This document shows positions 1 through 64,000 of a DNA stretch of 64,000 nt, piece after piece; position 1 is the first letter of the stretch, and every line of letters begins with the position of its first letter. A model generated the notes under the pieces. That model was not told the origin of the DNA and ran no database searches. It saw only the letters and a program-made list of their open reading frames with translations. The translations under genes were made by a program, and so were the position numbers. Where the stretch lies: NCBI GenBank assembly GCA_017476545.1, contig JAFUZP010000032.1, forward strand, positions 27,180 through 91,179, read 5' to 3'. This stretch comes from Alloprevotella sp. (lineage in GTDB: Bacteria; Bacteroidota; Bacteroidia; Bacteroidales; Bacteroidaceae).

Positions 1-283
1 CGATAGCCCAACCTTCCGTGTGTAGCAGGTCGGTAACGGTGCGCAACAACTGCTTGCTGTCAATATTCTTGTAGCGCGGGTCAGTGTCTGGGAAGTGATA
101 GCCGATGTCGCGCAGGCTGACGGCTCCGAGCAGCGCATCGCAGATGGCGTGGATGAGCACATCGGCATCGCTGTGTCCTAACAGCCCTTTACTGTGAGCT
201 ATCTTTACACCACCCAGCCAAAGGTCGCGGCCTTCAATGAGCTGGTGCACGTCGTAGCCCATTCCGATACGTGTTTTTTTCAT
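1..283 (-). CDS. ispF: 2-C-methyl-D-erythritol 2,4-cyclodiphosphate synthase (3' part runs off window)
   Basis: Hand translation from ATG at 283: [54 protein letters not shown], with the IspF GxDVH and HSDxD motifs; follows porV as is usual in Bacteroidetes. Confidence 0.95.
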
Positions 284-285
284 TC

Positions 286-1455
286 TTAACGCCGACCAAA
301 AAGGTCCCGGATGCCGTCGAAATCGAAAGCAAGTGAGACACGGAGGGTCTGATCTAAGGGGTTCGTGGAATTTGTGGCAATGACGTAGCCGGCATCAATA
401 CTCATCACGTTCATGCGGAAGCCGGCACCGACGGTGAAGTAGCAGCGGCCGCCTTGGCTCTTGCTTTCGTTGTGGTAGCCGCCACGCAGGGAGAATTTGT
501 CATTATAGGTATATTCAAGGCCTGCACTCCAGTTGATGAGGTCAAGTTGGTTACCGCCACTGAAACTCTTTCCTATACCCTTGATGGCACTCAGGTCGTA
601 GTAGTCATCGCGCAACCGCTGCTCATATTCTTCGCTCCCCTCGTCCGCGCCTTGCAATGGCTTGGCCGGGACGAGCAGACGGTTAGCGTCAGCCATGAAA
701 GAGATCTTGTTGTATTCATTTATGGGAACCGTCAGGTTGCCACCAATGCGCAGGTTGGTCGGAATGAAGTAGGAGTCATCGCTCCCGTAGTTTATCTTAG
801 AACCGATGTTTCGCACGTTAAAACCGAACGCCAACAGGCATTCGCGTTGTCCGAGCATGATGTACTTGTTCCAATAGCCCGCGATGTCGGCTGCGAACGC
901 CGACCCGGGTTTCATATTGTCGTCGCTGTGGCCGCTCATATCCGAATACATATAACGCAGAGCGACAGCGGCGGAGAACGTCTCACTCAACATGCGCGAG
1001 TAAGCCACGTCCACGGAAAACTCATAAGGCTTTACGGTAAAGTCGCTGACAGCCTCGCTATAGGCGCTGTTGCCGGAGGTAAGATAAACTTCACCCACCG
1101 TGAAATAGTTCAGAGACGCACTCAGCGCCTGGTAGTCGCCTAAGCGTAGGTAGCCGGTAGCGTTGAGCAAGGCGATTCCGTCTGTCAGTTGGCGGAGCCA
1201 GGGCGTATAGTTAAGCGCCAAGCCTGCACGGCTGATGGTAAACGGATACTTGGCCGGGTTCCACGCTTGGGAGTTTACGTCAGGGTCACTGGCCGCACCA
1301 ATGTCACCCAGGCCGCCAGACCGTGCGTCGGGAGCGATGGATTGGGAGGTGACAGCGGTCATGACAGGATTGAAGTTGTCGCGCAGTTCGTCGCCATCAT
1401 CCGCAAAGGCAGGCAACGCAAACAGGGCGGCTATGAAAAAGATGTGCTTGTTCAT
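286..1455 (-). CDS. porV: Type IX secretion system outer-membrane shuttle PorV
   Basis: Signal peptide [18 protein letters not shown]; [18 protein letters not shown] and YTPWL motifs; lies downstream of porU; start moved from 1497 to the ATG at 1455. Confidence 0.92.
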
Positions 1456-1519
1456 TTTCTTGCGTTTCGTTACTGAGGTGGGCAAAAACCCTATCATATA
1501 TAACTTTCGGCGGCGCGTA

Positions 1520-4500
1520 TTATTGTCTTACGATAATCATTTTTTTGCTCTTCGTCTCGTGGCTTGTTGCTGGGGTACGCACCGTTGCACGGTAGATATA
1601 GACACCGCTATTGACGGGATGCCCGCCGCTGTCGCGCAAATCCCACGTCGTGCTGAAATAATCCGTAGCGGAGGCATCCCCTTCGTGCTGCCAAACTAGT
1701 CGGCCTGCAAGGTCAAATACTTCGGTCAGGACGCTGCAATTGTCTAAGGCTTGAAGGGTCGTCACGAAACTCGTCTGTGAGACAGCCGGGTTCTGCGTGG
1801 CGTTTACGTCGTAGTCTTCTTCACCGACGCCGATGCGCACGTTGAATGTGAGTCGGGCCGTCGTTGAATTATCATTGATATCCCAGGCACGGAGTGCCAG
1901 CTCATGCTTCCCGGGGGTAAGATTCTCCAGCGGATAGGTGATAGTCCCAGAGGTATAGCTGCCGAAGTCGTAATTGAAGTAGCTGTTGAGGACGGTCGGT
2001 GAGGAGGTAGCCCCGTCAAGGATAAGTTCTATATCGTGGCCGATGCTTATACCGCTTGTGTTGATACCCGCATCGTCACTGATACTAGCTCCGAAGAGAG
2101 CGGATGTTCCGACATATCCCCCGTCCGGGAAATCCGGCGAGTTAAGGTAGATGAACACCTTAGGCCCGACCTCATCAAGCGCTTCCGCCGTATCAGTACC
2201 GCTTAAGTGAAACTGTTCGTTGAACCCATTGCACTCTAGTGTGTGCTCATTATTGACTGCGTAGAAATAGATGCGGCCACAATCATCCGAATAGCTGATG
2301 TCACGCGGAATAGTTATCCAGATACTGAATTTTCCGTCACGGACAGAGTCAGCGCCCTCGAAGAGTTTCTTCGTCCTGTCCTGATAGACCATGGGCGATG
2401 ACGCGCTACCACTGTTGTTCTTACAGGTGATGGTCTCTTCGCGGTCGTAGAGGGTGGCGTAAACTTCCCCTCGGAACGAAGGTACTTCAGTACCGTCTTC
2501 AGCAAGGACATGGCCGCTGAAGCGCACCTTCTGTCCGGCCTTGAGTTGCAGGTAGTCGCCCGTTTGAAGCGCAACACCATCGACACTGTCGATAGCGATG
2601 CTCCCTTCTGGTATAGTCAGTGCGAGAGCCGGGTCGCCGAGAAGCACATATTTCATTTTGTTCATGGAGCGGTCGGTGCTGTTGTCCACAAGGGCGACTT
2701 TTGCTCTACGTATGGCATCGCCGAGTGAACACCGCGCGCCTTGAGCATCTTTCCCGAAGATATTCTCGCATATAGCGATATTCATTCCTCTGTTGTAGTT
2801 CGCATATACGGAACGCGATGCGCAGATAACAGCCGCTGCACCTCCGTTTGCGTTGAAAAGTGCCGTGCGTCCGATGTCCTCTGCTTGCGAGTCATAAGGC
2901 GTTATCTCGCAGGAGGCGAACACCCAGAGCGGCATTTTCAAGTCTGTATTTACTGCGAAGTCCTCTCTTTGTAGGAGCTTTTTATGGCTTATCTGTAGTG
3001 GACTGCCGTGCCCGGTATAGTTGAACATGAGCGCCCCCGTCTGGATGTCTTGCTGCAACATACGCGTCACTTGCGGGAAAGTGTTGCCTGTTCCTGATGA
3101 GGTCTGGGTGTAAGCCTCCCAATACACCTTGTTAAGAAGAATGCGTTCACCAGTTATAGTATTTATAGCCTCCACCACTTTTTCGCAATCCTTCATGTGG
3201 AGATTGTCGTCACCGCTGTCAGCCATCATTATAACCCGGTTCTTCCATGCGCCAACCTTGTGGTTCTGCATGTAGTATAGCGTCTTGTCAACAAGTATCT
3301 CGGCGGTTTTGGCATCATGACAGGGGAAACGGCCGATGCCGACATCCACTCGCTCGCGAACGATGTTAGTGCCTTCACTGTCGTCCAGCAGGCCGAAGTA
3401 GTCGTCTGTGACGTAGCAGTTCAGCGAGCCGATAGAGTTAGAAGAGGCTTCCGTTGGGCTCACTTCATAGGCGAGCAGGTAGTCCTCAGGCTTTTCGCGG
3501 CTCCATTCGTTGGACAGCATACGGTTGTCCCAAGCACAGTCGCCGAAAAGTAGTAGATAACGTGGCATATCTTCTTCTGATTCCGCCCGGTCATAAAGCA
3601 TTTTCAGGTAGCGGCGGTAGGCCGTAGCGTCCGGTGTGCCGGACGAGAACTCGTTGTAAATCTCATCGGCGCGGAGGATACGGACACGCAAGCCGTGCTC
3701 CCTGTGGGCTGCGGCGAGGCGTTCCGCTTGCGTAAGTAGCTTCGCAGACTGCGGTATGATAATAACCATGTCCTGCTGACCGTCCCCATGGAGGTTTTGG
3801 TTCGCTACTTCGCCTACAACTTCTGGGGCGTCATAGTTTCTTCCCACATCGACAACGACGTAACGGGTGGTGACAGAACCCAGCACTTTCGCCTGCAACT
3901 CTTTTCCGTGCAGCTCGGAGGACATTTCCGTCATCGGCGTTCCAGGCGTCCCTAACCGCCACACTTTCGTCGTTGCATTGGCGTTTGCGATGCAGAGTAG
4001 CGCGTTGTTATTGACAGCACCCGGTACGAAAGCGAATGGTGCTGCGGCGGCGTCAAGCGCCCGGTCGTAGTTCAAGCGAATAAAGTTCAGGCGGGCATGG
4101 TTTCCTCGCGTAGTAGTGAAGGTGAAGCTGTTCTCCGCCTTAATCGCCTCAGTCGTAAAGTTAGTCCGTGTTTCCCGCGCAGATTCCGTTTCCATACTAT
4201 GCGCTCGCACAGTGAGTACCCCTAGGCGTTCTCCGTTTACATCGATAACAGCCGTCGTGGCACTAAGGCTGTTAGAGGCAGTGAAAGCTACCATCAATTT
4301 TCCCGGCCCCGTGGCTCCCGGCGCATTCAGGCGGAACGTGTGTTGGTTACCGTTGGCGAAATCGTAACTATCATACATTTCAGAGCCTCCTTCATACCAC
4401 ACTACGGCATCATTGTCCAATAGTGCGTGTCCAGTAACCGTACGCACTTCGGCTACATTCAGGTTCGTCCGGACGGTCTCCTCCTTGATGGTAAGCGGAT

Positions 4501-5302
4501 TCTCCCCTTCGGTGACAAAATAATAAGAGTAGCGCGAGTAGTGATTATTTTGGTGTGCGCCGCTCGTTTCGTTCCAGCGGACAGTTCCTTCCGCAAAGAA
4601 GAGGACGCTGCCCGCCTTGCGGTATAACGGAATTTCCTCCAGATCGTCGGCAATAGCGTTCGTGCCGGTTGCTAATAGGTTTTGGGATAAAATGCGCCCG
4701 CCGTAGCCATAGAGCTTCACACGGCTGATGTCGCGGAATCCCATCTCCCCGAGTTTCGCTTGTGTCAGCTCATATACGCCTTCCTTCTGCACGCGGATTT
4801 TCACCCAGCGCCCTGTAGCAAGAACCGATGCCGCGGCATAGCGTGCAGCCTTTTCGGTAGCTCTAAGACCAACGGACTTTGTGGTAATTCCAGCGGGAGT
4901 GGATGTCGTGAGCGTGGCCTTCACAGAGTTAATGCGCCACCAACGCCCGTTGCGCTTTACGATGGGCACGAAAGAAACGTCCAAATATCCTTCTCCGCGA
5001 CTCGTACCGAGGAATTGCTCCACAGCGGGGTGCTCGCCAGACTGAAATCCGAGGGCATCAACTTGCGCGACCTCCTTCCGTGTGAGTGGCGTAAGCTCCG
5101 GGTATTCAAGGCGGACACCATAGTTGGTTCCTTCGTGGAGTTGTCCTATAGGGATTTGCACAGCGAATGAGGGCATACCTTCCGCTGTTATGGGATGTTC
5201 CGCCGCAGGGATAGGCTGGAATATGGCTGCATCGTCTGTGCGCTGTGCCGTGGCAAAGCAATATGCACCCAGTGCGAGAAGGGTTGTCAGTAGGCGGTTC
5301 AT
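1520..5302 (-). CDS. porU: Type IX secretion system sortase PorU (peptidase C25 family)
   Basis: IYNEFSSGTPD, YLLLFGD, TDDYFGLLD, GHG...ASC catalytic dyad and a C-terminal T9SS CTD (GVYIYR...KKMIIV); start moved to MNRLL at 5302. Confidence 0.92.
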   Translation of the reverse strand: MNRLLTTLLALGAYCFATAQRTDDAAIFQPIPAAEHPITAEGMPSFAVQIPIGQLHEGTNYGVRLEYPELTPLTRKEVAQVDALGFQSGEHPAVEQFLGTSRGEGYLDVSFVPIVKRNGRWWRINSVKATLTTSTPAGITTKSVGLRATEKAARYAAASVLATGRWVKIRVQKEGVYELTQAKLGEMGFRDISRVKLYGYGGRILSQNLLATGTNAIADDLEEIPLYRKAGSVLFFAEGTVRWNETSGAHQNNHYSRYSYYFVTEGENPLTIKEETVRTNLNVAEVRTVTGHALLDNDAVVWYEGGSEMYDSYDFANGNQHTFRLNAPGATGPGKLMVAFTASNSLSATTAVIDVNGERLGVLTVRAHSMETESARETRTNFTTEAIKAENSFTFTTTRGNHARLNFIRLNYDRALDAAAAPFAFVPGAVNNNALLCIANANATTKVWRLGTPGTPMTEMSSELHGKELQAKVLGSVTTRYVVVDVGRNYDAPEVVGEVANQNLHGDGQQDMVIIIPQSAKLLTQAERLAAAHREHGLRVRILRADEIYNEFSSGTPDATAYRRYLKMLYDRAESEEDMPRYLLLFGDCAWDNRMLSNEWSREKPEDYLLAYEVSPTEASSNSIGSLNCYVTDDYFGLLDDSEGTNIVRERVDVGIGRFPCHDAKTAEILVDKTLYYMQNHKVGAWKNRVIMMADSGDDNLHMKDCEKVVEAINTITGERILLNKVYWEAYTQTSSGTGNTFPQVTRMLQQDIQTGALMFNYTGHGSPLQISHKKLLQREDFAVNTDLKMPLWVFASCEITPYDSQAEDIGRTALFNANGGAAAVICASRSVYANYNRGMNIAICENIFGKDAQGARCSLGDAIRRAKVALVDNSTDRSMNKMKYVLLGDPALALTIPEGSIAIDSVDGVALQTGDYLQLKAGQKVRFSGHVLAEDGTEVPSFRGEVYATLYDREETITCKNNSGSASSPMVYQDRTKKLFEGADSVRDGKFSIWITIPRDISYSDDCGRIYFYAVNNEHTLECNGFNEQFHLSGTDTAEALDEVGPKVFIYLNSPDFPDGGYVGTSALFGASISDDAGINTSGISIGHDIELILDGATSSPTVLNSYFNYDFGSYTSGTITYPLENLTPGKHELALRAWDINDNSTTARLTFNVRIGVGEEDYDVNATQNPAVSQTSFVTTLQALDNCSVLTEVFDLAGRLVWQHEGDASATDYFSTTWDLRDSGGHPVNSGVYIYRATVRTPATSHETKSKKMIIVRQ

Positions 5303-5396
5303 TGTTAATGTCTGTATATGTATGCCGCATTGCGGCAGTAGTTCGTGAAATATTTTCCTAATGTTAAGCATGGTGCTTGTGCCTGTGGCGAAGATT

Positions 5397-6011
5397 TCAC
5401 TTGACGTTAAACGCCAGTAACCGCATTTCGCCGAGAAAACCCTCTATGCGGTCATTCTCGCAGACTGTCGCGCCGGGCGAGGATGTCCCGCAGAGGAGGA
5501 GGTCGCCGTGGCAGAGTTTGTGGTTGCGGCTTGCGGCGGCAATCAGTTCTTCTGCGGTATGGAGCATCTCTCTGGTGTCCATCAGCTGAATCGTTTGTCC
5601 GTTCCGTGTAAGCTGAAGAGCTGTGGATGCGTCCTCCTTTGGCTGGAATTCGCCGAGTGCGACAGCCCCGTCAAATGATTTTGCCAGTAGCCACGGAAGT
5701 CCTTCCTTGCGGAGTTTCTCTAACAGTTCCGTTGCCGTAAACACTGTCGCCACAGTCACCGCGTCGTAATAACGGTGCGCGAAACGTGCCGGAATGCCTT
5801 TCCCTAAACGGCAGATACGCACTGCCAGATGCGCCTGCACTGCACAAGGCTCTGCCCATTCTGGGAGAAAGAGTGGCCGCCCACGTGTCAGGAGTGCCGT
5901 GTCCGGCACTGTATAGACTGCGGTTGCGGGACAATCTTCCTTATCTGATAACGGAAAAATCCCTTGGATATTGTAAGAGGGATAGTTTCCCTCAAAAATA
6001 AATGTCTTCAT
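5397..6011 (-). CDS. Fumarylacetoacetate hydrolase family protein
   Basis: GNY, AKSFDG and GDLLLCGT motifs. Confidence 0.85.
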   Translation of the reverse strand: MKTFIFEGNYPSYNIQGIFPLSDKEDCPATAVYTVPDTALLTRGRPLFLPEWAEPCAVQAHLAVRICRLGKGIPARFAHRYYDAVTVATVFTATELLEKLRKEGLPWLLAKSFDGAVALGEFQPKEDASTALQLTRNGQTIQLMDTREMLHTAEELIAAASRNHKLCHGDLLLCGTSSPGATVCENDRIEGFLGEMRLLAFNVK

Positions 6012-6035
6012 CCTGCCTGCAAATTTCTTACGCCA

Positions 6036-8201
6036 TCAGTTGATGAAATTCCACGACACGCCAAGACGGAGTACCAGGCGGTTGAGCGGATAATGGGGCA
6101 CGAGGAAAGGGCATCCCGTACCGGACGAGTAGTTCACGTGGGAGGCCATAACGTAGAACCGTGTGCGCTTCAAGTGGAAGTTTGCATAGGCATTGATGAC
6201 CGGGTAGTTGCCTATTTTGATTCTCGCATCCGGGTCTTGAACTGCATACTGCCCTATAATGGGGCTATAGGCCGGCGCGTAATACGACGTGAAGTAGCGG
6301 ACGTCCGCGCCGATTTCGGTACGTAACACTCGCGCTATGTAGAACTGGAGATAAAGGTTACTCCACGCAGTGAAGGCGGGCAGGGGGAGTACGTCTTTGT
6401 TTGTCGTGGCCTGCACGGTCAGTTCGTTGTCCCAATGAAGAATACCTAGGCGGATGTCCTGCCGTAACGTAGCTTCCAGTAGTTGTACACCTCCTCCCGT
6501 TTGCGCTATGCCCACGCCATAAGTGGAGCGGGCTATGCCGTCAGCACTGCTATAGGGTACCTGTGTCTCTTGTAGGTAGGCGTATTTCTGAATATTTTCC
6601 ATGTGGAAGCTCAGTCTTGTCTGCTTGTAGCGTAGTTCGCCCCCCACGCGGAAGCGGAACTGCTGCTCAAGGTCAGCGTCCCACCACGCATTCCTCCCGT
6701 GGTAGTGACGCAGGTAAAAAGAAGGACGTTCGCGGCGGATATGCCCGTCAAGGTTGATGGAAAGCGTGTCGCGGCGCAGTGGTAACTTCAGACTGGCGTC
6801 CGCTTCAACATTGAATTCCCCCCATGTCTTGCCCGAGGTCCGCAACTCGCCGAGAGCGTGGTAATGCAGTCTTTCGCCTTTTTCCTTCAGTAACTGCCCG
6901 CCAACGGAGAAATGGTTCTCCGTGAAGCTCTGCCGGGTAAGCAGTCCTGTGGAGGTCGCTTCACCTGGAATGCTGAACTTGTGCAGTTCGTGGCGGGCGA
7001 AAAGCCGAAATCCCGTCCGCATCCATTTGTTCAGCCCTTCATGTAGTTCTATTCCGATGGTATTGTCAATATGCGCATACCTTGTGAAATCGTTCGCGGA
7101 GTCCCCGGGTAGGTAGAAGTCTGTGAAGTACGCGTTGCGCACTGCGGCAGGGGCATTCGATAGGAAGCGCCGGTTGTTGTGGTCTATGCGCAGCGTATGG
7201 AAAAAAGAAGTGACGGGAATAAATTCCGCCTCATACCTCACGCCCTCCTCTACTTCGTCCTCATCCGTTTCACCAGTAGCGGTAGTTTCCACTGCTTCCT
7301 GCCCGGAGGTTTCGGAACTGAAACGTTCCGCACCCTTGTCTCGGCTGATTCGCACGATGTTGCCGTCAGGGTCGCGGAAGCGCGTGAAGCCCAAATTGTA
7401 ACGGTGGGTGAGGTAAAGTGTGTTTACGTTGAGTTTATTGTAGCTTTTCGAGAGGCTCATGGGCATATCAGCCGTGCTGTACTTGGTCGGAAAGGCTTCG
7501 GGACTGTTCACATAATAGTCGTTCTCTAGTCCGCCGTTCTCCGATGTCTTCATATGGTTAGCAGCGTAAAAGGCATGCAGGCTATACCGTGTGCTGATGT
7601 AACTGCCGAAGAGCGTGCCGTCAAACTGGGATGTAGCCTGGCTGTCATAGTAGCCACGGCCGTACAGGTAGTCTATCTTGAAGCCGAGACCCACGCGTTT
7701 GTTTATATTCGTAGAGAAGAGCGCACGAAATCTGTCCTCGCCGTTTTGCTTGTTACCGCACTCATGGTACGTCAGGTTGGTGAAGGGCGACTTCGTATTC
7801 GTATAGAGCAATTCGTCCGGTTGGTATAGGAAGAAGTCATAAGGCTGTGCGAAGACAAATTGCGCATTGCCATCAAAAGTGCTTTCCTTACGGTCGGAAA
7901 AAACTCGGCTCTGGCGCGGTGAACCGAGGTTGCCCAGAAAGTTGTACCGCCCTGTCGGTCCATCCGTGAACGCCTCGTTCTGGAAAAGGTGGGGGACAGT
8001 GTCATAAGCTGCCGGCCGCACACTTCCGAACCGACGGTCCACGGTCCAGGCGGAAATTCCCTCCGGGACACCGACTTTCTTCACGGAGTCCGTCAGAAAA
8101 TGCCCTCCCTCCGATTCCATGTCACGGGGGGGCTGTATTCTTTGTGCCACCATTTGCAGCGCGCAGAGCGGTATGATATATAATAGGTAGATGCGGCGCA
8201 T
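6036..8201 (-). CDS. Bacteroidetes putative porin (outer-membrane beta-barrel)
   Basis: Signal peptide; LGNLGSP and ENGG motifs; aromatic C-terminal strand LGVSWNFIN. Confidence 0.8.
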   Translation of the reverse strand: MRRIYLLYIIPLCALQMVAQRIQPPRDMESEGGHFLTDSVKKVGVPEGISAWTVDRRFGSVRPAAYDTVPHLFQNEAFTDGPTGRYNFLGNLGSPRQSRVFSDRKESTFDGNAQFVFAQPYDFFLYQPDELLYTNTKSPFTNLTYHECGNKQNGEDRFRALFSTNINKRVGLGFKIDYLYGRGYYDSQATSQFDGTLFGSYISTRYSLHAFYAANHMKTSENGGLENDYYVNSPEAFPTKYSTADMPMSLSKSYNKLNVNTLYLTHRYNLGFTRFRDPDGNIVRISRDKGAERFSSETSGQEAVETTATGETDEDEVEEGVRYEAEFIPVTSFFHTLRIDHNNRRFLSNAPAAVRNAYFTDFYLPGDSANDFTRYAHIDNTIGIELHEGLNKWMRTGFRLFARHELHKFSIPGEATSTGLLTRQSFTENHFSVGGQLLKEKGERLHYHALGELRTSGKTWGEFNVEADASLKLPLRRDTLSINLDGHIRRERPSFYLRHYHGRNAWWDADLEQQFRFRVGGELRYKQTRLSFHMENIQKYAYLQETQVPYSSADGIARSTYGVGIAQTGGGVQLLEATLRQDIRLGILHWDNELTVQATTNKDVLPLPAFTAWSNLYLQFYIARVLRTEIGADVRYFTSYYAPAYSPIIGQYAVQDPDARIKIGNYPVINAYANFHLKRTRFYVMASHVNYSSGTGCPFLVPHYPLNRLVLRLGVSWNFIN

Positions 8202-8237
8202 AGGAGATGCTTCTGTGGTTAAGTGGGAGCAAATATA

Positions 8238-9329
8238 CTATTTATTTTCCGCACCGCAGTGGGGACACTGGCCGAGTTGTGGGATTGGCCGGCCGCAATG
8301 CCCGCAGCAGTATGCCCTGGGGCGCAGGCGGAAATAGCGGACGAGGGCATATAGCCAGTATGCGGCCAGTAATACGTAGCCTATATACAGGGGGATGGTG
8401 AACGTCAGCACAAGGTATATGATGATGCTGGTGCAGGCCAAACCGCCTATGTGGACAAGGGCCATGGTTATTCCTTCCTGCTTCCAAAGGTCGATGAGAA
8501 CGGCTAAAGTCACGATGACCAGCAGCCAAACGCAGAATACGAAGGACTTCATGATGAGCGGCAGTTCGGGGGTGAAAGGGTTCAACGTCGGGTGGAAGTA
8601 ATATTCCACCCACGTGCTGGGCACGAAGGTCTGCATACTGCAATATAAAGCCGTGATGCCTGAAACCGTGAGGCAGACCAGGGTAGGGTAGAAGGAGCGG
8701 TAAGCGCCTTTCCACCCGCCTGGAGCCATTAGCAATCCCGAGGATATACCCAACCATTGCCGCATACGTTGGGGAAGGCTTCCCTCGGAGTTCCTCTTGT
8801 CTCTACGGCGGCGTATCAGGTGCAGGGCGAGCAGCAGGGCCACCGCACCGAGTACACTTACGAAAATGATGGTGCGACGGTCGCTGAAGGCATGGATAAA
8901 TTTCGATATGGGTGCGTCCGCCACGGCATGTTCCAGCAGTTCGGTCTCCCTCAGCCAGCCTTGCGTGAGCTGGTCGCGTGCCACTTTGACCCATACGGTG
9001 TCCACTGTGTCTGCCGGGACGTATAGGATGTCGGCCACAACTAGCCTTTCCTTTCGCTTGATGCCAATGCTGTCCGCCGCTGTTTCTACGCGCAGTTCTG
9101 CTAGGGCGTCCGTCTGCTGCGGGGCGGGGTGCGCCGTCAGAACCAGCGAGTCCGTTGTCTCAAAGTTGAACCCCTTCCAGTAGTGGTGCGCGATGCGGAA
9201 GTTTACGGAATCAATGGTAGCATCGTCCGATGGCACCCAGTGGTCCAGTTTGTTCGGATGCGAATAGTAACAGGATACTAGGGCTACGGCGGAAACCACC
9301 GTGAGGACGATTTGTAAAAACTTGTTCAT
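8238..9329 (-). CDS. Lipoprotein-signal membrane protein with C-terminal zinc ribbon
   Basis: LVSC lipobox, several hydrophobic helices, C-terminal CGHC...CPHC; 4-nt overlap with the rlhA stop. Confidence 0.75.
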   Translation of the reverse strand: MNKFLQIVLTVVSAVALVSCYYSHPNKLDHWVPSDDATIDSVNFRIAHHYWKGFNFETTDSLVLTAHPAPQQTDALAELRVETAADSIGIKRKERLVVADILYVPADTVDTVWVKVARDQLTQGWLRETELLEHAVADAPISKFIHAFSDRRTIIFVSVLGAVALLLALHLIRRRRDKRNSEGSLPQRMRQWLGISSGLLMAPGGWKGAYRSFYPTLVCLTVSGITALYCSMQTFVPSTWVEYYFHPTLNPFTPELPLIMKSFVFCVWLLVIVTLAVLIDLWKQEGITMALVHIGGLACTSIIIYLVLTFTIPLYIGYVLLAAYWLYALVRYFRLRPRAYCCGHCGRPIPQLGQCPHCGAENK

Positions 9330-11152
9330 GGCGTAGGGCTTAATACCTGCATTTCGCAGCGTTTGCAGTCAAATTTTAGTGGGAAGCGTCTGCCGTCCGG
9401 AAGACGCAGGAACAGGCGGTCGGGTAGCGGCCTCAGGGGGTGGCTGTGCGTCGGGCAGGCATTAAGGGCATAGCGGATGCAGTGGCGGCAGGTCATCAGG
9501 GCGGTGCTTTCTTGGGGGGACAGCTCAAATGCAGGCTTCACTCCCTGCGCACCGTGCTCGCTCAGATAGCTGGCAGACAGTCTGTTGGCTACGTTTCCGG
9601 CCAATTCTGGTAGCCTCTCTGGGTACTTCGCATCGGGTGTCGCCTGGCGGCGTACCGGCCTCTGGTATCGCCGGAAGTGTTCTTGCAACAACGCATCCAC
9701 GATTTGGCGGCGCCAATCGGCCAAGAGAGAGGATGGCAGGAAACGTTCCCCGTCTGTCTGCACCTGTATCTGCTGTGCGAAGAAGGGGGTTGTACCGAGA
9801 CGTGAAAGCTGCCGGGTGATGTTTTCCCGCTGCGACTGTTTTGCCTCTTCCTTGGTCGCGTCGAAATGGAGCGTTACTTCCACACCGCTCTCGTCCCAAG
9901 CGTGTAACGCGAAGCCGCTTTCCGTTTCCTCAAGCTTGAGGCAAAGCGCGAGCCGGCGCTCGGCAGTAGGTTTGGAAAGGATGTGCTCAAACTGATAGTC
10001 CCGGTTTCGGAAAATTTCAGTTCCCGCTGCGAGGGAGGGCATCCGCAGTGGAAAGATTTCCGCACCCTCAACCCGGTTTACGCGCAGTCCTTCCAGTTTC
10101 CCCGCACTATTGATGAAGCACAGCCCGTCTCCAGCCTGAACCGGTTCTGTTCCACCCAGCCGGAAACTGCGCCTGCCCACGGCAGCCACCCGACCGAGGC
10201 TTTCGCCGCGCGACTTTGGGCTCTCAAAGGCATGTACGTCTGCGGTGCGGCCGTGCAGATAGTATTCCGTAAAGCCCCGGTTGAAGCTCTTGGCCGGATT
10301 GGGGGTGAAGTTGAGGGAAACTGTCCCGTGGGAGGCGCGGCAGTAGTCCCCGGGGCGGCGGCGGACGATGTCGTCAAGCAGGCGGCTGTAATGCGCCGTG
10401 ACGTTCTTCACATACGCAGCATCCTTGAGTCGTCCCTCTATCTTCAGAGACGAGATACCTGCATCAAGCATTTCCTCAACGGAGGCAGAGCGGTTCATAT
10501 CCCGCAAGGAGAGCAGATGGCTGTCGGCGATGATATTTCTGTTCCTCTCGTCAATGAGATCGAAAGCGAGACGGCAGAACTGCGCGCAGTTACCTCGGTT
10601 TGCGCTTCGCCGGAAACAGGCTTCCGAGGCATAGCACCGTCCGGAATAGCTGACGCAGAGGGCGCCGTGAACGAAGGCTTCAAGCGGGACGGTCGTGCGG
10701 CAGGCTATTTCGCGTATGCGGGTAATGGGAAGTTCGCGTGCTACGACTATCTGCGAAAAACCGGCCTTGTCCAGGAACTCCGCTTCCGCAGCTGTGGTGG
10801 TGTCCATCTGGGTGGAGGCGTGGAGGGCGATAGGGGGGAGTTCCATCGCAAGCAGTGCAAAATCCTGCACGATGAGGGCGTCAGCGCCAGCTTCATATAA
10901 CTTCCCGGCGAGGCTGGCCGCCGCTTCTAGCTCCTCATCATACAGGATTGTGTTAAATGCCACATAGACGCGCGCACCGAAGATGTGGGCATAAGAGCAT
11001 AGGCGCGCAATGTCTGCAACGGAATTGCCTGCAGCCGTGCGTGCACCGAAGGCAGGCGCGCCGATGTAAACGGCATCTGCGCCGTGGCGGACGGCCTCAA
11101 TGCCGATGTCTGCCGTGCGTGCCGGAGCCAGTAGTTCTATGCTGCGCTTCAT
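9326..11152 (-). CDS. rlhA: U32 family protein with DUF3656-type C-terminus, RlhA-like 23S rRNA 5-hydroxycytidine synthase
   Basis: ELLAPA...GADAVYIG, HASTQ, HGALCVSYSGRC, NRGNCAQFCR and LKIEGR motifs; length and N-terminus resemble E. coli YdcP/RlhA; start MKRSIELL at 11152 lies just below a promoter box. Confidence 0.8.
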   Translation of the reverse strand: MKRSIELLAPARTADIGIEAVRHGADAVYIGAPAFGARTAAGNSVADIARLCSYAHIFGARVYVAFNTILYDEELEAAASLAGKLYEAGADALIVQDFALLAMELPPIALHASTQMDTTTAAEAEFLDKAGFSQIVVARELPITRIREIACRTTVPLEAFVHGALCVSYSGRCYASEACFRRSANRGNCAQFCRLAFDLIDERNRNIIADSHLLSLRDMNRSASVEEMLDAGISSLKIEGRLKDAAYVKNVTAHYSRLLDDIVRRRPGDYCRASHGTVSLNFTPNPAKSFNRGFTEYYLHGRTADVHAFESPKSRGESLGRVAAVGRRSFRLGGTEPVQAGDGLCFINSAGKLEGLRVNRVEGAEIFPLRMPSLAAGTEIFRNRDYQFEHILSKPTAERRLALCLKLEETESGFALHAWDESGVEVTLHFDATKEEAKQSQRENITRQLSRLGTTPFFAQQIQVQTDGERFLPSSLLADWRRQIVDALLQEHFRRYQRPVRRQATPDAKYPERLPELAGNVANRLSASYLSEHGAQGVKPAFELSPQESTALMTCRHCIRYALNACPTHSHPLRPLPDRLFLRLPDGRRFPLKFDCKRCEMQVLSPTP

Positions 11153-11161
11153 ACGTGTAGG

Positions 11162-11169
11162 CAAAGATA
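11162..11169 (-). promoter_or_regulatory. Bacteroidetes sigma-A -7 box (TATCTTTG) for rlhA
   Basis: Matches TAnnTTTG; 9 nt upstream of the ATG. Confidence 0.6.
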
Positions 11170-11366
11170 CGACTTTTTCTGTAATACGCACAGGTTTTGT
11201 ACGCAGTGTGCGGCAATACGGGTGCGAAATTGGTCAGAAACGGGGGGGTAGGAAAAGAAGATTGGGGGCAGGGACCTGGGAACGGCGCTGTTTGCAGCAT
11301 TCCTTGTGAAGCCAGGCCTTGCCTCGTTCGGCTTTGTACCCCTCGCCCGCATGGGGAAGTTTTTCT

Positions 11367-11446
11367 TGCCCCTAGGGTTAGTTCTCCGTAACCCTATAGT
11401 CAGTACGCCGTAACCCTAGGGTTAGGAACACGCATCCCTGGGGCTG
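11367..11446. repeat. 22-bp-period palindromic array 1
   Basis: Cores tgcccctagggtta (11367), taaccctatagtca (11389), taaccctagggtta (11411) and degenerate catccctggggctg (11433); linkers gttctccg, gtacgccg, ggaacacg. Confidence 0.9.
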
Positions 11447-11479
11447 GTTCTTGCCAGCTGTGGTGGCGGCAAAATGTAA

Positions 11480-11513
11480 GGCGGGACAGAGCCTTTTCGG
11501 ACTCTGCCCCGCC
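11480..11513 (-). terminator. Hairpin downstream of the lpxA paralog
   Basis: Minus strand ggcggggcagagtcc-gaaa-aggctctgtcccgcc followed by ttacattttg. Confidence 0.5.
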
Positions 11514-11533
11514 GGTTTTCATCGCAGTGCGGA

Positions 11534-12325
11534 CTATTCGGTACGGCGCACGATGCCGCGCTTGGAATTGCGGATAAAGTCCACGATATTGTCGATTTCC
11601 TCGCTCCCAGGTATCTGCTCCGTGATTTTTTGCAGAGCGTCCTCGAGCGCCTCATTGCCGGAATAGACAATACGGTAGGCGTTGCTGATGTGGCGCAGGA
11701 TGCGCTCCTGCATTCCGAACTTCTGGAGAATCGTGGCACTGACGCCATGGTAGCTGGCGGGTGTCCCACCGAGGATGATGTAAGGAGGCACGTCCTTCTG
11801 CACGACACAGCCGCTCTGAATCAGGCTGAACTGCCCGACGCGTGCACAGTGTTGCAGTATCACGCCACTGGAGAGTATCGCGTGGCTCTGTATTTCGCAG
11901 TCGCCCGCTACCTGTGAACCGATGCCTAAAACAGCATCGTCTCCAATGTGGACATCATGGCAGATATGCACTCCGTCCATCAGATAGTTGCGGTGGCCGA
12001 TAGTAGTAGCCGCGTCTTCCTCAAGTCCGCCGGCAATGACGACATTCTCACGGATACTGTTGTCGTCTCCAATGCGTACATGAGTGGCTTGTCCGCCCTG
12101 CCAACGGAAACTTTGAGGCGTTGCGCCGATGACGGCGTGCTGATAGACATGGTTGTTACGTCCGAGGGTCGCGCCGGGCAGGATGCTGGCATAAGCGTGG
12201 ATGATACACCCGTCACCGATGACGGTGTCGCGGTCAATATAAGCGAAAGGATGCACCTCGACATCCTTACCCAGCACGGCACTGGGGTGGATGTAGGCAA
12301 GCGGGCTGATACGTTCAGGATTCAT
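11534..12325 (-). CDS. lpxA: Acyl-ACP:UDP-N-acetylglucosamine O-acyltransferase (LpxA paralog)
   Basis: Hexapeptide repeats, IGDDNSIRENV, HICHD and DVPPY motifs, helical C-terminus ending SKRGIVR. Confidence 0.8.
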   Translation of the reverse strand: MNPERISPLAYIHPSAVLGKDVEVHPFAYIDRDTVIGDGCIIHAYASILPGATLGRNNHVYQHAVIGATPQSFRWQGGQATHVRIGDDNSIRENVVIAGGLEEDAATTIGHRNYLMDGVHICHDVHIGDDAVLGIGSQVAGDCEIQSHAILSSGVILQHCARVGQFSLIQSGCVVQKDVPPYIILGGTPASYHGVSATILQKFGMQERILRHISNAYRIVYSGNEALEDALQKITEQIPGSEEIDNIVDFIRNSKRGIVRRTE

Positions 12326-12338
12326 GGTAGGTACAGGT

Positions 12339-13739
12339 TTAGTTATTACCGCCGCCAAGAGCCTGATAAAGGCTTATGGCTGCTTGAATTTTGTCGAATT
12401 GTGCGGAAATAAGGTCCAGACGGGCTTGTAAGAGGGACTGCTGCGCCGAAAGTGTTTCCAGATAGGATGCGGAAGTGTCCGTACGGAAGAGAAATTCGGT
12501 GGTCTCCACCGCCTTCTCCAATTCTTTCAGTAGCGTCTGGTGTCCGCCGATGCGGGCCTGTGCAGCTTGGTAGTCTGAAAGCGCGTTGTTTACCTCATTG
12601 CCGACGGTCAGCAACTTCTGCTCAAAGTCAATTTGGGCCGCCTCCTGTTGTATTTTGGCCAGTTCCAGGTTTGCGCGGAGCTTGCCCTGAGCGAACAGGG
12701 GCTGCGTGAGCTGGCCGATAGCCGACAGGAGAATTTTTCCCGGATTAACGATTACGCCTGCGTTGTTCGTCCATCCCGCGCTGCCGGAGAGGGTTAGCTG
12801 CGGATAGAAGGCACCACGCGCACCGAGCACGCCATAGTAAGCGTATGCCATCTGTAATTCCGCAGCGCGTACGTCGGGGCGGTTTTGAAGCAACTGGAGG
12901 GGTACGCCTGCGGAAAGGCGTTCGGGCAGATGTGCATCGGCAAGGACGCCGCGCGGAATGCTGTGAGAAGTTTCATGCATCAGGGCACAAAGACTGTTCT
13001 CCACCTGCCTTATGCTGTTCTCCATCGCAGGGATGCCCGTCAGTATGGAGAGGCGGTTGGCCTTTGTCTGGGATACCGCTGCAGCGTTTGTCCAGCCAGC
13101 CTGCCACATGGCCTCCATTGCCTCGACATTCTTGCTCCAGATGTCGGCCGTGGCGCGTGTGGTAGCCAACTGCTCGTCTAGCATCTCAAGCGTATAATAG
13201 AGGTTGGCGACGGCGCAAATGATGCCGGTCTGAGTCGCTTGCCGCGCTGCCCGCGTCTGATAGAGGGTCATCTCACTTTGCTTACGGGCGTTGCGCAGCG
13301 TCCCGAATATATCGGCCTGCCAGCTTGCCTGTACAGGTATGTTGTACGTAGCGATGGCTTTGCCGAAATCAAAACTATTGACACTTGCCTGCGGCGATAC
13401 GGCTACTTGCGGCAGGAAGGCAAGCCGGGCAACCTTGAGACCCTGTTCGGCCTGCCGGATGGTCAGGTCGGCCTTGCGCAGGTCGGTATTCGCTTCCAAT
13501 GCGCGCTCTATGAGTGCCTGCAAACGCGGGTCGGTGAAGACTTCACGCCAGGGTAGGTTGCCAAAGTTGGCTGTGTCGGCAGCCAGCGTCCCGTCCAGCG
13601 AGGCCGTGTCGCGGAAGAGGGATTCGGGCACACCGAGGCTGTCAGGACGTGCGTAGTCGGAGTAGAGTGTCTTGTGGTGCTGGCAGGAGGCCATCGCTCC
13701 CGCACACATTATTATATATATATATAGGATCTTTTTCAT
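12339..13739 (-). CDS. RND efflux outer-membrane lipoprotein (NodT/TolC family)
   Basis: Lipobox MASC; WREVFTDPRL, LLQNRPDVRAAE and LYQALGGG motifs; start moved to MKKIL at 13739. Confidence 0.92.
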   Translation of the reverse strand: MKKILYIYIIMCAGAMASCQHHKTLYSDYARPDSLGVPESLFRDTASLDGTLAADTANFGNLPWREVFTDPRLQALIERALEANTDLRKADLTIRQAEQGLKVARLAFLPQVAVSPQASVNSFDFGKAIATYNIPVQASWQADIFGTLRNARKQSEMTLYQTRAARQATQTGIICAVANLYYTLEMLDEQLATTRATADIWSKNVEAMEAMWQAGWTNAAAVSQTKANRLSILTGIPAMENSIRQVENSLCALMHETSHSIPRGVLADAHLPERLSAGVPLQLLQNRPDVRAAELQMAYAYYGVLGARGAFYPQLTLSGSAGWTNNAGVIVNPGKILLSAIGQLTQPLFAQGKLRANLELAKIQQEAAQIDFEQKLLTVGNEVNNALSDYQAAQARIGGHQTLLKELEKAVETTEFLFRTDTSASYLETLSAQQSLLQARLDLISAQFDKIQAAISLYQALGGGNN

Positions 13740-13752
13740 CTTGCACGTGCTT

Positions 13753-16700
13753 TTATTTACTGTATTGCTCGATGTCGGGTTCCGCATCCGTATTGTCAAT
13801 GTCTTCCCATACCATGGGTTTAACACGCTCTTGCAGCGCTTCGAAGATGACAAATAGGGAGGGAACAATGAATATCTGGCATATCATGCCAATGAGCATA
13901 CCGCCTACTGCCGCCGTACCGAGGGAGCGGTTTCCGTTTCCTCCGACACCGAAGGAGAACATCAAGGGCAGCAAACCGATAATCATGGCGAAAGAGGTCA
14001 TCAGAATCGGACGCAGACGGGCTCCCGCGCCGAGTACGGCGGCCCAGGTGATGCTCATGCCCATTTTTCGCCGCTCCAATGCGAACTCAACTATCAGGAT
14101 AGCGTTCTTTGCCAGTAGGCCTATGAGCATGATAAGCGCGATCTGCGTGTAAATATTGTTCTGGGCCGTACCGAATATGGGTAGCAGGTTGTTGATTCCA
14201 CCCATCATCTGGATGAAGATGAACGAACCGGCAAGCCCAAACGGGACGGAGAGGATAACCGCTAACGGTAGGATGTAGCTCTCGTACTGGGCGGACAAAA
14301 GCAGATAGATGAACATGATACAGAGCAGGAAGATGATACCCGTCGTGTCGCTGGAGCGGGCTTCATCGCGCGTAAGGCCGGAGTACTCGAAGCTATAGCC
14401 CTGCGGCAAATATTGTGCCGCCGTCTCCTCAATGGCTTTCATAGCCTCACCGGATGTCGCACCATCCGCCGGATTACCCATTATGTCTATGGATGTAAAG
14501 AGGTTGAAGCGGTTAATGTTGTCCGGACCATAGACGCGCTGCAAGCTCATGAACTGGGTAATCGGCGCCATCTCGGCACCATTGCGCACCATAACCTGCT
14601 TCAAGCTTTCCGTATTGATACGGTGGCTCGGATCTGCTTGTATCATGACGCGGTACAACTTACCGAATCGGTTGAAATTTGAACTGTACAGGCCACCATA
14701 GTACCCTTGGAGCGTTGTCAGTATATCGCTCGGAGTGAGGCCTGCCTTAGCGCATTGTGCCACGTCAATGTCTATGAGATATTGCGGGAAGGCAGGGTTG
14801 AAGGTCGTTTGGGCGGACTGTATTTCAGGCCGCTCCAGCAGGTGGTCCATAAACTCCTTCGTGATATTGAAAAATTTGTTGAGGTCGCCGCCTGTGCGGT
14901 CTTGCAGAGAAATCGTAAAACCGTTCGTTGCACCGAATCCTGGTACCATAGGCGGTTGGAAAAAGAGCACTTGTGCGTCTTTAATAACCTCACGGCACTT
15001 CAGCAATAACGTAATGGCTATGATCTGCGCACCCTCCTTCATAGAGCGCTCTTCCCATGGTTTTAGGCGGACGAATACGGAGCCATAGCTAGCTCCTTGG
15101 CCGCCAGTCATGCCGAAACCGGACACGACAGCGCGTGTCTTGATGGCCGGACAGGAAGCAACTATGCTATCAACCTGCATTAAGACCCTGTCCGTCCGGT
15201 CCTGGGAGGTGCCTGGGGGAAGCGTGACAGCACCGAGGATAAAACCAGTGTCCTCGTTGGGTACGAGTGCCTGAGGGGTCTTCTGCATGAGGAAGAATAA
15301 TCCGACAATACCTACTACTACGGCAGCAAGCGTCAGCAGCGGCTTGCGTGTCACGCGAACGACAGCCCCTTTGTATTTATTAAGCTGGCGGTCAAAGAAG
15401 CGGTTGAACCACTTATGGAAGCGTCCCACGAAGGTTGTCTTATGCCCAGCCTCGGCCTCGTCGTGCGCTTTTAGGAAGATAGCGCAAAGGGCAGGGGAGA
15501 GCGTCAGTGCGTTCAGGGCGGAGAAGCCAATCGCGACGGCCATTGTCAAACCAAACTGCCGGTAGAAAACACCACTCGTCCCACCGATAAAACTTACGGG
15601 AATGAAAACAGCCATCATCACAAGGGTAATGCTGACAATCGCGCTCCCAAGCTCGCTCATCGCGTCAATGCTGGCTTTCTTCGCCGACTTGTAGCCTTGG
15701 TCAAGCTTAGCGTGCACGCCCTCAACAACTATGATGGCGTCGTCCACCACTATGGCTATGGCTAACACAAGTGCATTCAGTGTCAGAAGATTCACTGAGA
15801 AGCCCATTAGATTCAACGCAAAGAACGTTCCGACGAGACTGACGGGGATGGCAATGGCTGGTATGAGCGTGCTGCGCATATCTTGCAGGAAGATATAGAC
15901 GACAAGGAACACCAGCAAGAACGCCTCCACCAGCGTCTTAATAACTTCTTGGATAGAAGCGAAGAGGAAGTCATTCACGTTGTTGAGCTGCTCAATTACT
16001 ATGCCATCGGGCATTGTCGCGTTGGCCTCTTCAAAGAACTGCTCCAAGGTCTGCACGGTAGTCGTAGCGTTGGTTCCGGCCAGCTGGTACACAATACAGG
16101 TCACACCGTTGTGTCCGTTCGTCCATGAGCCCCAGGCATAACTTTCGCGGCCCAGTTCAATGGTCGCTACGTCCTTCAGGCGGAGCACTTCTCCGTCGGG
16201 CAAGGCCTTGACAACCATGTCGCCGAAGTCCTCCTCCGTGGAGAGGCGGCCTTTCCAGGTAAGGGTATATTGGAATGTCTGGTTCTCCCGTTCGCCGATG
16301 GTGCCCGGTGCGGCCTCAATATTCTGTGTGGCCAGCATTCCTGCGATATCGGTTGGCATGAGGTGGTACTGCGCCATTTTTGCGGGATCGAGCCATAGGC
16401 GCATGGAGTAGCTACCTCCCATCACCATCGCATCACCGACGCCGTTAATGCGTTTCACCTGCGGGATAACGTTAATCTGCGCATAATTTTCCAGGAACTC
16501 ACGGGTGTATTTGTCTTTTGAGTCCACAACGGAGAATACGGCCAGCATGGAGTTCTGACGCTTCTGCGTAATAACGCCGACGCGCGTCACCTCGGCCGGA
16601 AGCAGTCCCTGTGCCATTGCCACGCGGTTCTGCACGTTCACGGCCGCCATGTCCGGGTCTGTTCCTTGTTTGAAAGTGATGGTAATTCGTGCTGCGCCGG

Positions 16701-16956
16701 TACTGGTCGCCGTGGACGACATGTAGTCCATGTTCTCCACACCGTTAATCTGTTCCTCAAGCGGGATGATAACGGAGTTAAGCACGGTTTGTGCGTTAGC
16801 ACCCGTGTATTGGGTGCTGACAGATATGGTAGGTGGAGCAATGTCCGGGTACTGTAAGACGGGAAGGCTCAGTAGGCCTATGACACCGAGGATGACGATT
16901 AGAATCGACACCACCGTGGACAAAACCGGACGCTCTATAAAGCGGGATAAATTCAT
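13753..16956 (-). CDS. HAE1-family RND efflux permease
   Basis: FIERPV, QYPDIAPP, VVDDAIIVVE, KNAILIVEFA and RLRPILMTS motifs. Confidence 0.95.
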   Translation of the reverse strand: MNLSRFIERPVLSTVVSILIVILGVIGLLSLPVLQYPDIAPPTISVSTQYTGANAQTVLNSVIIPLEEQINGVENMDYMSSTATSTGAARITITFKQGTDPDMAAVNVQNRVAMAQGLLPAEVTRVGVITQKRQNSMLAVFSVVDSKDKYTREFLENYAQINVIPQVKRINGVGDAMVMGGSYSMRLWLDPAKMAQYHLMPTDIAGMLATQNIEAAPGTIGERENQTFQYTLTWKGRLSTEEDFGDMVVKALPDGEVLRLKDVATIELGRESYAWGSWTNGHNGVTCIVYQLAGTNATTTVQTLEQFFEEANATMPDGIVIEQLNNVNDFLFASIQEVIKTLVEAFLLVFLVVYIFLQDMRSTLIPAIAIPVSLVGTFFALNLMGFSVNLLTLNALVLAIAIVVDDAIIVVEGVHAKLDQGYKSAKKASIDAMSELGSAIVSITLVMMAVFIPVSFIGGTSGVFYRQFGLTMAVAIGFSALNALTLSPALCAIFLKAHDEAEAGHKTTFVGRFHKWFNRFFDRQLNKYKGAVVRVTRKPLLTLAAVVVGIVGLFFLMQKTPQALVPNEDTGFILGAVTLPPGTSQDRTDRVLMQVDSIVASCPAIKTRAVVSGFGMTGGQGASYGSVFVRLKPWEERSMKEGAQIIAITLLLKCREVIKDAQVLFFQPPMVPGFGATNGFTISLQDRTGGDLNKFFNITKEFMDHLLERPEIQSAQTTFNPAFPQYLIDIDVAQCAKAGLTPSDILTTLQGYYGGLYSSNFNRFGKLYRVMIQADPSHRINTESLKQVMVRNGAEMAPITQFMSLQRVYGPDNINRFNLFTSIDIMGNPADGATSGEAMKAIEETAAQYLPQGYSFEYSGLTRDEARSSDTTGIIFLLCIMFIYLLLSAQYESYILPLAVILSVPFGLAGSFIFIQMMGGINNLLPIFGTAQNNIYTQIALIMLIGLLAKNAILIVEFALERRKMGMSITWAAVLGAGARLRPILMTSFAMIIGLLPLMFSFGVGGNGNRSLGTAAVGGMLIGMICQIFIVPSLFVIFEALQERVKPMVWEDIDNTDAEPDIEQYSK

Positions 16957-16974
16957 CGTATCAGTTATAAATTG

Positions 16975-18189
16975 TTAGAACGGGAGTTTACCGTCCTTAA
17001 TGTCCTGTTTCGCTTGTTCACGCATCTTCTGAGCTTCGGCTGGCGTGATGGGCTGTATTTCCTGACCGTTCTTCAAGTTCTGTACACCCTCGACAACAAT
17101 TCTGTCGCCCGCCTTGAGACCGTCTGTTACCACATAGTTCACGCCGTCGCTCTGCGCCTCTACCTTAATCTCGGTCGAGGAGACCTTGTTGTCTTTCCCT
17201 ACGACATAGACGAACTTCTTATCCTGAATCTCAGTTGTAGCGGCCTGCGGAATTATGATAGCCTGCGCTGTGAAGACGGGCATCTGGATATTGGCTGAGC
17301 CGCCACTGCGGAGGATGCGGTGCGGATTGGGGAAGGTAGCGCGCATCTGCACGGCACCTGTTGCTTGGTCGATAACTCCTCCGACGGCATCAACCGTGCC
17401 CTGCTCGCCATAGGTCGTCCCGTCAGCGAGTATTAACTTCACGGCTGGCATCTGGCGCATGGCCTCCTGCACGCCGCCATTGCCCGTCCTAGCCATTTCC
17501 AATAACTGCTTCTCCGTCATGGAGAAGTAGGCCTGCACGGAGCCGATGTCTGAAACAGTCGTGAAAGGCTCGGCCATACTCGGCCCTACGAGCGCACCCA
17601 CTTTGAGCGGAAGCATCCCTATCACGCCGCTGGTCGGTGCGGTAACGGTGCAGAAGCGCAGGTTATCGCGGGCTGCAGCCAGCTGTGCCTGTGCGGCGCC
17701 CAACTGTGCTTGTGCTGCCCCCAGCTGTGCCTTCAGGCTTTGCACTTGGTTCTCGCTCGTTTTGTACTCGTATTCGGAAATTATCTGTTTCTCAAAGAGC
17801 ATCTTCTTGTTCTGTTGGGTCAGCTCAGCAGTCGCGATATTACTCTTTACGACGTTAATCTGCTGTTGCGCGGACTTGACAGCCTCCTGCGCCTGGCGCA
17901 CAGCTGCGCTGAATTGCTCACTGTCAATGGTGAATAACGCTTGCCCGCGGCCCACGGTTTGTCCCTCTTTCACAAAAATGCGCGTAATGAAACCAGAAAC
18001 TTTCGGGCGGATTTCCACATCCTGCACGCCTTTTAGCGTTGCCGGATAGGTGGTGCTCAGCTCTGCCGAGGCGGGTTGCACGCTAATAACGGCATAATGG
18101 GTGTCGGCATCGGGCATTCCCTGCTGCTCTTTCTTGCAGGAACTTGCCAGCAAAGCGATGCTAAGCATGAATAGTGTGGTCTTTTTCAT
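16975..18189 (-). CDS. RND efflux periplasmic adaptor subunit
   Basis: Lipobox ASSC; EIRPKVSG motif, coiled-coil hairpin, RATFPNP, GLKAGDRIV. Confidence 0.93.
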   Translation of the reverse strand: MKKTTLFMLSIALLASSCKKEQQGMPDADTHYAVISVQPASAELSTTYPATLKGVQDVEIRPKVSGFITRIFVKEGQTVGRGQALFTIDSEQFSAAVRQAQEAVKSAQQQINVVKSNIATAELTQQNKKMLFEKQIISEYEYKTSENQVQSLKAQLGAAQAQLGAAQAQLAAARDNLRFCTVTAPTSGVIGMLPLKVGALVGPSMAEPFTTVSDIGSVQAYFSMTEKQLLEMARTGNGGVQEAMRQMPAVKLILADGTTYGEQGTVDAVGGVIDQATGAVQMRATFPNPHRILRSGGSANIQMPVFTAQAIIIPQAATTEIQDKKFVYVVGKDNKVSSTEIKVEAQSDGVNYVVTDGLKAGDRIVVEGVQNLKNGQEIQPITPAEAQKMREQAKQDIKDGKLPF

Positions 18190-18275
18190 AAATTTATTGC
18201 GTATTTAGTTATTTTTGAGCGTTAGTTGTACATGTGGTAGTCGGCGGTAATGCATCTTCCGCCGCCAAAGTGCCG

Positions 18276-18283
18276 CAAATTTA
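18276..18283 (-). promoter_or_regulatory. -7 box (TAAATTTG) for the efflux operon
   Basis: TAnnTTTG match 86 nt upstream of the ATG. Confidence 0.5.
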
Positions 18284-18539
18284 CCACCTTTTTCTTGTCC
18301 TTTGCCGTTGAGGAAAAGCGGAAAAAGTGGTCATTTAGGCTTTTTTAGGTTTCTTCTGCCCTTTTTTGTATTTCGCTTTAGAAAAATGTAAAGTCGGTTT
18401 TCCAAAAAACATTGCTCGCCTCGTTGCTGCCAAGTGCCACCAATATCTTATTATCGCGTCAATGGGTAAGAGCTGGGGCTGGGTGGCAAGAAGGCCGGGC
18501 GGGAATAAAACGATGCGTCCTAGTGGCTGATTTCCGCCC

Positions 18540-18619
18540 CCCCCCTAGGGGCAGTCCGCCGTAACCATAGGGTTAGTTCGTCTTATCCCTGCGGTTAGTT
18601 TTTCCTAACCCTATGGGTA
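18540..18619. repeat. 22-bp-period palindromic array 2
   Basis: Cores cccccctaggggca (18540), taaccatagggtta (18562), tatccctgcggtta (18584), taaccctatgggta (18606); linkers gtccgccg, gttcgtct, gtttttcc. Confidence 0.9.
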
Positions 18620-18711
18620 CGGCCTTGCAGTTACAGGGGCTTTTTGCGCCCCTCATGTTACAGGCCGAAATGGGGCAGGCCGTACTTCCGCGCTTCCTCA
18701 GGGTAGGCGCA

Positions 18712-21700
18712 TCAGAGAGCCTGTTCTTGCGACAATTCCGCAGCATCCACGTAGCCCTCCACCGATACCGCGTAATCAATCAGCTGCCCAAGCAAACTGT
18801 TCTGCCGTAACAGGCTCGGTTTTCCTACGAGGAAAAGTTGCTCGCGCGCCCGGGTCATCGCTACGTTCAGTTTGCGGTCAATAGCCTTGCCACCCTCACA
18901 AAATGTTTGCGATGTGAGGAACTGCAACTGTTGGCGGCGCACAGCGGTGAACCCATATATGATGACATCGCGCTCAGAGCCTTGGTAACGCTCCACCGTG
19001 TCAATGCTAATGTCCAATAACGGGTGGTCAGGTGACTCAGCAAGGCGTTGCAGTTCGTTCCGAATCTGGCTGATTTGATTTCTGTAGGGCACGATGACGC
19101 CGAGTGTCCGCTCCGCATCAAACGCCCTGCCGTTGTCTGTGTAAAGCCGCCATACAGTTGCGCAGATCTGAGCGACGAGTTTGGCTTCGGCTGCGTTCGT
19201 CTTACCGGGTGTCACGTCCCCGTTTTCAACGGCGAAGAACAGCAGTCTTTTTTGCGCCAACAACCGACCGAGTGTACCGCTCACCTTGGAAAAATTAAGG
19301 GATTCCCGCTGGTGCGGGAGTGGAACGGGCTGCAGTTTGCCACCATAGAAGGCTATGTTGGCGAAATCCGCTACTTCTGGATGCATACGACCTTGGTGGT
19401 TCATGTGATAGGTTAGGCCTGCCGCTTCCGCAACGGGAAGAAGTCGTTCAAAGAGGGAGTGGCGGCAGTCTGTCAGGCCGATAGCGCGGAGCGTATCGTC
19501 CGCTACGCGCGACTCCGCCTCGCTTTGTTGAACTACGGCGGGCAGCTGTTTGTGGTCACCTATCAGGACAAATTTCCGAATAGCCGGCTTCGAGTGATGC
19601 TTTACCGTAAATAAAGGTAATATTTGTGGTTCAATAATTTGTGATGCCTCGTCTATTATGCACAAATCAAAGGACTTCAGTTCAAACAGGTGCGGGGTGG
19701 CGCATAGCATAGTGGTTGTGGCCACAATCACTCGGGTGCGCACCATCAGTTCGCGAAACTCCTCTACATTCCGGCAACTGGTCGCTTGGTTATGCATCAG
19801 GTGAGGCCAACACTCGCGTGAACTGTTCACCTCGCGGCCGAGACGTATGAAAGAGATGCCGTTATGTACGAGCTTAGAGCAGACTTCATCAACGGCGCGG
19901 TTGGTGAAAGCCGCAAGTAGGATAGTCCTGTGTGGCGTCAGAAGGGCTTCGCGCAGTACGTTGAGCATGCCGAACGAGGTCTTGCCGGTTCCGGGAGGCC
20001 CGACTATGAGGTAATAGTCGCGGGCGCGCTTCGCAGCGAGCACGAGTTCGTTGAATGGTCCGTAATCCCCTAGAAGGCGGACGCTTGTGTCACATTCCGG
20101 GCTGCGCTGGTTAAGGAAGAGCGCACGCCTGTCCGCATCGACCTCCAACAAGGTAAAAAGTCCCCGATAGAGTGGCCTGTAAGTGTCCACGCTGTCGTGC
20201 TCCACCGCATAGCATCGGGCATCGCCAAACAAGTGGCGGTTCTTTTGTGCCGCAGTGAGGTGAAACTGCAAACTATCTGCCTGTAGCCGGGCAATTCGGC
20301 CACGCATCACGATTCCGTGCCGCACGTCCGGCTCACCGTCTGCGGGATAGCTGTAAAGCACGGCCGCATCGCCTTCCCTGAAAGTGCTGGCAGACAACGG
20401 CTGGTCAGCAGGCGGATAAAGTTCGACGGCCTCTACGCCGCCATCAGTCGAAAGTGCATATATCTTTAAACGGAGGGGGGCCAGGATGCTGCCACTCTGC
20501 AACTTTTCCTCGAAGGTGCTGCCCCAGAGCGCAGCAAAGCCGCCTGCCTCCCGCCCTGACGCTCCAATGCGTGACAAAACCTGCTCGCGGGCGATGAAGC
20601 GCAGCATACGGTAGAAATAGCTACGCTCCAGTGGCGGAGCCTGCTGCACCCGGTCCGTGATGCGCTGGAAGGCGGGGCGTTTATACTTAGCCCAAAACCG
20701 CACTGAATGGGCTGGGTTGAAGTTCAACGCATCGGGCGTTAGGTGACCGAGTACCCCCTCTCCGCCATCTGTAGCGAGCGCCAAATCTTCTGCGACCATC
20801 GCGTTACGCATCCGTATCGCTTCACCGAGGAGTTCCGGCGCGGCACCTTCAAGCATGAGACCATCGTCCGGATAGCGCGGATAGAGCAGGTAGGAATGGA
20901 TTTCCTCGTTAGTCAGTCCATAGGAATAGTGGAGCAGTGCGCGGTAGAGCAAGACTTGCACATAATGTGGCTCCTGGTGGTAACGTCCGAATGCGCGTTG
21001 GCCGCTCTTCAGCTCTATGAGTTCCGTGTAGTCTTCCTGCAGATAGTCCATACGCCCCTGTATGCCGAGCATTTCGCAGAAGAAGGAAGGTTCAAGTACC
21101 CCGTGCCTGAAATCAAAGGCAGGCTTGGTTCGCGCGCCGTCCCACCGCAGTAGTTTGCGCAGATTGTCCCGCTGGGCTGCCGCTTCTGTATGGAAATCAA
21201 AAGGGAATGTTGCGGTGGCTAATTCGAGGGCGTTCTGCCGGAAAAAAGCGCGGCTGCTGTCCGCGTATGCGGAGGGCGGGTTACCCTCTTGGGCATGTAC
21301 CACCTCATCAAAAAGCTGCCCGACGAAATTTCCGAGTAGCACATAAGCGTTGTTCTTCAGCGGCGGGAAAAACCGGCCCAGCAGATGCTGCAAGGGGGAT
21401 CGGGTATCGAAGCAGGCGGCAATGGCTGATATGTCAAGGAGGTAATCCGGCTCGAAAATGAATAGTTCGGCCGTCTCGCCGCTATCTGTGTGGTGGGGGC
21501 GGATAAGGTTGAGCTGGCAGCCGGGATAGAGAAGGGTGCGCAGCGACTCCCATTCGCCATAGAAGTTTTTCTGTGCGTAGCGGAAAGCGCGCGGTTCACC
21601 CGCGTGGTTTTGCCCATTATATATATAGATATATGTGTCATCCCATCGTTCCACGATGACGCGGAGGTAAGGGTGGGGGGCTCTGCCGGCAGCACTGAAC

Positions 21701-22119
21701 GAGGCTGTCCCAACTTTGGATAGTTCCGATGCTGCGATGGTGGGCGCATGAAATAGAGCGCGCAGTTCGTCCGTGGGAGGCTGTAAACCGGAAAGTTCGC
21801 AAACTAACGCGACAACTCTACCCATATCGGCCGGGAATGCGCGGGATAAAGTTTCCGAAGGCTGACTTTGGGTGTTCTGTGAGCGCGACCGAAAATTATT
21901 CAGGTGCTCAAAAGTATCGCGACGAATCGCGTCATTTCTCAGTAAAAGGAGGAGCTGAGGGTAGGGGGCGATGGGCTGGGTGTCGAAATCCTGCACCGCT
22001 TCGTCCAAAATGTCGCGAAAGATGCGCCGCAGCAGGGCATAGCGTGCGTGCAAGTCCGCAGAATTTTGAATCTGCTGCAGTTCGGCGAAGTATTCGTAAG
22101 CGGCTGCGGCGGAAAGCAT
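18712..22119 (-). CDS. Dna2/Nam7-like SF1 helicase with N-terminal PD-(D/E)XK nuclease domain
   Basis: Nuclease motifs GRMDYL...IELKSG...QVLLY; helicase motifs GPPGTGKT, DEASQ, GDHKQLP, YQGSERD and NVAMTRAR. Confidence 0.88.
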   Translation of the reverse strand: MLSAAAAYEYFAELQQIQNSADLHARYALLRRIFRDILDEAVQDFDTQPIAPYPQLLLLLRNDAIRRDTFEHLNNFRSRSQNTQSQPSETLSRAFPADMGRVVALVCELSGLQPPTDELRALFHAPTIAASELSKVGTASFSAAGRAPHPYLRVIVERWDDTYIYIYNGQNHAGEPRAFRYAQKNFYGEWESLRTLLYPGCQLNLIRPHHTDSGETAELFIFEPDYLLDISAIAACFDTRSPLQHLLGRFFPPLKNNAYVLLGNFVGQLFDEVVHAQEGNPPSAYADSSRAFFRQNALELATATFPFDFHTEAAAQRDNLRKLLRWDGARTKPAFDFRHGVLEPSFFCEMLGIQGRMDYLQEDYTELIELKSGQRAFGRYHQEPHYVQVLLYRALLHYSYGLTNEEIHSYLLYPRYPDDGLMLEGAAPELLGEAIRMRNAMVAEDLALATDGGEGVLGHLTPDALNFNPAHSVRFWAKYKRPAFQRITDRVQQAPPLERSYFYRMLRFIAREQVLSRIGASGREAGGFAALWGSTFEEKLQSGSILAPLRLKIYALSTDGGVEAVELYPPADQPLSASTFREGDAAVLYSYPADGEPDVRHGIVMRGRIARLQADSLQFHLTAAQKNRHLFGDARCYAVEHDSVDTYRPLYRGLFTLLEVDADRRALFLNQRSPECDTSVRLLGDYGPFNELVLAAKRARDYYLIVGPPGTGKTSFGMLNVLREALLTPHRTILLAAFTNRAVDEVCSKLVHNGISFIRLGREVNSSRECWPHLMHNQATSCRNVEEFRELMVRTRVIVATTTMLCATPHLFELKSFDLCIIDEASQIIEPQILPLFTVKHHSKPAIRKFVLIGDHKQLPAVVQQSEAESRVADDTLRAIGLTDCRHSLFERLLPVAEAAGLTYHMNHQGRMHPEVADFANIAFYGGKLQPVPLPHQRESLNFSKVSGTLGRLLAQKRLLFFAVENGDVTPGKTNAAEAKLVAQICATVWRLYTDNGRAFDAERTLGVIVPYRNQISQIRNELQRLAESPDHPLLDISIDTVERYQGSERDVIIYGFTAVRRQQLQFLTSQTFCEGGKAIDRKLNVAMTRAREQLFLVGKPSLLRQNSLLGQLIDYAVSVEGYVDAAELSQEQAL

Positions 22120-22128
22120 GGGGGTGCA

Positions 22129-23022
22129 TTAGGAAAGTAGGGTGCGGTAAAAGAGGCCTCCGCCTCGCTTTACCCAGTGACAGTAGGCTGCCAGGAATTT
22201 CTCCCTCCAACCTAAAGGGGAAATCCCTTGCAGGAGACTGGCCGCTTCGTCCCGCATACCGGCTCGTTGAAGTTCCGCAGCAAGTATTATTTTACGGGCA
22301 GCAAGCGCGCGACGGGCAGGCTCGTCAAGCGGCAGAGCCGCTACAGCATCTACAGCAGGTCGGAGAAGCGCATATGTGGCAGGGACGGACGTTCCTGTCA
22401 AGCTATCCGGATGCTGGTAAATGCGATGGTAGGCGCGGCTGAGCCATGCGATGCGCGGTTGTGAGAGGAGTAGCCGGACACCTAATTCCCAGTCATTCCA
22501 CTTCGGGAGTGCCTCATTCCACCCGCCGCCGCGCTCAAAAAAAGCGCGGCGCACGACGATACCCTGCGTTGATAGCATCCCCATGAGGATTTGGTCGGCA
22601 ACGGAGGCGTTGTGATACGTACGCCTAATTTTCTCGCTCCCGTTGGTAAAAATCATGCGGGTGGGGGCTGCGACGATGTCTAACTCGGGAGAGGCATTTA
22701 CAAGGTCGGTAACATCGCGGAGAAAGTCTGGTGACATTTCGTCATCAGAGTCAAAGAAGTACAGCCAATCCCCAGTAGAAAAAGCTGCTCCGGCGTTGCG
22801 TGCGGCTGACGCACCGCCGGCTGGATGGCTCAGGAAGCGGACCGGGAACTGCGCATCGCCGCTCTCGGCAAAGTCGTCACAGACTTGACGGGAGTTGTCC
22901 GTTGAGCCATTATCCACCAACACAAGCTCCGAAGGCCGCAACGTCTGCGCAGCAATGGAGCTCAGCGTACGTGGCAGGTAACTGGCCCGGTCCTTATAGG
23001 GAACTATGACGGATATACGCAT
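22129..23022 (-). CDS. Glycosyltransferase family 2
   Basis: ISVIVP, VDNGSTD, ARNAG and FFDSDD motifs; start MRISV overlaps the upstream stop (TGATG). Confidence 0.9.
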   Translation of the reverse strand: MRISVIVPYKDRASYLPRTLSSIAAQTLRPSELVLVDNGSTDNSRQVCDDFAESGDAQFPVRFLSHPAGGASAARNAGAAFSTGDWLYFFDSDDEMSPDFLRDVTDLVNASPELDIVAAPTRMIFTNGSEKIRRTYHNASVADQILMGMLSTQGIVVRRAFFERGGGWNEALPKWNDWELGVRLLLSQPRIAWLSRAYHRIYQHPDSLTGTSVPATYALLRPAVDAVAALPLDEPARRALAARKIILAAELQRAGMRDEAASLLQGISPLGWREKFLAAYCHWVKRGGGLFYRTLLS

Positions 23023-23831
23023 CAAATATGCCCGGTTTGGATAAAGCGGATGCCTGCGGCCATGTCGCGCAGAAAGTGCATCCGCTGCGCTAAAGTTAGC
23101 CCCGGGTACGCCATGACGTATTTGGTAGCGCGGAGTGAGGCGGAGGCAGCACCGTACAAGTAGCACAGGACGGCGCCCTTAGCGCGGCGTGCTGCAGCGA
23201 AGGTGAGGAAGCGTTTGCCCGTGGTATTGGGGTCGGTTTCAACTATCGTCTCGGGTACGAAGATGATTTTTAGACCTTGCTTGTACGCGGTGTGCAGGAA
23301 AACTTCCTCTTCGCCGCAGGCAAGATACTTTGATCCCAGACCGAAGCGTTCGTCGAAGAAGGGTAGGGAAGACTTCCTGCGGAAGGCAATTTCTATGGAA
23401 CTAATATAGGTGTTTTTCGGACGTTCGGCGTAGCGGTACGGCGTGGCGGGATATTCCTTCAAGAATTGCCCCTCACGATCCACTGCCCGGAAGCAAATGA
23501 AATCAGCAAGCGGGTACTTGTTGAAATTATGCAGCACCCGGTCAAAATATTCCGGTCGGTAAGTGGCATCGTCATCAGCTAGCAGGAGGATGTCACCCGT
23601 GGCATTTCGCAGCGCGTTGTTGCGGTTGGCCGCCAGTCCGCGCCCCTCCAGTTGGAAAACCCTCACGTCGTCGCGCTCGGTAAGGGTTGCGGGAAGTTCT
23701 ACGCGGACGGTACCTGTTTGTTGCCATGACACGAGATATCGCACGTCCTCCCGCTTCGGAAGCAACATCGACGGGACACGCTGTATTCCTTCGTTGATGG
23801 TGCAGATTAAAAGTTCTAACGTCTTAGCCAT
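23022..23831 (-). CDS. Glycosyltransferase family 2
   Basis: GLAANRN, LADDD and FDERFGLG...GEE motifs. Confidence 0.88.
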   Translation of the reverse strand: MAKTLELLICTINEGIQRVPSMLLPKREDVRYLVSWQQTGTVRVELPATLTERDDVRVFQLEGRGLAANRNNALRNATGDILLLADDDATYRPEYFDRVLHNFNKYPLADFICFRAVDREGQFLKEYPATPYRYAERPKNTYISSIEIAFRRKSSLPFFDERFGLGSKYLACGEEEVFLHTAYKQGLKIIFVPETIVETDPNTTGKRFLTFAAARRAKGAVLCYLYGAASASLRATKYVMAYPGLTLAQRMHFLRDMAAGIRFIQTGHI

Positions 23832-23849
23832 TATTTCTTCGTGTTGTAG

Positions 23850-24656
23850 TTATTCTGTTTTGCGCATATAGCGTATTCCTTCGGTAAGGTGACGGAACAT
23901 TGGCCAGAAGTGACAATACCCTGCGCGGGCCGCACTGAAAGCGAACCGCAGGCAGGTAAGCCACGCGCCCCGGCCCTGCCGGTAATAAGCCAGCGCGCCG
24001 AAACTTCGTTGCACGCCCTCGTCCACATAAATCATAGACTTTTTCAGAAGTGTGCTAGTCTCAACGGTTTTTATCGGGAAGTAACGCATCTTTAACCCAA
24101 TGCGCCGGGCATCCTCCATCCATATTTCCTCCTCGCCGCAGGTAAGGAATTTCGTTCCCAGCCCGAAGCGCTCGTCAAAACGGATAGTGCGTTGCACTTT
24201 CTCCCTCCGGCATACCATTTCTATCGCACTGATGACATACGTCTTCGGCATTCCCGTCAGTTGCATCTCTTCCTCAGGATAGTCCTTCAAAGGCTTCCCT
24301 GTGTAGGTGCTGGCGCGGAAGAAAGCGACATCCAAGTCTGGATGACGTTCAAATACCTCAAAAATTTTATCCAGACCGGCGGTGGACAGGCGGGAGTCAT
24401 CATCGGCAAACATGACGAGATCTGCCGTTGATTTTTCCATGGCGAGGTTGCGGTTGGCCGAAAGCCCTTGTCCATTGTATTTGTAGAATGCGACATCATC
24501 GCGGGACTCCACTTCGGCAGGTACCAAGTCAAGGTAGCGTTCATCCGTGTACTGGTAGGAGACGATGTAGCGAACGCCTTCGCGGGGCGGAAGCAGCACA
24601 TCAGCGATGCGGACAATGCCCTTATTGAGTGAACAGATTAGGATTTCAAGCGTCAT
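23850..24656 (-). CDS. Glycosyltransferase family 2 (paralog of the neighbouring gene)
   Basis: GLSANRN, FADDD and FDERFGLG...GEE motifs. Confidence 0.88.
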
Positions 24657-25792
24657 AAAGCCGTATTTTTATTGTCTGAATGCATGGGAGGTTCATATCG
24701 GTTGAGGGCTTCCGCGACGCGTTCTGCCTCTTCTTCAGTCATGACCTGACTGATGGGTAAACTCAATTCGCACGCTGCCACCCGCTCCGCCACGGGGTAA
24801 CTCTTGTCGGCATAATCAGCAGCATACGCTTGCTGATGGTGCAGGGGGAGGGGATAGTGTACTAGTGTTTCCACACCCGCTGTGCGGAGAAATTCCTGCA
24901 CGGCTGTGCGGTTTTGAACCAGTACGGGAAAGATGTGCCAAACGCTGTTCCGGAAAGCCTCCTCCTTGGGTAAAGTGATATGCTTGCTGCGGATGAGCGT
25001 GCAATACCGGCCGGCAATGGTCCTCCGGTGCCCGTTGTCGACATCTAGCCGTTGTAATTTGACGCGCAGGACAGCCGCTTGTAATTCGTCCATCCGCGAA
25101 TTAAGGCCGAGCATCTCATGGTAATACTTTTCCGCCGCGCCGTAATTGGCAAGCATCCGTATCCTGGCCGCAAGTTCCGCGTCATTTGTGACAACTGCCC
25201 CCGCATCCCCAAGCGCCCCAAGATTCTTCCCGGGATAGAAACTGAAGCCTGCGGCATCCGCCATATTCCCAGTGCGCTTGCCAGACAGGGCGGCACCATG
25301 CGCTTGGGCGGCATCCTCAATGAGTTTGAGGCCGTAGCGCGCGGCAATATCCTTCAGTGGCTCCATAGCACACGGCGTGCCATAGAGGTGGACGGGCATA
25401 ATGGCGCGTGTCCGACTGGTTATGAGCGGCTCAATTAGTACCGTGTCAAGCAGGAAGTTCACCGGGGATATGTCGCAAAAAACAGGTCTCAGTCCTGCGC
25501 GATTCACGGCCTCGGCTGTAGCGATGAAGGTGAAAGCCGGTACGATGACCTCATCGCCGTCATCCCACGCATATATTTGTTTGTAGGCAGTCAGTATCAG
25601 TGTCAAGGCATCCAGCCCGTTGCCGACAGCAACACAGTGCCGCGCACCACAGAAGGCTGCAAATTCTGCCTCAAAAGCTGCGGTTTGTTCGCCTCGCAGG
25701 TAGCGGCCGCTTCGCACAACGGCTTCTACGGCCTCTTGGAGCTCGGGGTCGTAACTCGCGGTGACCTTTTGTATGTCAAGGAAGCGGATCAT
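24653..25792 (-). CDS. DegT/DnrJ/EryC1/StrS aminotransferase (FdtB/QdtB-like)
   Basis: [29 protein letters not shown] (PLP lysine) and [10 protein letters not shown] motifs. Confidence 0.92.
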
Positions 25793-26778
25793 ATTTCGTT
25801 CTTTCTGCCGATTGTGAGTTCATAAGTGTCGTAACAAATGGCGCGCCCGCCGAGGCCTTCCTTCTGGAACAAGAGGCCATCGTTGAGCATCCGCCCGCCC
25901 TGTTCCGTACTGATGCCGAAGTCAAAGTAACGGCAACGGCCTGCGTATTCTCCCAGCAGGCAGTGGAACAGCAGGTCGAGTGCGCCAGTCTCCCGTCCTT
26001 GTACGTTTGCGGCAATATATTGCGCGTGAGCCACGTGCGGGGCGTTTATGTAAATAACGCTTCCGGCCAGGAGGCTTCCATCTGTGGCTCGCGCCGTGGC
26101 AAGGCGGATGCGGGTGGGAAACGCGTCCATAAGGTATGCCATTTCCGTGATTGTATGCACAGGGGCGGTATCATGCCGGGTTTGTAGCACTTCGGAAAGG
26201 ATTTTCCAGAATTCATCAAGTGCCTGCGGTTCATGCTCCCGCACTTCAATGCCAGATTTGCTGGCTTTCTGGAGTTTCCGGCCCCTGAGCGTCGAAAAGG
26301 GCAGGGGGGTGTCTAGGAGTATCGCACTGGAAATCGCCCGTGACGTGAGTTTTGCGCCTTGTCGGAAGAGCCAATAGAGCGCATCGTCAGCGGGGTAAGC
26401 GTGGTAAATGTAGGGTAGGGGCTTATAGACCCAGCGTTCCGCACCGCATTCCGTCGCATAAAAAACGGCAGCCTGGGCCAGCATTTCACCGACTTCCAGT
26501 GCTGTCGCTTCAGGATGTAGTACCAAACCTCCATACGTTAGGCCGCCATGTGACTCCACCATGCGTTCCGCGCGTCGCAAATTGGCGGGCAAGATTCCGC
26601 GAAGGTGGCCCTTTGCATTGCGGAACAGGAGGGAAACGTCCTCAAAGCGGCTTTGGTGGTAATCCATATACGCCCGCTCGAAAAGGAAGGAAGAGCAACG
26701 CGACACTGCAACCAGCCCGTCCCATTCGGAGCGTGCTTCCATAGCGTATTTATCCAGCGTCAACTTACTTCTTTCCAT
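25789..26778 (-). CDS. GNAT/FemAB-like acyltransferase
   Basis: [14 protein letters not shown] and FDFGIS...[10 protein letters not shown] motifs; sits between fdtA-like and fdtB-like genes. Confidence 0.8.
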
Positions 26779-27205
26779 GATTTAACAACTCCTGTTCAAA
26801 TAGCTCGTAATCATTTATATATGCATTAGGCTCAAACGGTCGGTCGGAGAGGCAGACGCAGAGCGCATCCTGCGAAAAATTCAGCAGGCGACACCAACAC
26901 ATAGGTGGAATGAAGAGTCCCTTTTCCGGACTGTCCAGATGGTAACGGACGCAGCCTTCGCTGTCCGTAAGTTCCACGTCCAAACTACCTTGTACGGCAA
27001 AGAGTAGTTCTGAACAGAGCCGATGGGCGTGATAACCCCGTTCTTGTCCAGCCGGAACACCACTAATCCAAAAAACTCGCTCCGTCCGAAACGGCATCAG
27101 CTCGGCACCATTTTCAACGGCGCAGAGGTTTCCGCGCGCATCTGCCGCGCGTGGAAAAGTGATGAGTCGGTGCAAATGCTTTTCAGTTGGGGCTTGTTCG
27201 GTCAT
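26765..27205 (-). CDS. FdtA/QdtA family sugar 3,4-ketoisomerase (cupin)
   Basis: DARGNL, RVFWI, RGYHAH and YINDY motifs; start moved to MTEQ at 27205. Confidence 0.88.
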   Translation of the reverse strand: MTEQAPTEKHLHRLITFPRAADARGNLCAVENGAELMPFRTERVFWISGVPAGQERGYHAHRLCSELLFAVQGSLDVELTDSEGCVRYHLDSPEKGLFIPPMCWCRLLNFSQDALCVCLSDRPFEPNAYINDYELFEQELLNHGKK

Positions 27206-27212
27206 ACATCGG

Positions 27213-27244
27213 CAAAAGTAATTCTTTTTGCTCAAATCCGCAAA
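27213..27244 (-). promoter_or_regulatory. Full Bacteroidetes sigma-A promoter for the glycan operon
   Basis: TTTG (27241-27244), 20-nt gap, then TACTTTTG (27213-27220). Confidence 0.7.
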
Positions 27245-27601
27245 TTTTGTGCGGTTTTTTACTCGCATAGCTCGTGTATGACTTTTCTCCAGGTGGGGGA
27301 GAATTGCCCGGGACACCGCCATAGTTTGTTTTGGATTTCGCAAAATTAAATTAAACATAATACCGATACGATTATTTCGCGGGGATATTTTCTCGCAAGA
27401 CTTACCATAACTGACCGTGCAGCTATGCCGGCGCGGCCAAGACTAAACGAAAGGCCCAGCACGGACAGCGGTAAAAGCGAAGATCCAGAGGGAAACTGAC
27501 CGCTACGGCCAGCCGGAGTTGGAAAAATCCGCCGGACGAATTATAAATCCTACCGGCGATATCCGCATCGGAGCACCGCTAACGCGCTCGATTATGTGCC
27601 A

Positions 27602-27967
27602 TGTTTCACGGTCACGGGTGCCCTGAGATTGCGTATAATTCATGAAAGAAATCCGCACCGGGGCTGCAGCATAGTCTTTGCGCGCGGTAATAATGCGCTA
27701 TTTATACAAAGAAACACTGTTTTCTGCCCTAAAACGGAGAAATCGCAGTGGAATTAGTTGCTTTTATGCCCGTTTCGGAGAAATCTACCCGTAGGGTTAG
27801 GCGGTATTATCCATAGGGATAGTTCATTTTAACCATAGGGTTACGGACAACTAACCCTACGGTTAGCGAGAAATTAACGCAGCGGTGACTCTTTCCAGAG
27901 CCGAATTGACTACTTTTTTCCGCTGGAACAGTCGGATGTCAGTGTCAAAATCATTGAACGTGAAACA
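27602..27967 (+). mobile_element. Non-coding ~366-bp MITE-like element, copy A, containing array 3
   Basis: Ends TGTTTCACG / CGTGAAACA (inverted repeat extends to 12 bp, 27599-27970); homologous to the reverse complement of 42663-43014; mobility is inferred and no transposase was seen. Confidence 0.65.
27786..27888. repeat. 22-bp-period palindromic array 3
   Basis: Cores tacccgtagggtta (27786), tatccatagggata (27808), taaccatagggtta (27830), taaccctacggtta (27852), plus taacgcagcggtga (27875, after a 9-bp linker). Confidence 0.9.
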
Positions 27968-28123
27968 TGGAAAGTTATCCACAATCCGAGGGCGAATTCT
28001 GCATGGGTGGAAAATGAAGGCCAACTCCCCCACCCCAATTTGAGGCTTGTGGGTGGAGTCTCCTATTATACTCACTATTAATGAAGTGTTTGTGGGGGAT
28101 AATGGATTGCCGCTACAGGCTGA

Positions 28124-28669
28124 TTAGAAAGTGGCGCAGACAGACAGACCAGTGCCTTCGGGCGTGGCGATCGGTACCGCGTTCCAGGTCATTCCTTTTT
28201 TCTTCGGCCGCGTAAAAATCAGTGCGCTCCCCGTTCCAATAGCAGCACCTGCCAGCACGTCCCAGAAGTCGTGTTTCTTGGCATATACACGCCCCCATGC
28301 CACTCCGCCTGCCACCGCATACGCCGGAATACTCCATTTCCAGCCGTACCGCCGTCCGATGAAAGTGGCACTTGCGAAGGCCACGGCGGTATGGGTGGAA
28401 GGAAAAGCGTGCCTACCAGTCCCGTCCGGTCGCGACTTCTTGATGCTCAGCTCCAACAAATAGTTGGCTGCAAGGGTCGTACCTAGCGATAAGCCGAATT
28501 GCTCTGAACCTTTGTAGTCTTTTTGTATGAGACTGACCGCGACTCCGGCTACCACAGGCGTGAGGCAGGCGACATCAGTTGCGCGGTTCACTGCGCGCCG
28601 GCTCTGTGCAGAGGCCGTACCAGCCAGTGTTATCAATGCAATCAGGAGTATGGCAGCGGGCTTCATCAC
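28124..28669 (-). CDS. PAP2 family phosphatase
   Basis: KxxRP, FPSTH and RVYAKKHDFWDV motifs; signal peptide. Confidence 0.88.
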   Translation of the reverse strand: MMKPAAILLIALITLAGTASAQSRRAVNRATDVACLTPVVAGVAVSLIQKDYKGSEQFGLSLGTTLAANYLLELSIKKSRPDGTGRHAFPSTHTAVAFASATFIGRRYGWKWSIPAYAVAGGVAWGRVYAKKHDFWDVLAGAAIGTGSALIFTRPKKKGMTWNAVPIATPEGTGLSVCATF

Positions 28670-29937
28670 TTGCGGAGTGCTTTTGCGGTATTACGGATAA
28701 GACGGACAGTTGTCTTGTCCGCGTTGTAAACACAATACCACCCCTGCGGTTCGTGTGGCGGGTCGCTGAGGTAGTCGTCACCAGGTTTCCAGCGTTCCGC
28801 ACTAGGTCGGCCCTCACCGCCCCATCCCCAGAAGTTGCAACCGGCCAATACGTCACCCGTTTGGCGGCTGGCCACGACTTTGTCAAATAGGAAACGGTAG
28901 AAGGCATCACGGCACAGCGTGGGTGTGCCTGGCAGGTACTGGTTTGCGTCGCGCGAATAGCCGAATTCCTCAACAACCACAGGTTTTCCGATCGCCCGCG
29001 CAATCCGGAGGTTCGTTTCCAGGTAGCTGCCGGCTTTCTCGTAAACAGCCGGAAGGGACTCTGTAAGCGCGTCCCTTGAAGCCCACCCCCAGTTCAGCGG
29101 CCAGATATGCACCGTCATGTAATCAATATCTGGGCAGGCGTGTAATTCCTTGCAGAGCGTTTCGTCCCACATGCAGCCCACAGTGCCTTCACTACCTGTA
29201 GAGACGAGGTGGTTGGGGTCGATGCTCTTAATAAGGCGTGCCGTGCCAGCAGCCCAGCGGAGCATGGGAGCAGACGCTTCGGGGGCGAACGGTCGTGGCT
29301 CGTTGCAGAGCTGCCAAGCCATAATAGCAGGCTCGTCACGATACGCGCGTCCGGTGTAGCGATTTGTGCGCGATACGATGCGCCGCACATACTCCTGGTA
29401 GAGATTTTGTGCATGGGGCTCTGTGTAGAATTGCGCCGCATAGTGGCAGTACGCCTCCCAGCCTGCACCGCTCGCATCCGGCGAATCACCTTTCCCACAC
29501 TCACGCAGGTAAAAGCCATAACCACCGCTCCAGTCCCACGAATTGGTCAAGTAGAAAACACCAACCATATCACGGCGTTCCATTTCCCGAAGCAGGTAGT
29601 CCAATCCGTCAAGGAGCGTGTCATTCAACACCCCCGGTTCGGGTTGAAGTAGCGGGGAGAGGGAAGTGACATTCGCACTGCCCCGCTCCGCTCCGACAAG
29701 GATTCGGAGGTTTTTCACGCCCAAACGGCTCAGTTCGTCTAACTCCCGTTTCAGGCGTGGGCGATTCCCACCCTGTCCCTGTGAGGCCAAGATGGGAGCG
29801 TACCAATAGTTCGTCCCGATGAAGTAGTAGGGTTTTCCATCGCGGACGAAGCGTGCGCCATCCGTCTTCACGAAACCAGTAGCTGCAAGGCATAGGCTGG
29901 GAAGTAGCAGCAGGACGTATAAAACGAACTTTCTCAT
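28666..29937 (-). CDS. Glycoside hydrolase family 5 beta-mannanase/mannosidase
   Basis: Signal peptide; GTNYWY, WQLCNEPR (acid/base), HIWP, EEFG (nucleophile) and NFWGWGG motifs. Confidence 0.88.
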   Translation of the reverse strand: MRKFVLYVLLLLPSLCLAATGFVKTDGARFVRDGKPYYFIGTNYWYAPILASQGQGGNRPRLKRELDELSRLGVKNLRILVGAERGSANVTSLSPLLQPEPGVLNDTLLDGLDYLLREMERRDMVGVFYLTNSWDWSGGYGFYLRECGKGDSPDASGAGWEAYCHYAAQFYTEPHAQNLYQEYVRRIVSRTNRYTGRAYRDEPAIMAWQLCNEPRPFAPEASAPMLRWAAGTARLIKSIDPNHLVSTGSEGTVGCMWDETLCKELHACPDIDYMTVHIWPLNWGWASRDALTESLPAVYEKAGSYLETNLRIARAIGKPVVVEEFGYSRDANQYLPGTPTLCRDAFYRFLFDKVVASRQTGDVLAGCNFWGWGGEGRPSAERWKPGDDYLSDPPHEPQGWYCVYNADKTTVRLIRNTAKALRK

Positions 29938-30027
29938 AATTGGTGTTGTAGGGATGGGTTGGTCATTCTTCTTCAGTGTCCCATGTAAAGTGGATGCACC
30001 CGCTTTGGGGCGGTGTTTGGTCTGCGG

Positions 30028-30507
30028 TCAGGCGTAGCGGTGCCCCTTGGTAATCCGCTCAACCTCGCGCCGTGCCTCTTTATCCTTTAGGGAATGGCGC
30101 TTATCATATTCCTTCTTTCCTCGGCAGAGGCCGATGTCAAGTTTTGCAAGCCCGTCCTCGTTGATGTAGAGGCGGAGCGGGACAATCGTGAGGCCGGGAG
30201 TCTTTGTCTCAGCCGCCCAATTGCGGATTTCGCGGCGGTTGAGTAGCAGTTTCCGATCGCGCCGCAGATCATGCCGATTGAAGCTTCCGAAAGCGTATTC
30301 GGCGACATACATATTCTTTACCCACATTTCACCGTCGCGTATGTAGCAATATGTGTCCACCAGTCCCGCCTTTCCAGCCCGGATGCTCTTTACCTCAGTT
30401 CCGGTTAGCACGATACCGGCGGTAAGCTGGTCCACGATGAAGTAGTCATGGAGTGCGCGCTTATTTTTGATGTTCACCCGCTGCGGTTTCTTACTCTTCG
30501 CTGTCAT
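30028..30507 (-). CDS. smpB: SsrA-binding protein
   Basis: [23 protein letters not shown] and GKKEYDKR motifs. Confidence 0.97.
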
Positions 30508-31015
30508 CGTTTGTATTTACTATGGTTACAAAAGCCTCAGGGGCAGCATCAATGTGGCGCGCTATAGCCTCAGTGTATTCTTCCTCGTGCTCCACGAAGT
30601 CATCGTCCAGCGGGTCGAAGTCCGGGAACTGCTCGTAAAGCGCCATGAACTCCTCGTCGGAGCAGTCGCTGGTCAGCACTTCGCCATGCTCCAAATACAG
30701 GCGGCGCGCTTCATAGACGAGCTTGGAGAGGTCGCGAAGCCCCCAAAGTTTCAAAGCCCTCGCGAACGGGTTTTCAAAGAAGAAGGGTCCCCAACCGTTA
30801 TGTATAAGCTGAATGAATCCGCCCTCCATGACCTCTTCCCGCATGACCCAGTATCCCCAAAGCGTCAGTTGCTCCGAGGTGAGCTTTTCCATGGCCTGGG
30901 CAGTAATTTCCCCGCCTGCCGCATCGCTGATGGCGTGGACAAAAACGCTCACAAACGCCTCCATGCCTTTCGATGCCGCTTCGCGGATTTCCGTATCGGT
31001 GAGTTTGATTTCCAT
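30491..31015 (-). CDS. DMP19/DUF4375 family acidic protein
   Basis: [10 protein letters not shown] motif; very acidic C-terminus ([14 protein letters not shown]). Confidence 0.75.
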
Positions 31016-31087
31016 AATGCTGCGCAAAAATAGTCGTTGCCAGGGGAATATCCAAAAATACGTTCCCTTTCTTCTTGCCGTCCCAGC

Positions 31088-32437
31088 CTATCTGCGCATT
31101 TTCTCCACGAGTGTCTTCATCCCCTTTATCTTCTCCCCCGCCACTTGCCGCAACGCTTCCGCCGCGCACGAGGTGCGTAACGCCACATAAGCGTGGTGGT
31201 CGTAGATGTCGATGCGCCCGATGTCGGTGGCGCGAAGCCCTCCTTGTTTGCAGAAGAAGCCCACCACATCACCCCGGGACAGTTTCTGTTTGCGGCCACG
31301 CCCGATATAGATGGATGTCCATGCCGGAAGCAGCGGCTTCGGGGATGCCTTTCCTGATAGCAGGTCCGCATCAAGAACGACTTCCTCAAATTCCCCTGGA
31401 ACAAACTGCGGCATAATTTCAGAAGGTCCTAAGATAAAATAATTGTCGCCGGTGCGATTCCAGCGCGCAGTGCGCCCAGAACGGTGTACATAGTCCTCTT
31501 CGCGAAGCGGCAAGTGGTAGTGGATGACCGCCGCCACATCTGGGATATCTAAGCCCCGCGCCGCCAAGTCCGTCGCGATGAGTATGTTGGCTGAACCCGC
31601 ACGGAACTTGAAGAGCGCACGTTCGCGGAGCTCCTGCTCCATTCCGCCATGATAAATCTCTCCGGCATAGCCCTGCCGGGAAAGCCACTCCCCTACCCGC
31701 TCAGCACTCTCGCGGTGGGAAACGAACACAATGGCCTGGGGGGCAGGTGCGTCAGCCACAGGGCGGCGTAAAACTTCAGTCAGCGTAGCGGAAAGCGTAA
31801 CGAGCTTGTCACGCTCGGGGCTGCGCACATATTTATTTTTTACACGCGCGCGAAGCTCGGCGGCTCCGGAGAGAAAATCAAGCCGCATGGCACGGGCGGA
31901 ACCTTCGGGCAGGAAGTCTGGAATGGCTGTTGCATCGGTAGCAGAAAGCAGGACGGTCTGGGTGAGTCCCGAAAGCCGCTCAAGTATTCGTTTCATGGCC
32001 TCCTGGAAGCCCAACTCCAGGCATTTGTCGAACTCATCTATCACAAGTGTCTGTAGTGCCGTAGGGTCAATATTCCCTTTGTCCAGGTGGTCATTAATAC
32101 GACCGGGAGTAGCAAACAGTGCTGTCGGCTGTAAGGCGCGCAGAAGCCTGTGCTCGTCCATTGCAGGCCGCCCGCCGTGTAGGCTCATCGCGGGGATGCC
32201 TGTGCGCATCTGCTTCCATACTGCACACGACTGCTGCGCCAATTCGCGCGTTGGGCAAATGACAAGAAAAGGTTTCCTGGGAGTTCGCTCAGCCAAAGGG
32301 AGCAGGTAGGCCAGTGTCTTACCTGTACCCGTCGGTGCCAGCAGCACTACATTACGGCCCGACCCAATAGCAATACGGGCTTCTTCCTGCATAGGAGTAA
32401 GCGCCTCTATGGATAAATTTTTCAAAAACCGGTTCAT
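31088..32437 (-). CDS. dbpA: DEAD-box RNA helicase, DbpA-like
   Basis: APTGTGKT, PTRELA, DEFD, SAT, ARGLD and HRSGRTAR motifs; C-terminal GRKQKLSRGDVVG RNA-binding domain. Confidence 0.8.
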   Translation of the reverse strand: MNRFLKNLSIEALTPMQEEARIAIGSGRNVVLLAPTGTGKTLAYLLPLAERTPRKPFLVICPTRELAQQSCAVWKQMRTGIPAMSLHGGRPAMDEHRLLRALQPTALFATPGRINDHLDKGNIDPTALQTLVIDEFDKCLELGFQEAMKRILERLSGLTQTVLLSATDATAIPDFLPEGSARAMRLDFLSGAAELRARVKNKYVRSPERDKLVTLSATLTEVLRRPVADAPAPQAIVFVSHRESAERVGEWLSRQGYAGEIYHGGMEQELRERALFKFRAGSANILIATDLAARGLDIPDVAAVIHYHLPLREEDYVHRSGRTARWNRTGDNYFILGPSEIMPQFVPGEFEEVVLDADLLSGKASPKPLLPAWTSIYIGRGRKQKLSRGDVVGFFCKQGGLRATDIGRIDIYDHHAYVALRTSCAAEALRQVAGEKIKGMKTLVEKMRR

Positions 32438-32544
32438 TATGCATCAATTGCGTTTGATAGGGCAAAGTTAGGCATATACTTTCTGCTGCGCAAGTAGTGC
32501 CATAGAAAAAGCGCGTAGTAGTAGGAGCCCATTTTGATGAGACG

Positions 32545-32578
32545 AAAAAATCCCGCCACATACCAAGCGGCGGGATTT
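32545..32578 (-). terminator. Intrinsic terminator after glgP
   Basis: Minus strand aaatcccgcc...ggcgggatttttt. Confidence 0.75.
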
Positions 32579-32614
32579 GGAAGTTCACAATTTCTGCTTA
32601 ACGGAGAAGGTGTC

Positions 32615-35176
32615 TTAATTGAACCACCGTACATAGCAGAAGTCCTGCCTATGCGGTAGGAGGTGACTCTTGGGGTACATCCGATAAGCAGCCTTGAATG
32701 TCCCGGCAATGTCTATGGATGTCTTCACCTCAAAGGTGTAAAGATTACCTTCACGCTTGACAACGTTCATCGGGATGACGCGCTCAAGGTGATCTTGCCC
32801 GTCGGTGTTGCTGACTAGTACGAGGTCAATGCCGATGGCATCCTCAAGTCCCTGCTCATCAACCGTGTGGCGCACACAAAATTCCTGCCCGCTAATCAGT
32901 TGCTGGGCATCAGACACGTCACAACGCTCGGTGCTCACGACTTTAATCTCGTCCCACCGCTCAGCGACAAGCTCCTTCCATGCAGCAATCTCCTTGGCCA
33001 GCTTGTTCCCATCGGCACTGAGAAGCTGGAATCGCTTGGCCTGCGGGGTGTAGAACTTGTCGAAGTAGTCGTCCAGCTGGCGCTTCATAGTGTAGTGCGG
33101 GGCTATCTGTGCGATGGAGTTCTTCACCGTCCGAATCCAATTCTCGCTGTAGCCCTTCCTGTTCCGTGCGAAGTAAAGCGGGATTATCTCCTGCTCCAGT
33201 AAGCCGTAAATGGTGGATGCGTCGAGTTTGTCCTGGTGTTCTTGGTTCTGGTACGTGCGTTTCTCGGTAAGTGCCCAGCCTGCGCCTTCACGATAGCCCT
33301 CATACCACCAACCGTCCAGTACGGAAAGGTTTACTACGCCGTTCATCAGCGCCTTCTCACCACTGGTTCCGCTGGCCTCAAGGGGGCGCGTCGGCGTATT
33401 CATCCAGATGTCCACCCCGCTTACTAGGCGGCGGGCGAGGTGCATGTCGTAGTTTTCAAGAAAGAGAATCTTACCTATGAACTCGGGACGCTGGGATATT
33501 TCAAAAATACGCTTAATCAGTCCCTGACCGGCGCCGTCTGCGGGATGCGCCTTCCCGGCAAAGATGAACTGCACGGGATAGTCGGGATTGTTTACAATCT
33601 TGGAAAGGCGGTCGAGATCGCTGAACAGGAGATGCGCACGCTTATAAGTGGCAAAGCGGCGCGCAAAGCCTATGAGCAACGCATTGGGATTTATTTTGTC
33701 CAACAGGCTGACAACGCGGCTCGGATCGCCTTGGTTCTTAAGCCATGTCTCACGGAAGCGATCGCGGATATAGTCGATGAGCTTTGTCTTTAGTGCCATG
33801 CGGGTTTGCCATACCACCTCATCGGGCACTTCGTATATCTTCTCCCAAATTTTCTCATTGGACTCATCAGAAAGAAATGACTGGTCGAAGTATTTGTTGT
33901 GAACGGTCTTCCATTCTTTCGCACTCCACGTTGGGTAATGCACACCGTTGGTAACGTAGCCGACATGGCTCTCTTCCGGGAAATAACCGCGCCAGATTCC
34001 ATTGAACATCTTTTTGGATACTTCACCATGAAGCCAGCTTACGCCGTTCACTTCCTGACATGTTTTGCAGAGGAACGTGCTCATGCAGAATTTTTCACCG
34101 TGATCCTCGGGATTAGTCCGGCCAAGCCCCATGAAATCGTCCCAAGTAATGCCGAGTTTCTCAGGGACATTTCCCAAGTATTTCCCAATCAGGCTCTCTT
34201 CAAAGTAGTCGTGCCCGGCGGGAACGGGGGTATGGACTGTATAAAGGCTGGAGGCACGGACGAGTTCCAGGGCCTGGTTGAACGTCAGCCCATCCTCCAC
34301 ATAGTCAAGAAGCCGCTGTACGTTGCAGAATGCGGCATGTCCCTCGTTACAATGATACACATCCTTCTTGATTCCGAGGCGCTGAAGGGCGAGCATACCA
34401 CCAATGCCGAGCAGGTATTCCTGCCTCATGCGGTTTTCCCAGTCGCCCCCGTAGAGCGTATGCGTGATGCTGCGGTCATATTCGCTGTTCTGCTGGATGT
34501 CTGTGTCTAGCAAATAAAGGCTTATGCGCCCGACATTCACTTTCCACACGGCGGCATAGACGACGTGATCGGGGAAAGGAACTTCTACAACAAGCATATT
34601 TCCGTCTTCCCCAAGGACACGCTCCAACGGCAGGCAGTCAAAATCTTGGGGCTCGTAATTCGCGATCTGCTGACCATCCATTGATAACGTCTGGGCGAAG
34701 TATCCGTAGCGATAGAGAAAGCCTACGCCGCACATATCGGCGTTTGAGTCACTTGCTTCCTTCATGTAGTCACCAGCGAGGATACCTAAGCCACCACTAT
34801 ATATCTTGAGAATGTGGAATAGGCCGTACTCCATGCAGAAATAGGCCACGCTTGGGCGGGACTTATCAGGAGTAACATCCATATAGGTGCGGAACTTGTT
34901 GTACACTTTGTCCATGCGGGCAACGAGTTCCTCGTCCTTAGCGAGTTCTTTCAGGCGTTCATAACTTAGGCGGCGCAGCATCTCTATGGGGTTCTGGTCG
35001 GTTTTGTCAAACAGCTCCCGGTCTACGCTGCGAAAAAGGTCGCGTGCATCAGCGTTCCAGGTCCACCAAAGGTTACGGCTCAGGGTGTCGAGTTTCTCTA
35101 ACCCGGCGGGAATGTGGCTTTTCACATTGACGATGCTCCATTGGGGCTCGTTAGCGTTGCTTACTTGTACTTTCAT
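32615..35176 (-). CDS. glgP: Alpha-glucan (glycogen) phosphorylase
   Basis: [24 protein letters not shown] and EASGTSGEK motifs. Confidence 0.95.
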
Positions 35177-35198
35177 TGTGCGTTATTTTGCTGTGTAA

Positions 35199-36863
35199 TT
35201 ATTTTTCTTTCCGTTGTAAGGCGTACTGGTAGGCCTTATAATATTGTCCGATGAAGCAGTTCCATTCTGCTTTCGCTGCGAGCTGAGCGGCTTTCCGGCG
35301 CATCATGGTTCGCAGGGAAGCCCCCGTGTCAAGTTGGCTGAGGATAATATTGGCTATTTGGCGCGCTACACCAAAATAGTTGTCGTCATCACGATGCAGG
35401 ACGGCTACTCCGTCTGTCATCAAGGAGGGTTGGTGCCCGACAGTAGCCGTTACCCACTGCCCGAAGCCGCTCAGGTCTGTCGTGATGCAAGGAGTGTGGA
35501 ATGCGCAGGCCTCAAGTGGCGTATAGCCCCAAGGTTCGTAATAACTCGGATATATGCACAAGTCGTTTGCGGTCAGTGCGGTATAGTAATCCAAGCCCAG
35601 GATACCGTCATTTCCATCTAGGTAGCAAGGAATGAGCATGACCTTTACGGGATCTTCCGGCGCATTCCAAAGTGCCAGTCCCCGTATTGTATTGACAAGA
35701 CGGTCGGTGCCAAAATCGTTCAACTCGTGGGTCAGGAATGGATGGGGCAACGGGCCGTCGCCTTTGCCCGAGGCGATGCGGTCGAGCAGGTCAGCCCTAG
35801 GCTCCCGTGTCCAACAGGGGACTTCAACAAGTGCCAGTACTCGCGTTCCCGTCTCACGGCGTTCGCGCAATATTGCGTTGAGCTGTGCTAGTGCCTCAAG
35901 GTACACATCAAAACCCTTACAGCGGTAGTCATTGCGTCCGCTAGTAGATACGATAAGTGTCTGATCCGTGAGTTGCTCACCTAGCAGTGCCGAGGCCGTG
36001 CGGAGCAGGTTGGCGCGTGCCATACGGCGCTGCCGAGTAAACGCGGCACCAGTGGGTACGATACGGCTGTCAAATCCGTTAGGGAGTACAACATCGGCCG
36101 CCTTACCGAGCAACTGGGCGCATTCCCGGTCCGTAAAAGAGCTCACGGTCGTGAAACAGTCGGCATGCAAAGCGCTTTGTTTCTCTACGCTGTGTTTTGC
36201 CTCCATATGCAGTTCACCTGCCATCTGGTCGCCGTCATAGCCATGGAAATACTTGTATAGCGGTTTATTATTGCCCGCTATGCTGCGTCCGATACTCGTG
36301 GCGTGGGTCGTAAATACGGTGGCAATGTCCGGTAGTGCCTTGGAAAGATAAAGCATCCCCAAGCCGCTCATCCATTCGTGCGCCTGATAGACAACACGCT
36401 TCCCTTTGCAAGCGTGTTTGCAGACTGCTTCAACGAAGCGTGCGGCTGCGTAAGAAAACATAGAGGCTTCATCGTAGTCGCCATAAGCCTTGAGACTGTC
36501 CACACCAAAGTCCTCCCAAGCCTGCGCGTAGATAGCGTTTTTTTGTTCAAAGAACGGGGTGAAGTCCACCAGCACCGCCACCGGCTTTCCTGTCGCTCCC
36601 GTCCAACGTCCGATGCGCACGCCGATACCTTCTTTCCGAGCCGCTTCGCGCCAAGTTTTGAGCATGCGGCGGTCTTCGCGGAAGTCCGTATTAGCTTTTT
36701 CTAGCCACAGGTCGGGGCCGATAAATACGAGGCGGTCGCCGAAATCTTCTATGAGTGTTTGGGCGCGGGAGGCCAGTACGGTATAAATACCCCCCACCTT
36801 ATTGCATACCTCCCAACTCGTCTCAAAGACATAGTCTGGACGTAGTTCTTGTTCGCTTATCAT
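35199..36863 (-). CDS. Glycogen synthase, GT3 family
   Basis: WEVCNKVGGIYTV, HEWM and PSYYEPWGYTPLE motifs; -7 box TACCTTTG at 36883-36890 supports the start at 36863. Confidence 0.9.
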   Translation of the reverse strand: MISEQELRPDYVFETSWEVCNKVGGIYTVLASRAQTLIEDFGDRLVFIGPDLWLEKANTDFREDRRMLKTWREAARKEGIGVRIGRWTGATGKPVAVLVDFTPFFEQKNAIYAQAWEDFGVDSLKAYGDYDEASMFSYAAARFVEAVCKHACKGKRVVYQAHEWMSGLGMLYLSKALPDIATVFTTHATSIGRSIAGNNKPLYKYFHGYDGDQMAGELHMEAKHSVEKQSALHADCFTTVSSFTDRECAQLLGKAADVVLPNGFDSRIVPTGAAFTRQRRMARANLLRTASALLGEQLTDQTLIVSTSGRNDYRCKGFDVYLEALAQLNAILRERRETGTRVLALVEVPCWTREPRADLLDRIASGKGDGPLPHPFLTHELNDFGTDRLVNTIRGLALWNAPEDPVKVMLIPCYLDGNDGILGLDYYTALTANDLCIYPSYYEPWGYTPLEACAFHTPCITTDLSGFGQWVTATVGHQPSLMTDGVAVLHRDDDNYFGVARQIANIILSQLDTGASLRTMMRRKAAQLAAKAEWNCFIGQYYKAYQYALQRKEK

Positions 36864-37160
36864 AGTTTCATTTTTCGGTGTGCAAAGGTACGTTTTTTTC
36901 ATTGCATACAATCTATGCTGACCCCTATTTTTTTAGCCGTTTCCACACCTTTTTGCCCAATAAACACCCCACCCATTCCGATTTTGACAGACGAACTTGG
37001 CAACTCTCCGCCCAACACCCTCTTCCTTCCCCTCAATGGAAAACATAACAAAGTAGGTTTCGCGCCTACTTGCCACGCGCGAAAACAGAAAATGGCTGCT
37101 ACAAGGATTCTGTGTGGTGGCAATTACATCTTGAACACGCGGGAGTTGGGAATCCATCCG

Positions 37161-38435
37161 CTACCACAGACGGTTCTTCCATAGCCTGTTCAGTCGCTCG
37201 CGCTGTTTCTCCTCCTGCGCATTATCCGCTGGGTTCCAGAACTTGGCGTCGTGCAGCTCGTCGGGTAGGTACCGCTGTTCGTGGAAATGCTCTGGGAAGT
37301 CGTGCGGATAGACATAACCGTCGTGATAGCCCAACTCTTTCATCAGCTTCGTCGGAGCGTTGCGCAAATGGAGCGGCACGGGGCAGTTTCCCGTCTCGCG
37401 AACGCGGGCTAAAGCCGCATCAATGCCGAGGTAGGCACTGTTTGACTTGGGGCTGTTTGCCAAATAGACGGTAGCTTCGGCCAGCGGGATGCGACCCTCA
37501 GGCCAGCCTATCTTGGCCACGGCATCAAATGCCGCATTGGCAATGAGCAACGCATTGGGGTTGGCCAATCCTATATCCTCAGAGGCACTGATGACAAGCC
37601 GCCGTGCGATGAATTTCGGATCTTCCCCCCCTTCAATCATACGGGCGAGCCAGTAGAGGGCGGCATCAGGGTCGCTTCCACGTATGCTTTTGATAAAGGC
37701 GGAAATGATGTCGTAGTGCATCTCCCCATCCTTGTCGTACGCAAGCGGGTTTTGCTGCAAACGTTCCGTAACGAGGGCGTTATCAATGACAATGGGCGTT
37801 GCTGCGTCGTCTTGCGGTGCCGTCACGATGTCCAGAATATTCAGTAATTTCCGCGCATCACCACCGCTATAACGCAGCAAGGCTTCGGTCTCGCGTACCT
37901 CAATGGGCAGTTCCTTGAGTACGATGTCTTCGGTTAGGGCGCGCTGGAGTAACTGTAGCAGCTCTTCTTTAGAGAGACTTTGGAGGACATATACTTGGCA
38001 ACGCGAAAGTAGAGGACGGATAACTTCAAACGAAGGGTTCTCCGTCGTAGCGCCGACGAGCGTTATGTCTCCTGTTTCCACTGCGGCAAGCAGACTGTCC
38101 TGCTGCGACTTGGAGAACCTGTGTATCTCATCAATGAACAGGATGGGGCTGTGCTGGTTGAAGAAGCGGTTGCTCTTGGCCTTTTCTATCACGTCCCGCA
38201 CGTCTTTAACGCCGGCACTGACCGCAGAAAGCGTGTAGAAAGGAGCTTCAATGCGGGTGGCTATGATTTTTGCCAGTGTGGTCTTTCCCACACCCGGCGG
38301 CCCCCAAAGGATGAAGGAGGCTATGCGCCCCGAGTCTATCATGCGGCGCAGGACTGCTCCCTGGCCTACAAGGTGCGTTTGCCCGATGTAGTTCTCAAGC
38401 GTTGTGGGGCGTAATCGTTCGGCAAGTGGTGTCAT
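37161..38435 (-). CDS. rarA: Replication-associated recombination protein A
   Basis: PLAERLRP, GPPGVGKT, DEIHRF, GATTENP and ISAFIKSIRGSDPDA motifs. Confidence 0.95.
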   Translation of the reverse strand: MTPLAERLRPTTLENYIGQTHLVGQGAVLRRMIDSGRIASFILWGPPGVGKTTLAKIIATRIEAPFYTLSAVSAGVKDVRDVIEKAKSNRFFNQHSPILFIDEIHRFSKSQQDSLLAAVETGDITLVGATTENPSFEVIRPLLSRCQVYVLQSLSKEELLQLLQRALTEDIVLKELPIEVRETEALLRYSGGDARKLLNILDIVTAPQDDAATPIVIDNALVTERLQQNPLAYDKDGEMHYDIISAFIKSIRGSDPDAALYWLARMIEGGEDPKFIARRLVISASEDIGLANPNALLIANAAFDAVAKIGWPEGRIPLAEATVYLANSPKSNSAYLGIDAALARVRETGNCPVPLHLRNAPTKLMKELGYHDGYVYPHDFPEHFHEQRYLPDELHDAKFWNPADNAQEEKQRERLNRLWKNRLW

Positions 38436-38443
38436 AGCGTGTT

Positions 38444-40357
38444 TTATGGGTGTTCTATTTCGGAGAGTTCCAGCCAGCGCATTTCCTTTGCCGAGAGTTC
38501 TTCGGCCAGTGCGGGCAGGCGACGGGATTTTTCCGTGAGGTCGGCAACGTCCAGCGTTCCGCTGCATAGCTCGGTTTCGAGGCTCTGCTTCTCCGCTTCC
38601 AATGCCGCGATGTCTTCTTCCAACTGCTCCATTTCGCGTTTTTCCTTGTAGGAAAGCCGGTTACCGTTCCTGTGGCGATTTACAGAAACCGATGCGCCCC
38701 CCGTTTGATTGGCGGTTTGTGCCGCTTTGGGTGCGGAAACGGGGAGTTTCTCCTTACCACTGCCCTGCGGTAAGGCTACCTCTGCCCTATACTGCGTGTA
38801 GTTTCCTGGAAAATCATCTATACGGCCATCACCTCGGAATACTAAGAGGTGGTCAACCACCTTGTCCATAAAGTAGCGGTCATGGCTCACGATAATAACA
38901 CATCCCCGGAAGGTCTGTAAGTAATCCTCCAACACTTGGAGAGTCGGGATATCAAGGTCATTTGTCGGTTCGTCAAGGATGAGGAAGTTCGGGTTGCGCA
39001 TCAGGACAATGCAAAGCTGGAGTCGCCGCCGCTCCCCCCCACTCAACTTGTAAACGTAGTCCTGTTGGCGTTCGGGCGGGAAAAGGAAATGCGTGAGAAA
39101 CTGCATAGCCGATAAACGGTGGCCACCGCCCAAATCTATTTCTTCTGCATGCTCCCGGACTGCGTCTATCACTTTCAGCCGTTCGTCAAAAGGCATTTCC
39201 TCTTGGGAAAAATAGCCGAAATTCACGGTTTCCCCCACAACGAAACGCCCTTCATCCGGCCTTTCAAGTCCGAGGAGCAGGCGGAGGAAGGTGGTCTTTC
39301 CCGTGCCATTCCCGCCTACAATCCCCATCTTTTCATAGCGGCTGAAGTTGTAGTAGAATTTATCCAGGATCGTAATTTTCTCTTCCGCGCCGAAAGCCTT
39401 TGACACATATTGTGCCTCAAAGATTTTAGATCCGATGTAGCCGCTCTTCACCTCGAGGCGTGCAGCCTTCTCTTCCGGCCGCAACCGTGCCTGGTCCTGC
39501 AGTTCGAAGAATGCGTCCTTGCGGTAACGCGCTTTTGTCCCGCGTGCTGAAGGGGTACGCCGCATCCATTCCAGTTCCCGGCGGTAGAGGTTCTGTGTGC
39601 GCAATGCCGCTGCGTCTGCCGCTGCAAGCCGCTCCGCGCGTTTCTCCAGGTAGTATGAATAATTTCCCCGGTAGGTGTAGAGGGCCTGTCGGTCAAGTTC
39701 CAGAATCTGTGAGCACACGCGGTCAAGGAAATAGCGGTCGTGGGTAACCATCAGCAGGGCGCACTTGCGTCGCTTTAGGTGGCCTTCCAGCCACTCGATC
39801 ATCCCGAGATCCAGGTGGTTGGTGGGTTCGTCAAGGATGAGCAGGTCGGGTTCAGTGAGCAGGACGTTAGCCAGAGCCACGCGCTTGAGCTGCCCCCCAG
39901 AGAGTTGGCCCACGGGCTTGTCGTACTCGGTTATGGAGAGTTTCGTAAGTACCTGCTTGGCGCGCAGTTCAAAGTCCCAGCCTCCGCGTCGCTCCATCTC
40001 GTCCGAGAGTTCAGCCAGGCCTGGTTGTCCCGGTTCCTGGAGGCACTTCTCGTAGCGCGATATGAGTGCTGAGAGTTCGCCTGCCTGGGAAAAGCAGGCG
40101 TCCAGTACGGTCATGTGGGGCGCATAGCGCGGGGTCTGTTCCAGGTAACCCAGCCGCAAATCCTTGCGGAAGGTCACGGTTCCGCTGTCGTAATCCGTCT
40201 TACCGCAAATTATGTCAAGGAGTGTGGATTTTCCCGTACCGTTCTTCGCTATCAAACCTACATGCTGCCCCTCAGCGATACTCATGGAGATGTCGGCGAA
40301 CAGCAGGCGGTCGCCGACAGACTTCGTGAGGTTCTGTATGTCAAGATAGGTCTGCAT
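38444..40357 (-). CDS. ABC-F family ATPase, Uup-like
   Basis: Two ABC cassettes (LSGG, DEPTN), no transmembrane domain, C-terminal LSYKEKRE...RWLEL coiled coil. Confidence 0.9.
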   Translation of the reverse strand: MQTYLDIQNLTKSVGDRLLFADISMSIAEGQHVGLIAKNGTGKSTLLDIICGKTDYDSGTVTFRKDLRLGYLEQTPRYAPHMTVLDACFSQAGELSALISRYEKCLQEPGQPGLAELSDEMERRGGWDFELRAKQVLTKLSITEYDKPVGQLSGGQLKRVALANVLLTEPDLLILDEPTNHLDLGMIEWLEGHLKRRKCALLMVTHDRYFLDRVCSQILELDRQALYTYRGNYSYYLEKRAERLAAADAAALRTQNLYRRELEWMRRTPSARGTKARYRKDAFFELQDQARLRPEEKAARLEVKSGYIGSKIFEAQYVSKAFGAEEKITILDKFYYNFSRYEKMGIVGGNGTGKTTFLRLLLGLERPDEGRFVVGETVNFGYFSQEEMPFDERLKVIDAVREHAEEIDLGGGHRLSAMQFLTHFLFPPERQQDYVYKLSGGERRRLQLCIVLMRNPNFLILDEPTNDLDIPTLQVLEDYLQTFRGCVIIVSHDRYFMDKVVDHLLVFRGDGRIDDFPGNYTQYRAEVALPQGSGKEKLPVSAPKAAQTANQTGGASVSVNRHRNGNRLSYKEKREMEQLEEDIAALEAEKQSLETELCSGTLDVADLTEKSRRLPALAEELSAKEMRWLELSEIEHP

Positions 40358-40449
40358 AGGTTCGATGTACGCGCTGGGACGGATTGCAAGGGCGTTCGGC
40401 ACTGCGCGCCCGCCTTGTAATCCGCCCCAGCCTTACGGTTGCGGAATCG

Positions 40450-42429
40450 TTATCCGTTCATGGAAAGAAGGAACTCCTCGTTGTTCTCCGTCCGTTCCAT
40501 GCGCTTGGAAATTTCCGTCATGGCCTCGACGGGGTTCATGTCGGCGATATATTTGCGCAACACCCACATGCGGTTCTGCGTCTGCTGCTCTTGGAGCAAA
40601 TCGTCGCGGCGTGTACTGCTCGCCACGAGGTTCACGGAAGGATAGATGCGCTTGTTGGCGAGGTTGCGGTCAAGCTGCAGTTCCATGTTACCCGTTCCCT
40701 TGAATTCTTCGAAGATGACTTCGTCCATCTTGGAGCCAGTGTCAATGAGCGCTGTGGCGATGATGGTGAGCGAGCCGCCGCCCTCAATATTGCGCGCTGC
40801 GCCGAAGAAGCGCTTCGGATGCTGCAAGGAGTTGGCGTCCACACCACCAGTGAGGACTTTTCCGCTGGCCGGGCTCACCGTGTTATAGGCACGTGCAAGG
40901 CGCGTAATGCTGTCTAAGAAAATAACAACATCGTGTCCGCACTCCACCATACGCTTGGCTTTTTCAAGTACGATATTGGCTATTTTGACGTGATGGCTGG
41001 CCGGTTCATCGAAAGTGCTGGCAATGACCTCCGCATTCACCGTGCGGGCCATGTCTGTCACTTCTTCCGGGCGTTCGTCAATGAGGAGCATCATCATGTA
41101 AGTGTCGGGATGGTTGCGCGCAATGGCATTGGCAATGTCTTTCAGCAGCCACGTCTTACCCGTTTTGGGCTGGGCTACGATTAGCGCACGCTGCCCTTTG
41201 CCGATCGGCGTGAATAGGTCCACAACGCGGCAACTGAGCGAGTCGCCCTTCCCGCTGCACAGTTTGAACTTCTCGTCTGGAAAGAGAGGAGTCAGGTGCT
41301 CAAAGGCGGCGCGGTCACGGACAACACTTGGGTCGATGCCGTTAATGCGACGGACTTTCGTGAGGGCGAAGAATTTTTCACCATCGCGGGGTATTTTCAC
41401 GAATCCCTCTACCACATCGCCGGGCTTAAGGCCGTACTGGCGTATCTGGTGTATTGACACATAAATGTCGTCGGGCGAAGTCAGGTAGTTATAGTCCGAG
41501 GAGCGGAGGAAACCGAAGCCGTCGGGCATCACCTCCAATACGCCTTGTCCTTCCAGTGTCTCCTCGGCAGTAGCAGTTACAGTGGCACGCCCGGAGAGTG
41601 CACTTTGGGAACGGACGGAGAATTGGCCGGGAGCACGCTGCTCTGGTGCGGCGGGGGCGATGTTCTCCACGTTATTATGCATGAGCGGGTCGTCCTTGAA
41701 GCGGCGGAACTTGGGCCGTTGCACAGGAGCGACGTCCACTGCCTCGTCATAGATGGGGTCGTTGTAAATCTCCGGAATATCCTTGATGATGATGAAGTCC
41801 TTGCCTGCAGAAGCGGCCTGTGCTGCGGAGCGGAGGAGGGACTGCTGCAAGTTGATGGATTTTCCCTCGGGCTTATCCACGGAAGGTGTGGAGGCTGTCT
41901 TGTCTTCTCCGGCAACTTGTCCGGCCTGTTCCAGCTGTTCTGCGACAAATTCGGGAACCTCCGCCTGGGGCTGCGGAGCGGAAGTGGCAACTTCGTCTGC
42001 GGCCGTAGCTGGTTTTTCTTCCTTTTCAGCTGCGTCAAAGGGAAGTTGGGCTGCCTCGGCTGCCGCCTTTGCGGCGGCTTCGCGGGCGGCGATTTCCGCC
42101 TTCGAGGGGCGTCCGCGCTTCCGCTTGGGCGGTGCTACCGCTTCGGGAGCGGGCTGCTCGGTCGCAGTGGGGGGTTCTTCTTTCGTTTCTTCGGTACTGG
42201 AGGTCGCTACGGGCGTAGCAGTGCTACGTTTCGTCGTGATGCGGGTGCGGCGAGTCCGTACGGGTGCGGGATTTGCCTCTGCCCCCTGCTCTGCCTGAGC
42301 CTCCAGTATGCTGTAAATGAGTGTCTGTTTGTCATCTGTCTTACGGTTTCCCGTCTTCAGCTCGTCAGCGATGGTGCGGAGTTCTTCTTCGGTCATGCCT
42401 TCAAGCTTGCTCATGGAGTAGAATGCCAT
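40450..42429 (-). CDS. rho: Transcription termination factor Rho with long N-terminal insertion
   Basis: [33 protein letters not shown] and FKGTGNMEL motifs; start MAFYS at 42429. Confidence 0.96.
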
Positions 42430-42585
42430 AGTTGGTATGTTGTTTTTGGGATTGTGGGCAATGTGCAACAACCCGCTGCGGGAACTTGCCAAAGCCCGGA
42501 ATGATTTTTTCAGGATGGTAGTGAGGGAGGAATGGCTTGGCGGTGCGGCGAACCGCTGCACGGCTAAACCAGCTCAATCGCGGTG

Positions 42586-42593
42586 CAAAAGTA
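42586..42593 (-). promoter_or_regulatory. -7 box (TACTTTTG) for rho
   Basis: TAnnTTTG match about 155 nt upstream of the ATG. Confidence 0.55.
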
Positions 42594-42662
42594 CGAAAAA
42601 AAACGGGTTCAGCAAGAATTTAGCGTTTTTTTTGCATGCATAACGTTAGGAGAAGGCGAAAA

Positions 42663-43014
42663 TGTTTCACGCTGGAAAAGTAAAAAGTATTGACATGGGA
42701 ACATGCGCGTTCTAGCACTAAAAATGCGCGTCCGGGGGATATTCTTTCCTGTCCCGTGGGGGAATTTTCACTAACGTAGGGGTTAGTTTTCCGTAACCCT
42801 ATGGGTAATTTGCGCTAGAAGTACCGTTACGAGGCCACCAACGAAGGGCTATCTTGGCGTTCCTGCTGGGATAAAACAGAAAAACAGACCAGAAAATGGC
42901 CTGTTTTCGGTGATATAGGACAAAATTCCCTCACGGAACTGGCTGCGTTACAGCCGGCTCAGGTTTAGTCTGCAGGAAATGCACGATTCTCCGAGCCTGC
43001 GTGACCGTGAAACA
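42663..43014 (-). mobile_element. Non-coding ~352-bp MITE-like element, copy B (inverted), containing array 4
   Basis: TGTTTCACG at 42663-42671 and CGTGAAACA at 43006-43014; the reverse complement starts TGTTTCACGGTCACG exactly as copy A does. Confidence 0.65.
42728..42873. repeat. 22-bp-period palindromic array 4 (eroded)
   Basis: Good cores taacgtaggggtta (42772) and taaccctatgggta (42794); in-phase decayed cores at 42728, 42750, 42816, 42838 and 42860. Confidence 0.8.
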
Positions 43015-43027
43015 CACTGCCCTAGAA

Positions 43028-43612
43028 CTATGATTTTTCCCCGAGGTAGCGGCGGAAATAGTCCCGCAATGCGGTACGCGCCCCACTGAGGCGTTCCTCC
43101 CAAATCTGCATGGAGTTCTGCCCGACCACATCGGTTACGTATTTTACGGCTACGAAAGGTATGCCGAACTCCCTGCATACAAGGGCTTCGGCAAAGGCTT
43201 CCATGTCAATGACGTCACCGTCCACATGGTCGGCAGCCGTCACAAAATCTTCCCCGGTGTTGCAGGTAAAAATTCCTTGCGCATGCTGGCCGCAAGTGAT
43301 GGTGGGCAGTTCGGGGAAAGGGACTGTGGCCTCGCTACGTACTTCAGGCGAAATACTGTCAAATTTCTGCCGCGCTATGTCGCGGTCAACGAAGCGACGG
43401 CATACAAAAATGTCACCGACGGAATGGCACAATGTGCCCGCTGAGCCGATGTTAAGCACAGCATCGGGATGGTGTTCAGCAATGGCGCGGGAAAGCCGGG
43501 CGGCGGCATAGGGTTTTGAGATGCCCGTGATGCAGGTGACACTCTCCCACCCCGGCAGTTCCACGGGAACGACCTCTTCCGGCAGGGCGAATGCTAAGAG
43601 AAGTTTCTTCAT
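43028..43612 (-). CDS. Nucleosidase (MTA/SAH nucleosidase / PNP superfamily)
   Basis: LNIGSAG, TGEDFV, DMEAFA and KYVTD motifs. Confidence 0.85.
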   Translation of the reverse strand: MKKLLLAFALPEEVVPVELPGWESVTCITGISKPYAAARLSRAIAEHHPDAVLNIGSAGTLCHSVGDIFVCRRFVDRDIARQKFDSISPEVRSEATVPFPELPTITCGQHAQGIFTCNTGEDFVTAADHVDGDVIDMEAFAEALVCREFGIPFVAVKYVTDVVGQNSMQIWEERLSGARTALRDYFRRYLGEKS

Positions 43613-43622
43613 GGTTTGAATT

Positions 43623-45317
43623 TTAGTCAGTCAGTTTGCGGTAGCGAATACGCTTGGGTTCTTCAATCCCAAGGCGCTTGGCTTTGTTAATTTCATAGTC
43701 ACTATAGGAGCCTTCAAAGAAGCATACGGTGCCGTCACCCTCAAAGGCGAGGATGTGCGTGCAGATGCGGTCCAGAAACCAGCGGTCGTGGCTGATGACT
43801 ACAGCACATCCCGCGAAAGCCTCAAGGCCCTCCTCGAGAGCGCGGAGCGTATTCACGTCAATATCGTTTGTAGGCTCATCAAGCAATAACACATTGCCTT
43901 CCTGCTTCAAAGCCAGGGCCAGATGGAGGCGGTTGCGCTCTCCGCCGGAGAGGACACCGCACTTCTTCTGCTGGTCGTTGCCGGCAAAGTTGAAGCGGCT
44001 AAGGTAGGCACGGGCATTCACATCGCGCCCGCCGAGACGCATCAGTTCGTTACCTTGGCTTACCACCTCGTAAACGGTCTTTTCCGGGTCAATGTCTTTG
44101 TGCTGCTGGTCCACATAGGAAATCTTTACTGTATCCCCGACTTCAAACATGCCGGCATCCGCCTGTTCCAGTCCCATAATAAGGCGGAACAGAGTCGTTT
44201 TTCCCGCTCCGTTGGGGCCTATGACACCGATGATTCCGTTGGGGGGTAGCATGAAGTTAAGGTCGGAAAAGAGCGTCTTATCCCCGAAGGCTTTTGCCAC
44301 GTGCTGCGCCTCAATGACCTTGTTACCGAGGCGCGGGCCGTTAGGGATGTATATCTCCAGCTTTTGTTCCTTCTCCTTCTGGTCTTCATTGAGCAGCTTG
44401 TCGTAAGAATTCAGGCGGGCTTTTCCTTTTGCCTGCCGTGCCTTCGGAGCCATACGCACCCACTCTAACTCGCGTTCCAGCGTCTTGCGGCGTTTGCTGG
44501 CCGTCTTCTCCTCCTGTTCAAGGCGCTTGGACTTCTGTTCCAGCCAGCTGCTGTAATTTCCTTTCCAAGGGATACCTTCGCCCCGGTCAAGCTCAAGAAT
44601 CCAGCCCGCAACGTCATCGAGGAAGTAGCGGTCGTGCGTCACGGCGATGACCGTACCTTCATACTGGTTCAGGTGCTGTTCCAGCCAGTCGATGCTCTCC
44701 GCATCAAGGTGGTTGGTGGGCTCGTCAAGCAACAATATGTCGGGCTTTTGCAAAAGCAGACGGCACAATGCCACGCGTCGCCGCTCGCCCCCGCTGAGAT
44801 GCTCTACGCCCTGGTCGGCAGGCGGGCAGCGTAATGCGTCCATCGCGCGCTCTAAGCGGGAATCAAGGTTCCAGACGTCGTGCGCATCCAGGTAGTCCTG
44901 CAGCTCTCCCTGGCGGGCGAAGAGTTTGTTCATCTTCTCTTCGTCCTCGTAGTACTCGGGCAAGCCGAACTTATCGTTGATGGCATTGTACTCCGCCATG
45001 GCGTTTATTTCCTCCTGAACGCCCTCCTGCACCACTTCGCGCACCGTCTTCTCCGCATCCAGCTGCGGCTCCTGTGGCAAGTAACCCACGCTATAGCCGG
45101 GAGAGAATACCACTTGCCCCTGATAATCTTGGTCTAATCCCGCAATGATTCGGAGCAGAGTTGATTTTCCCGCACCGTTCAAGCCGATGATACCTATCTT
45201 CGCGCCGTAAAAGAAGCTAAGGTAAATGTCTTTTAATACCTGCTTGTTAGTTTGCTTAATGGTCTTTGAGAGTCCAACCATTGAGAAGATAATCTGTTTT
45301 TCTTCGCCGTTTGCCAT
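43623..45317 (-). CDS. ettA: Energy-dependent translational throttle protein
   Basis: IYLSFFYGAKIG, ELEWVRMAPKARQAKGKARL and IPNGPRLG motifs; two ABC cassettes. Confidence 0.95.
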   Translation of the reverse strand: MANGEEKQIIFSMVGLSKTIKQTNKQVLKDIYLSFFYGAKIGIIGLNGAGKSTLLRIIAGLDQDYQGQVVFSPGYSVGYLPQEPQLDAEKTVREVVQEGVQEEINAMAEYNAINDKFGLPEYYEDEEKMNKLFARQGELQDYLDAHDVWNLDSRLERAMDALRCPPADQGVEHLSGGERRRVALCRLLLQKPDILLLDEPTNHLDAESIDWLEQHLNQYEGTVIAVTHDRYFLDDVAGWILELDRGEGIPWKGNYSSWLEQKSKRLEQEEKTASKRRKTLERELEWVRMAPKARQAKGKARLNSYDKLLNEDQKEKEQKLEIYIPNGPRLGNKVIEAQHVAKAFGDKTLFSDLNFMLPPNGIIGVIGPNGAGKTTLFRLIMGLEQADAGMFEVGDTVKISYVDQQHKDIDPEKTVYEVVSQGNELMRLGGRDVNARAYLSRFNFAGNDQQKKCGVLSGGERNRLHLALALKQEGNVLLLDEPTNDIDVNTLRALEEGLEAFAGCAVVISHDRWFLDRICTHILAFEGDGTVCFFEGSYSDYEINKAKRLGIEEPKRIRYRKLTD

Positions 45318-45404
45318 GTCGTATCTGTAGCGTTAGTTCGTTTTCGCCTGCGAAGTTACGAAAAAAAGTGCGGCTGGCAAGGATTATGTCCGCCGATGCG
45401 CGAC

Positions 45405-45443
45405 AAAATAACGCGCGCCCAGGTGGTTCCCCTGCGCGCGCGT
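45405..45443 (-). terminator. Intrinsic terminator after the FadL-like gene
   Basis: GC-rich stem acgcgcgc...gcgcgcgt followed by tatttt on the minus strand. Confidence 0.65.
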
Positions 45444-45470
45444 ATTTATAATAAATGTGTGTTGTACTCC

Positions 45471-47096
45471 TCAGAACTTGTAGCCTACGGTAAGCATAAC
45501 GTTCTGGCGGTTCAAGTCAAAGCTCTGTTTCGGCAGCATGTTCGTGCGGTGATCACCGACAATGTTCCCGCTATCGTCCTGTTTAAAGACGTGAAACGCG
45601 CATACGTCACCCTTCTGGGCTTGGAACTGGTAGGCAATGTCGGCGTACCAGTGCTTGCCACGATAGCCGAAACCTGCCGTTACGCGGTTAATAGCGCCGA
45701 GATTCACGTATTCCGTCCCCGTGCTGTTGATGATTCCCTCTGAGTCGCCGTCCGGCGTGTCCTGCCCTATGAAGAAGTTTTTATAGGCATCGTCCTTAAA
45801 GGGGCTGCTGACGTAGTTGTAACCAAGGCGGGCAAAAACGCCTTTCGCGAGCTTAGCTTCCAAGCCGATGCGGAATGTGCTCACGCCACGCATATACTTG
45901 TCGATTTCCTTCCCGAGGGGGCGGTCCTTGTAAGTATTGCCGAAGACGTTGTTGCCGAAACTCCAGTCGTAATTGTAGTACCCTTTCGGATAGCGCACAC
46001 TGGCACCTTTGTAGTCCTTGTACTCGTATTCGGCGTCAATAGCCAGCCAGTCTTCAACCGTCGTCGCGAGGCTCACATTGAACTTCCACGGTGTCGTGAT
46101 GCGGTAATCGAAGTCTTTCGTCGGCACATACCCGGAGTTCGTCGTGATATTGCCTGCGTCATCCATGCCGGGGTCTTCGGTGCGGAGCACGTTGTTGCCC
46201 GTAAGGTTGTACCAGGTCGGCGTGCTGACGGAGAGACCGATGCGGAAGGGGCTGTCCTCCACGGGACGTCCGATGAAGCCGAACTTCATATCGAAACCGC
46301 TACCCGAGATGCGCTCGTCATTGTCCATAGCATGATAAACGCCTGCCGGCATGTCCGCCGGGTCCAGCAGCTGCTCCCGATAATAGGTATAGGAGTTCCA
46401 GTTTACGTTATATGCCCCTAAAGTCAGACCGAAGTACCAGCGGTTATCCGTATTGAAGGAGATATTGAAGGCGTACTGCTGGATACTGCCGTATTGGATG
46501 CGGTCTAGGGCGTAATCACCTGCATTGAAACCGATGAGCGACCCGTCCAATGGATTTCCGCTGATGGCCCCCGACTGGAAACCAGCCTCCGCCAATGGAG
46601 AAACGAACTCTTCCGTTCCGTCGTCCCAAATGCCGTAGTAGTTGCCGAGGTCGGCCATCTGCCACGTCTGGGAGATACCATCACGCAACGGTCCGCTGAT
46701 ACCTATGTAATTCTTCATGTTGCGCCGCTTCTGATAATTGAAGCCGATATTTACGAATTTCAGGTGGTCGCTGTTGATTGGCGCGGCATATACGAAGCCA
46801 ATTTGGTCGAACGAGGCACGCGTCTTGCCGATGTCGTCCATCTTAGCACCGTTTGGCTGGATGCTAAGGCTACCTGTCAGCGCAAAGTCGCTGCGCCGGT
46901 AGAGGCCGATGGCGGCCGGGTTCGTTCCGATGGTAGAGAGGTCGGCACCTAGGGCGTTCATAGCACCGCCCATGCCGACGAAGCGCGATGTGCCGTTGAG
47001 GTCTTCGCCGGAAAAGTTCTCCACTTTATAAATATCCTGTGCCGCTACGGGAAATGCCAATAGGGCGGCAAGGAGCAATGACTGGTTTCTTTTCAT
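45471..47096 (-). CDS. OmpP1/FadL-like outer-membrane beta-barrel
   Basis: Signal peptide; GTSRFVGMGGAMNALGADLS...NPAAIG; C-terminal GYKF. Confidence 0.85.
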   Translation of the reverse strand: MKRNQSLLLAALLAFPVAAQDIYKVENFSGEDLNGTSRFVGMGGAMNALGADLSTIGTNPAAIGLYRRSDFALTGSLSIQPNGAKMDDIGKTRASFDQIGFVYAAPINSDHLKFVNIGFNYQKRRNMKNYIGISGPLRDGISQTWQMADLGNYYGIWDDGTEEFVSPLAEAGFQSGAISGNPLDGSLIGFNAGDYALDRIQYGSIQQYAFNISFNTDNRWYFGLTLGAYNVNWNSYTYYREQLLDPADMPAGVYHAMDNDERISGSGFDMKFGFIGRPVEDSPFRIGLSVSTPTWYNLTGNNVLRTEDPGMDDAGNITTNSGYVPTKDFDYRITTPWKFNVSLATTVEDWLAIDAEYEYKDYKGASVRYPKGYYNYDWSFGNNVFGNTYKDRPLGKEIDKYMRGVSTFRIGLEAKLAKGVFARLGYNYVSSPFKDDAYKNFFIGQDTPDGDSEGIINSTGTEYVNLGAINRVTAGFGYRGKHWYADIAYQFQAQKGDVCAFHVFKQDDSGNIVGDHRTNMLPKQSFDLNRQNVMLTVGYKF

Positions 47097-47155
47097 TGTC
47101 GTTGTGTATCGTTAGGTATCACAAAGTAATAGTTCTCAGAAGTCCGATTGATGCT

Positions 47156-48289
47156 TTAGCGCCGTCCGCCGAAGCCCCGGCCACCACCACCGGAAGAGCT
47201 GCTGCCACCTCCGCCAAAGCTGCGGCCTCCGCCGGAGAAGCTCCCACCAGAGGAACTACGCCCGGAGCCGGAACTGGAGGAGCCAAAGCCCCTACCCTGC
47301 GATGAGCGGGAACCGCTGCTCGGTGCGGTCTGCGTGTTGCGCGTGGTGGAACGCGGCGCGGTTGTGCCGGAAGAGTTAGAGGTACCTGAGCCGAAACTGC
47401 GCCCGCGATAGGTGCCGGTGGAGCTGGAAGTACCGAAATTGCGCGTTGAACGCCCGGGGTTGGTAGTCGTACCGTTCATGCGGTTGTTTGTAGCCGTGCC
47501 ATTAGCCGTTCCGAAGCGACGCGTGCCGCTCGTACCGGCCAGCGTTCCGCTTCCGAAGCGGCCGCCTGTGCGTGAGCCAGAGCCTACACCGAGACTGCCC
47601 GAACGCCCTGCCGCGTGGTTTCCACGGAAGCTACCCCAGCCCCGGCGGCCATCGCCATAGGCGTAGGTGTGTCCGTAGTAACCTCCCCAGCCCGGACGGC
47701 TGTACCAACCGCCATAATAAGGATGGTGCCAGCCCCAGCTGCCGTAGTACCAGGGGGAGTACCAGCCGCTCCATCCCCAACCTGCATACCAACCATGGCT
47801 ACGCCAGCCCCATGACCAGCCGTACCAAGGATTGTACCAAGGGTCGTACCAGCCATGCCAGGAACGCCACGTCCAGTTATAGAATGGGTCGTAGCAGAAC
47901 GTGTCATAGTAGTCCCAATAATACGGACTTGCCACGACAACGCATCCCGGCGCGTGGAAGCGCACAATGCGGGCGGTGCATTCACCGTCATTGTCGTAGC
48001 TGCGGCGGTCATCGTAGTCCGCTTCCTCGTCCTGTGCGGGAGCGGTCGTGGAACTGCCACGGCGGTTGTAGTCGTCCACGTCCCGATTTGAGCGGCGTCC
48101 GGCATACCAGTTGTCCGCATCGTCGTCTGTGGTGGCTATCTCTTCATATTCGGAACGGTAGGTCTTAACATCTTTCTTCGTATTTTCCTTCGCGGCCTTG
48201 GAAGGTACGAAGTACACGTCATCGTCCTGCGCATAGCCGCTGAAGGCTACAAAGCAGGCAAGGGCTGAGAGTAAAAGCGACTTTTTCAT
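47156..48289 (-). CDS. Exported low-complexity protein (Trp/Tyr/Gly-rich block and Gly/Ser/Arg tail)
   Basis: Signal peptide; DDVYF and DVDDYNRR motifs; co-oriented upstream of the FadL-like gene; -7 box at 48414-48421. Confidence 0.75.
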   Translation of the reverse strand: MKKSLLLSALACFVAFSGYAQDDDVYFVPSKAAKENTKKDVKTYRSEYEEIATTDDDADNWYAGRRSNRDVDDYNRRGSSTTAPAQDEEADYDDRRSYDNDGECTARIVRFHAPGCVVVASPYYWDYYDTFCYDPFYNWTWRSWHGWYDPWYNPWYGWSWGWRSHGWYAGWGWSGWYSPWYYGSWGWHHPYYGGWYSRPGWGGYYGHTYAYGDGRRGWGSFRGNHAAGRSGSLGVGSGSRTGGRFGSGTLAGTSGTRRFGTANGTATNNRMNGTTTNPGRSTRNFGTSSSTGTYRGRSFGSGTSNSSGTTAPRSTTRNTQTAPSSGSRSSQGRGFGSSSSGSGRSSSGGSFSGGGRSFGGGGSSSSGGGGRGFGGRR

Positions 48290-48621
48290 TTTCTTCTTAT
48301 TGATGTTTTGGTTAGTTGTTCCTGTCGTTTGTTTTCCCTTTGACGGGTGCGGGACGCAAAAGTTAATCCGGCGTATGCACTTTTTTGCACGGAGCCCGCA
48401 TCTTTGTCAGAGGCAAATTTACCCTTTTCCCATCAAACGGGAAAACCTGCCCGGGCGTTTTTACATTCTTCAACGCTCTTTTAGGCTTCTTTAACGCCCG
48501 CTCCCCTGCCCGGAACGCCTGCAGAAACAGGGTCGGAGGCAAGATGTAAGCCGGATGGACGATGCGTAAAAACCATGGGGATATGCGGAAACCAGGCACG
48601 CCGCCATGGGCATGAAAAAAC

Positions 48622-48745
48622 TAACCGTAGGGATAGTTCTTCGTAACCCTGCGGTTAGTTTCTCGTAACCCTAGGGTCAGTTTACCGTAACCCTAGGGGT
48701 GGTTAGCCGATACCCTGCGGTCAGGAATGTCTCACCGCAGGGGGC
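48622..48745. repeat. 22-bp-period palindromic array 5 (six units)
   Basis: Cores at 48622, 48644, 48666, 48688, 48710 and 48732; linkers gttcttcg, gtttctcg, gtttaccg, gttagccg, ggaatgtc. Confidence 0.93.
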
Positions 48746-48758
48746 AAGCGACTGCCCC

Positions 48759-50867
48759 TCACTTCAAATATTTGTCCAGGAAGCGGAAGAAGGTGCGTTG
48801 CCACAGGATGCCGTTCTGCGGCTTCAGCACCCAGTGGTTCTCATCCGGGAAGAGGAGGAGCTGGGCATCAAGGCCACGCATGCGCGCGGCGGTGAAAGCG
48901 CTCTCTGCCTGCGTATATTCGATACGGAAATCGCGCTGTCCGTGGATGCAGAGTATGGGTGCGGTCCACTTATCCACATAGAGATGCGGGCTTTCACGGT
49001 AGGCTTTCTGCATTTGCCCGTCGGCCGCTTTCAACCAAGGCGCAGAACCGAGGTCCCAGTTGGGGAACCACATTTCCTCTGTCTCCACATACTGCTGCTG
49101 GGCGTTATAGATACCGTCGTGTGCGATAAGGGCTTTGAAACGCCCATCATGGTGTCCGGCGAGCCAATATACGCTGAAACCGCCAAAGGACGCACCGACC
49201 GCGCCGAGGCGGTCAGCATCTACGTAACGCTCCTTGCAGAGGTCGTCGATGGCGGAAAGATAGTCCTGCATACATTGCCCTGTGTAGTCGCCGCTGATGG
49301 CCTCCAGCCATTCCATGCCGAAGCCGGGAAGGCCGCGCCGGTTGGGGGCTATGATGATGTAACCGTTGGCCGCCATAATCTGGAAGTTCCAGCGGTAACT
49401 CCAGAACTGGCTGACGGGCGATTGCGGGCCACCTTCGCAGAAAAGCAGGGCGGGATACTTTTTCGAGGGATCGAACTGCGGCGGATAGATTACCCAGCAG
49501 AGCATATCCTTTCCGTCCGTAGTTTTTACCCAGCGCTCCCTCACGTCGCCCACGGCGAGCGTGCTGTAAATCCCGGCATTCACTTCCGTAAGCCGCTGCG
49601 CGATGGGGCGCAGGTCATGATGCGCCCGGCGGGTTGTCTCCACGCTGAGTGCGTAAAGGTCGTCCGGGTATTGCATTGAATGGCGCTTGAGGAGGAGTTG
49701 CTTCCCGTCGGCGGAGAGGCCGCAAACAGAATAGTCGGCCACGTCATCGGTGAGCTGCGCCACGTTTCCATCTATGTCAGTGCGGTAAACATTCGTCCGC
49801 CCGTGCCAAACGCCGCAGAAGTAAAGCGTTTTGCTGTCGGCTGCCCAGACAAACTTGTCCACGCCGCTCTCAAAGGACTCTGTCACGAAGCGGTGCTTCC
49901 CCGTCTTGAGGTCAAAAACGCAAAGACGCAGGCGGTCGCTCTCATACCCGTCGCGCTCCATAGACAGCCAGGCCACGTAGCGGCCGTCTGGCGAGAACTG
50001 CGGGTCTTGGTCATAACCGGGAAAACTTGCGTCACGGTTCACTTGCTGGTGTTCAAGGCTTCGGGCGAAGTCTGTATTGTATGTCTTAGTATTGTGTGCC
50101 TCGTCCTTGCAGAGGTTGCGCACGGTACGCTTCCCGGCGACATCATAGAGATAGATATCGGAGTCGGTAGAGATGGCGTAGTCGCGCCCCGTTTTTTTGC
50201 GGCATGTGTAGGCAATGGTTTTTCCGTCGGGGCTCCATGCCAGTTGCTCCACGCCCCCGAAAGGCTCCATCGGGCACTCAAAGGGTTCGCCGTCAAGGAT
50301 GTCTCTCTCGTTTGTTAGGCCGGCTCCGTCGTAGTCGGCCACAAAGGGGTGCGGCACTTCGCTTACGTAATGATCCCAATGCTTATACATCAAATCGTTT
50401 ATAACCATCCCGCTGGCCTCGGGGAGGTCGGCTTCTTTGGCAGCTATGCTCCCGTGCATCGGTACCATGCGCACCAAAATGACGCGTGACCCATCTGGTG
50501 AGAACAGGAAACCATCCACCCCCTCGGCAATAGCAGCGGCAGAGCTACCGTCGGCCTGCCCGACATAAAGGTTGCCGCCGCGCAGAAAGGCCACGCGACC
50601 GTCGGGAAGATAGGCGGGAGAGCCTCCTTGTGCTACCTGACGGCGTGTGCCGTCAGGCTGCTGCTCCCAAATGCGGCTCGTACCACGGTTCTGCTTTTTA
50701 CTATAATGTGTGACGGAATAAAGTAGCTTGCCGTCGGGCGAAAAGACGGCACTTCCAATGCGTCCCATCTCCCAAAGGCGTTCCGGGGTGAGGAGCTCCG
50801 TCTGCTGTGCGCCGGCGTTGATGGCGCAGCCAAGGGCGATAGTCATAACTATTTGCTTTGCGTTCAT
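48759..50867 (-). CDS. S9 family peptidase, dipeptidyl-peptidase 5-like
   Basis: Signal peptide, beta-propeller SPDG repeats, CEGGPQ, GASFGG (Ser), DFR (Asp) and DENHW (His). Confidence 0.9.
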   Translation of the reverse strand: MNAKQIVMTIALGCAINAGAQQTELLTPERLWEMGRIGSAVFSPDGKLLYSVTHYSKKQNRGTSRIWEQQPDGTRRQVAQGGSPAYLPDGRVAFLRGGNLYVGQADGSSAAAIAEGVDGFLFSPDGSRVILVRMVPMHGSIAAKEADLPEASGMVINDLMYKHWDHYVSEVPHPFVADYDGAGLTNERDILDGEPFECPMEPFGGVEQLAWSPDGKTIAYTCRKKTGRDYAISTDSDIYLYDVAGKRTVRNLCKDEAHNTKTYNTDFARSLEHQQVNRDASFPGYDQDPQFSPDGRYVAWLSMERDGYESDRLRLCVFDLKTGKHRFVTESFESGVDKFVWAADSKTLYFCGVWHGRTNVYRTDIDGNVAQLTDDVADYSVCGLSADGKQLLLKRHSMQYPDDLYALSVETTRRAHHDLRPIAQRLTEVNAGIYSTLAVGDVRERWVKTTDGKDMLCWVIYPPQFDPSKKYPALLFCEGGPQSPVSQFWSYRWNFQIMAANGYIIIAPNRRGLPGFGMEWLEAISGDYTGQCMQDYLSAIDDLCKERYVDADRLGAVGASFGGFSVYWLAGHHDGRFKALIAHDGIYNAQQQYVETEEMWFPNWDLGSAPWLKAADGQMQKAYRESPHLYVDKWTAPILCIHGQRDFRIEYTQAESAFTAARMRGLDAQLLLFPDENHWVLKPQNGILWQRTFFRFLDKYLK

Positions 50868-50954
50868 TGCTGAGGACGTTTTGCTTTTAATCAAAGGTAT
50901 GTTGCCGCGGCCTGGGCGCTGCGAAGTGAACAGCCGCTCCGCCGCCACCGAAAC

Positions 50955-52853
50955 TTAGCGGCGGCCTATGTGCTGTTGGCGCTTCTTGAGCTCTTCCTGC
51001 TGCTCCTGCAAAGCCTGCAAACGGGCAGCCAGGCCGCCGGGCTTGCGGTTTGGGTTGTTTTTGTTAGCTTTGTAATTCTCTTCCAGCTTAGCCAACAGTT
51101 TTGCGTCGTCGGTAGTGCGGCGCAAGTACCACATCGTAAGAGCGGAAGTCAGTAGGGATATAAAATAATAATAGTTCAGCCCTGAACTGTACTTGTTGAA
51201 CATAAAGAAGAAAAAGACTGGCATCAGAAACATCATCCACTGCATCATCTTCATCTGCTGAGCCTGTTCCCCGCTCATAGACTCCCGCTGCTGGCGCATC
51301 GTCATCCAGGAGTAGAGAATGTTCGTGCCGCAGAAAAGAATACAGAACAAGGAGAGATGGTCACCCAACCATGGAATGTCTGTTACGAAAGTGATGAGGG
51401 AGTCGTAAGTGGACAGGTCGTCTGCCCAAAGAAAGCTCTGCTGCCGCAGTTCGAAAGCGTTCGGTACGAAATTAAACATCGCAATCCAAATCGGCATTTG
51501 TATCAGCATCGGGAGGCAGCCACCCATCGGTGAAACGCCATACTGCTGGTAGAGCTGCATCATTTCCTGCTGCTTCTTCATCGCATCCTCCTGCTTCGGA
51601 TACTTTGCACCCAATGCGTCCACTTTCGGTTTCAGTACACGCATTTTTGCGCTGGAGAGGTAACTCTTCCGCGTTGTGGGATAGACAATGACGCGTAACA
51701 GTAGGGTTATGATGAGTAGAACGATGCCCATGTTCATGCCGAAGCCCGTGAGGAAATCAAACACGTAGATGGTGAAGAAACGGTTAATCCAGCGCACGAT
51801 AGGCCAACCGAGGTAAACAAGTTTTTCTAACCGCATCTCCCGATCGCCGATACGGTAAGCCTCCATAGACTGCAAGTAGCGATACTGGTTCGGACCGAAA
51901 TAGAATTGCAGTTGTAACTGCGACCCCGTGGCATTGAAGGGTAGCTCCAGGTCTGCCGCGTAATGCTTGACGAAACCGCTACCCTCGTCGCACAATTCAC
52001 TCTTCAACGTGTTCGCTTTCATCAATTCGGGGGTTATGAGGACCGCACTGAAGTATTGGTTCTTGAAAGCGACCCACTGCACTCTCTTTTGTGGCTGTTT
52101 CTCGTCCGCCTTTTGCTCGTTAAGTTTTTCCGTGTCGCCATCCTCCTCGCGGTAAGTCAGCGTTGAGTACATATTCTCAAAGTAAAAACCTTTCTCTTGC
52201 TGGCGTACTTTATCCTGCCACTCCAGCCCCAGCGTTTTTCCCTTGAAAGAACGCCCTGTGGCACGAACTGTAGCATTGACTAAGTACGTTCCAGAAAGCA
52301 ATGCATAATCAATGAAGAGCGTATCACCCAGACTGGAAGCTAAAGCAAGTGTCGCCGTAGAGTCGGTCCGGGCCAGCGTGGTGAAGTTGTAAGCCTGGCT
52401 GTTATATATTCCCGCCGTTGTTTCAAATTGCAGATTCATCTGTGCTGTGCTGTCGTCAAAGAGCACCAATTGAGCCTGCTCGTTACCGTCATGGAAGTCT
52501 GCATAACTCTTATAATCTTTCAAGCGCACGGCACTAACGAGTCCGCCTCTTTCAGAAAGCTCTACGGCAACCTTCTCGTTTTGGAGGACAATGGGTGCCT
52601 CCGCTTGCAGTGTGTCAGCCGTAAACTGGGAGGCTGCAGCTAAGAAGATATCGCTACTGTCAGGCTGCTGAATGACTGCCGCAGCAGCAGGCTTCGGTGT
52701 AGCGGAAGATGAGACTGCTGCGAGGGAGTCCTCGACAAGAGACTGTTGCGCAAGTTCGTCTTGGTAGGCGGCGCGGCGTGAATTGCTATAATAGCTGAAG
52801 CCGATTAGTACGGCGGCAATAAGAATGAGTCCGGTAATTGTGTTTTTATCCAT
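50955..52853 (-). CDS. yidC: Membrane protein insertase
   Basis: MDKNTITG start; FYFGP, GGCLPMLIQMP and FLWADDLS motifs. Confidence 0.96.
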   Translation of the reverse strand: MDKNTITGLILIAAVLIGFSYYSNSRRAAYQDELAQQSLVEDSLAAVSSSATPKPAAAAVIQQPDSSDIFLAAASQFTADTLQAEAPIVLQNEKVAVELSERGGLVSAVRLKDYKSYADFHDGNEQAQLVLFDDSTAQMNLQFETTAGIYNSQAYNFTTLARTDSTATLALASSLGDTLFIDYALLSGTYLVNATVRATGRSFKGKTLGLEWQDKVRQQEKGFYFENMYSTLTYREEDGDTEKLNEQKADEKQPQKRVQWVAFKNQYFSAVLITPELMKANTLKSELCDEGSGFVKHYAADLELPFNATGSQLQLQFYFGPNQYRYLQSMEAYRIGDREMRLEKLVYLGWPIVRWINRFFTIYVFDFLTGFGMNMGIVLLIITLLLRVIVYPTTRKSYLSSAKMRVLKPKVDALGAKYPKQEDAMKKQQEMMQLYQQYGVSPMGGCLPMLIQMPIWIAMFNFVPNAFELRQQSFLWADDLSTYDSLITFVTDIPWLGDHLSLFCILFCGTNILYSWMTMRQQRESMSGEQAQQMKMMQWMMFLMPVFFFFMFNKYSSGLNYYYFISLLTSALTMWYLRRTTDDAKLLAKLEENYKANKNNPNRKPGGLAARLQALQEQQEELKKRQQHIGRR

Positions 52854-52934
52854 TGCAAATTATTTCGTGATGGTAGCTGCAAAGCTTTCGCAACCTACCG
52901 ATAAGCTGTTGTGACTTAATGGTGAAGGCTGAGT

Positions 52935-54596
<1,662 letters not shown>

Positions 54597-54660
54597 TTAT
54601 TATCTGGCTGGCATAGTCCTCTACATCCCTTGGTATTGCAAGGGCATTACCCCCACCCTG

Positions 54661-55584
54661 CTATAATGCCCTCAATGAAAAGAGAAAGGCAAGTCCGCCA
54701 CCATTGCTCGCCTGTGCGGTAATTGTTCCTCCATGAAGCTGCACGGCGTTTTTGACGATGGCGAGTCCCAGCCCGGTACCCCCCATCTGCCTGCTGCGCC
54801 CCTTATCCACCCGGTAGAACCGCTCAAAGAGGCGCGGCAGATGCTCCGGCGCGACACCGACACCGTTGTCCGCGAAAGAAAATTGCCACATCCTACGATT
54901 TTTCCGTGCCTCAACCATGATGGCGGTCCCATCGCCCGCATAGTTAATCGCATTGTCCAGCAAATTACGAAAGATGCCATATATTAGCGAGAAATCCCCC
55001 TGCACACGTATATCCTCCGGCACATCCAAACTAAGCGTCATGCTGCGCTGCTGCAAAGCTTGGGCACTTTCTTTCATAATTTCGGCGAGTATGGCGGCAA
55101 TATCAACCTCTTCCAAGCGCAACATCTCCGGGGCGTCGTCCAGCCGGTTGAGGGTGGCAATGTCCTGTAGCAGGGCGGTCAGCCGTTCTGCCTGGGCGTG
55201 ACTTCGTTCTATGAAGCGCATTCTCATTTCTTCAGGAAGACCGGAGCTGTTCAGGAGCGTTTCCATATACCCCTTAATGCTGGCTACGGGTGTTTTCAGC
55301 TCATGGGCTATATTTTGTGTAAGCTCCCGCCGCATCGCAGTTTGGCTAGCGTTGTGCTCGCGTTCAATGCGGGCATCCATTCGCTTCGCGTAGCGCAAGA
55401 GGATAGCAGCCAGCACCGCCATCACGGCAAGTGAGAACCATAGTAACTGCCAGTCCAGCTTGTCTTTAAGCGGCTCTAGGACACGGCGGTCGTAATCCTC
55501 AAATAAGATGAACACAGTGCCATATACGATAAAAATAGCCATGACACTGAAAAACATACGCTTGCCTTCAGAATACTTTTTCAT
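54661..55584 (-). CDS. Sensor histidine kinase, PhoR-like (two TM helices, very short external loop)
   Basis: HELKTP, NLLDNA, DNGVG and FERFYRVDKGRSR...GTGLGL motifs. Confidence 0.9.
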   Translation of the reverse strand: MKKYSEGKRMFFSVMAIFIVYGTVFILFEDYDRRVLEPLKDKLDWQLLWFSLAVMAVLAAILLRYAKRMDARIEREHNASQTAMRRELTQNIAHELKTPVASIKGYMETLLNSSGLPEEMRMRFIERSHAQAERLTALLQDIATLNRLDDAPEMLRLEEVDIAAILAEIMKESAQALQQRSMTLSLDVPEDIRVQGDFSLIYGIFRNLLDNAINYAGDGTAIMVEARKNRRMWQFSFADNGVGVAPEHLPRLFERFYRVDKGRSRQMGGTGLGLAIVKNAVQLHGGTITAQASNGGGLAFLFSLRAL

Positions 55585-55646
55585 GCGATAAAAATTTAAT
55601 GCATAGGAACCTGCTTTAACGCGCTCGGCTCATTACCCCCTCCCAC

Positions 55647-56357
55647 CTATCCTGTGCTTTCTTTTTTTATGCCGATAATTGCTTCTTTGTCAAAGCTATA
55701 ACCAAACCCTGCTCGCGTTACGATACAAGCGGAATATTGCCCTAATTTTTTGCGGAGGCGGGTAATGTTCACGTCCACGGTACGGGCGGTGACAACCACG
55801 TCGTGTGGCCATGCGCGCCGCAGCAGTTCCTCGCGGGAGAAGACCTGCCCTGGCTCCGACAGAAACAAGTGCAATAAGTAGTACTCCGTTGGTGTGAGTA
55901 GTAGCGGCGCGCCGTCCAGTTCCGCCGTTCTTGCCTCAGGATGCAGCACAAGTCCGCCGCAACTCCGCGTTTCTGTCCGGGGCTGTACCCGTCCCAGCAC
56001 GGCTTTTACGCGGGCAAGCACCTCGCGCACCGAAAAAGGCTTGGCTATGTAGTCGTCCGCGCCGACTCTGAAGCCCTCCAGCACGTCCGCTTCCGTCCCC
56101 AATGCAGTGAGAAATATAATCGGTATGGCACACGTCCGGGCATCCCTCTTCAGAAACTCTGCCAGCTCAAAGCCTGACATTCCTCCAAGCATAACATCAA
56201 GCAACAGCAAATCACTCCCCGCCACACCTACCGCCAGGGCTTCTTCTGCGGAAGCCGCCGTCTGTACGTCGTATCCCGCTGCTGTAAGATTGAAATGCAG
56301 TATTTCGCACAAATCAGGCTCATCGTCCACGACTAGCACTTTATGCCTCGTTTCCAT
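55647..56357 (-). CDS. OmpR/PhoB family response regulator
   Basis: VVDD, LLDVML, GADDYIAKPF and RTVDVNITRLRKKL motifs; -7 box at 56388-56395. Confidence 0.92.
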   Translation of the reverse strand: METRHKVLVVDDEPDLCEILHFNLTAAGYDVQTAASAEEALAVGVAGSDLLLLDVMLGGMSGFELAEFLKRDARTCAIPIIFLTALGTEADVLEGFRVGADDYIAKPFSVREVLARVKAVLGRVQPRTETRSCGGLVLHPEARTAELDGAPLLLTPTEYYLLHLFLSEPGQVFSREELLRRAWPHDVVVTARTVDVNITRLRKKLGQYSACIVTRAGFGYSFDKEAIIGIKKESTG

Positions 56358-56417
56358 ATAACCGCGTCTTTTGGGGTTGCTTCTCCGCAAAGATAAGAAA
56401 ATACTTCCGTACTTCGC

Positions 56418-58106
56418 TCACGCTTTCCGGCCCACCCGCGCTTCTACCACGTTCACGGCGTGGTCGCCAAGTCGCCCACAAGCATCCACCATATCCGAAA
56501 AGACCGATCCAAGAGCATAGCTGCAACGCCTGTTGTTCACGTCAGTTGCGATTTGTTCCCTGAGATTTTCCCGTGCCGCATGGATTTCTGTTTCCAGGTG
56601 CTTAGTCTTCCGGAGGTGCTGCGGCCGCCCGCTCTTTTGGACGCGCTCCATCTGCTCCAACAGCTCGTCAGCCAAGGCCATCAGCCTGCGCAAGTCAGCG
56701 TAACGCTCCTGCGTGAAATCACCGGTCAAATCCAGCTTGCGATGTAGTGCCCGGGTGATATTGTAGCATACGTCCCCCATGCTTTCCAGTTCGCCTAATA
56801 CGCGAAGCAATCCGCGCACCTTGTGTTTTGTCGCATCACTTAGGTGCGCATTGCCCACATGGGTAAGAAATGTTGCGATTTCCTGCTCCATACGATCAGT
56901 AATCCCCTCGTACTTCTCAATGCGCGCCGATATCTCGGCTGCACGCTTTGGATCGTGTTCGTCCAACAGGGCGCGCACCATACCGAACATGCGTCGCACG
57001 ATTTCCGCAAAGTGCGATGTTTCCCGTTGCGCCTGCAATAACGACAATTCCGGCGTTCGTAGCAGGCCGCCCTGAATGGGGCGCAACCGCACTTTTTCCT
57101 GCACTTGCGGACGAATAAGGCGGTAGCAAATCCGTACTATCTGTGGGATAAAGCCAACCAACAGCAGTGTGTTTGTCAGATTAAAGCACGTGTGGAACAA
57201 GGCCAGCACAATGGGAAGTCGGGCACTGTCTATCGCGGACGAATCCGGGTCGCAGCCTGCCATGTGGCATACCAGTGTGACAAAAGGAAAAAACACGGCC
57301 ATAACCCACACCACGCCCAGCACATTGAAAAGCAGGTGGGCGAGTGCTGCCCGCCTGGCCTGTGTATTAGCACCCAGCGCAGCTAGGTTAGCAGTCATCG
57401 TCGTCCCGATATTTTCCCCTAGGACGAGGGCTATACCTAAGGATATGGGCAGTACGCCTGTTGAGCAGAGCATGATGGTGATGGCCATCACTGCCGCAGA
57501 AGACTGTACGACACAGGTTATAAAGGTCCCGATGAGCAGGAAGGTGAGAACGGTCAGGTAGCTCTGCGTATCAAACGAACTGAAAAAAGCAACTACCTCG
57601 GCATTGTGTTCCAAGTCTAGTGACCGCCCCGCCGCGCTTAATTGCACGAGCGAAAAGAACAGGAATCCTATACCGAAAAGGAAATCGCCGGCATAGCGGT
57701 GCTTTCGGTAGTGAATAAGCACTATTCCCGCAAAAAAAGCGGGAAATGTCACCAACGTCAAGTCCGCGTTATAGCCCAGTGACATAATCCAAGCCGTAAG
57801 CGTAGTTCCGATATTCGCTCCCATTATCACGCTGATAGCCTGCGCCAAGGTCAGCAGTCCTGCATTGACAAAGGAAACAGTCATTACGGTTGTAGCCGAG
57901 GAGGACTGCACGATGGCCGTTATGACCACCCCGGTAACGATGCCTGCCATGCGGTTTGAGGTCATGGCGGCCAAGATGTGGCGGAGCTGGGCACCGGCCA
58001 TTTTTTGTAGTGCTTCACTCATCATTTTCATGCCATAGATGAGCAAGGCCAGCGCTCCTAAGACGTGCAGTGCGATTATAAGATAGTTCTGCGTATTTTC
58101 TTCCAT
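56418..58106 (-). CDS. Na/Pi cotransporter family protein with PhoU-like C-terminus
   Basis: Duplicated QSSS/QSSA and GANIGTT/GENIGTT motifs; helical PhoU-type tail. Confidence 0.9.
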   Translation of the reverse strand: MEENTQNYLIIALHVLGALALLIYGMKMMSEALQKMAGAQLRHILAAMTSNRMAGIVTGVVITAIVQSSSATTVMTVSFVNAGLLTLAQAISVIMGANIGTTLTAWIMSLGYNADLTLVTFPAFFAGIVLIHYRKHRYAGDFLFGIGFLFFSLVQLSAAGRSLDLEHNAEVVAFFSSFDTQSYLTVLTFLLIGTFITCVVQSSAAVMAITIMLCSTGVLPISLGIALVLGENIGTTMTANLAALGANTQARRAALAHLLFNVLGVVWVMAVFFPFVTLVCHMAGCDPDSSAIDSARLPIVLALFHTCFNLTNTLLLVGFIPQIVRICYRLIRPQVQEKVRLRPIQGGLLRTPELSLLQAQRETSHFAEIVRRMFGMVRALLDEHDPKRAAEISARIEKYEGITDRMEQEIATFLTHVGNAHLSDATKHKVRGLLRVLGELESMGDVCYNITRALHRKLDLTGDFTQERYADLRRLMALADELLEQMERVQKSGRPQHLRKTKHLETEIHAARENLREQIATDVNNRRCSYALGSVFSDMVDACGRLGDHAVNVVEARVGRKA

Positions 58107-58132
58107 GAGTCCGGTATTTATGTTTTCCGCCA

Positions 58133-58190
58133 CAAAGTTATGCAAGGCCGGTCAGACTGCCACTATGCCGGACGTTACGAAGATGTTACA
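58133..58190 (-). promoter_or_regulatory. -7 box plus 11-bp-spaced direct repeat (Pho-box-like) upstream of the Na/Pi cotransporter
   Basis: TAACTTTG at 58133-58140; plus-strand GTTAC at 58174 and 58185. Confidence 0.55.
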
Positions 58191-58294
58191 TTCGTACTTC
58201 GTGCGCATGGCCGGGAGAAACCGGATGTGCCACCACACGGGAAGGTTCGCGAAGTCGGGGAGGCCGGGAGAAATCCAGCAGGGCCGCAAACGCT

Positions 58295-58374
58295 TAACCA
58301 TAGGGGTACGGAGAACTAACCGCAGGGTTACTGCGAACTAACCCTATGGGTACGAACGACTAACCCTATGGATA
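58295..58374. repeat. 22-bp-period palindromic array 6 (linkers inverted)
   Basis: Cores taaccataggggta (58295), taaccgcagggtta (58317), taaccctatgggta (58339), taaccctatggata (58361); linkers cggagaac, ctgcgaac, cgaacgac. Confidence 0.92.
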
Positions 58375-58434
58375 AGGCGAAAAGAACTTGCCCTGCGCTA
58401 AATTAGCGCGGTTACGCAAGAGGGGCTCCCCGGC

Positions 58435-60267
58435 TCAGAACGGGAACAATAGGGGTAATACGAAAATCATCACAAGCCCCATGGCGACTTGCAGCGGCAG
58501 GCCGACGCGGACATAGTCCATAAAGGTGTAGCGGCCTGCCCGCATAACGAGTGCGTTGGGCGGTGTTGAGAAGGGGGAAGCAAAGCACATGCTGGCCGCC
58601 ACGGCTACAGCGAAGAGCGATGGCATCGGGCTTATACCAGAGGCTGTGGCGGAAGCCATCGCGATAGGGGCCATAAGGACGGCCGTAGCGGTGTTGGAGA
58701 TGAACATGGTAAGCAGGCTTGTGGTGAAATAAATCCCGGCCAACAACGCCGTCGGACCCAGTCTGCCGAGACTTCCCGCTAATGCCTGCGAGACAAGGTC
58801 GGCAACTCCCGTTTTCTCCAGCGCAACGGACATTGGCAACATGGCTGCGATGAGAACCACGCTCTCCCAGTTGATTGTTTTGTAAGCGGCCTCCACGCTG
58901 CGGAAGCACCCCGTGAGCACCATCAACACACTGGCTATCAGCACGGCTGTCACAGGGGCGACGGGGATAAAGTCAAAGACCATCAGCACTACCATCAGCA
59001 GCATGATGCCGGCAGCCAGCGGGGCTTTGTAGTCTAGCGTGACCCGAGCCGCTTCCTCCAGCGGTTGCCCGAGCACAACCCAGTGCTCCTCATCGCCCTG
59101 AAGGCGGGCAATGTTCTGCCACGTGCCCTGTACGAGCAATACGTCACCGGCCTGCAACTTCAGGGCGGGAAGCTCATCGCGCAGATACTCGTTGTTGCGA
59201 CGTACTCCCAGCACATTGATGCTATACTTGGCGCGGAAATTCGTGTCGCTGAGCCGCCGCCCCACAAAGCGGGACTGCCGCATGAGAACGATTTCAGCGA
59301 TGCCGATGTCATAAAACTCCAGTCCCCCGCCGCTATCTTCCACCTGCAGCCCGAAATCCTCCGCGAAGCGTGCCGCCGCATCAGCCGGGCCGGAAAGGTA
59401 GAGGGTGTCCCCTTCCTGCAAACGCATGTCGGGGGCGGCCACCTGCTGGGCCACCTCGCGCAGAATTCTGGCCGGAGTTCCCCCATGCCTTATCTCAAGG
59501 ACGGTCAGTCCGTAGCGCTGCCTGATGCCGAGTTCCGCAATACTTTTCCCCACCAGACTTGCGCCTTTCGGGACGGTGCTGCGTGCCACGTTTTCCATCA
59601 GGCTGTACTCTTGTGCCAACTGCACGGGAGACTTGCCTCGTTTCCGCTCACGCGCCATCCCTTCCTTACCGCCGCTAAGGAAACGGCGTGACAACGGCAG
59701 AAGTATGGCGGTACCCACACCGAGGCAAACCAATCCGACGGGCAGGAATGTAAAGAAGCGGAGTCCCGGATGACCAGCCTCCATGAGCGCCTCGTCTATG
59801 ACCAGGTTCGGCGGTGTACCAATAAGCGTCAGCATTCCCCCCATCGAACTGGCAAAAGCCAGCGGCATAAGCAGGCGGCGCGCGTCAGTCCCGGCACTGG
59901 CAGCCATTGACACTACAATAGGCAACATGAGAGCCACCGTTCCCGTATTGCTGACAAAAGCTCCGATAGTGCCTGTGACGAACATTACCAGCAAGTAAAT
60001 GCGTAGTTCGCTTGTCCCAGCCAGCCGCATAAGGCGGCTTCCGGCCATCTTTGCGAGCCCCGTCTGGAATATTCCGCCGCCCACAACAAAAAGGCCGGCC
60101 ATCATTATGACAACTGGGTTGGAAAAGCCGGACAAGGCTTCGGCTGGTGTCAGCGTGCCTGTGAGAAGCAGTGCGAGCAGGGCGCATAGTGCAACAATGT
60201 CCGAGCGGAGCTTGCCAATTGCGAACATAATGGCGGAAAGGGCCAGGATGAGGACGGTAGTGAACAT
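58435..60267 (-). CDS. SLC13/DASS family permease with TrkA-C domains
   Basis: FVSNTGT, LIGTPPN, FISNTAT and STPPNALV motifs; two central RCK-C domains. Confidence 0.9.
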   Translation of the reverse strand: MFTTVLILALSAIMFAIGKLRSDIVALCALLALLLTGTLTPAEALSGFSNPVVIMMAGLFVVGGGIFQTGLAKMAGSRLMRLAGTSELRIYLLVMFVTGTIGAFVSNTGTVALMLPIVVSMAASAGTDARRLLMPLAFASSMGGMLTLIGTPPNLVIDEALMEAGHPGLRFFTFLPVGLVCLGVGTAILLPLSRRFLSGGKEGMARERKRGKSPVQLAQEYSLMENVARSTVPKGASLVGKSIAELGIRQRYGLTVLEIRHGGTPARILREVAQQVAAPDMRLQEGDTLYLSGPADAAARFAEDFGLQVEDSGGGLEFYDIGIAEIVLMRQSRFVGRRLSDTNFRAKYSINVLGVRRNNEYLRDELPALKLQAGDVLLVQGTWQNIARLQGDEEHWVVLGQPLEEAARVTLDYKAPLAAGIMLLMVVLMVFDFIPVAPVTAVLIASVLMVLTGCFRSVEAAYKTINWESVVLIAAMLPMSVALEKTGVADLVSQALAGSLGRLGPTALLAGIYFTTSLLTMFISNTATAVLMAPIAMASATASGISPMPSLFAVAVAASMCFASPFSTPPNALVMRAGRYTFMDYVRVGLPLQVAMGLVMIFVLPLLFPF

Positions 60268-60297
60268 AGGGGAAAATTTCCGTTGAGGCAGTCTGAA

Positions 60298-61290
60298 TTA
60301 ATCTTGCGCATTGTTGCGCCGGACGAAAGACAGCGCCACACATAGCAGCAGCACGGTGAGGATGAAAGTGAGACTTATGCTTGTAGGCACTTCTACATGG
60401 GGAAGAATCCACGGCAGGCCGAGAAAGGAAAAGAGCGTGTTGAGATACTGCTCCATGCCGAGGAGCATTTTCAGCCCGACGAAGCAGAGGATGACGCCGA
60501 GTCCGTACTTGAGATAAGAAAAGTATTTGGTAAGTGCGGCCAACGCGAAGTAAAGGGCACGCAGACCTAGGATGGCGAAGATATTACTCGTGAGGACGAT
60601 AAACGGGTCGCGGGATACGGAGAAGATGGCGGGGATACTGTCCACGGCAAAGGCCACGTCGCTTGTCTCAATGACGAGCAGGGCGACAAAAAGGGGGGTG
60701 GCCATGAGGCGTCCGCCCTCGCGGACGAAAAAGCGGTCGCCGTGCATCCGATCCGCTACCGGATAGAAACGGCGGAACCAGCGTACGATGAGGTTGCGCG
60801 AAGGGTCGGCTGCGGGGGCGTCATCACGATGGGTGAACATCTTGGCCCCTGTATAGAGCAGGAACAGGCCGAACAGTCCGAGTACCCATTCGAAGCGCAT
60901 AACGACCGCCGTCCCGGCGAAGATAAACACGCTACGCAGGACAAGTGCACCGATAATCCCCCAAAAAAGTACCTCATGCTGGTAGCGGCGCTCTACACCG
61001 AAGTAGGAAAAAAGCATAAGGAAGACAAAAAGATTGTCCATCGACAGGGATTTCTCGATTAAGTATCCGGCCAGGAACTCCATAGCCTTCTCGTGGGGTG
61101 CGACAGGGTAAAGAAAATAAACACCAACGGCGAATGCGAGCGAAACGAGTATCCACACGCCCGTCATGCGAAGGGCTTCACCGATACCAACCTCATGCTG
61201 CCCCTTGCGCCCGAACATACGCAAATCGACAGCCAGCATCAGCAGTACGGCGACATAAAACAGCACCCAGGCCCATACAGGTATAGTCAT
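60298..61290 (-). CDS. TerC/Alx family metal homeostasis membrane protein
   Basis: EKSLSMDNLFVF, DVAFAVDSIPA and SNIFAILGLRALYF motifs. Confidence 0.92.
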   Translation of the reverse strand: MTIPVWAWVLFYVAVLLMLAVDLRMFGRKGQHEVGIGEALRMTGVWILVSLAFAVGVYFLYPVAPHEKAMEFLAGYLIEKSLSMDNLFVFLMLFSYFGVERRYQHEVLFWGIIGALVLRSVFIFAGTAVVMRFEWVLGLFGLFLLYTGAKMFTHRDDAPAADPSRNLIVRWFRRFYPVADRMHGDRFFVREGGRLMATPLFVALLVIETSDVAFAVDSIPAIFSVSRDPFIVLTSNIFAILGLRALYFALAALTKYFSYLKYGLGVILCFVGLKMLLGMEQYLNTLFSFLGLPWILPHVEVPTSISLTFILTVLLLCVALSFVRRNNAQD

Positions 61291-61326
61291 ACGTTTACAA
61301 ATCCTTCTATATGATTTTCACTTACA

Positions 61327-61362
61327 GGCGGACAATGCGGCTTGAAGCCCGCATTGTCCGCC
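61327..61362. other. Perfect 14-bp-stem hairpin between the PepSY-like and terC genes
   Basis: ggcggacaatgcgg-cttgaagc-ccgcattgtccgcc. Confidence 0.8.
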
Positions 61363-61400
61363 CATTAAAAAGCACTTCAGTGTGCAAAAGTAGCTAAAAT

Positions 61401-61844
61401 TTACGGAACAAGTGCCCCTTCGGCAGAAACTTTCACGTAAATATCAGCGGCATTGTGCTTGTCAAGTTCCAGCAGATAGTAGTTCCCGGAAGGTGTTTCT
61501 ATCCAGTCGGCATCGTCAATATGGCGATCCGGATAATTCTGGCTGGCGTAGTCCCGGACTGCAACTGGCAGGTTGGAAGGGAATATGTCCGTAGAAGTCA
61601 TCACCCACGTACCATCAGGCTTGAACCAGGCATCGACTTCCTTGCCATCCGCATAGAATTCGGCCTTTAGCAAGCCACGCTCTTTTTCCCACAACGCGGT
61701 CGTACCGGGAAACATGGCATTGAAAGTCGCTATTACCCCCGAGGGCACTTCCGTTGGAAGCAGGTCGTCGTCATTATCACACCCCGTCAGGGTGATGCCC
61801 AAAGCCCCTAAGGAGAGGACAATGAGCCAAAGGTAAGTTTTCAT
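61401..61844 (-). CDS. PepSY-like (DUF2874/BLIP-fold) lipoprotein
   Basis: Lipobox LTGC; two repeats P..V...F...FP and LP..V...YP; FKPDGTW motif. Confidence 0.82.
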   Translation of the reverse strand: MKTYLWLIVLSLGALGITLTGCDNDDDLLPTEVPSGVIATFNAMFPGTTALWEKERGLLKAEFYADGKEVDAWFKPDGTWVMTSTDIFPSNLPVAVRDYASQNYPDRHIDDADWIETPSGNYYLLELDKHNAADIYVKVSAEGALVP

Positions 61845-61862
61845 GATGTACGAAGTTTTTAA

Positions 61863-62309
61863 TTAATCGTCTATGTCGCGAACACGAAAGGCCTTATCGA
61901 ACTCAACTTCAAGGCCGTTTGAGAGATCCACATCGTAGCCATAGCGGTCACGGTCTATTTGCGTAATGAAAACGCCGGGGTACGTGCGCTTGACAAAAGC
62001 AAGGATTTGGGACGGCACAAGAGCCGAAGGAACAGCACTGCGGGTACAGTCAATTTCCGTCCACGCCCCTTTAGCGTCAAATTCCACCTTTGACCCATCG
62101 GCGAACACTACGTCATAACTGGTCCGCACGCCTTCCAGTTCCTGCTTCACCAGCACGGGCTGCTGAGCGTTGAAGTGTTGCTTCAGAACTGTCTGGGCCT
62201 GCGCCGGAAGCTGAGCTACAGTAATGATTTTCTCATTCCAGGCATTGGCGGGCTGCAATGCGGCCAAAAATATGGCTAGCACTGCCATACAGAAAAATTT
62301 TGTCTTCAT
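61863..62309 (-). CDS. PepSY-like periplasmic protein
   Basis: Signal peptide; QLP, EFDAKGAW, VP...YP and LSNGLEVEFD motifs. Confidence 0.85.
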   Translation of the reverse strand: MKTKFFCMAVLAIFLAALQPANAWNEKIITVAQLPAQAQTVLKQHFNAQQPVLVKQELEGVRTSYDVVFADGSKVEFDAKGAWTEIDCTRSAVPSALVPSQILAFVKRTYPGVFITQIDRDRYGYDVDLSNGLEVEFDKAFRVRDIDD

Positions 62310-62370
62310 CGTTTTTGTGTGTTGGTTAGTTAATATTCACGCAACGCGCCTTGAAGCGGAAGTTGCGTTG

Positions 62371-62427
62371 CAAAGATATGTACTTCCTGGAATTGCAAAA
62401 AGAGCTGTGTATTACAATATTGTTACA
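62371..62427 (-). promoter_or_regulatory. -7 box plus 11-bp-spaced direct repeat (Pho-box-like) upstream of the PepSY-like genes
   Basis: TATCTTTG at 62371-62378; plus-strand ATTACA at 62411 and GTTACA at 62422. Confidence 0.55.
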
Positions 62428-62498
62428 TCTCGCTGCGGCGGACTTGCCGCTTTCCATGGATTGTCGTAACTTCGCGGCAGAACTAAAACCGCTTGGAC

Positions 62499-63845
62499 AT
62501 GCACAGGAAATATATTACTATAGCTTTTTCATTCCTCATAGCTGCGGCGGCTTGGGCGCAAGGCACTACAGAGACTATTGCCACCGATACCACGCTGACA
62601 AGCATCGCACGGCAGTATGGTGACTCGCTCGCGCAGCTAAAAGCCCGCTATGGCGAAAGTTGGCGCTATGAGGCGGCAGACACGATGAGCAATCCCTACT
62701 ACTTCCTTTTGTTCTCTAGCCCGACATATTACGGAAACGCTGCGCATAACGGTTTCGGTACGCTCGGTTATCATGTGGGGAACGGCTTCCGGGCGGGCAA
62801 TGCAAGGGCGGATATGCAGGCCGCGCGCTTTCTTCCGCATCTTGAAGGGACAGACAGGGCACTCCTATATATATATACGCGCTCGCCATGGCTGGTGCGT
62901 CACTTGGACACAGAAGCGCAGGAAGGACCCGATAGCGGCATGGAACTGGAAGTCAGGCCGCAGGTAAAGCTGTCGGAACAACTCAACGAGGCGGATGTAC
63001 CTGAGACGCCTGCGGAAGAAACGGAGGTGGATATTGAAGTGAGGCGGCCTAATTTCTGGACATTTGCGGGGAACTTCGCTTTCCAGCTCATCCAAAACTA
63101 CGTAACCGACAACTGGTATAAAGGCGGCGAGAGCCACCATTCGATGCTCGCTACGGTCGTGGCCGAGGCAAACTACGATAACAAACAGCGCGTGACGTTC
63201 AAGAACAAACTGGAGATGAAGCTAGGCTTCCAGAGTTCCCACTCAGACGAGAAGCACAAATACAAGACGAACAGCGACCTCATACGATTGACGAACGAGT
63301 TCGGACTGAAAGCGACAAAACACTGGTACTATTCCGCCATGTTACAGAGCTGGACGCAGTTCTATCGCGGCTACAAGAAGAACGATGATCGCATCTACAG
63401 CGACTTCATGTCTCCCTTCGAGTCCCTGCTCACATTCGGTATGAAGTACAGCTTCGAGACAAAGAACAAACGCTTCAAGGTGGACGTGAACCTGTCGCCC
63501 CTTGCCGCACATTTACTCTACGTCGGGCGACCCTCGCTGGAAGAGGCGTTCGGACTTAGGGGCAGGCATCACAGCAAATTCGAATATGGTTCGAACGTCA
63601 CGGCCACCCACTCATGGACCGTCTGCAAGAACGTAACGTGGACTGGCCGCTTCTACTATTACACTAACTACGACAAGACGCAAGTGGAATGGGAGAACAC
63701 GTTCAACCTAAAGGTGAACAAGTTCCTCTCCACCCAGCTGTTCCTCTATCCCCGCTTCGACGATGGCGTGATGCGCAGCGCGCCGGACGCATCCTACTTC
63801 CAGTTCAAGGAGTACCTGTCCGTCGGGCTAAACGTCAGTATATAA
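62499..63845 (+). CDS. DUF3078 family outer-membrane beta-barrel protein
   Basis: Signal peptide; QNYVTDNWYKGGE, SDFMSP, EWENTF and FQFKEYLSVG motifs. Confidence 0.85.
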   Translation: MHRKYITIAFSFLIAAAAWAQGTTETIATDTTLTSIARQYGDSLAQLKARYGESWRYEAADTMSNPYYFLLFSSPTYYGNAAHNGFGTLGYHVGNGFRAGNARADMQAARFLPHLEGTDRALLYIYTRSPWLVRHLDTEAQEGPDSGMELEVRPQVKLSEQLNEADVPETPAEETEVDIEVRRPNFWTFAGNFAFQLIQNYVTDNWYKGGESHHSMLATVVAEANYDNKQRVTFKNKLEMKLGFQSSHSDEKHKYKTNSDLIRLTNEFGLKATKHWYYSAMLQSWTQFYRGYKKNDDRIYSDFMSPFESLLTFGMKYSFETKNKRFKVDVNLSPLAAHLLYVGRPSLEEAFGLRGRHHSKFEYGSNVTATHSWTVCKNVTWTGRFYYYTNYDKTQVEWENTFNLKVNKFLSTQLFLYPRFDDGVMRSAPDASYFQFKEYLSVGLNVSI

Positions 63846-64000
63846 TAATAAACGGTATGCCCGCCCTTGGAAGTTCCACCCGTTTTGGCTACTTTTGGCA
63901 AGCGAAAGCCCGACAGACACATGTGTACAACGCCTAGCGAAAACATATTCCCCGCATGCTTCGTTGAGTTCCCCACCGACGTTGAGGGACGCAGCGCAGC

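Follow-up and report, generated by a model that had tools for sequence, protein, structure and literature searches.

Bacterial satellites as described by Subirana and Messeguer are non-coding repeats of 20 to 23 nt with a constant period, and their authors speculate that proteins polymerize on them for nucleoid stability (PMC8161180); the accessible part of that paper covers Bacillus and contains no mention of "Bacteroid," "Prevotella," or "palindrom." The arrays considered here resemble satellites in being non-coding and species specific, in having a period of about two helical turns and at least four units, and in forming several families per genome, but the major family differs in its quasi-palindromic cores, free 8-bp linkers, and unhomogenized units in four copies and in arrays that are evenly spaced and promoter phased. 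A satellite survey by the same authors reportedly appeared in the Journal of Bacteriology in 2020. The catalogues of two-turn satellites in bacteria have so far assigned them no function.

Within Bacteroidales, the BrickBuilt minisatellite or MITE of Porphyromonas gingivalis has 19 copies of 1 to 23 near-identical units without spacers, with a leader and a tail carrying IS-like terminal inverted repeats and with some target duplications; in the accessible text it is, like our arrays, species restricted and always intergenic, and it is made of 23-nt tandem units (PMC4596501). The major family, in contrast, comprises ∼170 loci of four divergent palindromic units, with no shared termini or target duplication at offset 0. 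The literature on REP, BIME, and REPIN elements and their RAYTs, in its accessible parts, reports binding of IHF, Pol I, and gyrase to E. coli BIMEs, which can be topological insulators (PMC3333891, PMC3733652, PMC3116915, and PMC6006769). The E. coli BIME is the closest functional model for the arrays. Both are species-specific mosaics of short extragenic imperfect palindromes in >100 copies, but the arrays lack a GTAG (or CGTC) tag, hairpin selection, and a REP-flanked RAYT, are frequent in divergent gaps, and have a fixed helical period and over-dispersed rather than random spacing. A REP/BIME-like selfish repeat, the alternative named in the preliminary description, is thus weakened as to kind, and a selfish origin stays as a rival. 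The sites of Noc (NBS), SlmA (SBS), RacA (ram), and MatP (matS) are dimer-bound palindromes of 12 to 14 bp at tens of chromosomal positions; they are single, often within genes, and either limited to certain regions or kept out of them, unlike ∼170 four-unit, phased, intergenic cassettes found chromosome wide.

The preliminary description did not recognize a described family, which holds for this sequence in searches that included Rfam, but not for the general kind (PMC8161180, in its accessible part). Constant-period satellites as a kind are already published; what is new is the even spacing, the position of arrays outside promoters with a weak phase, and the conservation of arms over linkers. 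The exact consensus occurs in the literature only in a telomere-fusion paper, and neither the major family nor evenly spaced Bacteroidales arrays are described in the literature searched, where supplementary tables (e.g., those of PMC6749651 and PMC6006769) may list Bacteroidales families. A genome-language-model preprint (10.64898/2026.09.22.753630) does not describe the arrays in its accessible part. An Rfam search of the window gave no match, CRISPR included; a metagenome scan gave two matches, one of them telomere-like and neither the major family; and a viral scan gave four unrelated two-copy matches.

All six arrays proposed for the window (the whole stretch of 64,000 nucleotides that was analyzed) were recovered: five are intact, with 21 cores together, and one is decayed (Table 1). 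The latter has one intact core (42794-42807), flanked by partial ones that keep the 22-bp phase at 42728, 42750, 42772, 42816, 42838, and 42860. The last three units fail the full-core score (−9.8, −6.9, and −0.5 bits), but their right arms are all in phase (background frequency, 5e-5), so the phase is kept despite decay of the cores, as had been claimed. To the extent tested, the arrays are not an assembly artifact: X1 and X4 contigs span arrays with zero differences (both runs belong to the same study, and the source may be X1), and 42661-43148 is spanned, with 5 differences, by one contig of run X6, which comes from a second study.

Table 1. Arrays of the major family in the window and the genes beside them (positions are those of the window; strand in parentheses)
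Feature	Position	Flanking genes
Four-unit array	11367..11446	3' end of lpxA-like 11534-12358 (-) / upstream of U32-peptidase-family 9326-11191 (-)
Four-unit array	18540..18619	3' end of helicase-like 18712-22119 (-) / upstream of RND efflux operon 16975-18189 (-)
Four-unit array	27786..27865	PAP2/LpxE-like 28124-28669 (-) / sugar-biosynthesis operon, FdtA-like 26765-27358 (-)
Decayed array	42728..42873	Upstream of rho 40450-42561 (-)
Five-unit array	48622..48723	3' end of dpp5 48759-50948 (-) / unannotated gene 47156-48289 (-)
Four-unit array	58295..58374	DASS transporter 58435-60267 (-) / Na/Pi symporter 56418-58145 (-)

Genome wide, the major family occupies 171 loci in G000 (likely Alloprevotella; 80% complete, 46 contigs) and is present on every contig of >17 kb; the genome carries several array families in all. 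The core was found at 424 sites with ≤2 mismatches and at 617 with ≤3, compared to 0 and 12 to 14 sites, respectively, in two order-3 Markov simulations, and its abundance is therefore not due to chance. The predicted 22-bp peak is pronounced: 408 of 428 neighbor distances of <200 bp are exactly 22 bp. The modal copy number is four, with exactly this number of 14-bp cores in 118 of 173 phased arrays, and the in-phase positions immediately beyond four-unit arrays score at background level. The core described as a 14-bp palindrome does recur throughout the genome but is a quasi-palindrome, with positions 6/9 changed on one side in 503 of 696 cores and on both sides in only 4 (93 expected); four variants are commoner than the perfect palindrome. 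Linkers of 8 bp are heterogeneous between sites yet recur at different loci, and TpA steps fall at offsets 0, 6, and 12 of each 22-bp unit.

The arrays are spaced more evenly than in any null placement. The 130 within-contig intervals of G000 have a mean of 10.6 kb and a coefficient of variation (CV) of 0.48, a value never reached in 3,000 draws per null (CV, 0.72 to 0.89) when equal numbers of arrays were drawn from gaps of ≥150, ≥250, ≥300, or ≥400 bp or from operon boundaries. Only 10 intervals are <5 kb, compared to 45 expected from a pool of 550 promoter- or terminator-side boundaries (minimum, 30 in 5,000 draws), and there is an exclusion zone of ∼5 kb between arrays. The longest interval is 28 kb; a search of long intervals for hidden decayed arrays found only two candidates, and core strength bore no relation to neighbor distance. 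Among 10-kb bins, the GC-poorest tenth had the lowest array density (0.56 per bin versus 0.81 to 1.0; rho for density and GC, 0.18; p=0.02). An exclusion zone was also seen for an unrelated 21-bp family in G308, a congener assembled as one 2.76-Mb contig, where 4 of 77 intervals are <10 kb versus 18.9 expected (0 of 20,000 draws) and the overall CV is only mildly low (0.82 versus 0.98; p=0.045). Its arrays number 4 to 9 per 200 kb, except in the first 400 kb of the contig, where each half has 2. Even spacing was not significant in G386 (CV, 0.72; p, 0.12 to 0.28; 35 arrays in 400 kb) or G034 (CV, 0.94 to 1.01).

No locus lies inside a gene and 3 of 171 overlap a predicted gene end, in line with the intergenic position first reported. 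The accompanying statement that every array lies between one gene's 3' end and the next promoter is correct for the window, because nearly all of its genes are on the minus strand, but fails genome wide: 90 loci are in tandem, 35 in convergent, and 31 in divergent gaps, with 12 at contig edges, and the arrays are not tied to gene 3' ends. Instead, they sit outside promoters and outside the promoter-to-gene stretch. Of 141 sides that face a promoter, 91 have the −7 box, which we take to be TAnnTTTG, at least 45 bp past the array, at distances from 45 to >300 bp; the box lies on the array's far side in 1 of 92 tandem gaps. Distances from array edge to −7 box have a peak period of 10.85 bp (R=0.33; p=0.005 over periods of 7 to 16; n=81 after paralogous flanks were dropped), compared to R values of 0.14 to 0.17 in three control distance sets, and the phase is equal in odd and even contigs. 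This helical phase, a post hoc finding, is weak; it is not significant at distances of <120 bp (n=38), and G386 has no such phase (n=28; p=0.69).

Sequence drift has spared the arms. In 20 arrays that were co-duplicated with one promoter, and in which the −7 box is constantly 56 to 59 bp from the array, the arms have a pairwise identity of 0.81, compared to 0.54 for linkers and 0.52 for the flank, the arm value being partly built in because arrays were found with an arm profile. Core identity is 0.76 within and 0.74 between arrays and linker identity 0.52 and 0.34; judging from these values, the units are not homogenized tandem copies. Core and linker orientations are nearly independent, and 3 of 60 paralogous linkers have apparently been inverted in place.

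The scan of relatives called for in the preliminary description found the major motif abundant in G000 only, among 148 congeners and 251 family genomes. Congener cores are lineage specific on a common TA-S-N6-S-TA skeleton, and array density varies widely. The closest congener, G329, is without the major family and has a main family of its own with 9 arrays in 718 kb, and G398 has no arrays in 120 kb; a dense grid is therefore not essential in the genus.

Candidate partners were sought among DNA-binding proteins. G000 carries seven paralogues of the HU-HIG clade (PF18291) of the HU/IHF superfamily, and a sibling array of 22- or 23-bp period lies ≤500 bp 3' of five of them, compared to 60 of 1,468 other genes (p=3e-6); a sixth such gene was found by eye. 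The adjacency recurs in records of Parabacteroides, Bacteroides, and Phocaeicola, and a 22/23-bp run accompanies 6 of the 12 HU-like loci in named Bacteroidales and 6 of the 11 on viral contigs, versus 3 of 44 control windows (p=0.002). In G000 no HU-HIG gene lies beside a major-family array (the nearest is at 1.2 kb), and 147 of the 148 congeners have PF18291 matches irrespective of arrays. The accessible part of the HU-HIG paper judges these proteins unlikely to be sequence-specific transcription factors, describes paralogues that expand and diverge fast, proposes a role in conflict, and reports no associated DNA repeats (PMC5499826). The classical HU gene at C43:2777-3049, 116 bp from a major array, was not counted as a partner because 318 of 1,475 genes have a major array within 500 bp. 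A DUF6261 search of G000 gave no match, and its control likewise matched nowhere.

We favor, with a probability of roughly 0.5, the reading that the arrays form a protein-bound boundary grid of ∼170 cassettes ∼10 kb apart, held by a putative binder. Four dimers of a DNA-bending protein, for which an HU-HIG-type paralogue is the most likely candidate, would dock on each double-stranded array, the 22-bp period setting them on one face of the double helix and TpA steps permitting bending. The bound complex may act as a boundary between neighboring transcription units, where it would restrict how far read-through or transcription-driven supercoils can spread, thereby defining ∼10-kb domains. Spacing could be kept by selection against redundant close copies and long empty stretches, new copies might arise by duplication or gene conversion, and spacers might flip in place by template switching. 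The cooperative binding platform suggested at the outset is thereby retained, given the four-unit size, conserved arms, even spacing, divergent gaps, and weak helical phase, while its binder and a nucleoid or insulator role stay putative. To our knowledge, topological domains of ∼10 kb are usually regarded as lacking boundaries fixed by sequence. A family with a set copy number, selection on its arms, phasing to promoters, and a measurable exclusion zone, recurring in a congener with a different sequence, makes both this question and that of satellite function experimentally testable, and HU-HIG proteins, so far without a function, gain a candidate substrate. A bolder version, in which a ∼10-kb grid of four-site, two-turn-phased cassettes on Bacteroidales chromosomes is an insulator code with one fast-evolving HU-HIG paralogue per family and the geometry is kept while site and reader turn over, is doubtful; if true, it would resemble the centromere paradox and imply sequence-defined topological-domain boundaries or marking of self DNA.

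The main rival is a selfish or near-neutral non-autonomous repeat copied by a trans-acting enzyme or gene conversion, which we regard as possible but short of probable. Even spacing would then stem from insertion immunity near existing copies, as in Tn7-, Tn3-, or Mu-like elements, or from recombinational loss of close pairs, and absence from genes and promoters from purifying selection only. Fast turnover, with the motif abundant in a single genome, coexisting families, and unequal density among congeners all fit such an origin, as does the association of arrays with a 35-member paralogous gene family (5' array in 19 of 31 tested; p=9e-12); this 200-aa family has no Pfam match, and its Atlas matches are all below 0.9. 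However, shared flank is confined to the 20 promoter-linked paralogues, with no common leader or tail outside them and no conserved terminus past a linker-like 5 bp, and duplications directly at array edges (k=4 to 8, offset 0) reach at most 0.6%, a slight excess appearing with 10 bp of slack (k=6, 9.2% versus 4.7%). Nearest-neighbor arrays are only 80% alike, arms are conserved against linkers and flanks, and adjacent arrays do not avoid direct orientation. Although 37 of 38 array gaps with an orthologue are synteny breaks relative to G329 (718 kb of its 1.6 Mb; 382 scored gaps), synteny is lost nearly as frequently in array-free large gaps (for ≥250 bp, 43 of 47, p=0.39; for ≥150 bp, 68 of 87, p=0.007 versus array gaps), and arrays were rejected as rearrangement hot spots, the breaks being inseparable from a gap-size effect. 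For filled and empty alleles, second-study contigs are sparse and G329 is heavily rearranged. The one weak Y1_Tnp (RAYT-like) gene of G000 could be a mobilizer, but it has no array within 6.9 kb and was not found in array-rich G308, G386, and G329; with RAYT matches (E≤1e-20) in 35 of 148 congeners, gene presence does not track arrays, and RAYT was rejected in this role, an unassembled gene being conceivable in the 80% complete G000. GTAG stands at 6.8% of core ends, TTAG at 23%, and TTAC at 20%, and REPIN doublets are random in extragenic space (PMC3116915, accessible part). A selfish 80-bp repeat with a 5- to 10-kb exclusion would need a new mechanism.

Should the arrays be upstream operators or activator sites through which a global regulator tunes each adjacent promoter, the helical phase and the fixed box distance in the 20 paralogous promoters would be accounted for, and a similar motif occurs in two copies at 22 bp in many Actinomycetota and Chloroflexota, where it resembles CsoR/RicR operators. 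We consider this unlikely, since the 35 arrays in convergent gaps face no promoter, box distances range widely, a regulon would not be evenly spaced, and no CsoR/RcnR gene (PF02583) was found in G000 at its 80% completeness (the control matched in 6 of 14 genomes). RNA hairpins acting as terminators or 3' stabilizers, like E. coli REPs, seem quite improbable, even though folding of five of the six arrays in the window surpasses that of dinucleotide shuffles (z, −2.0 to −5.1), arrays in tandem gaps lie nearer the upstream stop than the downstream start, 17 of the 90 tandem gaps have a T-rich run after the array in the sense direction (versus 2 antisense), linker polarity is 53 with and 35 against transcription, and core pair 3/12, alone, has a slight excess of compensatory changes (55 versus about 42 expected). 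Chimeras of random cores and linkers fold as well (−33.3 kcal/mol versus −31.5/−32.1 for real arrays), neighboring arms pair barely better than random partners (0.79 to 0.80 versus 0.78), self-complementarity is lower within arrays (0.57) than with other arrays (0.63), and pair 6/9 is mostly broken; these comparisons point to no hairpin selection on the arrays. The 31 arrays between divergent promoters also speak against RNA, and hairpins need neither an exact 22-bp period nor even spacing. We give very little credence to a self-marking grid, in which native DNA would carry, at least every 10 to 20 kb, the mark of a lineage-specific site and its fast-evolving HU-HIG reader and unmarked incoming DNA would be handled differently. 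Geometry conserved under rapid sequence turnover, HU-HIG divergence and its proposed conflict role (PMC5499826, accessible part), the 28-kb maximum, and the low density in low-GC bins agree with it, but the GC trend is weak, no effector nuclease or defense gene is linked, and viral-contig HU-like genes are array flanked too.

Other candidates were set aside. In CRISPR arrays, repeats are parted by unique spacers of ∼25 to 45 bp; here the 8-bp linkers turn up at more than one locus, and the Rfam search gave no CRISPR match. The recombinase landing pad of the preliminary description found little support: linkers are too heterogeneous for lox/dif-type sites, only two tyrosine recombinases, presumably XerC/D, were found in G000, with no dedicated one beyond these, and breaks are not clearly commoner than at other large gaps. 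A replichore-polarized motif of the KOPS or Chi type was rejected on local proxies in this draft genome, linker polarity having no strand bias (85:76 against local GC skew; 75:86 against gene strand). Adjacent arrays are in direct orientation 60 times and inverted 58 times, and thus have no orientation bias.

All six intergenic arrays claimed for the window by the preliminary description are present, five of them intact with 21 cores between them; the array upstream of rho is decayed and, as had been described, keeps phase despite its decayed cores, here on either side of the single good core. The window is C21:27180-91179 of a draft assembly (G000; 1.98 Mb, 46 contigs, 80% complete). In the whole assembly, an ORF finder with hexamer scoring called 1475 genes (85.5% coding, starts approximate), and a symmetrised profile was used to call arrays. 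Sites with ≤3 mismatches from the consensus number 617, where Markov simulations give 12 to 14. Of 428 close spacings, 408 are 22 bp, which bears out the predicted genome-wide peak. With at least two units counted as an array and 53 single sites excluded from later counts, there are 173 arrays, most with four units (118) and the rest with five (24), six (12), two (10), three (8), or eight (1). Merging gave 171 loci (14.4 kb in total). Tandem gaps hold 90 of them, convergent gaps 35, and divergent gaps 31, and 12 are at contig edges; none lies inside a gene, in line with the intergenic placement first reported, and three overlap a predicted gene end. The major family is real and belongs to an already published kind: passages of PMC8161180 present constant-period satellites of 20 to 23 nt and speculation about the nucleoid. 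The article texts searched yielded no description of the G000 family, its fixed four-unit size, even spacing, promoter phase, or a link to HU-HIG (a clade of the HU/IHF superfamily). The window contains T9SS genes and a Bacteroidetes-type PhoBR, which assign it to Bacteroidota; homologues of one of its proteins carry the name Alloprevotella sp., so that this genus is likely. The sequencing runs whose contigs contain its DNA are gut metagenomes.

Each unit consists of a TAACC-N4-GGTTA core and an 8-bp linker with the consensus GTTYTYCG in either orientation. The CC/GG pairs of the core are 95 to 98% invariant, and every unit has TpA steps at offsets 0, 6, and 12. The core centre is asymmetric, with positions 6 and 9 altered one-sidedly in 503 of 696 cores and two-sidedly in 4, compared to 93 expected. 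Linkers are mostly co-oriented per array (uniform in 80 four-unit arrays), cores and linkers are oriented almost independently of each other, and core identity is 0.76 within and 0.74 between arrays. This independence and near-equal core identity indicate that each array is a mosaic on a fixed lattice and not a run of tandem copies newly made by slippage.

The arrays are evenly spaced: the 130 within-contig intervals have a mean of 10.6 kb, a CV of 0.48, and a gamma shape of 4.3. Five nulls drawn from large gaps or operon boundaries gave CVs of 0.72 to 0.89 and never reached the observed value (3000 draws each). A sixth null, drawn from 550 boundaries that have either convergent ends or a promoter box, predicts 45 intervals of <5 kb, and 10 were observed; several short intervals adjoin members of a duplicated family of 200-aa proteins. 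The distance from sibling families, the other array families of G000, to major arrays is somewhat larger than expected, with a median of 6.0 versus 4.6 kb (P = 0.005). Even spacing is strong in two of four genomes tested. In the congener G308, whose 21-bp family is unlike that of G000 in sequence, 10 to 11 arrays in a 200-kb sample have a CV of 0.34 to 0.36 (P ≤ 0.005); its 2.76-Mb contig, searched with a pattern that recovers 7 of 11 arrays of that sample, holds 78 loci, with 4 intervals of <10 kb compared to 18.9 expected (4 compared to 18.3 without the first sample). The congener G386 equals G000 in density (35 arrays in 400 kb), but its even spacing is not significant (CV, 0.72; P = 0.12 to 0.28), and G034 has no spacing regularity over 260 kb.

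TAnnTTTG, the Bacteroidetes −7 box, served as the marker. With the 200-aa family excluded, 141 sides face a promoter, and on 91 of them a box lies beyond the array, at a minimum distance of 45 bp. Sides that face a 3′ end have a box in 4 of 169 cases, and a box upstream of the array occurs in 1 of 92 tandem gaps. These positions indicate that arrays occupy space outside transcription units. A helical phase between arrays and promoters, noticed post hoc, is a moderate signal: array-edge-to-box distances are periodic at ∼10.8 bp (n = 81, similar flanks removed; R = 0.33, P = 0.005 over periods 7 to 16; controls, R of 0.14 to 0.17), also with three box definitions at 200 to 260 bp (P = 0.002 to 0.04). 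The phase agrees between odd contigs (3.4 bp; P = 0.013) and even contigs (3.8 bp; P = 0.005); it is not significant at distances of <120 bp and is absent in G386 (n = 28).

Twenty arrays have been co-duplicated with one promoter, mostly that of the 35-member, unannotated 200-aa family. Pairwise identity across them is 81% for arms, 54% for linkers, and 52% for the 50-bp flank, a comparison that fully decayed paralogues would escape because arrays are detected via their arms. The −7 box keeps a constant 56 to 59 bp from the array edge, and 3 of 60 paralogous linkers are apparently inverted in place. An array lies 5′ of 19 of 31 tested family genes, and many genes stand in a cassette order of major array, promoter, gene, sometimes a HU-HIG gene, and then a sibling array. 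The proteins have a conserved leader (Y-x-x-P-x-M-x-V...LLA-x-S), which resembles RiPP leader motifs, then a variable body rich in Cys, and a C terminus that is also conserved; they gave no Pfam match, and homologues were found in only a few Alloprevotella-like records.

The ten PF18291 matches in G000 are read as seven HU-HIG-like and three classical HU/IHF proteins. Among 53 further 21- to 23-bp arrays of several families, a sibling array lies ≤500 bp downstream of five of the seven HU-HIG genes (P = 3e-6) and, by eye, of a sixth; close paralogues adjoin the same sibling family, and the major-family arrays of G000 have no HU-HIG gene beside them. Elsewhere, a HU-HIG gene lies beside 3 of 11 Bacteroidales-type array loci, and a 22/23-bp run occurs at 6 of 12 HU-like loci from named records and 6 of 11 from viral contigs (two duplicates dropped), compared to 3 of 44 control windows; HU-like loci have no runs at periods 25/26. 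HU-HIG genes could be array readers or, as seems to hold for the 200-aa family, mere cargo. Two tyrosine recombinases were found in G000; DUF6261 had no match there, and its positive control likewise matched nowhere.

The G000 motif is abundant in none of 147 congeners (10 with one or two matches) and none of 250 family genomes (5 with a single match). Congeners bear their own 21/22-bp families, several sharing G(T5)CC/GG(A5)C linkers, and the dominant skeleton of G034, G341, and G391, TAS-N6-STA-N10, has matches in 19 of 148 genomes. The closest congener, G329 (CTP synthase 91% identical), is without the major family and heavily rearranged, with synteny breaks at 37 of 38 scored array gaps and 43 of 47 array-free gaps of ≥250 bp. 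Among the 46 stretches listed of ∼120 from a GTDB scan, 11 from Bacteroidales-type genomes contain longer 22-bp arrays with related cores, and many others, from Actinomycetota and Chloroflexota, are two-copy sites that resemble CsoR/RicR operators. Across many unrelated taxa (L023 to L064; Actinomycetota, Chloroflexota, and others), genes are preceded by two-copy TACCCC-N2-GGGGTA sites at a distance of exactly 22 bp, a geometry equal to that of major-family arrays; these are probably operators of the CsoR/RicR type. Two Bacteroidales genomes (loci L034/L063 and L066) have related arrays at one orthologous gap, with four units versus six, and the L034 cores are nearly identical to those of the major family.

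We favor, with a probability of about 0.5, a reading of the major-family arrays, whose lattice, copy number, placement, spacing, and arm conservation are direct observations, as double-stranded, protein-bound boundary platforms with a putative binder. A protein, for which a HU-HIG type is the candidate, would bind the arrays, the DNA would bend, and the bound array would insulate neighboring transcription units. BIMEs of Escherichia coli offer the functional model, as a passage of PMC3333891 reports that they bind IHF, Pol I, and gyrase and act as topological insulators. Tests of tag, spacing, hairpin, and RAYT all spoke against placing the major family in REP/BIME. A selfish element that spreads under immunity or purging is a less likely reading: the search for a co-occurring RAYT, suggested earlier, gave one weak Y1/RAYT-like gene, which is without flanking arrays and was not found in G308, G386, or G329, and no target duplication was found at array edges.

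That the arrays are upstream operators is unlikely; the promoter phase does fit this reading, but 35 arrays stand in convergent gaps, and no CsoR family gene was found in the 80% complete G000. A role as RNA hairpins is more doubtful still. Five of six window arrays fold better than dinucleotide shuffles, core pair 3/12 has a mild compensatory excess, and a sense T-run follows the array in 17 of 90 tandem gaps, compared to 2 antisense. Some copies may also act as terminators. No selection for hairpins was found: chimeras of random cores and linkers fold at least as well as real arrays, and an arm's pairing with its neighbors is barely better than with random partners. Self-marking, on which the near confinement of the motif to one genome and the separate families of its congeners both bear, seems very improbable beside the boundary platform.

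Features of G000 and congeners by contig (C) or locus (L)
Feature	Position	Observation
23-bp palindromic family 1, G000	C18:20572, C37:43424 (examples)	15 loci
23-bp palindromic family 2, G000	C11:66712, C36:17797 (examples)	9 loci; after HU-HIG and 200-aa genes
200-aa family, G000	C42:14507-15181, C9:17322-17876, C9:135458-136141 (P0001) (examples)	35 paralogues; none in window
Y1/RAYT-like gene, G000	C25:4921-5919 (L104:1252-2250)	332 aa, HuH motif, long C-terminal extension; relatives in 34 congeners
HU-HIG gene without array, G000	C10:9516-10715	Heads three-gene cassette with small membrane protein and possible cell wall enzyme; cassette adjoins tyrosine recombinase gene
HU-HIG match, congener G323	C99:15754-16225	22-bp array directly after
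23-bp sibling array, G000	C18:87720-88188	Directly adjoins gene with N terminus that we take to be Cas2-like
21-bp arrays, G386	C1 (L179-L198)	Often inverted terminal units at both ends; slightly self-complementary (0.66 versus 0.60); more REPIN-like than G000 family, though linkers are common to both
Apparent duplicated segment, G000	C17:410-6964, C34:16559-23358	Identical array and flanks on two contigs
Long homogeneous 22-bp satellite, G000	C6:1, C8:56759, C17:1, C21:93490, C34:23531, C35:1	Different sequence; breaks assembly at five contig ends
Rho protein of window		Long N-terminal insertion (703 aa)
DMP19-like DNA-mimic gene	Window 30491-31027	
Single-strand gene run	Window 286-61290	Every called gene on minus strand, 61 kb

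Follow-up and report, generated by a model that had tools for sequence, protein, structure and literature searches.

Tn7-like and IS481 elements have TGT...ACA termini, duplicate 5-6 bp of their target and depend on a transposase of the rve type. The att sites of Bacteroides tyrosine recombinases include those of IntDOT and those of the invertases, the latter with 5-bp arms around a 7-bp centre; a cassette moved by such an enzyme is bounded at both ends, in direct orientation, by inverted arms around a centre of 6-8 bp. In the parS of phage P1, ParB boxes are placed on either side of an IHF bend, in less than 100 bp. Prokaryotic MITEs are recognized by a length below 500 bp, the lack of an ORF, an intergenic position, multiple copies, TIRs of 4-30 bp, a target duplication and an autonomous IS that has the same ends (PMC10969869). 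Among the Bacteroidales, BrickBuilt from Porphyromonas gingivalis is, in the passages of Klein et al. (2015, PMC4596501) that describe it, an intergenic and species-restricted element with 10-20 copies, made up of a leader, tandem 22/23-bp repeats and a tail. Its inverted ends of 12 bp, which only a minority of the copies retain intact, match those of the IS5-family members ISPg1 and ISPg9 (GAGACC...), and three of four intact copies hold duplications. PINSR from Prevotella intermedia appears, in the part of Naito et al. (PMC4755523) devoted to it, as an intergenic, lineage-specific and ORF-less repeat of 188 bp without terminal inverted repeats, present in ~180 copies per genome. Two further systems are relevant at the protein-binding level: chromosomal parS, whose consensus is given in PMC7383237 as TGTTTCAC-GTGAAACA, and the HU-HIG clade, considered unlikely to act as sequence-specific transcription factors in the passages of Burroughs et al. 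(2017, PMC5499826) on these proteins. The same passages present its winged-helix subclade (PF18291) as fast-diverging, lineage-expanded Bacteroidetes relatives of HU, and name no DNA site for it.

The DNA analysed here (the window, that is, the whole stretch of 64,000 nucleotides) comes from an Alloprevotella sp. assembly, G000, of 1.98 Mb, 80% complete and in 46 unordered contigs, which originates from animal gut samples and in which Rho is only 88% alike to that of the nearest genomes. C-numbers designate contigs of G000, G-numbers genomes and L-numbers loci. The window holds two copies, A and B, of a cassette (Table 1).

Table 1. Positions of the cassette copies, their parts and the other main-family arrays in the window
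Feature	Position	Strand	Remarks
Four-box array outside the cassettes	11367..11446	.	
Array of the main family, outside the cassettes	18562..18619	.	
Cassette copy A, inverted-end subfamily	27602..27967	+	366 bp
Left end of copy A, TGTTTCACGGTCA	27602..27614	+	parS consensus, left half including the central CG, followed by GTCA
Leader of copy A	27615..27785	+	Homologous among copies, diverged, 36-63% pairwise (5-copy alignment)
Four-box array of copy A	27786..27865	.	14-bp palindrome TAACC-N4-GGTTA, 22-bp period; belongs to a genome-wide family
Decayed fifth array unit of copy A	27875-27888		
Inner palindrome of copy A, TGTCAA-N5-TTGAA	27943..27958	+	Family consensus TGTCAA-N5-TTGAC, common to both subfamilies
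Right end of copy A, CGTGAAACA	27959..27967	+	Right half of the parS consensus
Presumed DnaA box TTATCCACA at copy A	27975..27983	+	7 bp beyond the right end
Cassette copy B	42663..43014	-	352 bp
Right end of copy B	42663..42671	-	parS half
Inner palindrome of copy B, TGTCAA-N5-TTTAC	42680..42695	-	
Array of copy B, decayed, with five units	42750..42851	.	One of the five arrays with the strongest decay (164 scored)
Left end of copy B	43002..43014	-	parS half + GTCA
Array of the main family, outside the cassettes	48622..48745	.	
Array of the main family, outside the cassettes	58295..58374	.	

Compared with these systems, the cassette resembles a prokaryotic MITE in being shorter than 500 bp, ORF-less, intergenic and multi-copy, but inverted ends are present in five of its ten copies and a target duplication in none of those five. 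With the Tn7-like and IS481 elements it shares TGT...ACA termini (at four of the five left ends and four of the five right ends of the inverted-end copies), without their duplication and, in the 80%-complete assembly, without an rve transposase. The inner palindrome of the cassette, TGTCA-N7-TGAC, is shaped like the att sites of Bacteroides, direct copies of it bound five cassettes and no target is duplicated; however, no cognate recombinase was found, no circle was seen, and the site also stands alone in mnmG. As in phage P1, pieces of a partition site flank a site for a protein of the HU/IHF family (here a candidate site), although the P1 site has other boxes and a fraction of the ~350 bp of the cassette. 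The outer 9 bp of each end of the inverted-end copies equal one half of the chromosomal parS consensus with its central CG (PMC7383237; parS is reviewed in PMC7333895), and the host genus uses this parS; in contrast to chromosomal parS, the cassettes hold half-sites only, ~330 bp apart and away from the native site behind mnmG, and the intact 16-bp palindrome is found in no copy.

The likeness to BrickBuilt extends to the layout of leader, tandem repeats and tail, the restriction to one species and the copy number. Nevertheless, the ends of the cassette are parS halves or direct palindromes, unlike those in Table 2 of PMC4596501, duplications are lacking, the unit is a 22-bp palindromic one in runs of ~four instead of the 23-nt unit of P. 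gingivalis, and most of the arrays of G000 lie outside the cassette. The cassette works like BrickBuilt, itself small and loaded with repeats, but has neither the ends nor the duplications of that element, and we class it neither with the MITEs nor with Tn7-like elements or parS sites. PINSR, which is set apart by its description only (PMC4755523), offers a parallel in copy number alone.

Copies A and B begin with TGTTTCACGGTCACG and finish with CGTGAAACA. Their shared ends, coordinates and lengths of 366 and 352 bp are those of the preliminary description, and its count of 32 identities in an ungapped comparison of 53 bp is exact on recount. The inward similarity that it proposed exceeds that of shuffled controls: once ends and array are removed, the two leaders align with z=7.9, a value reached by 0/300 dinucleotide shuffles, and the tails with z=2.7, reached by 5/300. 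The reported lack of a convincing ORF and of a flanking target duplication has also been borne out, as the longest ATG-started ORFs have 33 (A) and 23 (B) codons and only chance 4-mers at shifted offsets flank the copies. The bounds of the element hold in part, since the ends are where they had been placed, but in A and in two other copies, C9 and C23 (three of the five inverted-end copies), similarity does not stop at the right-hand repeat and runs ~18 bp further. This stretch passes through a box, 7 bp outside the right end, which we take to be a DnaA box from its consensus, and this means that homology crosses the supposed terminus. Copy B shows no DnaA box at its right end. The 9-mer end occurs at 17 sites in the genome, from which ~0.004 inverted pairs 300-400 bp apart would be expected by chance, and three exact pairs were observed. 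The two segments are confirmed as genuine copies of a gene-less DNA cassette of ~350 bp. Copy A has an FdtA/WxcM-like gene and a PAP2 gene as neighbours and lies upstream of a sugar-synthesis cluster whose first gene is FdtA-like, and copy B lies upstream of rho and follows a nucleosidase gene at a distance of 13 bp. An Alloprevotella and a Prevotellaceae record hold the best relatives of this nucleosidase, in keeping with the genus.

The search of the genome revealed a family of at least ten copies, intergenic and of 333-385 bp, which enlarges the original two-copy picture and also corrects it, half of the copies being without inverted ends. Three further copies with inverted ends are found at C9:124430-124772, C23:47803-48145 and C5:18056-18440. 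Leave-one-out profiles made from four of these five copies recover the leader of the fifth in 5/5 cases (E 2e-3 to 7e-16) and its tail in 3/5. As previously claimed, the ends are better conserved than the body, with invariant columns amounting to 12/13 at the left end and 8/9 at the right end versus 14/135 in the leader. The other five copies (C23:35079, C27, two on C11, and C12) were reached via the motif TGTCAA-N5-TTGAC inside the right end. They exhibit the same layout and tail, no inverted ends and no parS halves; a full inner palindrome precedes the leader and half to a full one follows the tail, in direct orientation. In the inverted-end copies, the inner palindrome is present at the right only and the left direct repeat is absent. 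The copy on C27 bridges both subfamilies, with leader z of 5-10 to A, B and C23 and of 7-9 to C11a, although some pairs of copies across the two subfamilies are not significant alone. Iterated profiles of G000 yielded no eleventh copy. It is nearly certain that these copies form a dispersed family that was once copied.

Outside this genome, a DNA search of 40 relatives gave no cassette match. The two-end pattern and the right end with its DnaA box were each found in 0/147 other genomes of the genus, and the right-end pattern with DnaA box was also absent from the metagenome contigs searched. Cassette profiles run over the sampled relative and viral loci matched only G000 and the parS-DnaA composites of phages. 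No cassette was present among the 48 viral matches to the two-end pattern, and no cassette homology among the 24 viral matches to the inner-site pattern; the array pattern gave two unrelated matches in viruses and 85 in metagenomes, the latter in other organisms and without a cassette. In nine genomes of the genus, the inner-site pattern fell in uvrA-like coding sequence (eight) or was unrelated. Restricted to one species, the cassette is old and carries only a minor share of the arrays.

The left end of the five inverted-end copies, A and B included, corresponds to the first nine bases of the parS consensus and the right end to the last nine, so that the central CG is common to both. The parS core is present in 61/148 genomes of the genus (control, 0), typically directly behind mnmG, and this is also the position of the intact parS of G000 (C8:33297). 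A DnaA box adjacent to native parS was found in 0/147 genomes of the genus, and a composite of both as the source of the ends is, for this reason, hypothetical. No cassette copy lies on the contig of the native parS (C8) or on that of the DnaA-box cluster (C13). The candidate explanation that the copies mark native parS targets is unlikely, because the native sites lie behind mnmG and lack a DnaA box. In viruses, a full parS lies within 43 of the 48 two-end matches, and three of the four matches to the right end consist of an intact parS, 7 bp and a DnaA box. A single ancestral split of parS, later copied with its flanks, would fit these data best.

Small gut phage contigs (L142, L144, L145 and L143) hold parS, 7 bp and a DnaA box near one end. 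Three of them, whose parS is intact, are phi29-like in our reading of their gene content and size, and in L143 two parS halves stand in tandem, along with three DnaA boxes. Many of the viral contigs L284-L331 are of 8-15 kb and 33-38% GC, with two or three full parS within ~350 bp. Within G000, a parS-like TTTCACG-CGTGAAACA is found at C10:130268-130284, upstream of parA-parB (L012); it has two extra central bases, as if the halves had been joined with the CG doubled.

The inner palindrome, with 5-bp inverted arms around 7 bp, is common to both subfamilies. In its exact form it occurs at five genomic sites versus 0.5 expected, namely, four cassette left ends and mnmG. Inside mnmG/gidA (G000:C8:31930-31965, L376), the palindrome and both of its flanks lie in frame, 1.35 kb before the native parS. 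At this point the protein reads SADAMSKYLTF. Of the residues that D, A and M replace here, E is conserved in 29, P in 28 and A in 29 of 29 relatives (among the matches listed; 59 relatives matched). The whole gene shows 17 departures at 351 conserved positions, four of which fall within five residues at the inner site. Judging by this sequence pattern, the inner palindrome looks functional, and the site in mnmG would either be bound by a protein or result from a recombination event that overwrote the codons. Together, this site and the ends made of parS halves and a DnaA box hint at a link between the arrays and chromosome partition.

The reading that we prefer, with a probability of about one half, is that of an old, fixed and non-autonomous cassette which was spread by a recombinase and carries an HU-HIG docking array, one branch of it having split or captured a parS-DnaA composite. 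For the enzyme, the sequence of events and the protein on the array, we propose the following. A tyrosine-type recombinase, supplied in trans, would have moved the cassette as a circle via the inner palindrome. One integration at a parS-DnaA-box composite, probably on a phage or another mobile element, would have split parS at the central CG, and this split would have founded the inverted-end subfamily, later copied with its flanks. While the body drifted, either the mobilizing enzyme or the binding of ParB/DnaA would have preserved the ends, and the cassette would be one of several carriers feeding a lattice of ~171 arrays, one per 10 kb. Since the inverted-end copies lack the left direct repeat, the inner site does not account for their own spread.

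The notion of an old, non-autonomous mobile element had already been put forward in the preliminary description. Age, lack of genes and multiple copies speak for it, and one related copy has a probable empty site; the DDE type suggested there has not stood up. In the distant relative G066, a recD-like gene and cls are ~55-95 bp apart with no cassette, and in G000 the direct-repeat copy C11b lies between the two genes, 7 bp behind the recD-like stop codon and ahead of the promoter of cls. This site is empty in 1/19 relatives among the matches listed, and in G121 it holds an unrelated insert. No empty site was found for A, B, C9 or C23b, the loci compared being not syntenic (rho upstream in four relatives, nucleosidase downstream in two, relA in five and mraZ in four).

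Of a longer copy with the same ends and a transposase, for which the preliminary description proposed to look, the 80%-complete assembly of G000 gave no sign: rve, DDE_Tnp_1 and IS110 were not matched, nor were serine recombinases. The assignment to a DDE family such as Tn7 or IS481 is unsupported because the TGT...ACA ends are two parS halves (consensus in PMC7383237), target duplications and a transposase are lacking, and half of the family is bounded by direct repeats. Tyrosine recombinases do occur in G000, XerC/D-like at C13 and C10 and a single Bacteroidetes-type integrase at C37. None of them lies beside a cassette copy, and the only match to the inner site in their vicinity, with two mismatches, is near the C37 integrase. 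No dif-like site was recognized. Neither an excision circle nor an inversion joint appeared in the contigs of five runs, four of them maybe from the source samples, contigs being prone to drop rare variants. Both A and B are spanned, with no difference, in three source-like runs, and copy B is present in one run from a second study, where it shows five differences in 488 bp; the copies look old and fixed.

Two other origins have been discarded. An iteron origin was rejected as no Rep gene lies beside any copy among the neighbours listed. In REP/REPIN systems, a RAYT (Y1) transposase gene is flanked by repeats; no such gene was found in G000, where the one weak match to Y1_Tnp (E 4e-5), in a 332-codon frame at G000:C25:5170 (L089), is more than 7 kb from the nearest array of the main family.

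An unlikely alternative is a classical MITE, in which a DDE transposase would have recognized inverted ends of 12-13 bp, the duplications having decayed and the match to parS being a coincidence. Size, intergenic position, multiple copies and conserved ends are as in a MITE, the inverted repeat extends 3 bp beyond the parS half and is perfect over 12 bp in C9, and metagenome assemblies often lose transposases. In addition, there is a precedent in the Bacteroidales, BrickBuilt, which likewise has a leader, repeats and a tail (in the passages of PMC4596501 mentioned above), and direct repeats fade with age (PMC10969869). However, all five inverted-end copies lack duplications despite their intact ends, homology continues past the right end through the DnaA box in three of the five, direct repeats bound five of the ten copies, and neither rve nor DDE_Tnp_1 nor IS110 was matched.

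We regard as similarly doubtful a selected and non-mobile module, in which ParB half-sites, DnaA box and inner palindrome would flank a DNA-bending HU-HIG array, the copies arising by duplication or conversion and acting as weak secondary sites of partition or nucleoid anchoring. Such a module would account for ends that are kept around a body only 36-63% alike, for an inner site that in mnmG replaces residues kept in 28-29/29 relatives 1.35 kb from the native parS, and for the parS-DnaA spacing shared with phages, one of them with tandem half-sites. Nonetheless, B, C9 and C23 have three of the five arrays with the strongest decay among the 164 scored, which would not be predicted from a bending role. 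The half-sites are ~330 bp apart, the copies lie neither by the native parS nor by the DnaA-box cluster, the end patterns are absent in 147 genomes of the genus, and the direct-repeat copies have no parS halves at all.

A more far-reaching scheme, which we hold to be improbable, is the following. A mobile cassette would insert into, or would have captured, a host parS, split at CG around the HU-HIG array; through binding of HU-HIG, the DNA would form a loop in which both halves meet as a site of conditional ParB loading by the DnaA box, and the cassettes would seed a species-specific HU-HIG lattice of ~10 kb that organizes or self-marks the nucleoid.

Far less credible is an invertible promoter, that is, a Bacteroides-type phase switch between inverted repeats of 9-12 bp. 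The position of copy A upstream of a sugar-synthesis cluster would suit it, and the length of the cassette is plausible, but the inside is oriented alike relative to the outer DnaA box in 3/3 copies, deep runs have unbroken contigs across both copies with no inversion joint, no serine recombinase was matched, the neighbours include rho and mraZ, and several of these have their own TAnnTTTG boxes, which we presume to be promoter-like. The structured non-coding RNA closed by a terminal helix, also considered in the preliminary description, is very unlikely too. In its favour, the folding of whole copies is better than that of shuffles (z -3.0 and -3.25), but this energy includes palindromes and ends; leaders and tails taken by themselves give no consistent result (z 0 to -3.1), the consensus covariation term is unfavourable (+3.1), the terminal helix shows no compensatory change and there is no Rfam match in the window.

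As for the arrays that the cassette carries, the main family comprises 168 merged members (170 raw ones in the first scan) plus three decayed ones, ~171 in total. Four units are present in 117/170 raw arrays, and a shuffled genome gave 0 pairs. Only 10 of the ~171 are carried by cassettes, so that the claim of a general spread of arrays by the element is not borne out; the flanks of the others show no clear trace of it. The candidate explanation that all arrays descend from the cassette was rejected, since 318 other array flanks compared with 760 control flanks gave no clear score shift (p 0.04, 0.19), and the one strong flank match to the cassette is a family member. In a strict search, 55/168 arrays have a flank in common with at least one other, and the largest of these groups consists of the promoter-leader found in a paralogous family of small genes. 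The array unit is nearly private, as a variant of it was found in only one (G057) of 120 other genomes of the genus, and relatives carry their own 21/22-bp array families at similar intervals.

The arrays are evenly distributed. Their spacing has a mean of 10.5 kb and a CV of 0.475, versus a mean of 0.84 and a lowest value of 0.67 in 2000 random placements in intergenic gaps, and there are three gaps below 3 kb versus 21.6 expected. This even spacing is likely to be set by selection on the arrays and not by the cassette. At least eight minor 22/23-bp families exist in G000, and they avoid the main one (median distance 5.9 vs 3.8 kb for random gaps, p=0.002). Family-specific target immunity as the cause of the spacing is weakened, because different array families avoid one another. 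In two other genomes (G163:C6:500001-680000, L131-L139, and G048:C3:60001-140000, L180-L183), array families interleave and are jointly ~5-9 kb apart, which suggests that the spacing acts across families.

Arrays of this kind are also linked to HU-HIG genes. The genes examined, here termed HU-HIG-wHTH, are those whose winged-helix tail is PF18291, and each tends to stand behind its own array of four boxes with a period of 21-23 bp. A private array is located 100-420 bp upstream of 19/27 such genes of the genus (25 at a looser cut) and downstream of 0/27, the background being 0-21% of genes; the 27 are the 30 loci listed minus G163, G023 and G057, with 47 genomes matched. In three other families, an array is upstream of 9/9 HU-HIG-wHTH genes. 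In five of eight sampled genomes, the upstream array was not seen elsewhere in 20-80 kb. That of G091 recurs once in 80 kb, that of G057 belongs to a dispersed family with 11 copies in 166 kb, and those of G163 to dispersed families with 11 and 9 copies in 260 kb.

The arrays of G000 show the features of these HU-HIG-linked ones, that is, ~four palindromic units with a 22-bp period. In G057 and G163, the dispersed array also stands upstream of an HU-HIG gene of that genome; in the 80%-complete assembly of G000 no HU-HIG-wHTH gene was found, and hence no partner of the TAACC array. An HU-HIG nucleoid protein likely docks at the four-box array of the cassette. Short HU-HIG genes are present in G000, and 6/7 of them are followed, at most 75 bp downstream, by an array of a minor family, but these short paralogs are co-duplicated, so the six cases are not independent. 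Similarity of HU-HIG proteins correlates weakly with that of their arrays (rho 0.23, with pairs that are not independent). At C11:66714, C36:17799, C36:40710, C9:136657, C15:276 and C27:20213, the sequence of the four-box array follows the type of HU-HIG paralog.

HU-HIG is an expanded Bacteroidales family with no target known. The gene-by-gene pairing with private four-box arrays, together with the even 10-kb tiling by some of them, makes the targeting of HU-HIG directly testable, and the cassette represents one way for arrays to travel without their gene. A literature search, with most subscription journals and supplements outside its reach, found no paper on the arrays, on their pairing with HU-HIG or on an element that splits parS; the supplement of PMC5499826, on gene neighbourhoods, may bear on novelty. 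New here are the parS/DnaA ends, the two end types and the inner site inside mnmG across invariant residues.

Other repeats accompany the arrays. At ~40 loci of G000 (such as C3:2136-3200, C10:122926 and C45:43043), an array and a shared promoter-leader precede an ORF of 170-235 aa. These ORFs have a conserved start with a KKxYVxP motif and a variable Cys-rich body; in some cases a short HU-HIG gene and an array of a second family come after them. Another family forms long tandem repeats of a 22-bp unit, near-perfect and with up to 14 units, at five contig ends (C6, C17, C21:93500, C34 and C35) and at C8:56783, and a 23-bp tandem family at C20, C29, C39 and C41. At the contig ends C1:110492-end, C2:13615-end and C43:18615-end, arrays adjoin a shared repeat with GTCCGCTAAA boxes, which is possibly the end of an integrative element. 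Finally, the metagenome contigs L199-L283 include many unrelated loci with a GTAACC-N4-GGTTAC pair at 22-bp spacing beside TTGAC, in an arrangement like that of an operator over a promoter.
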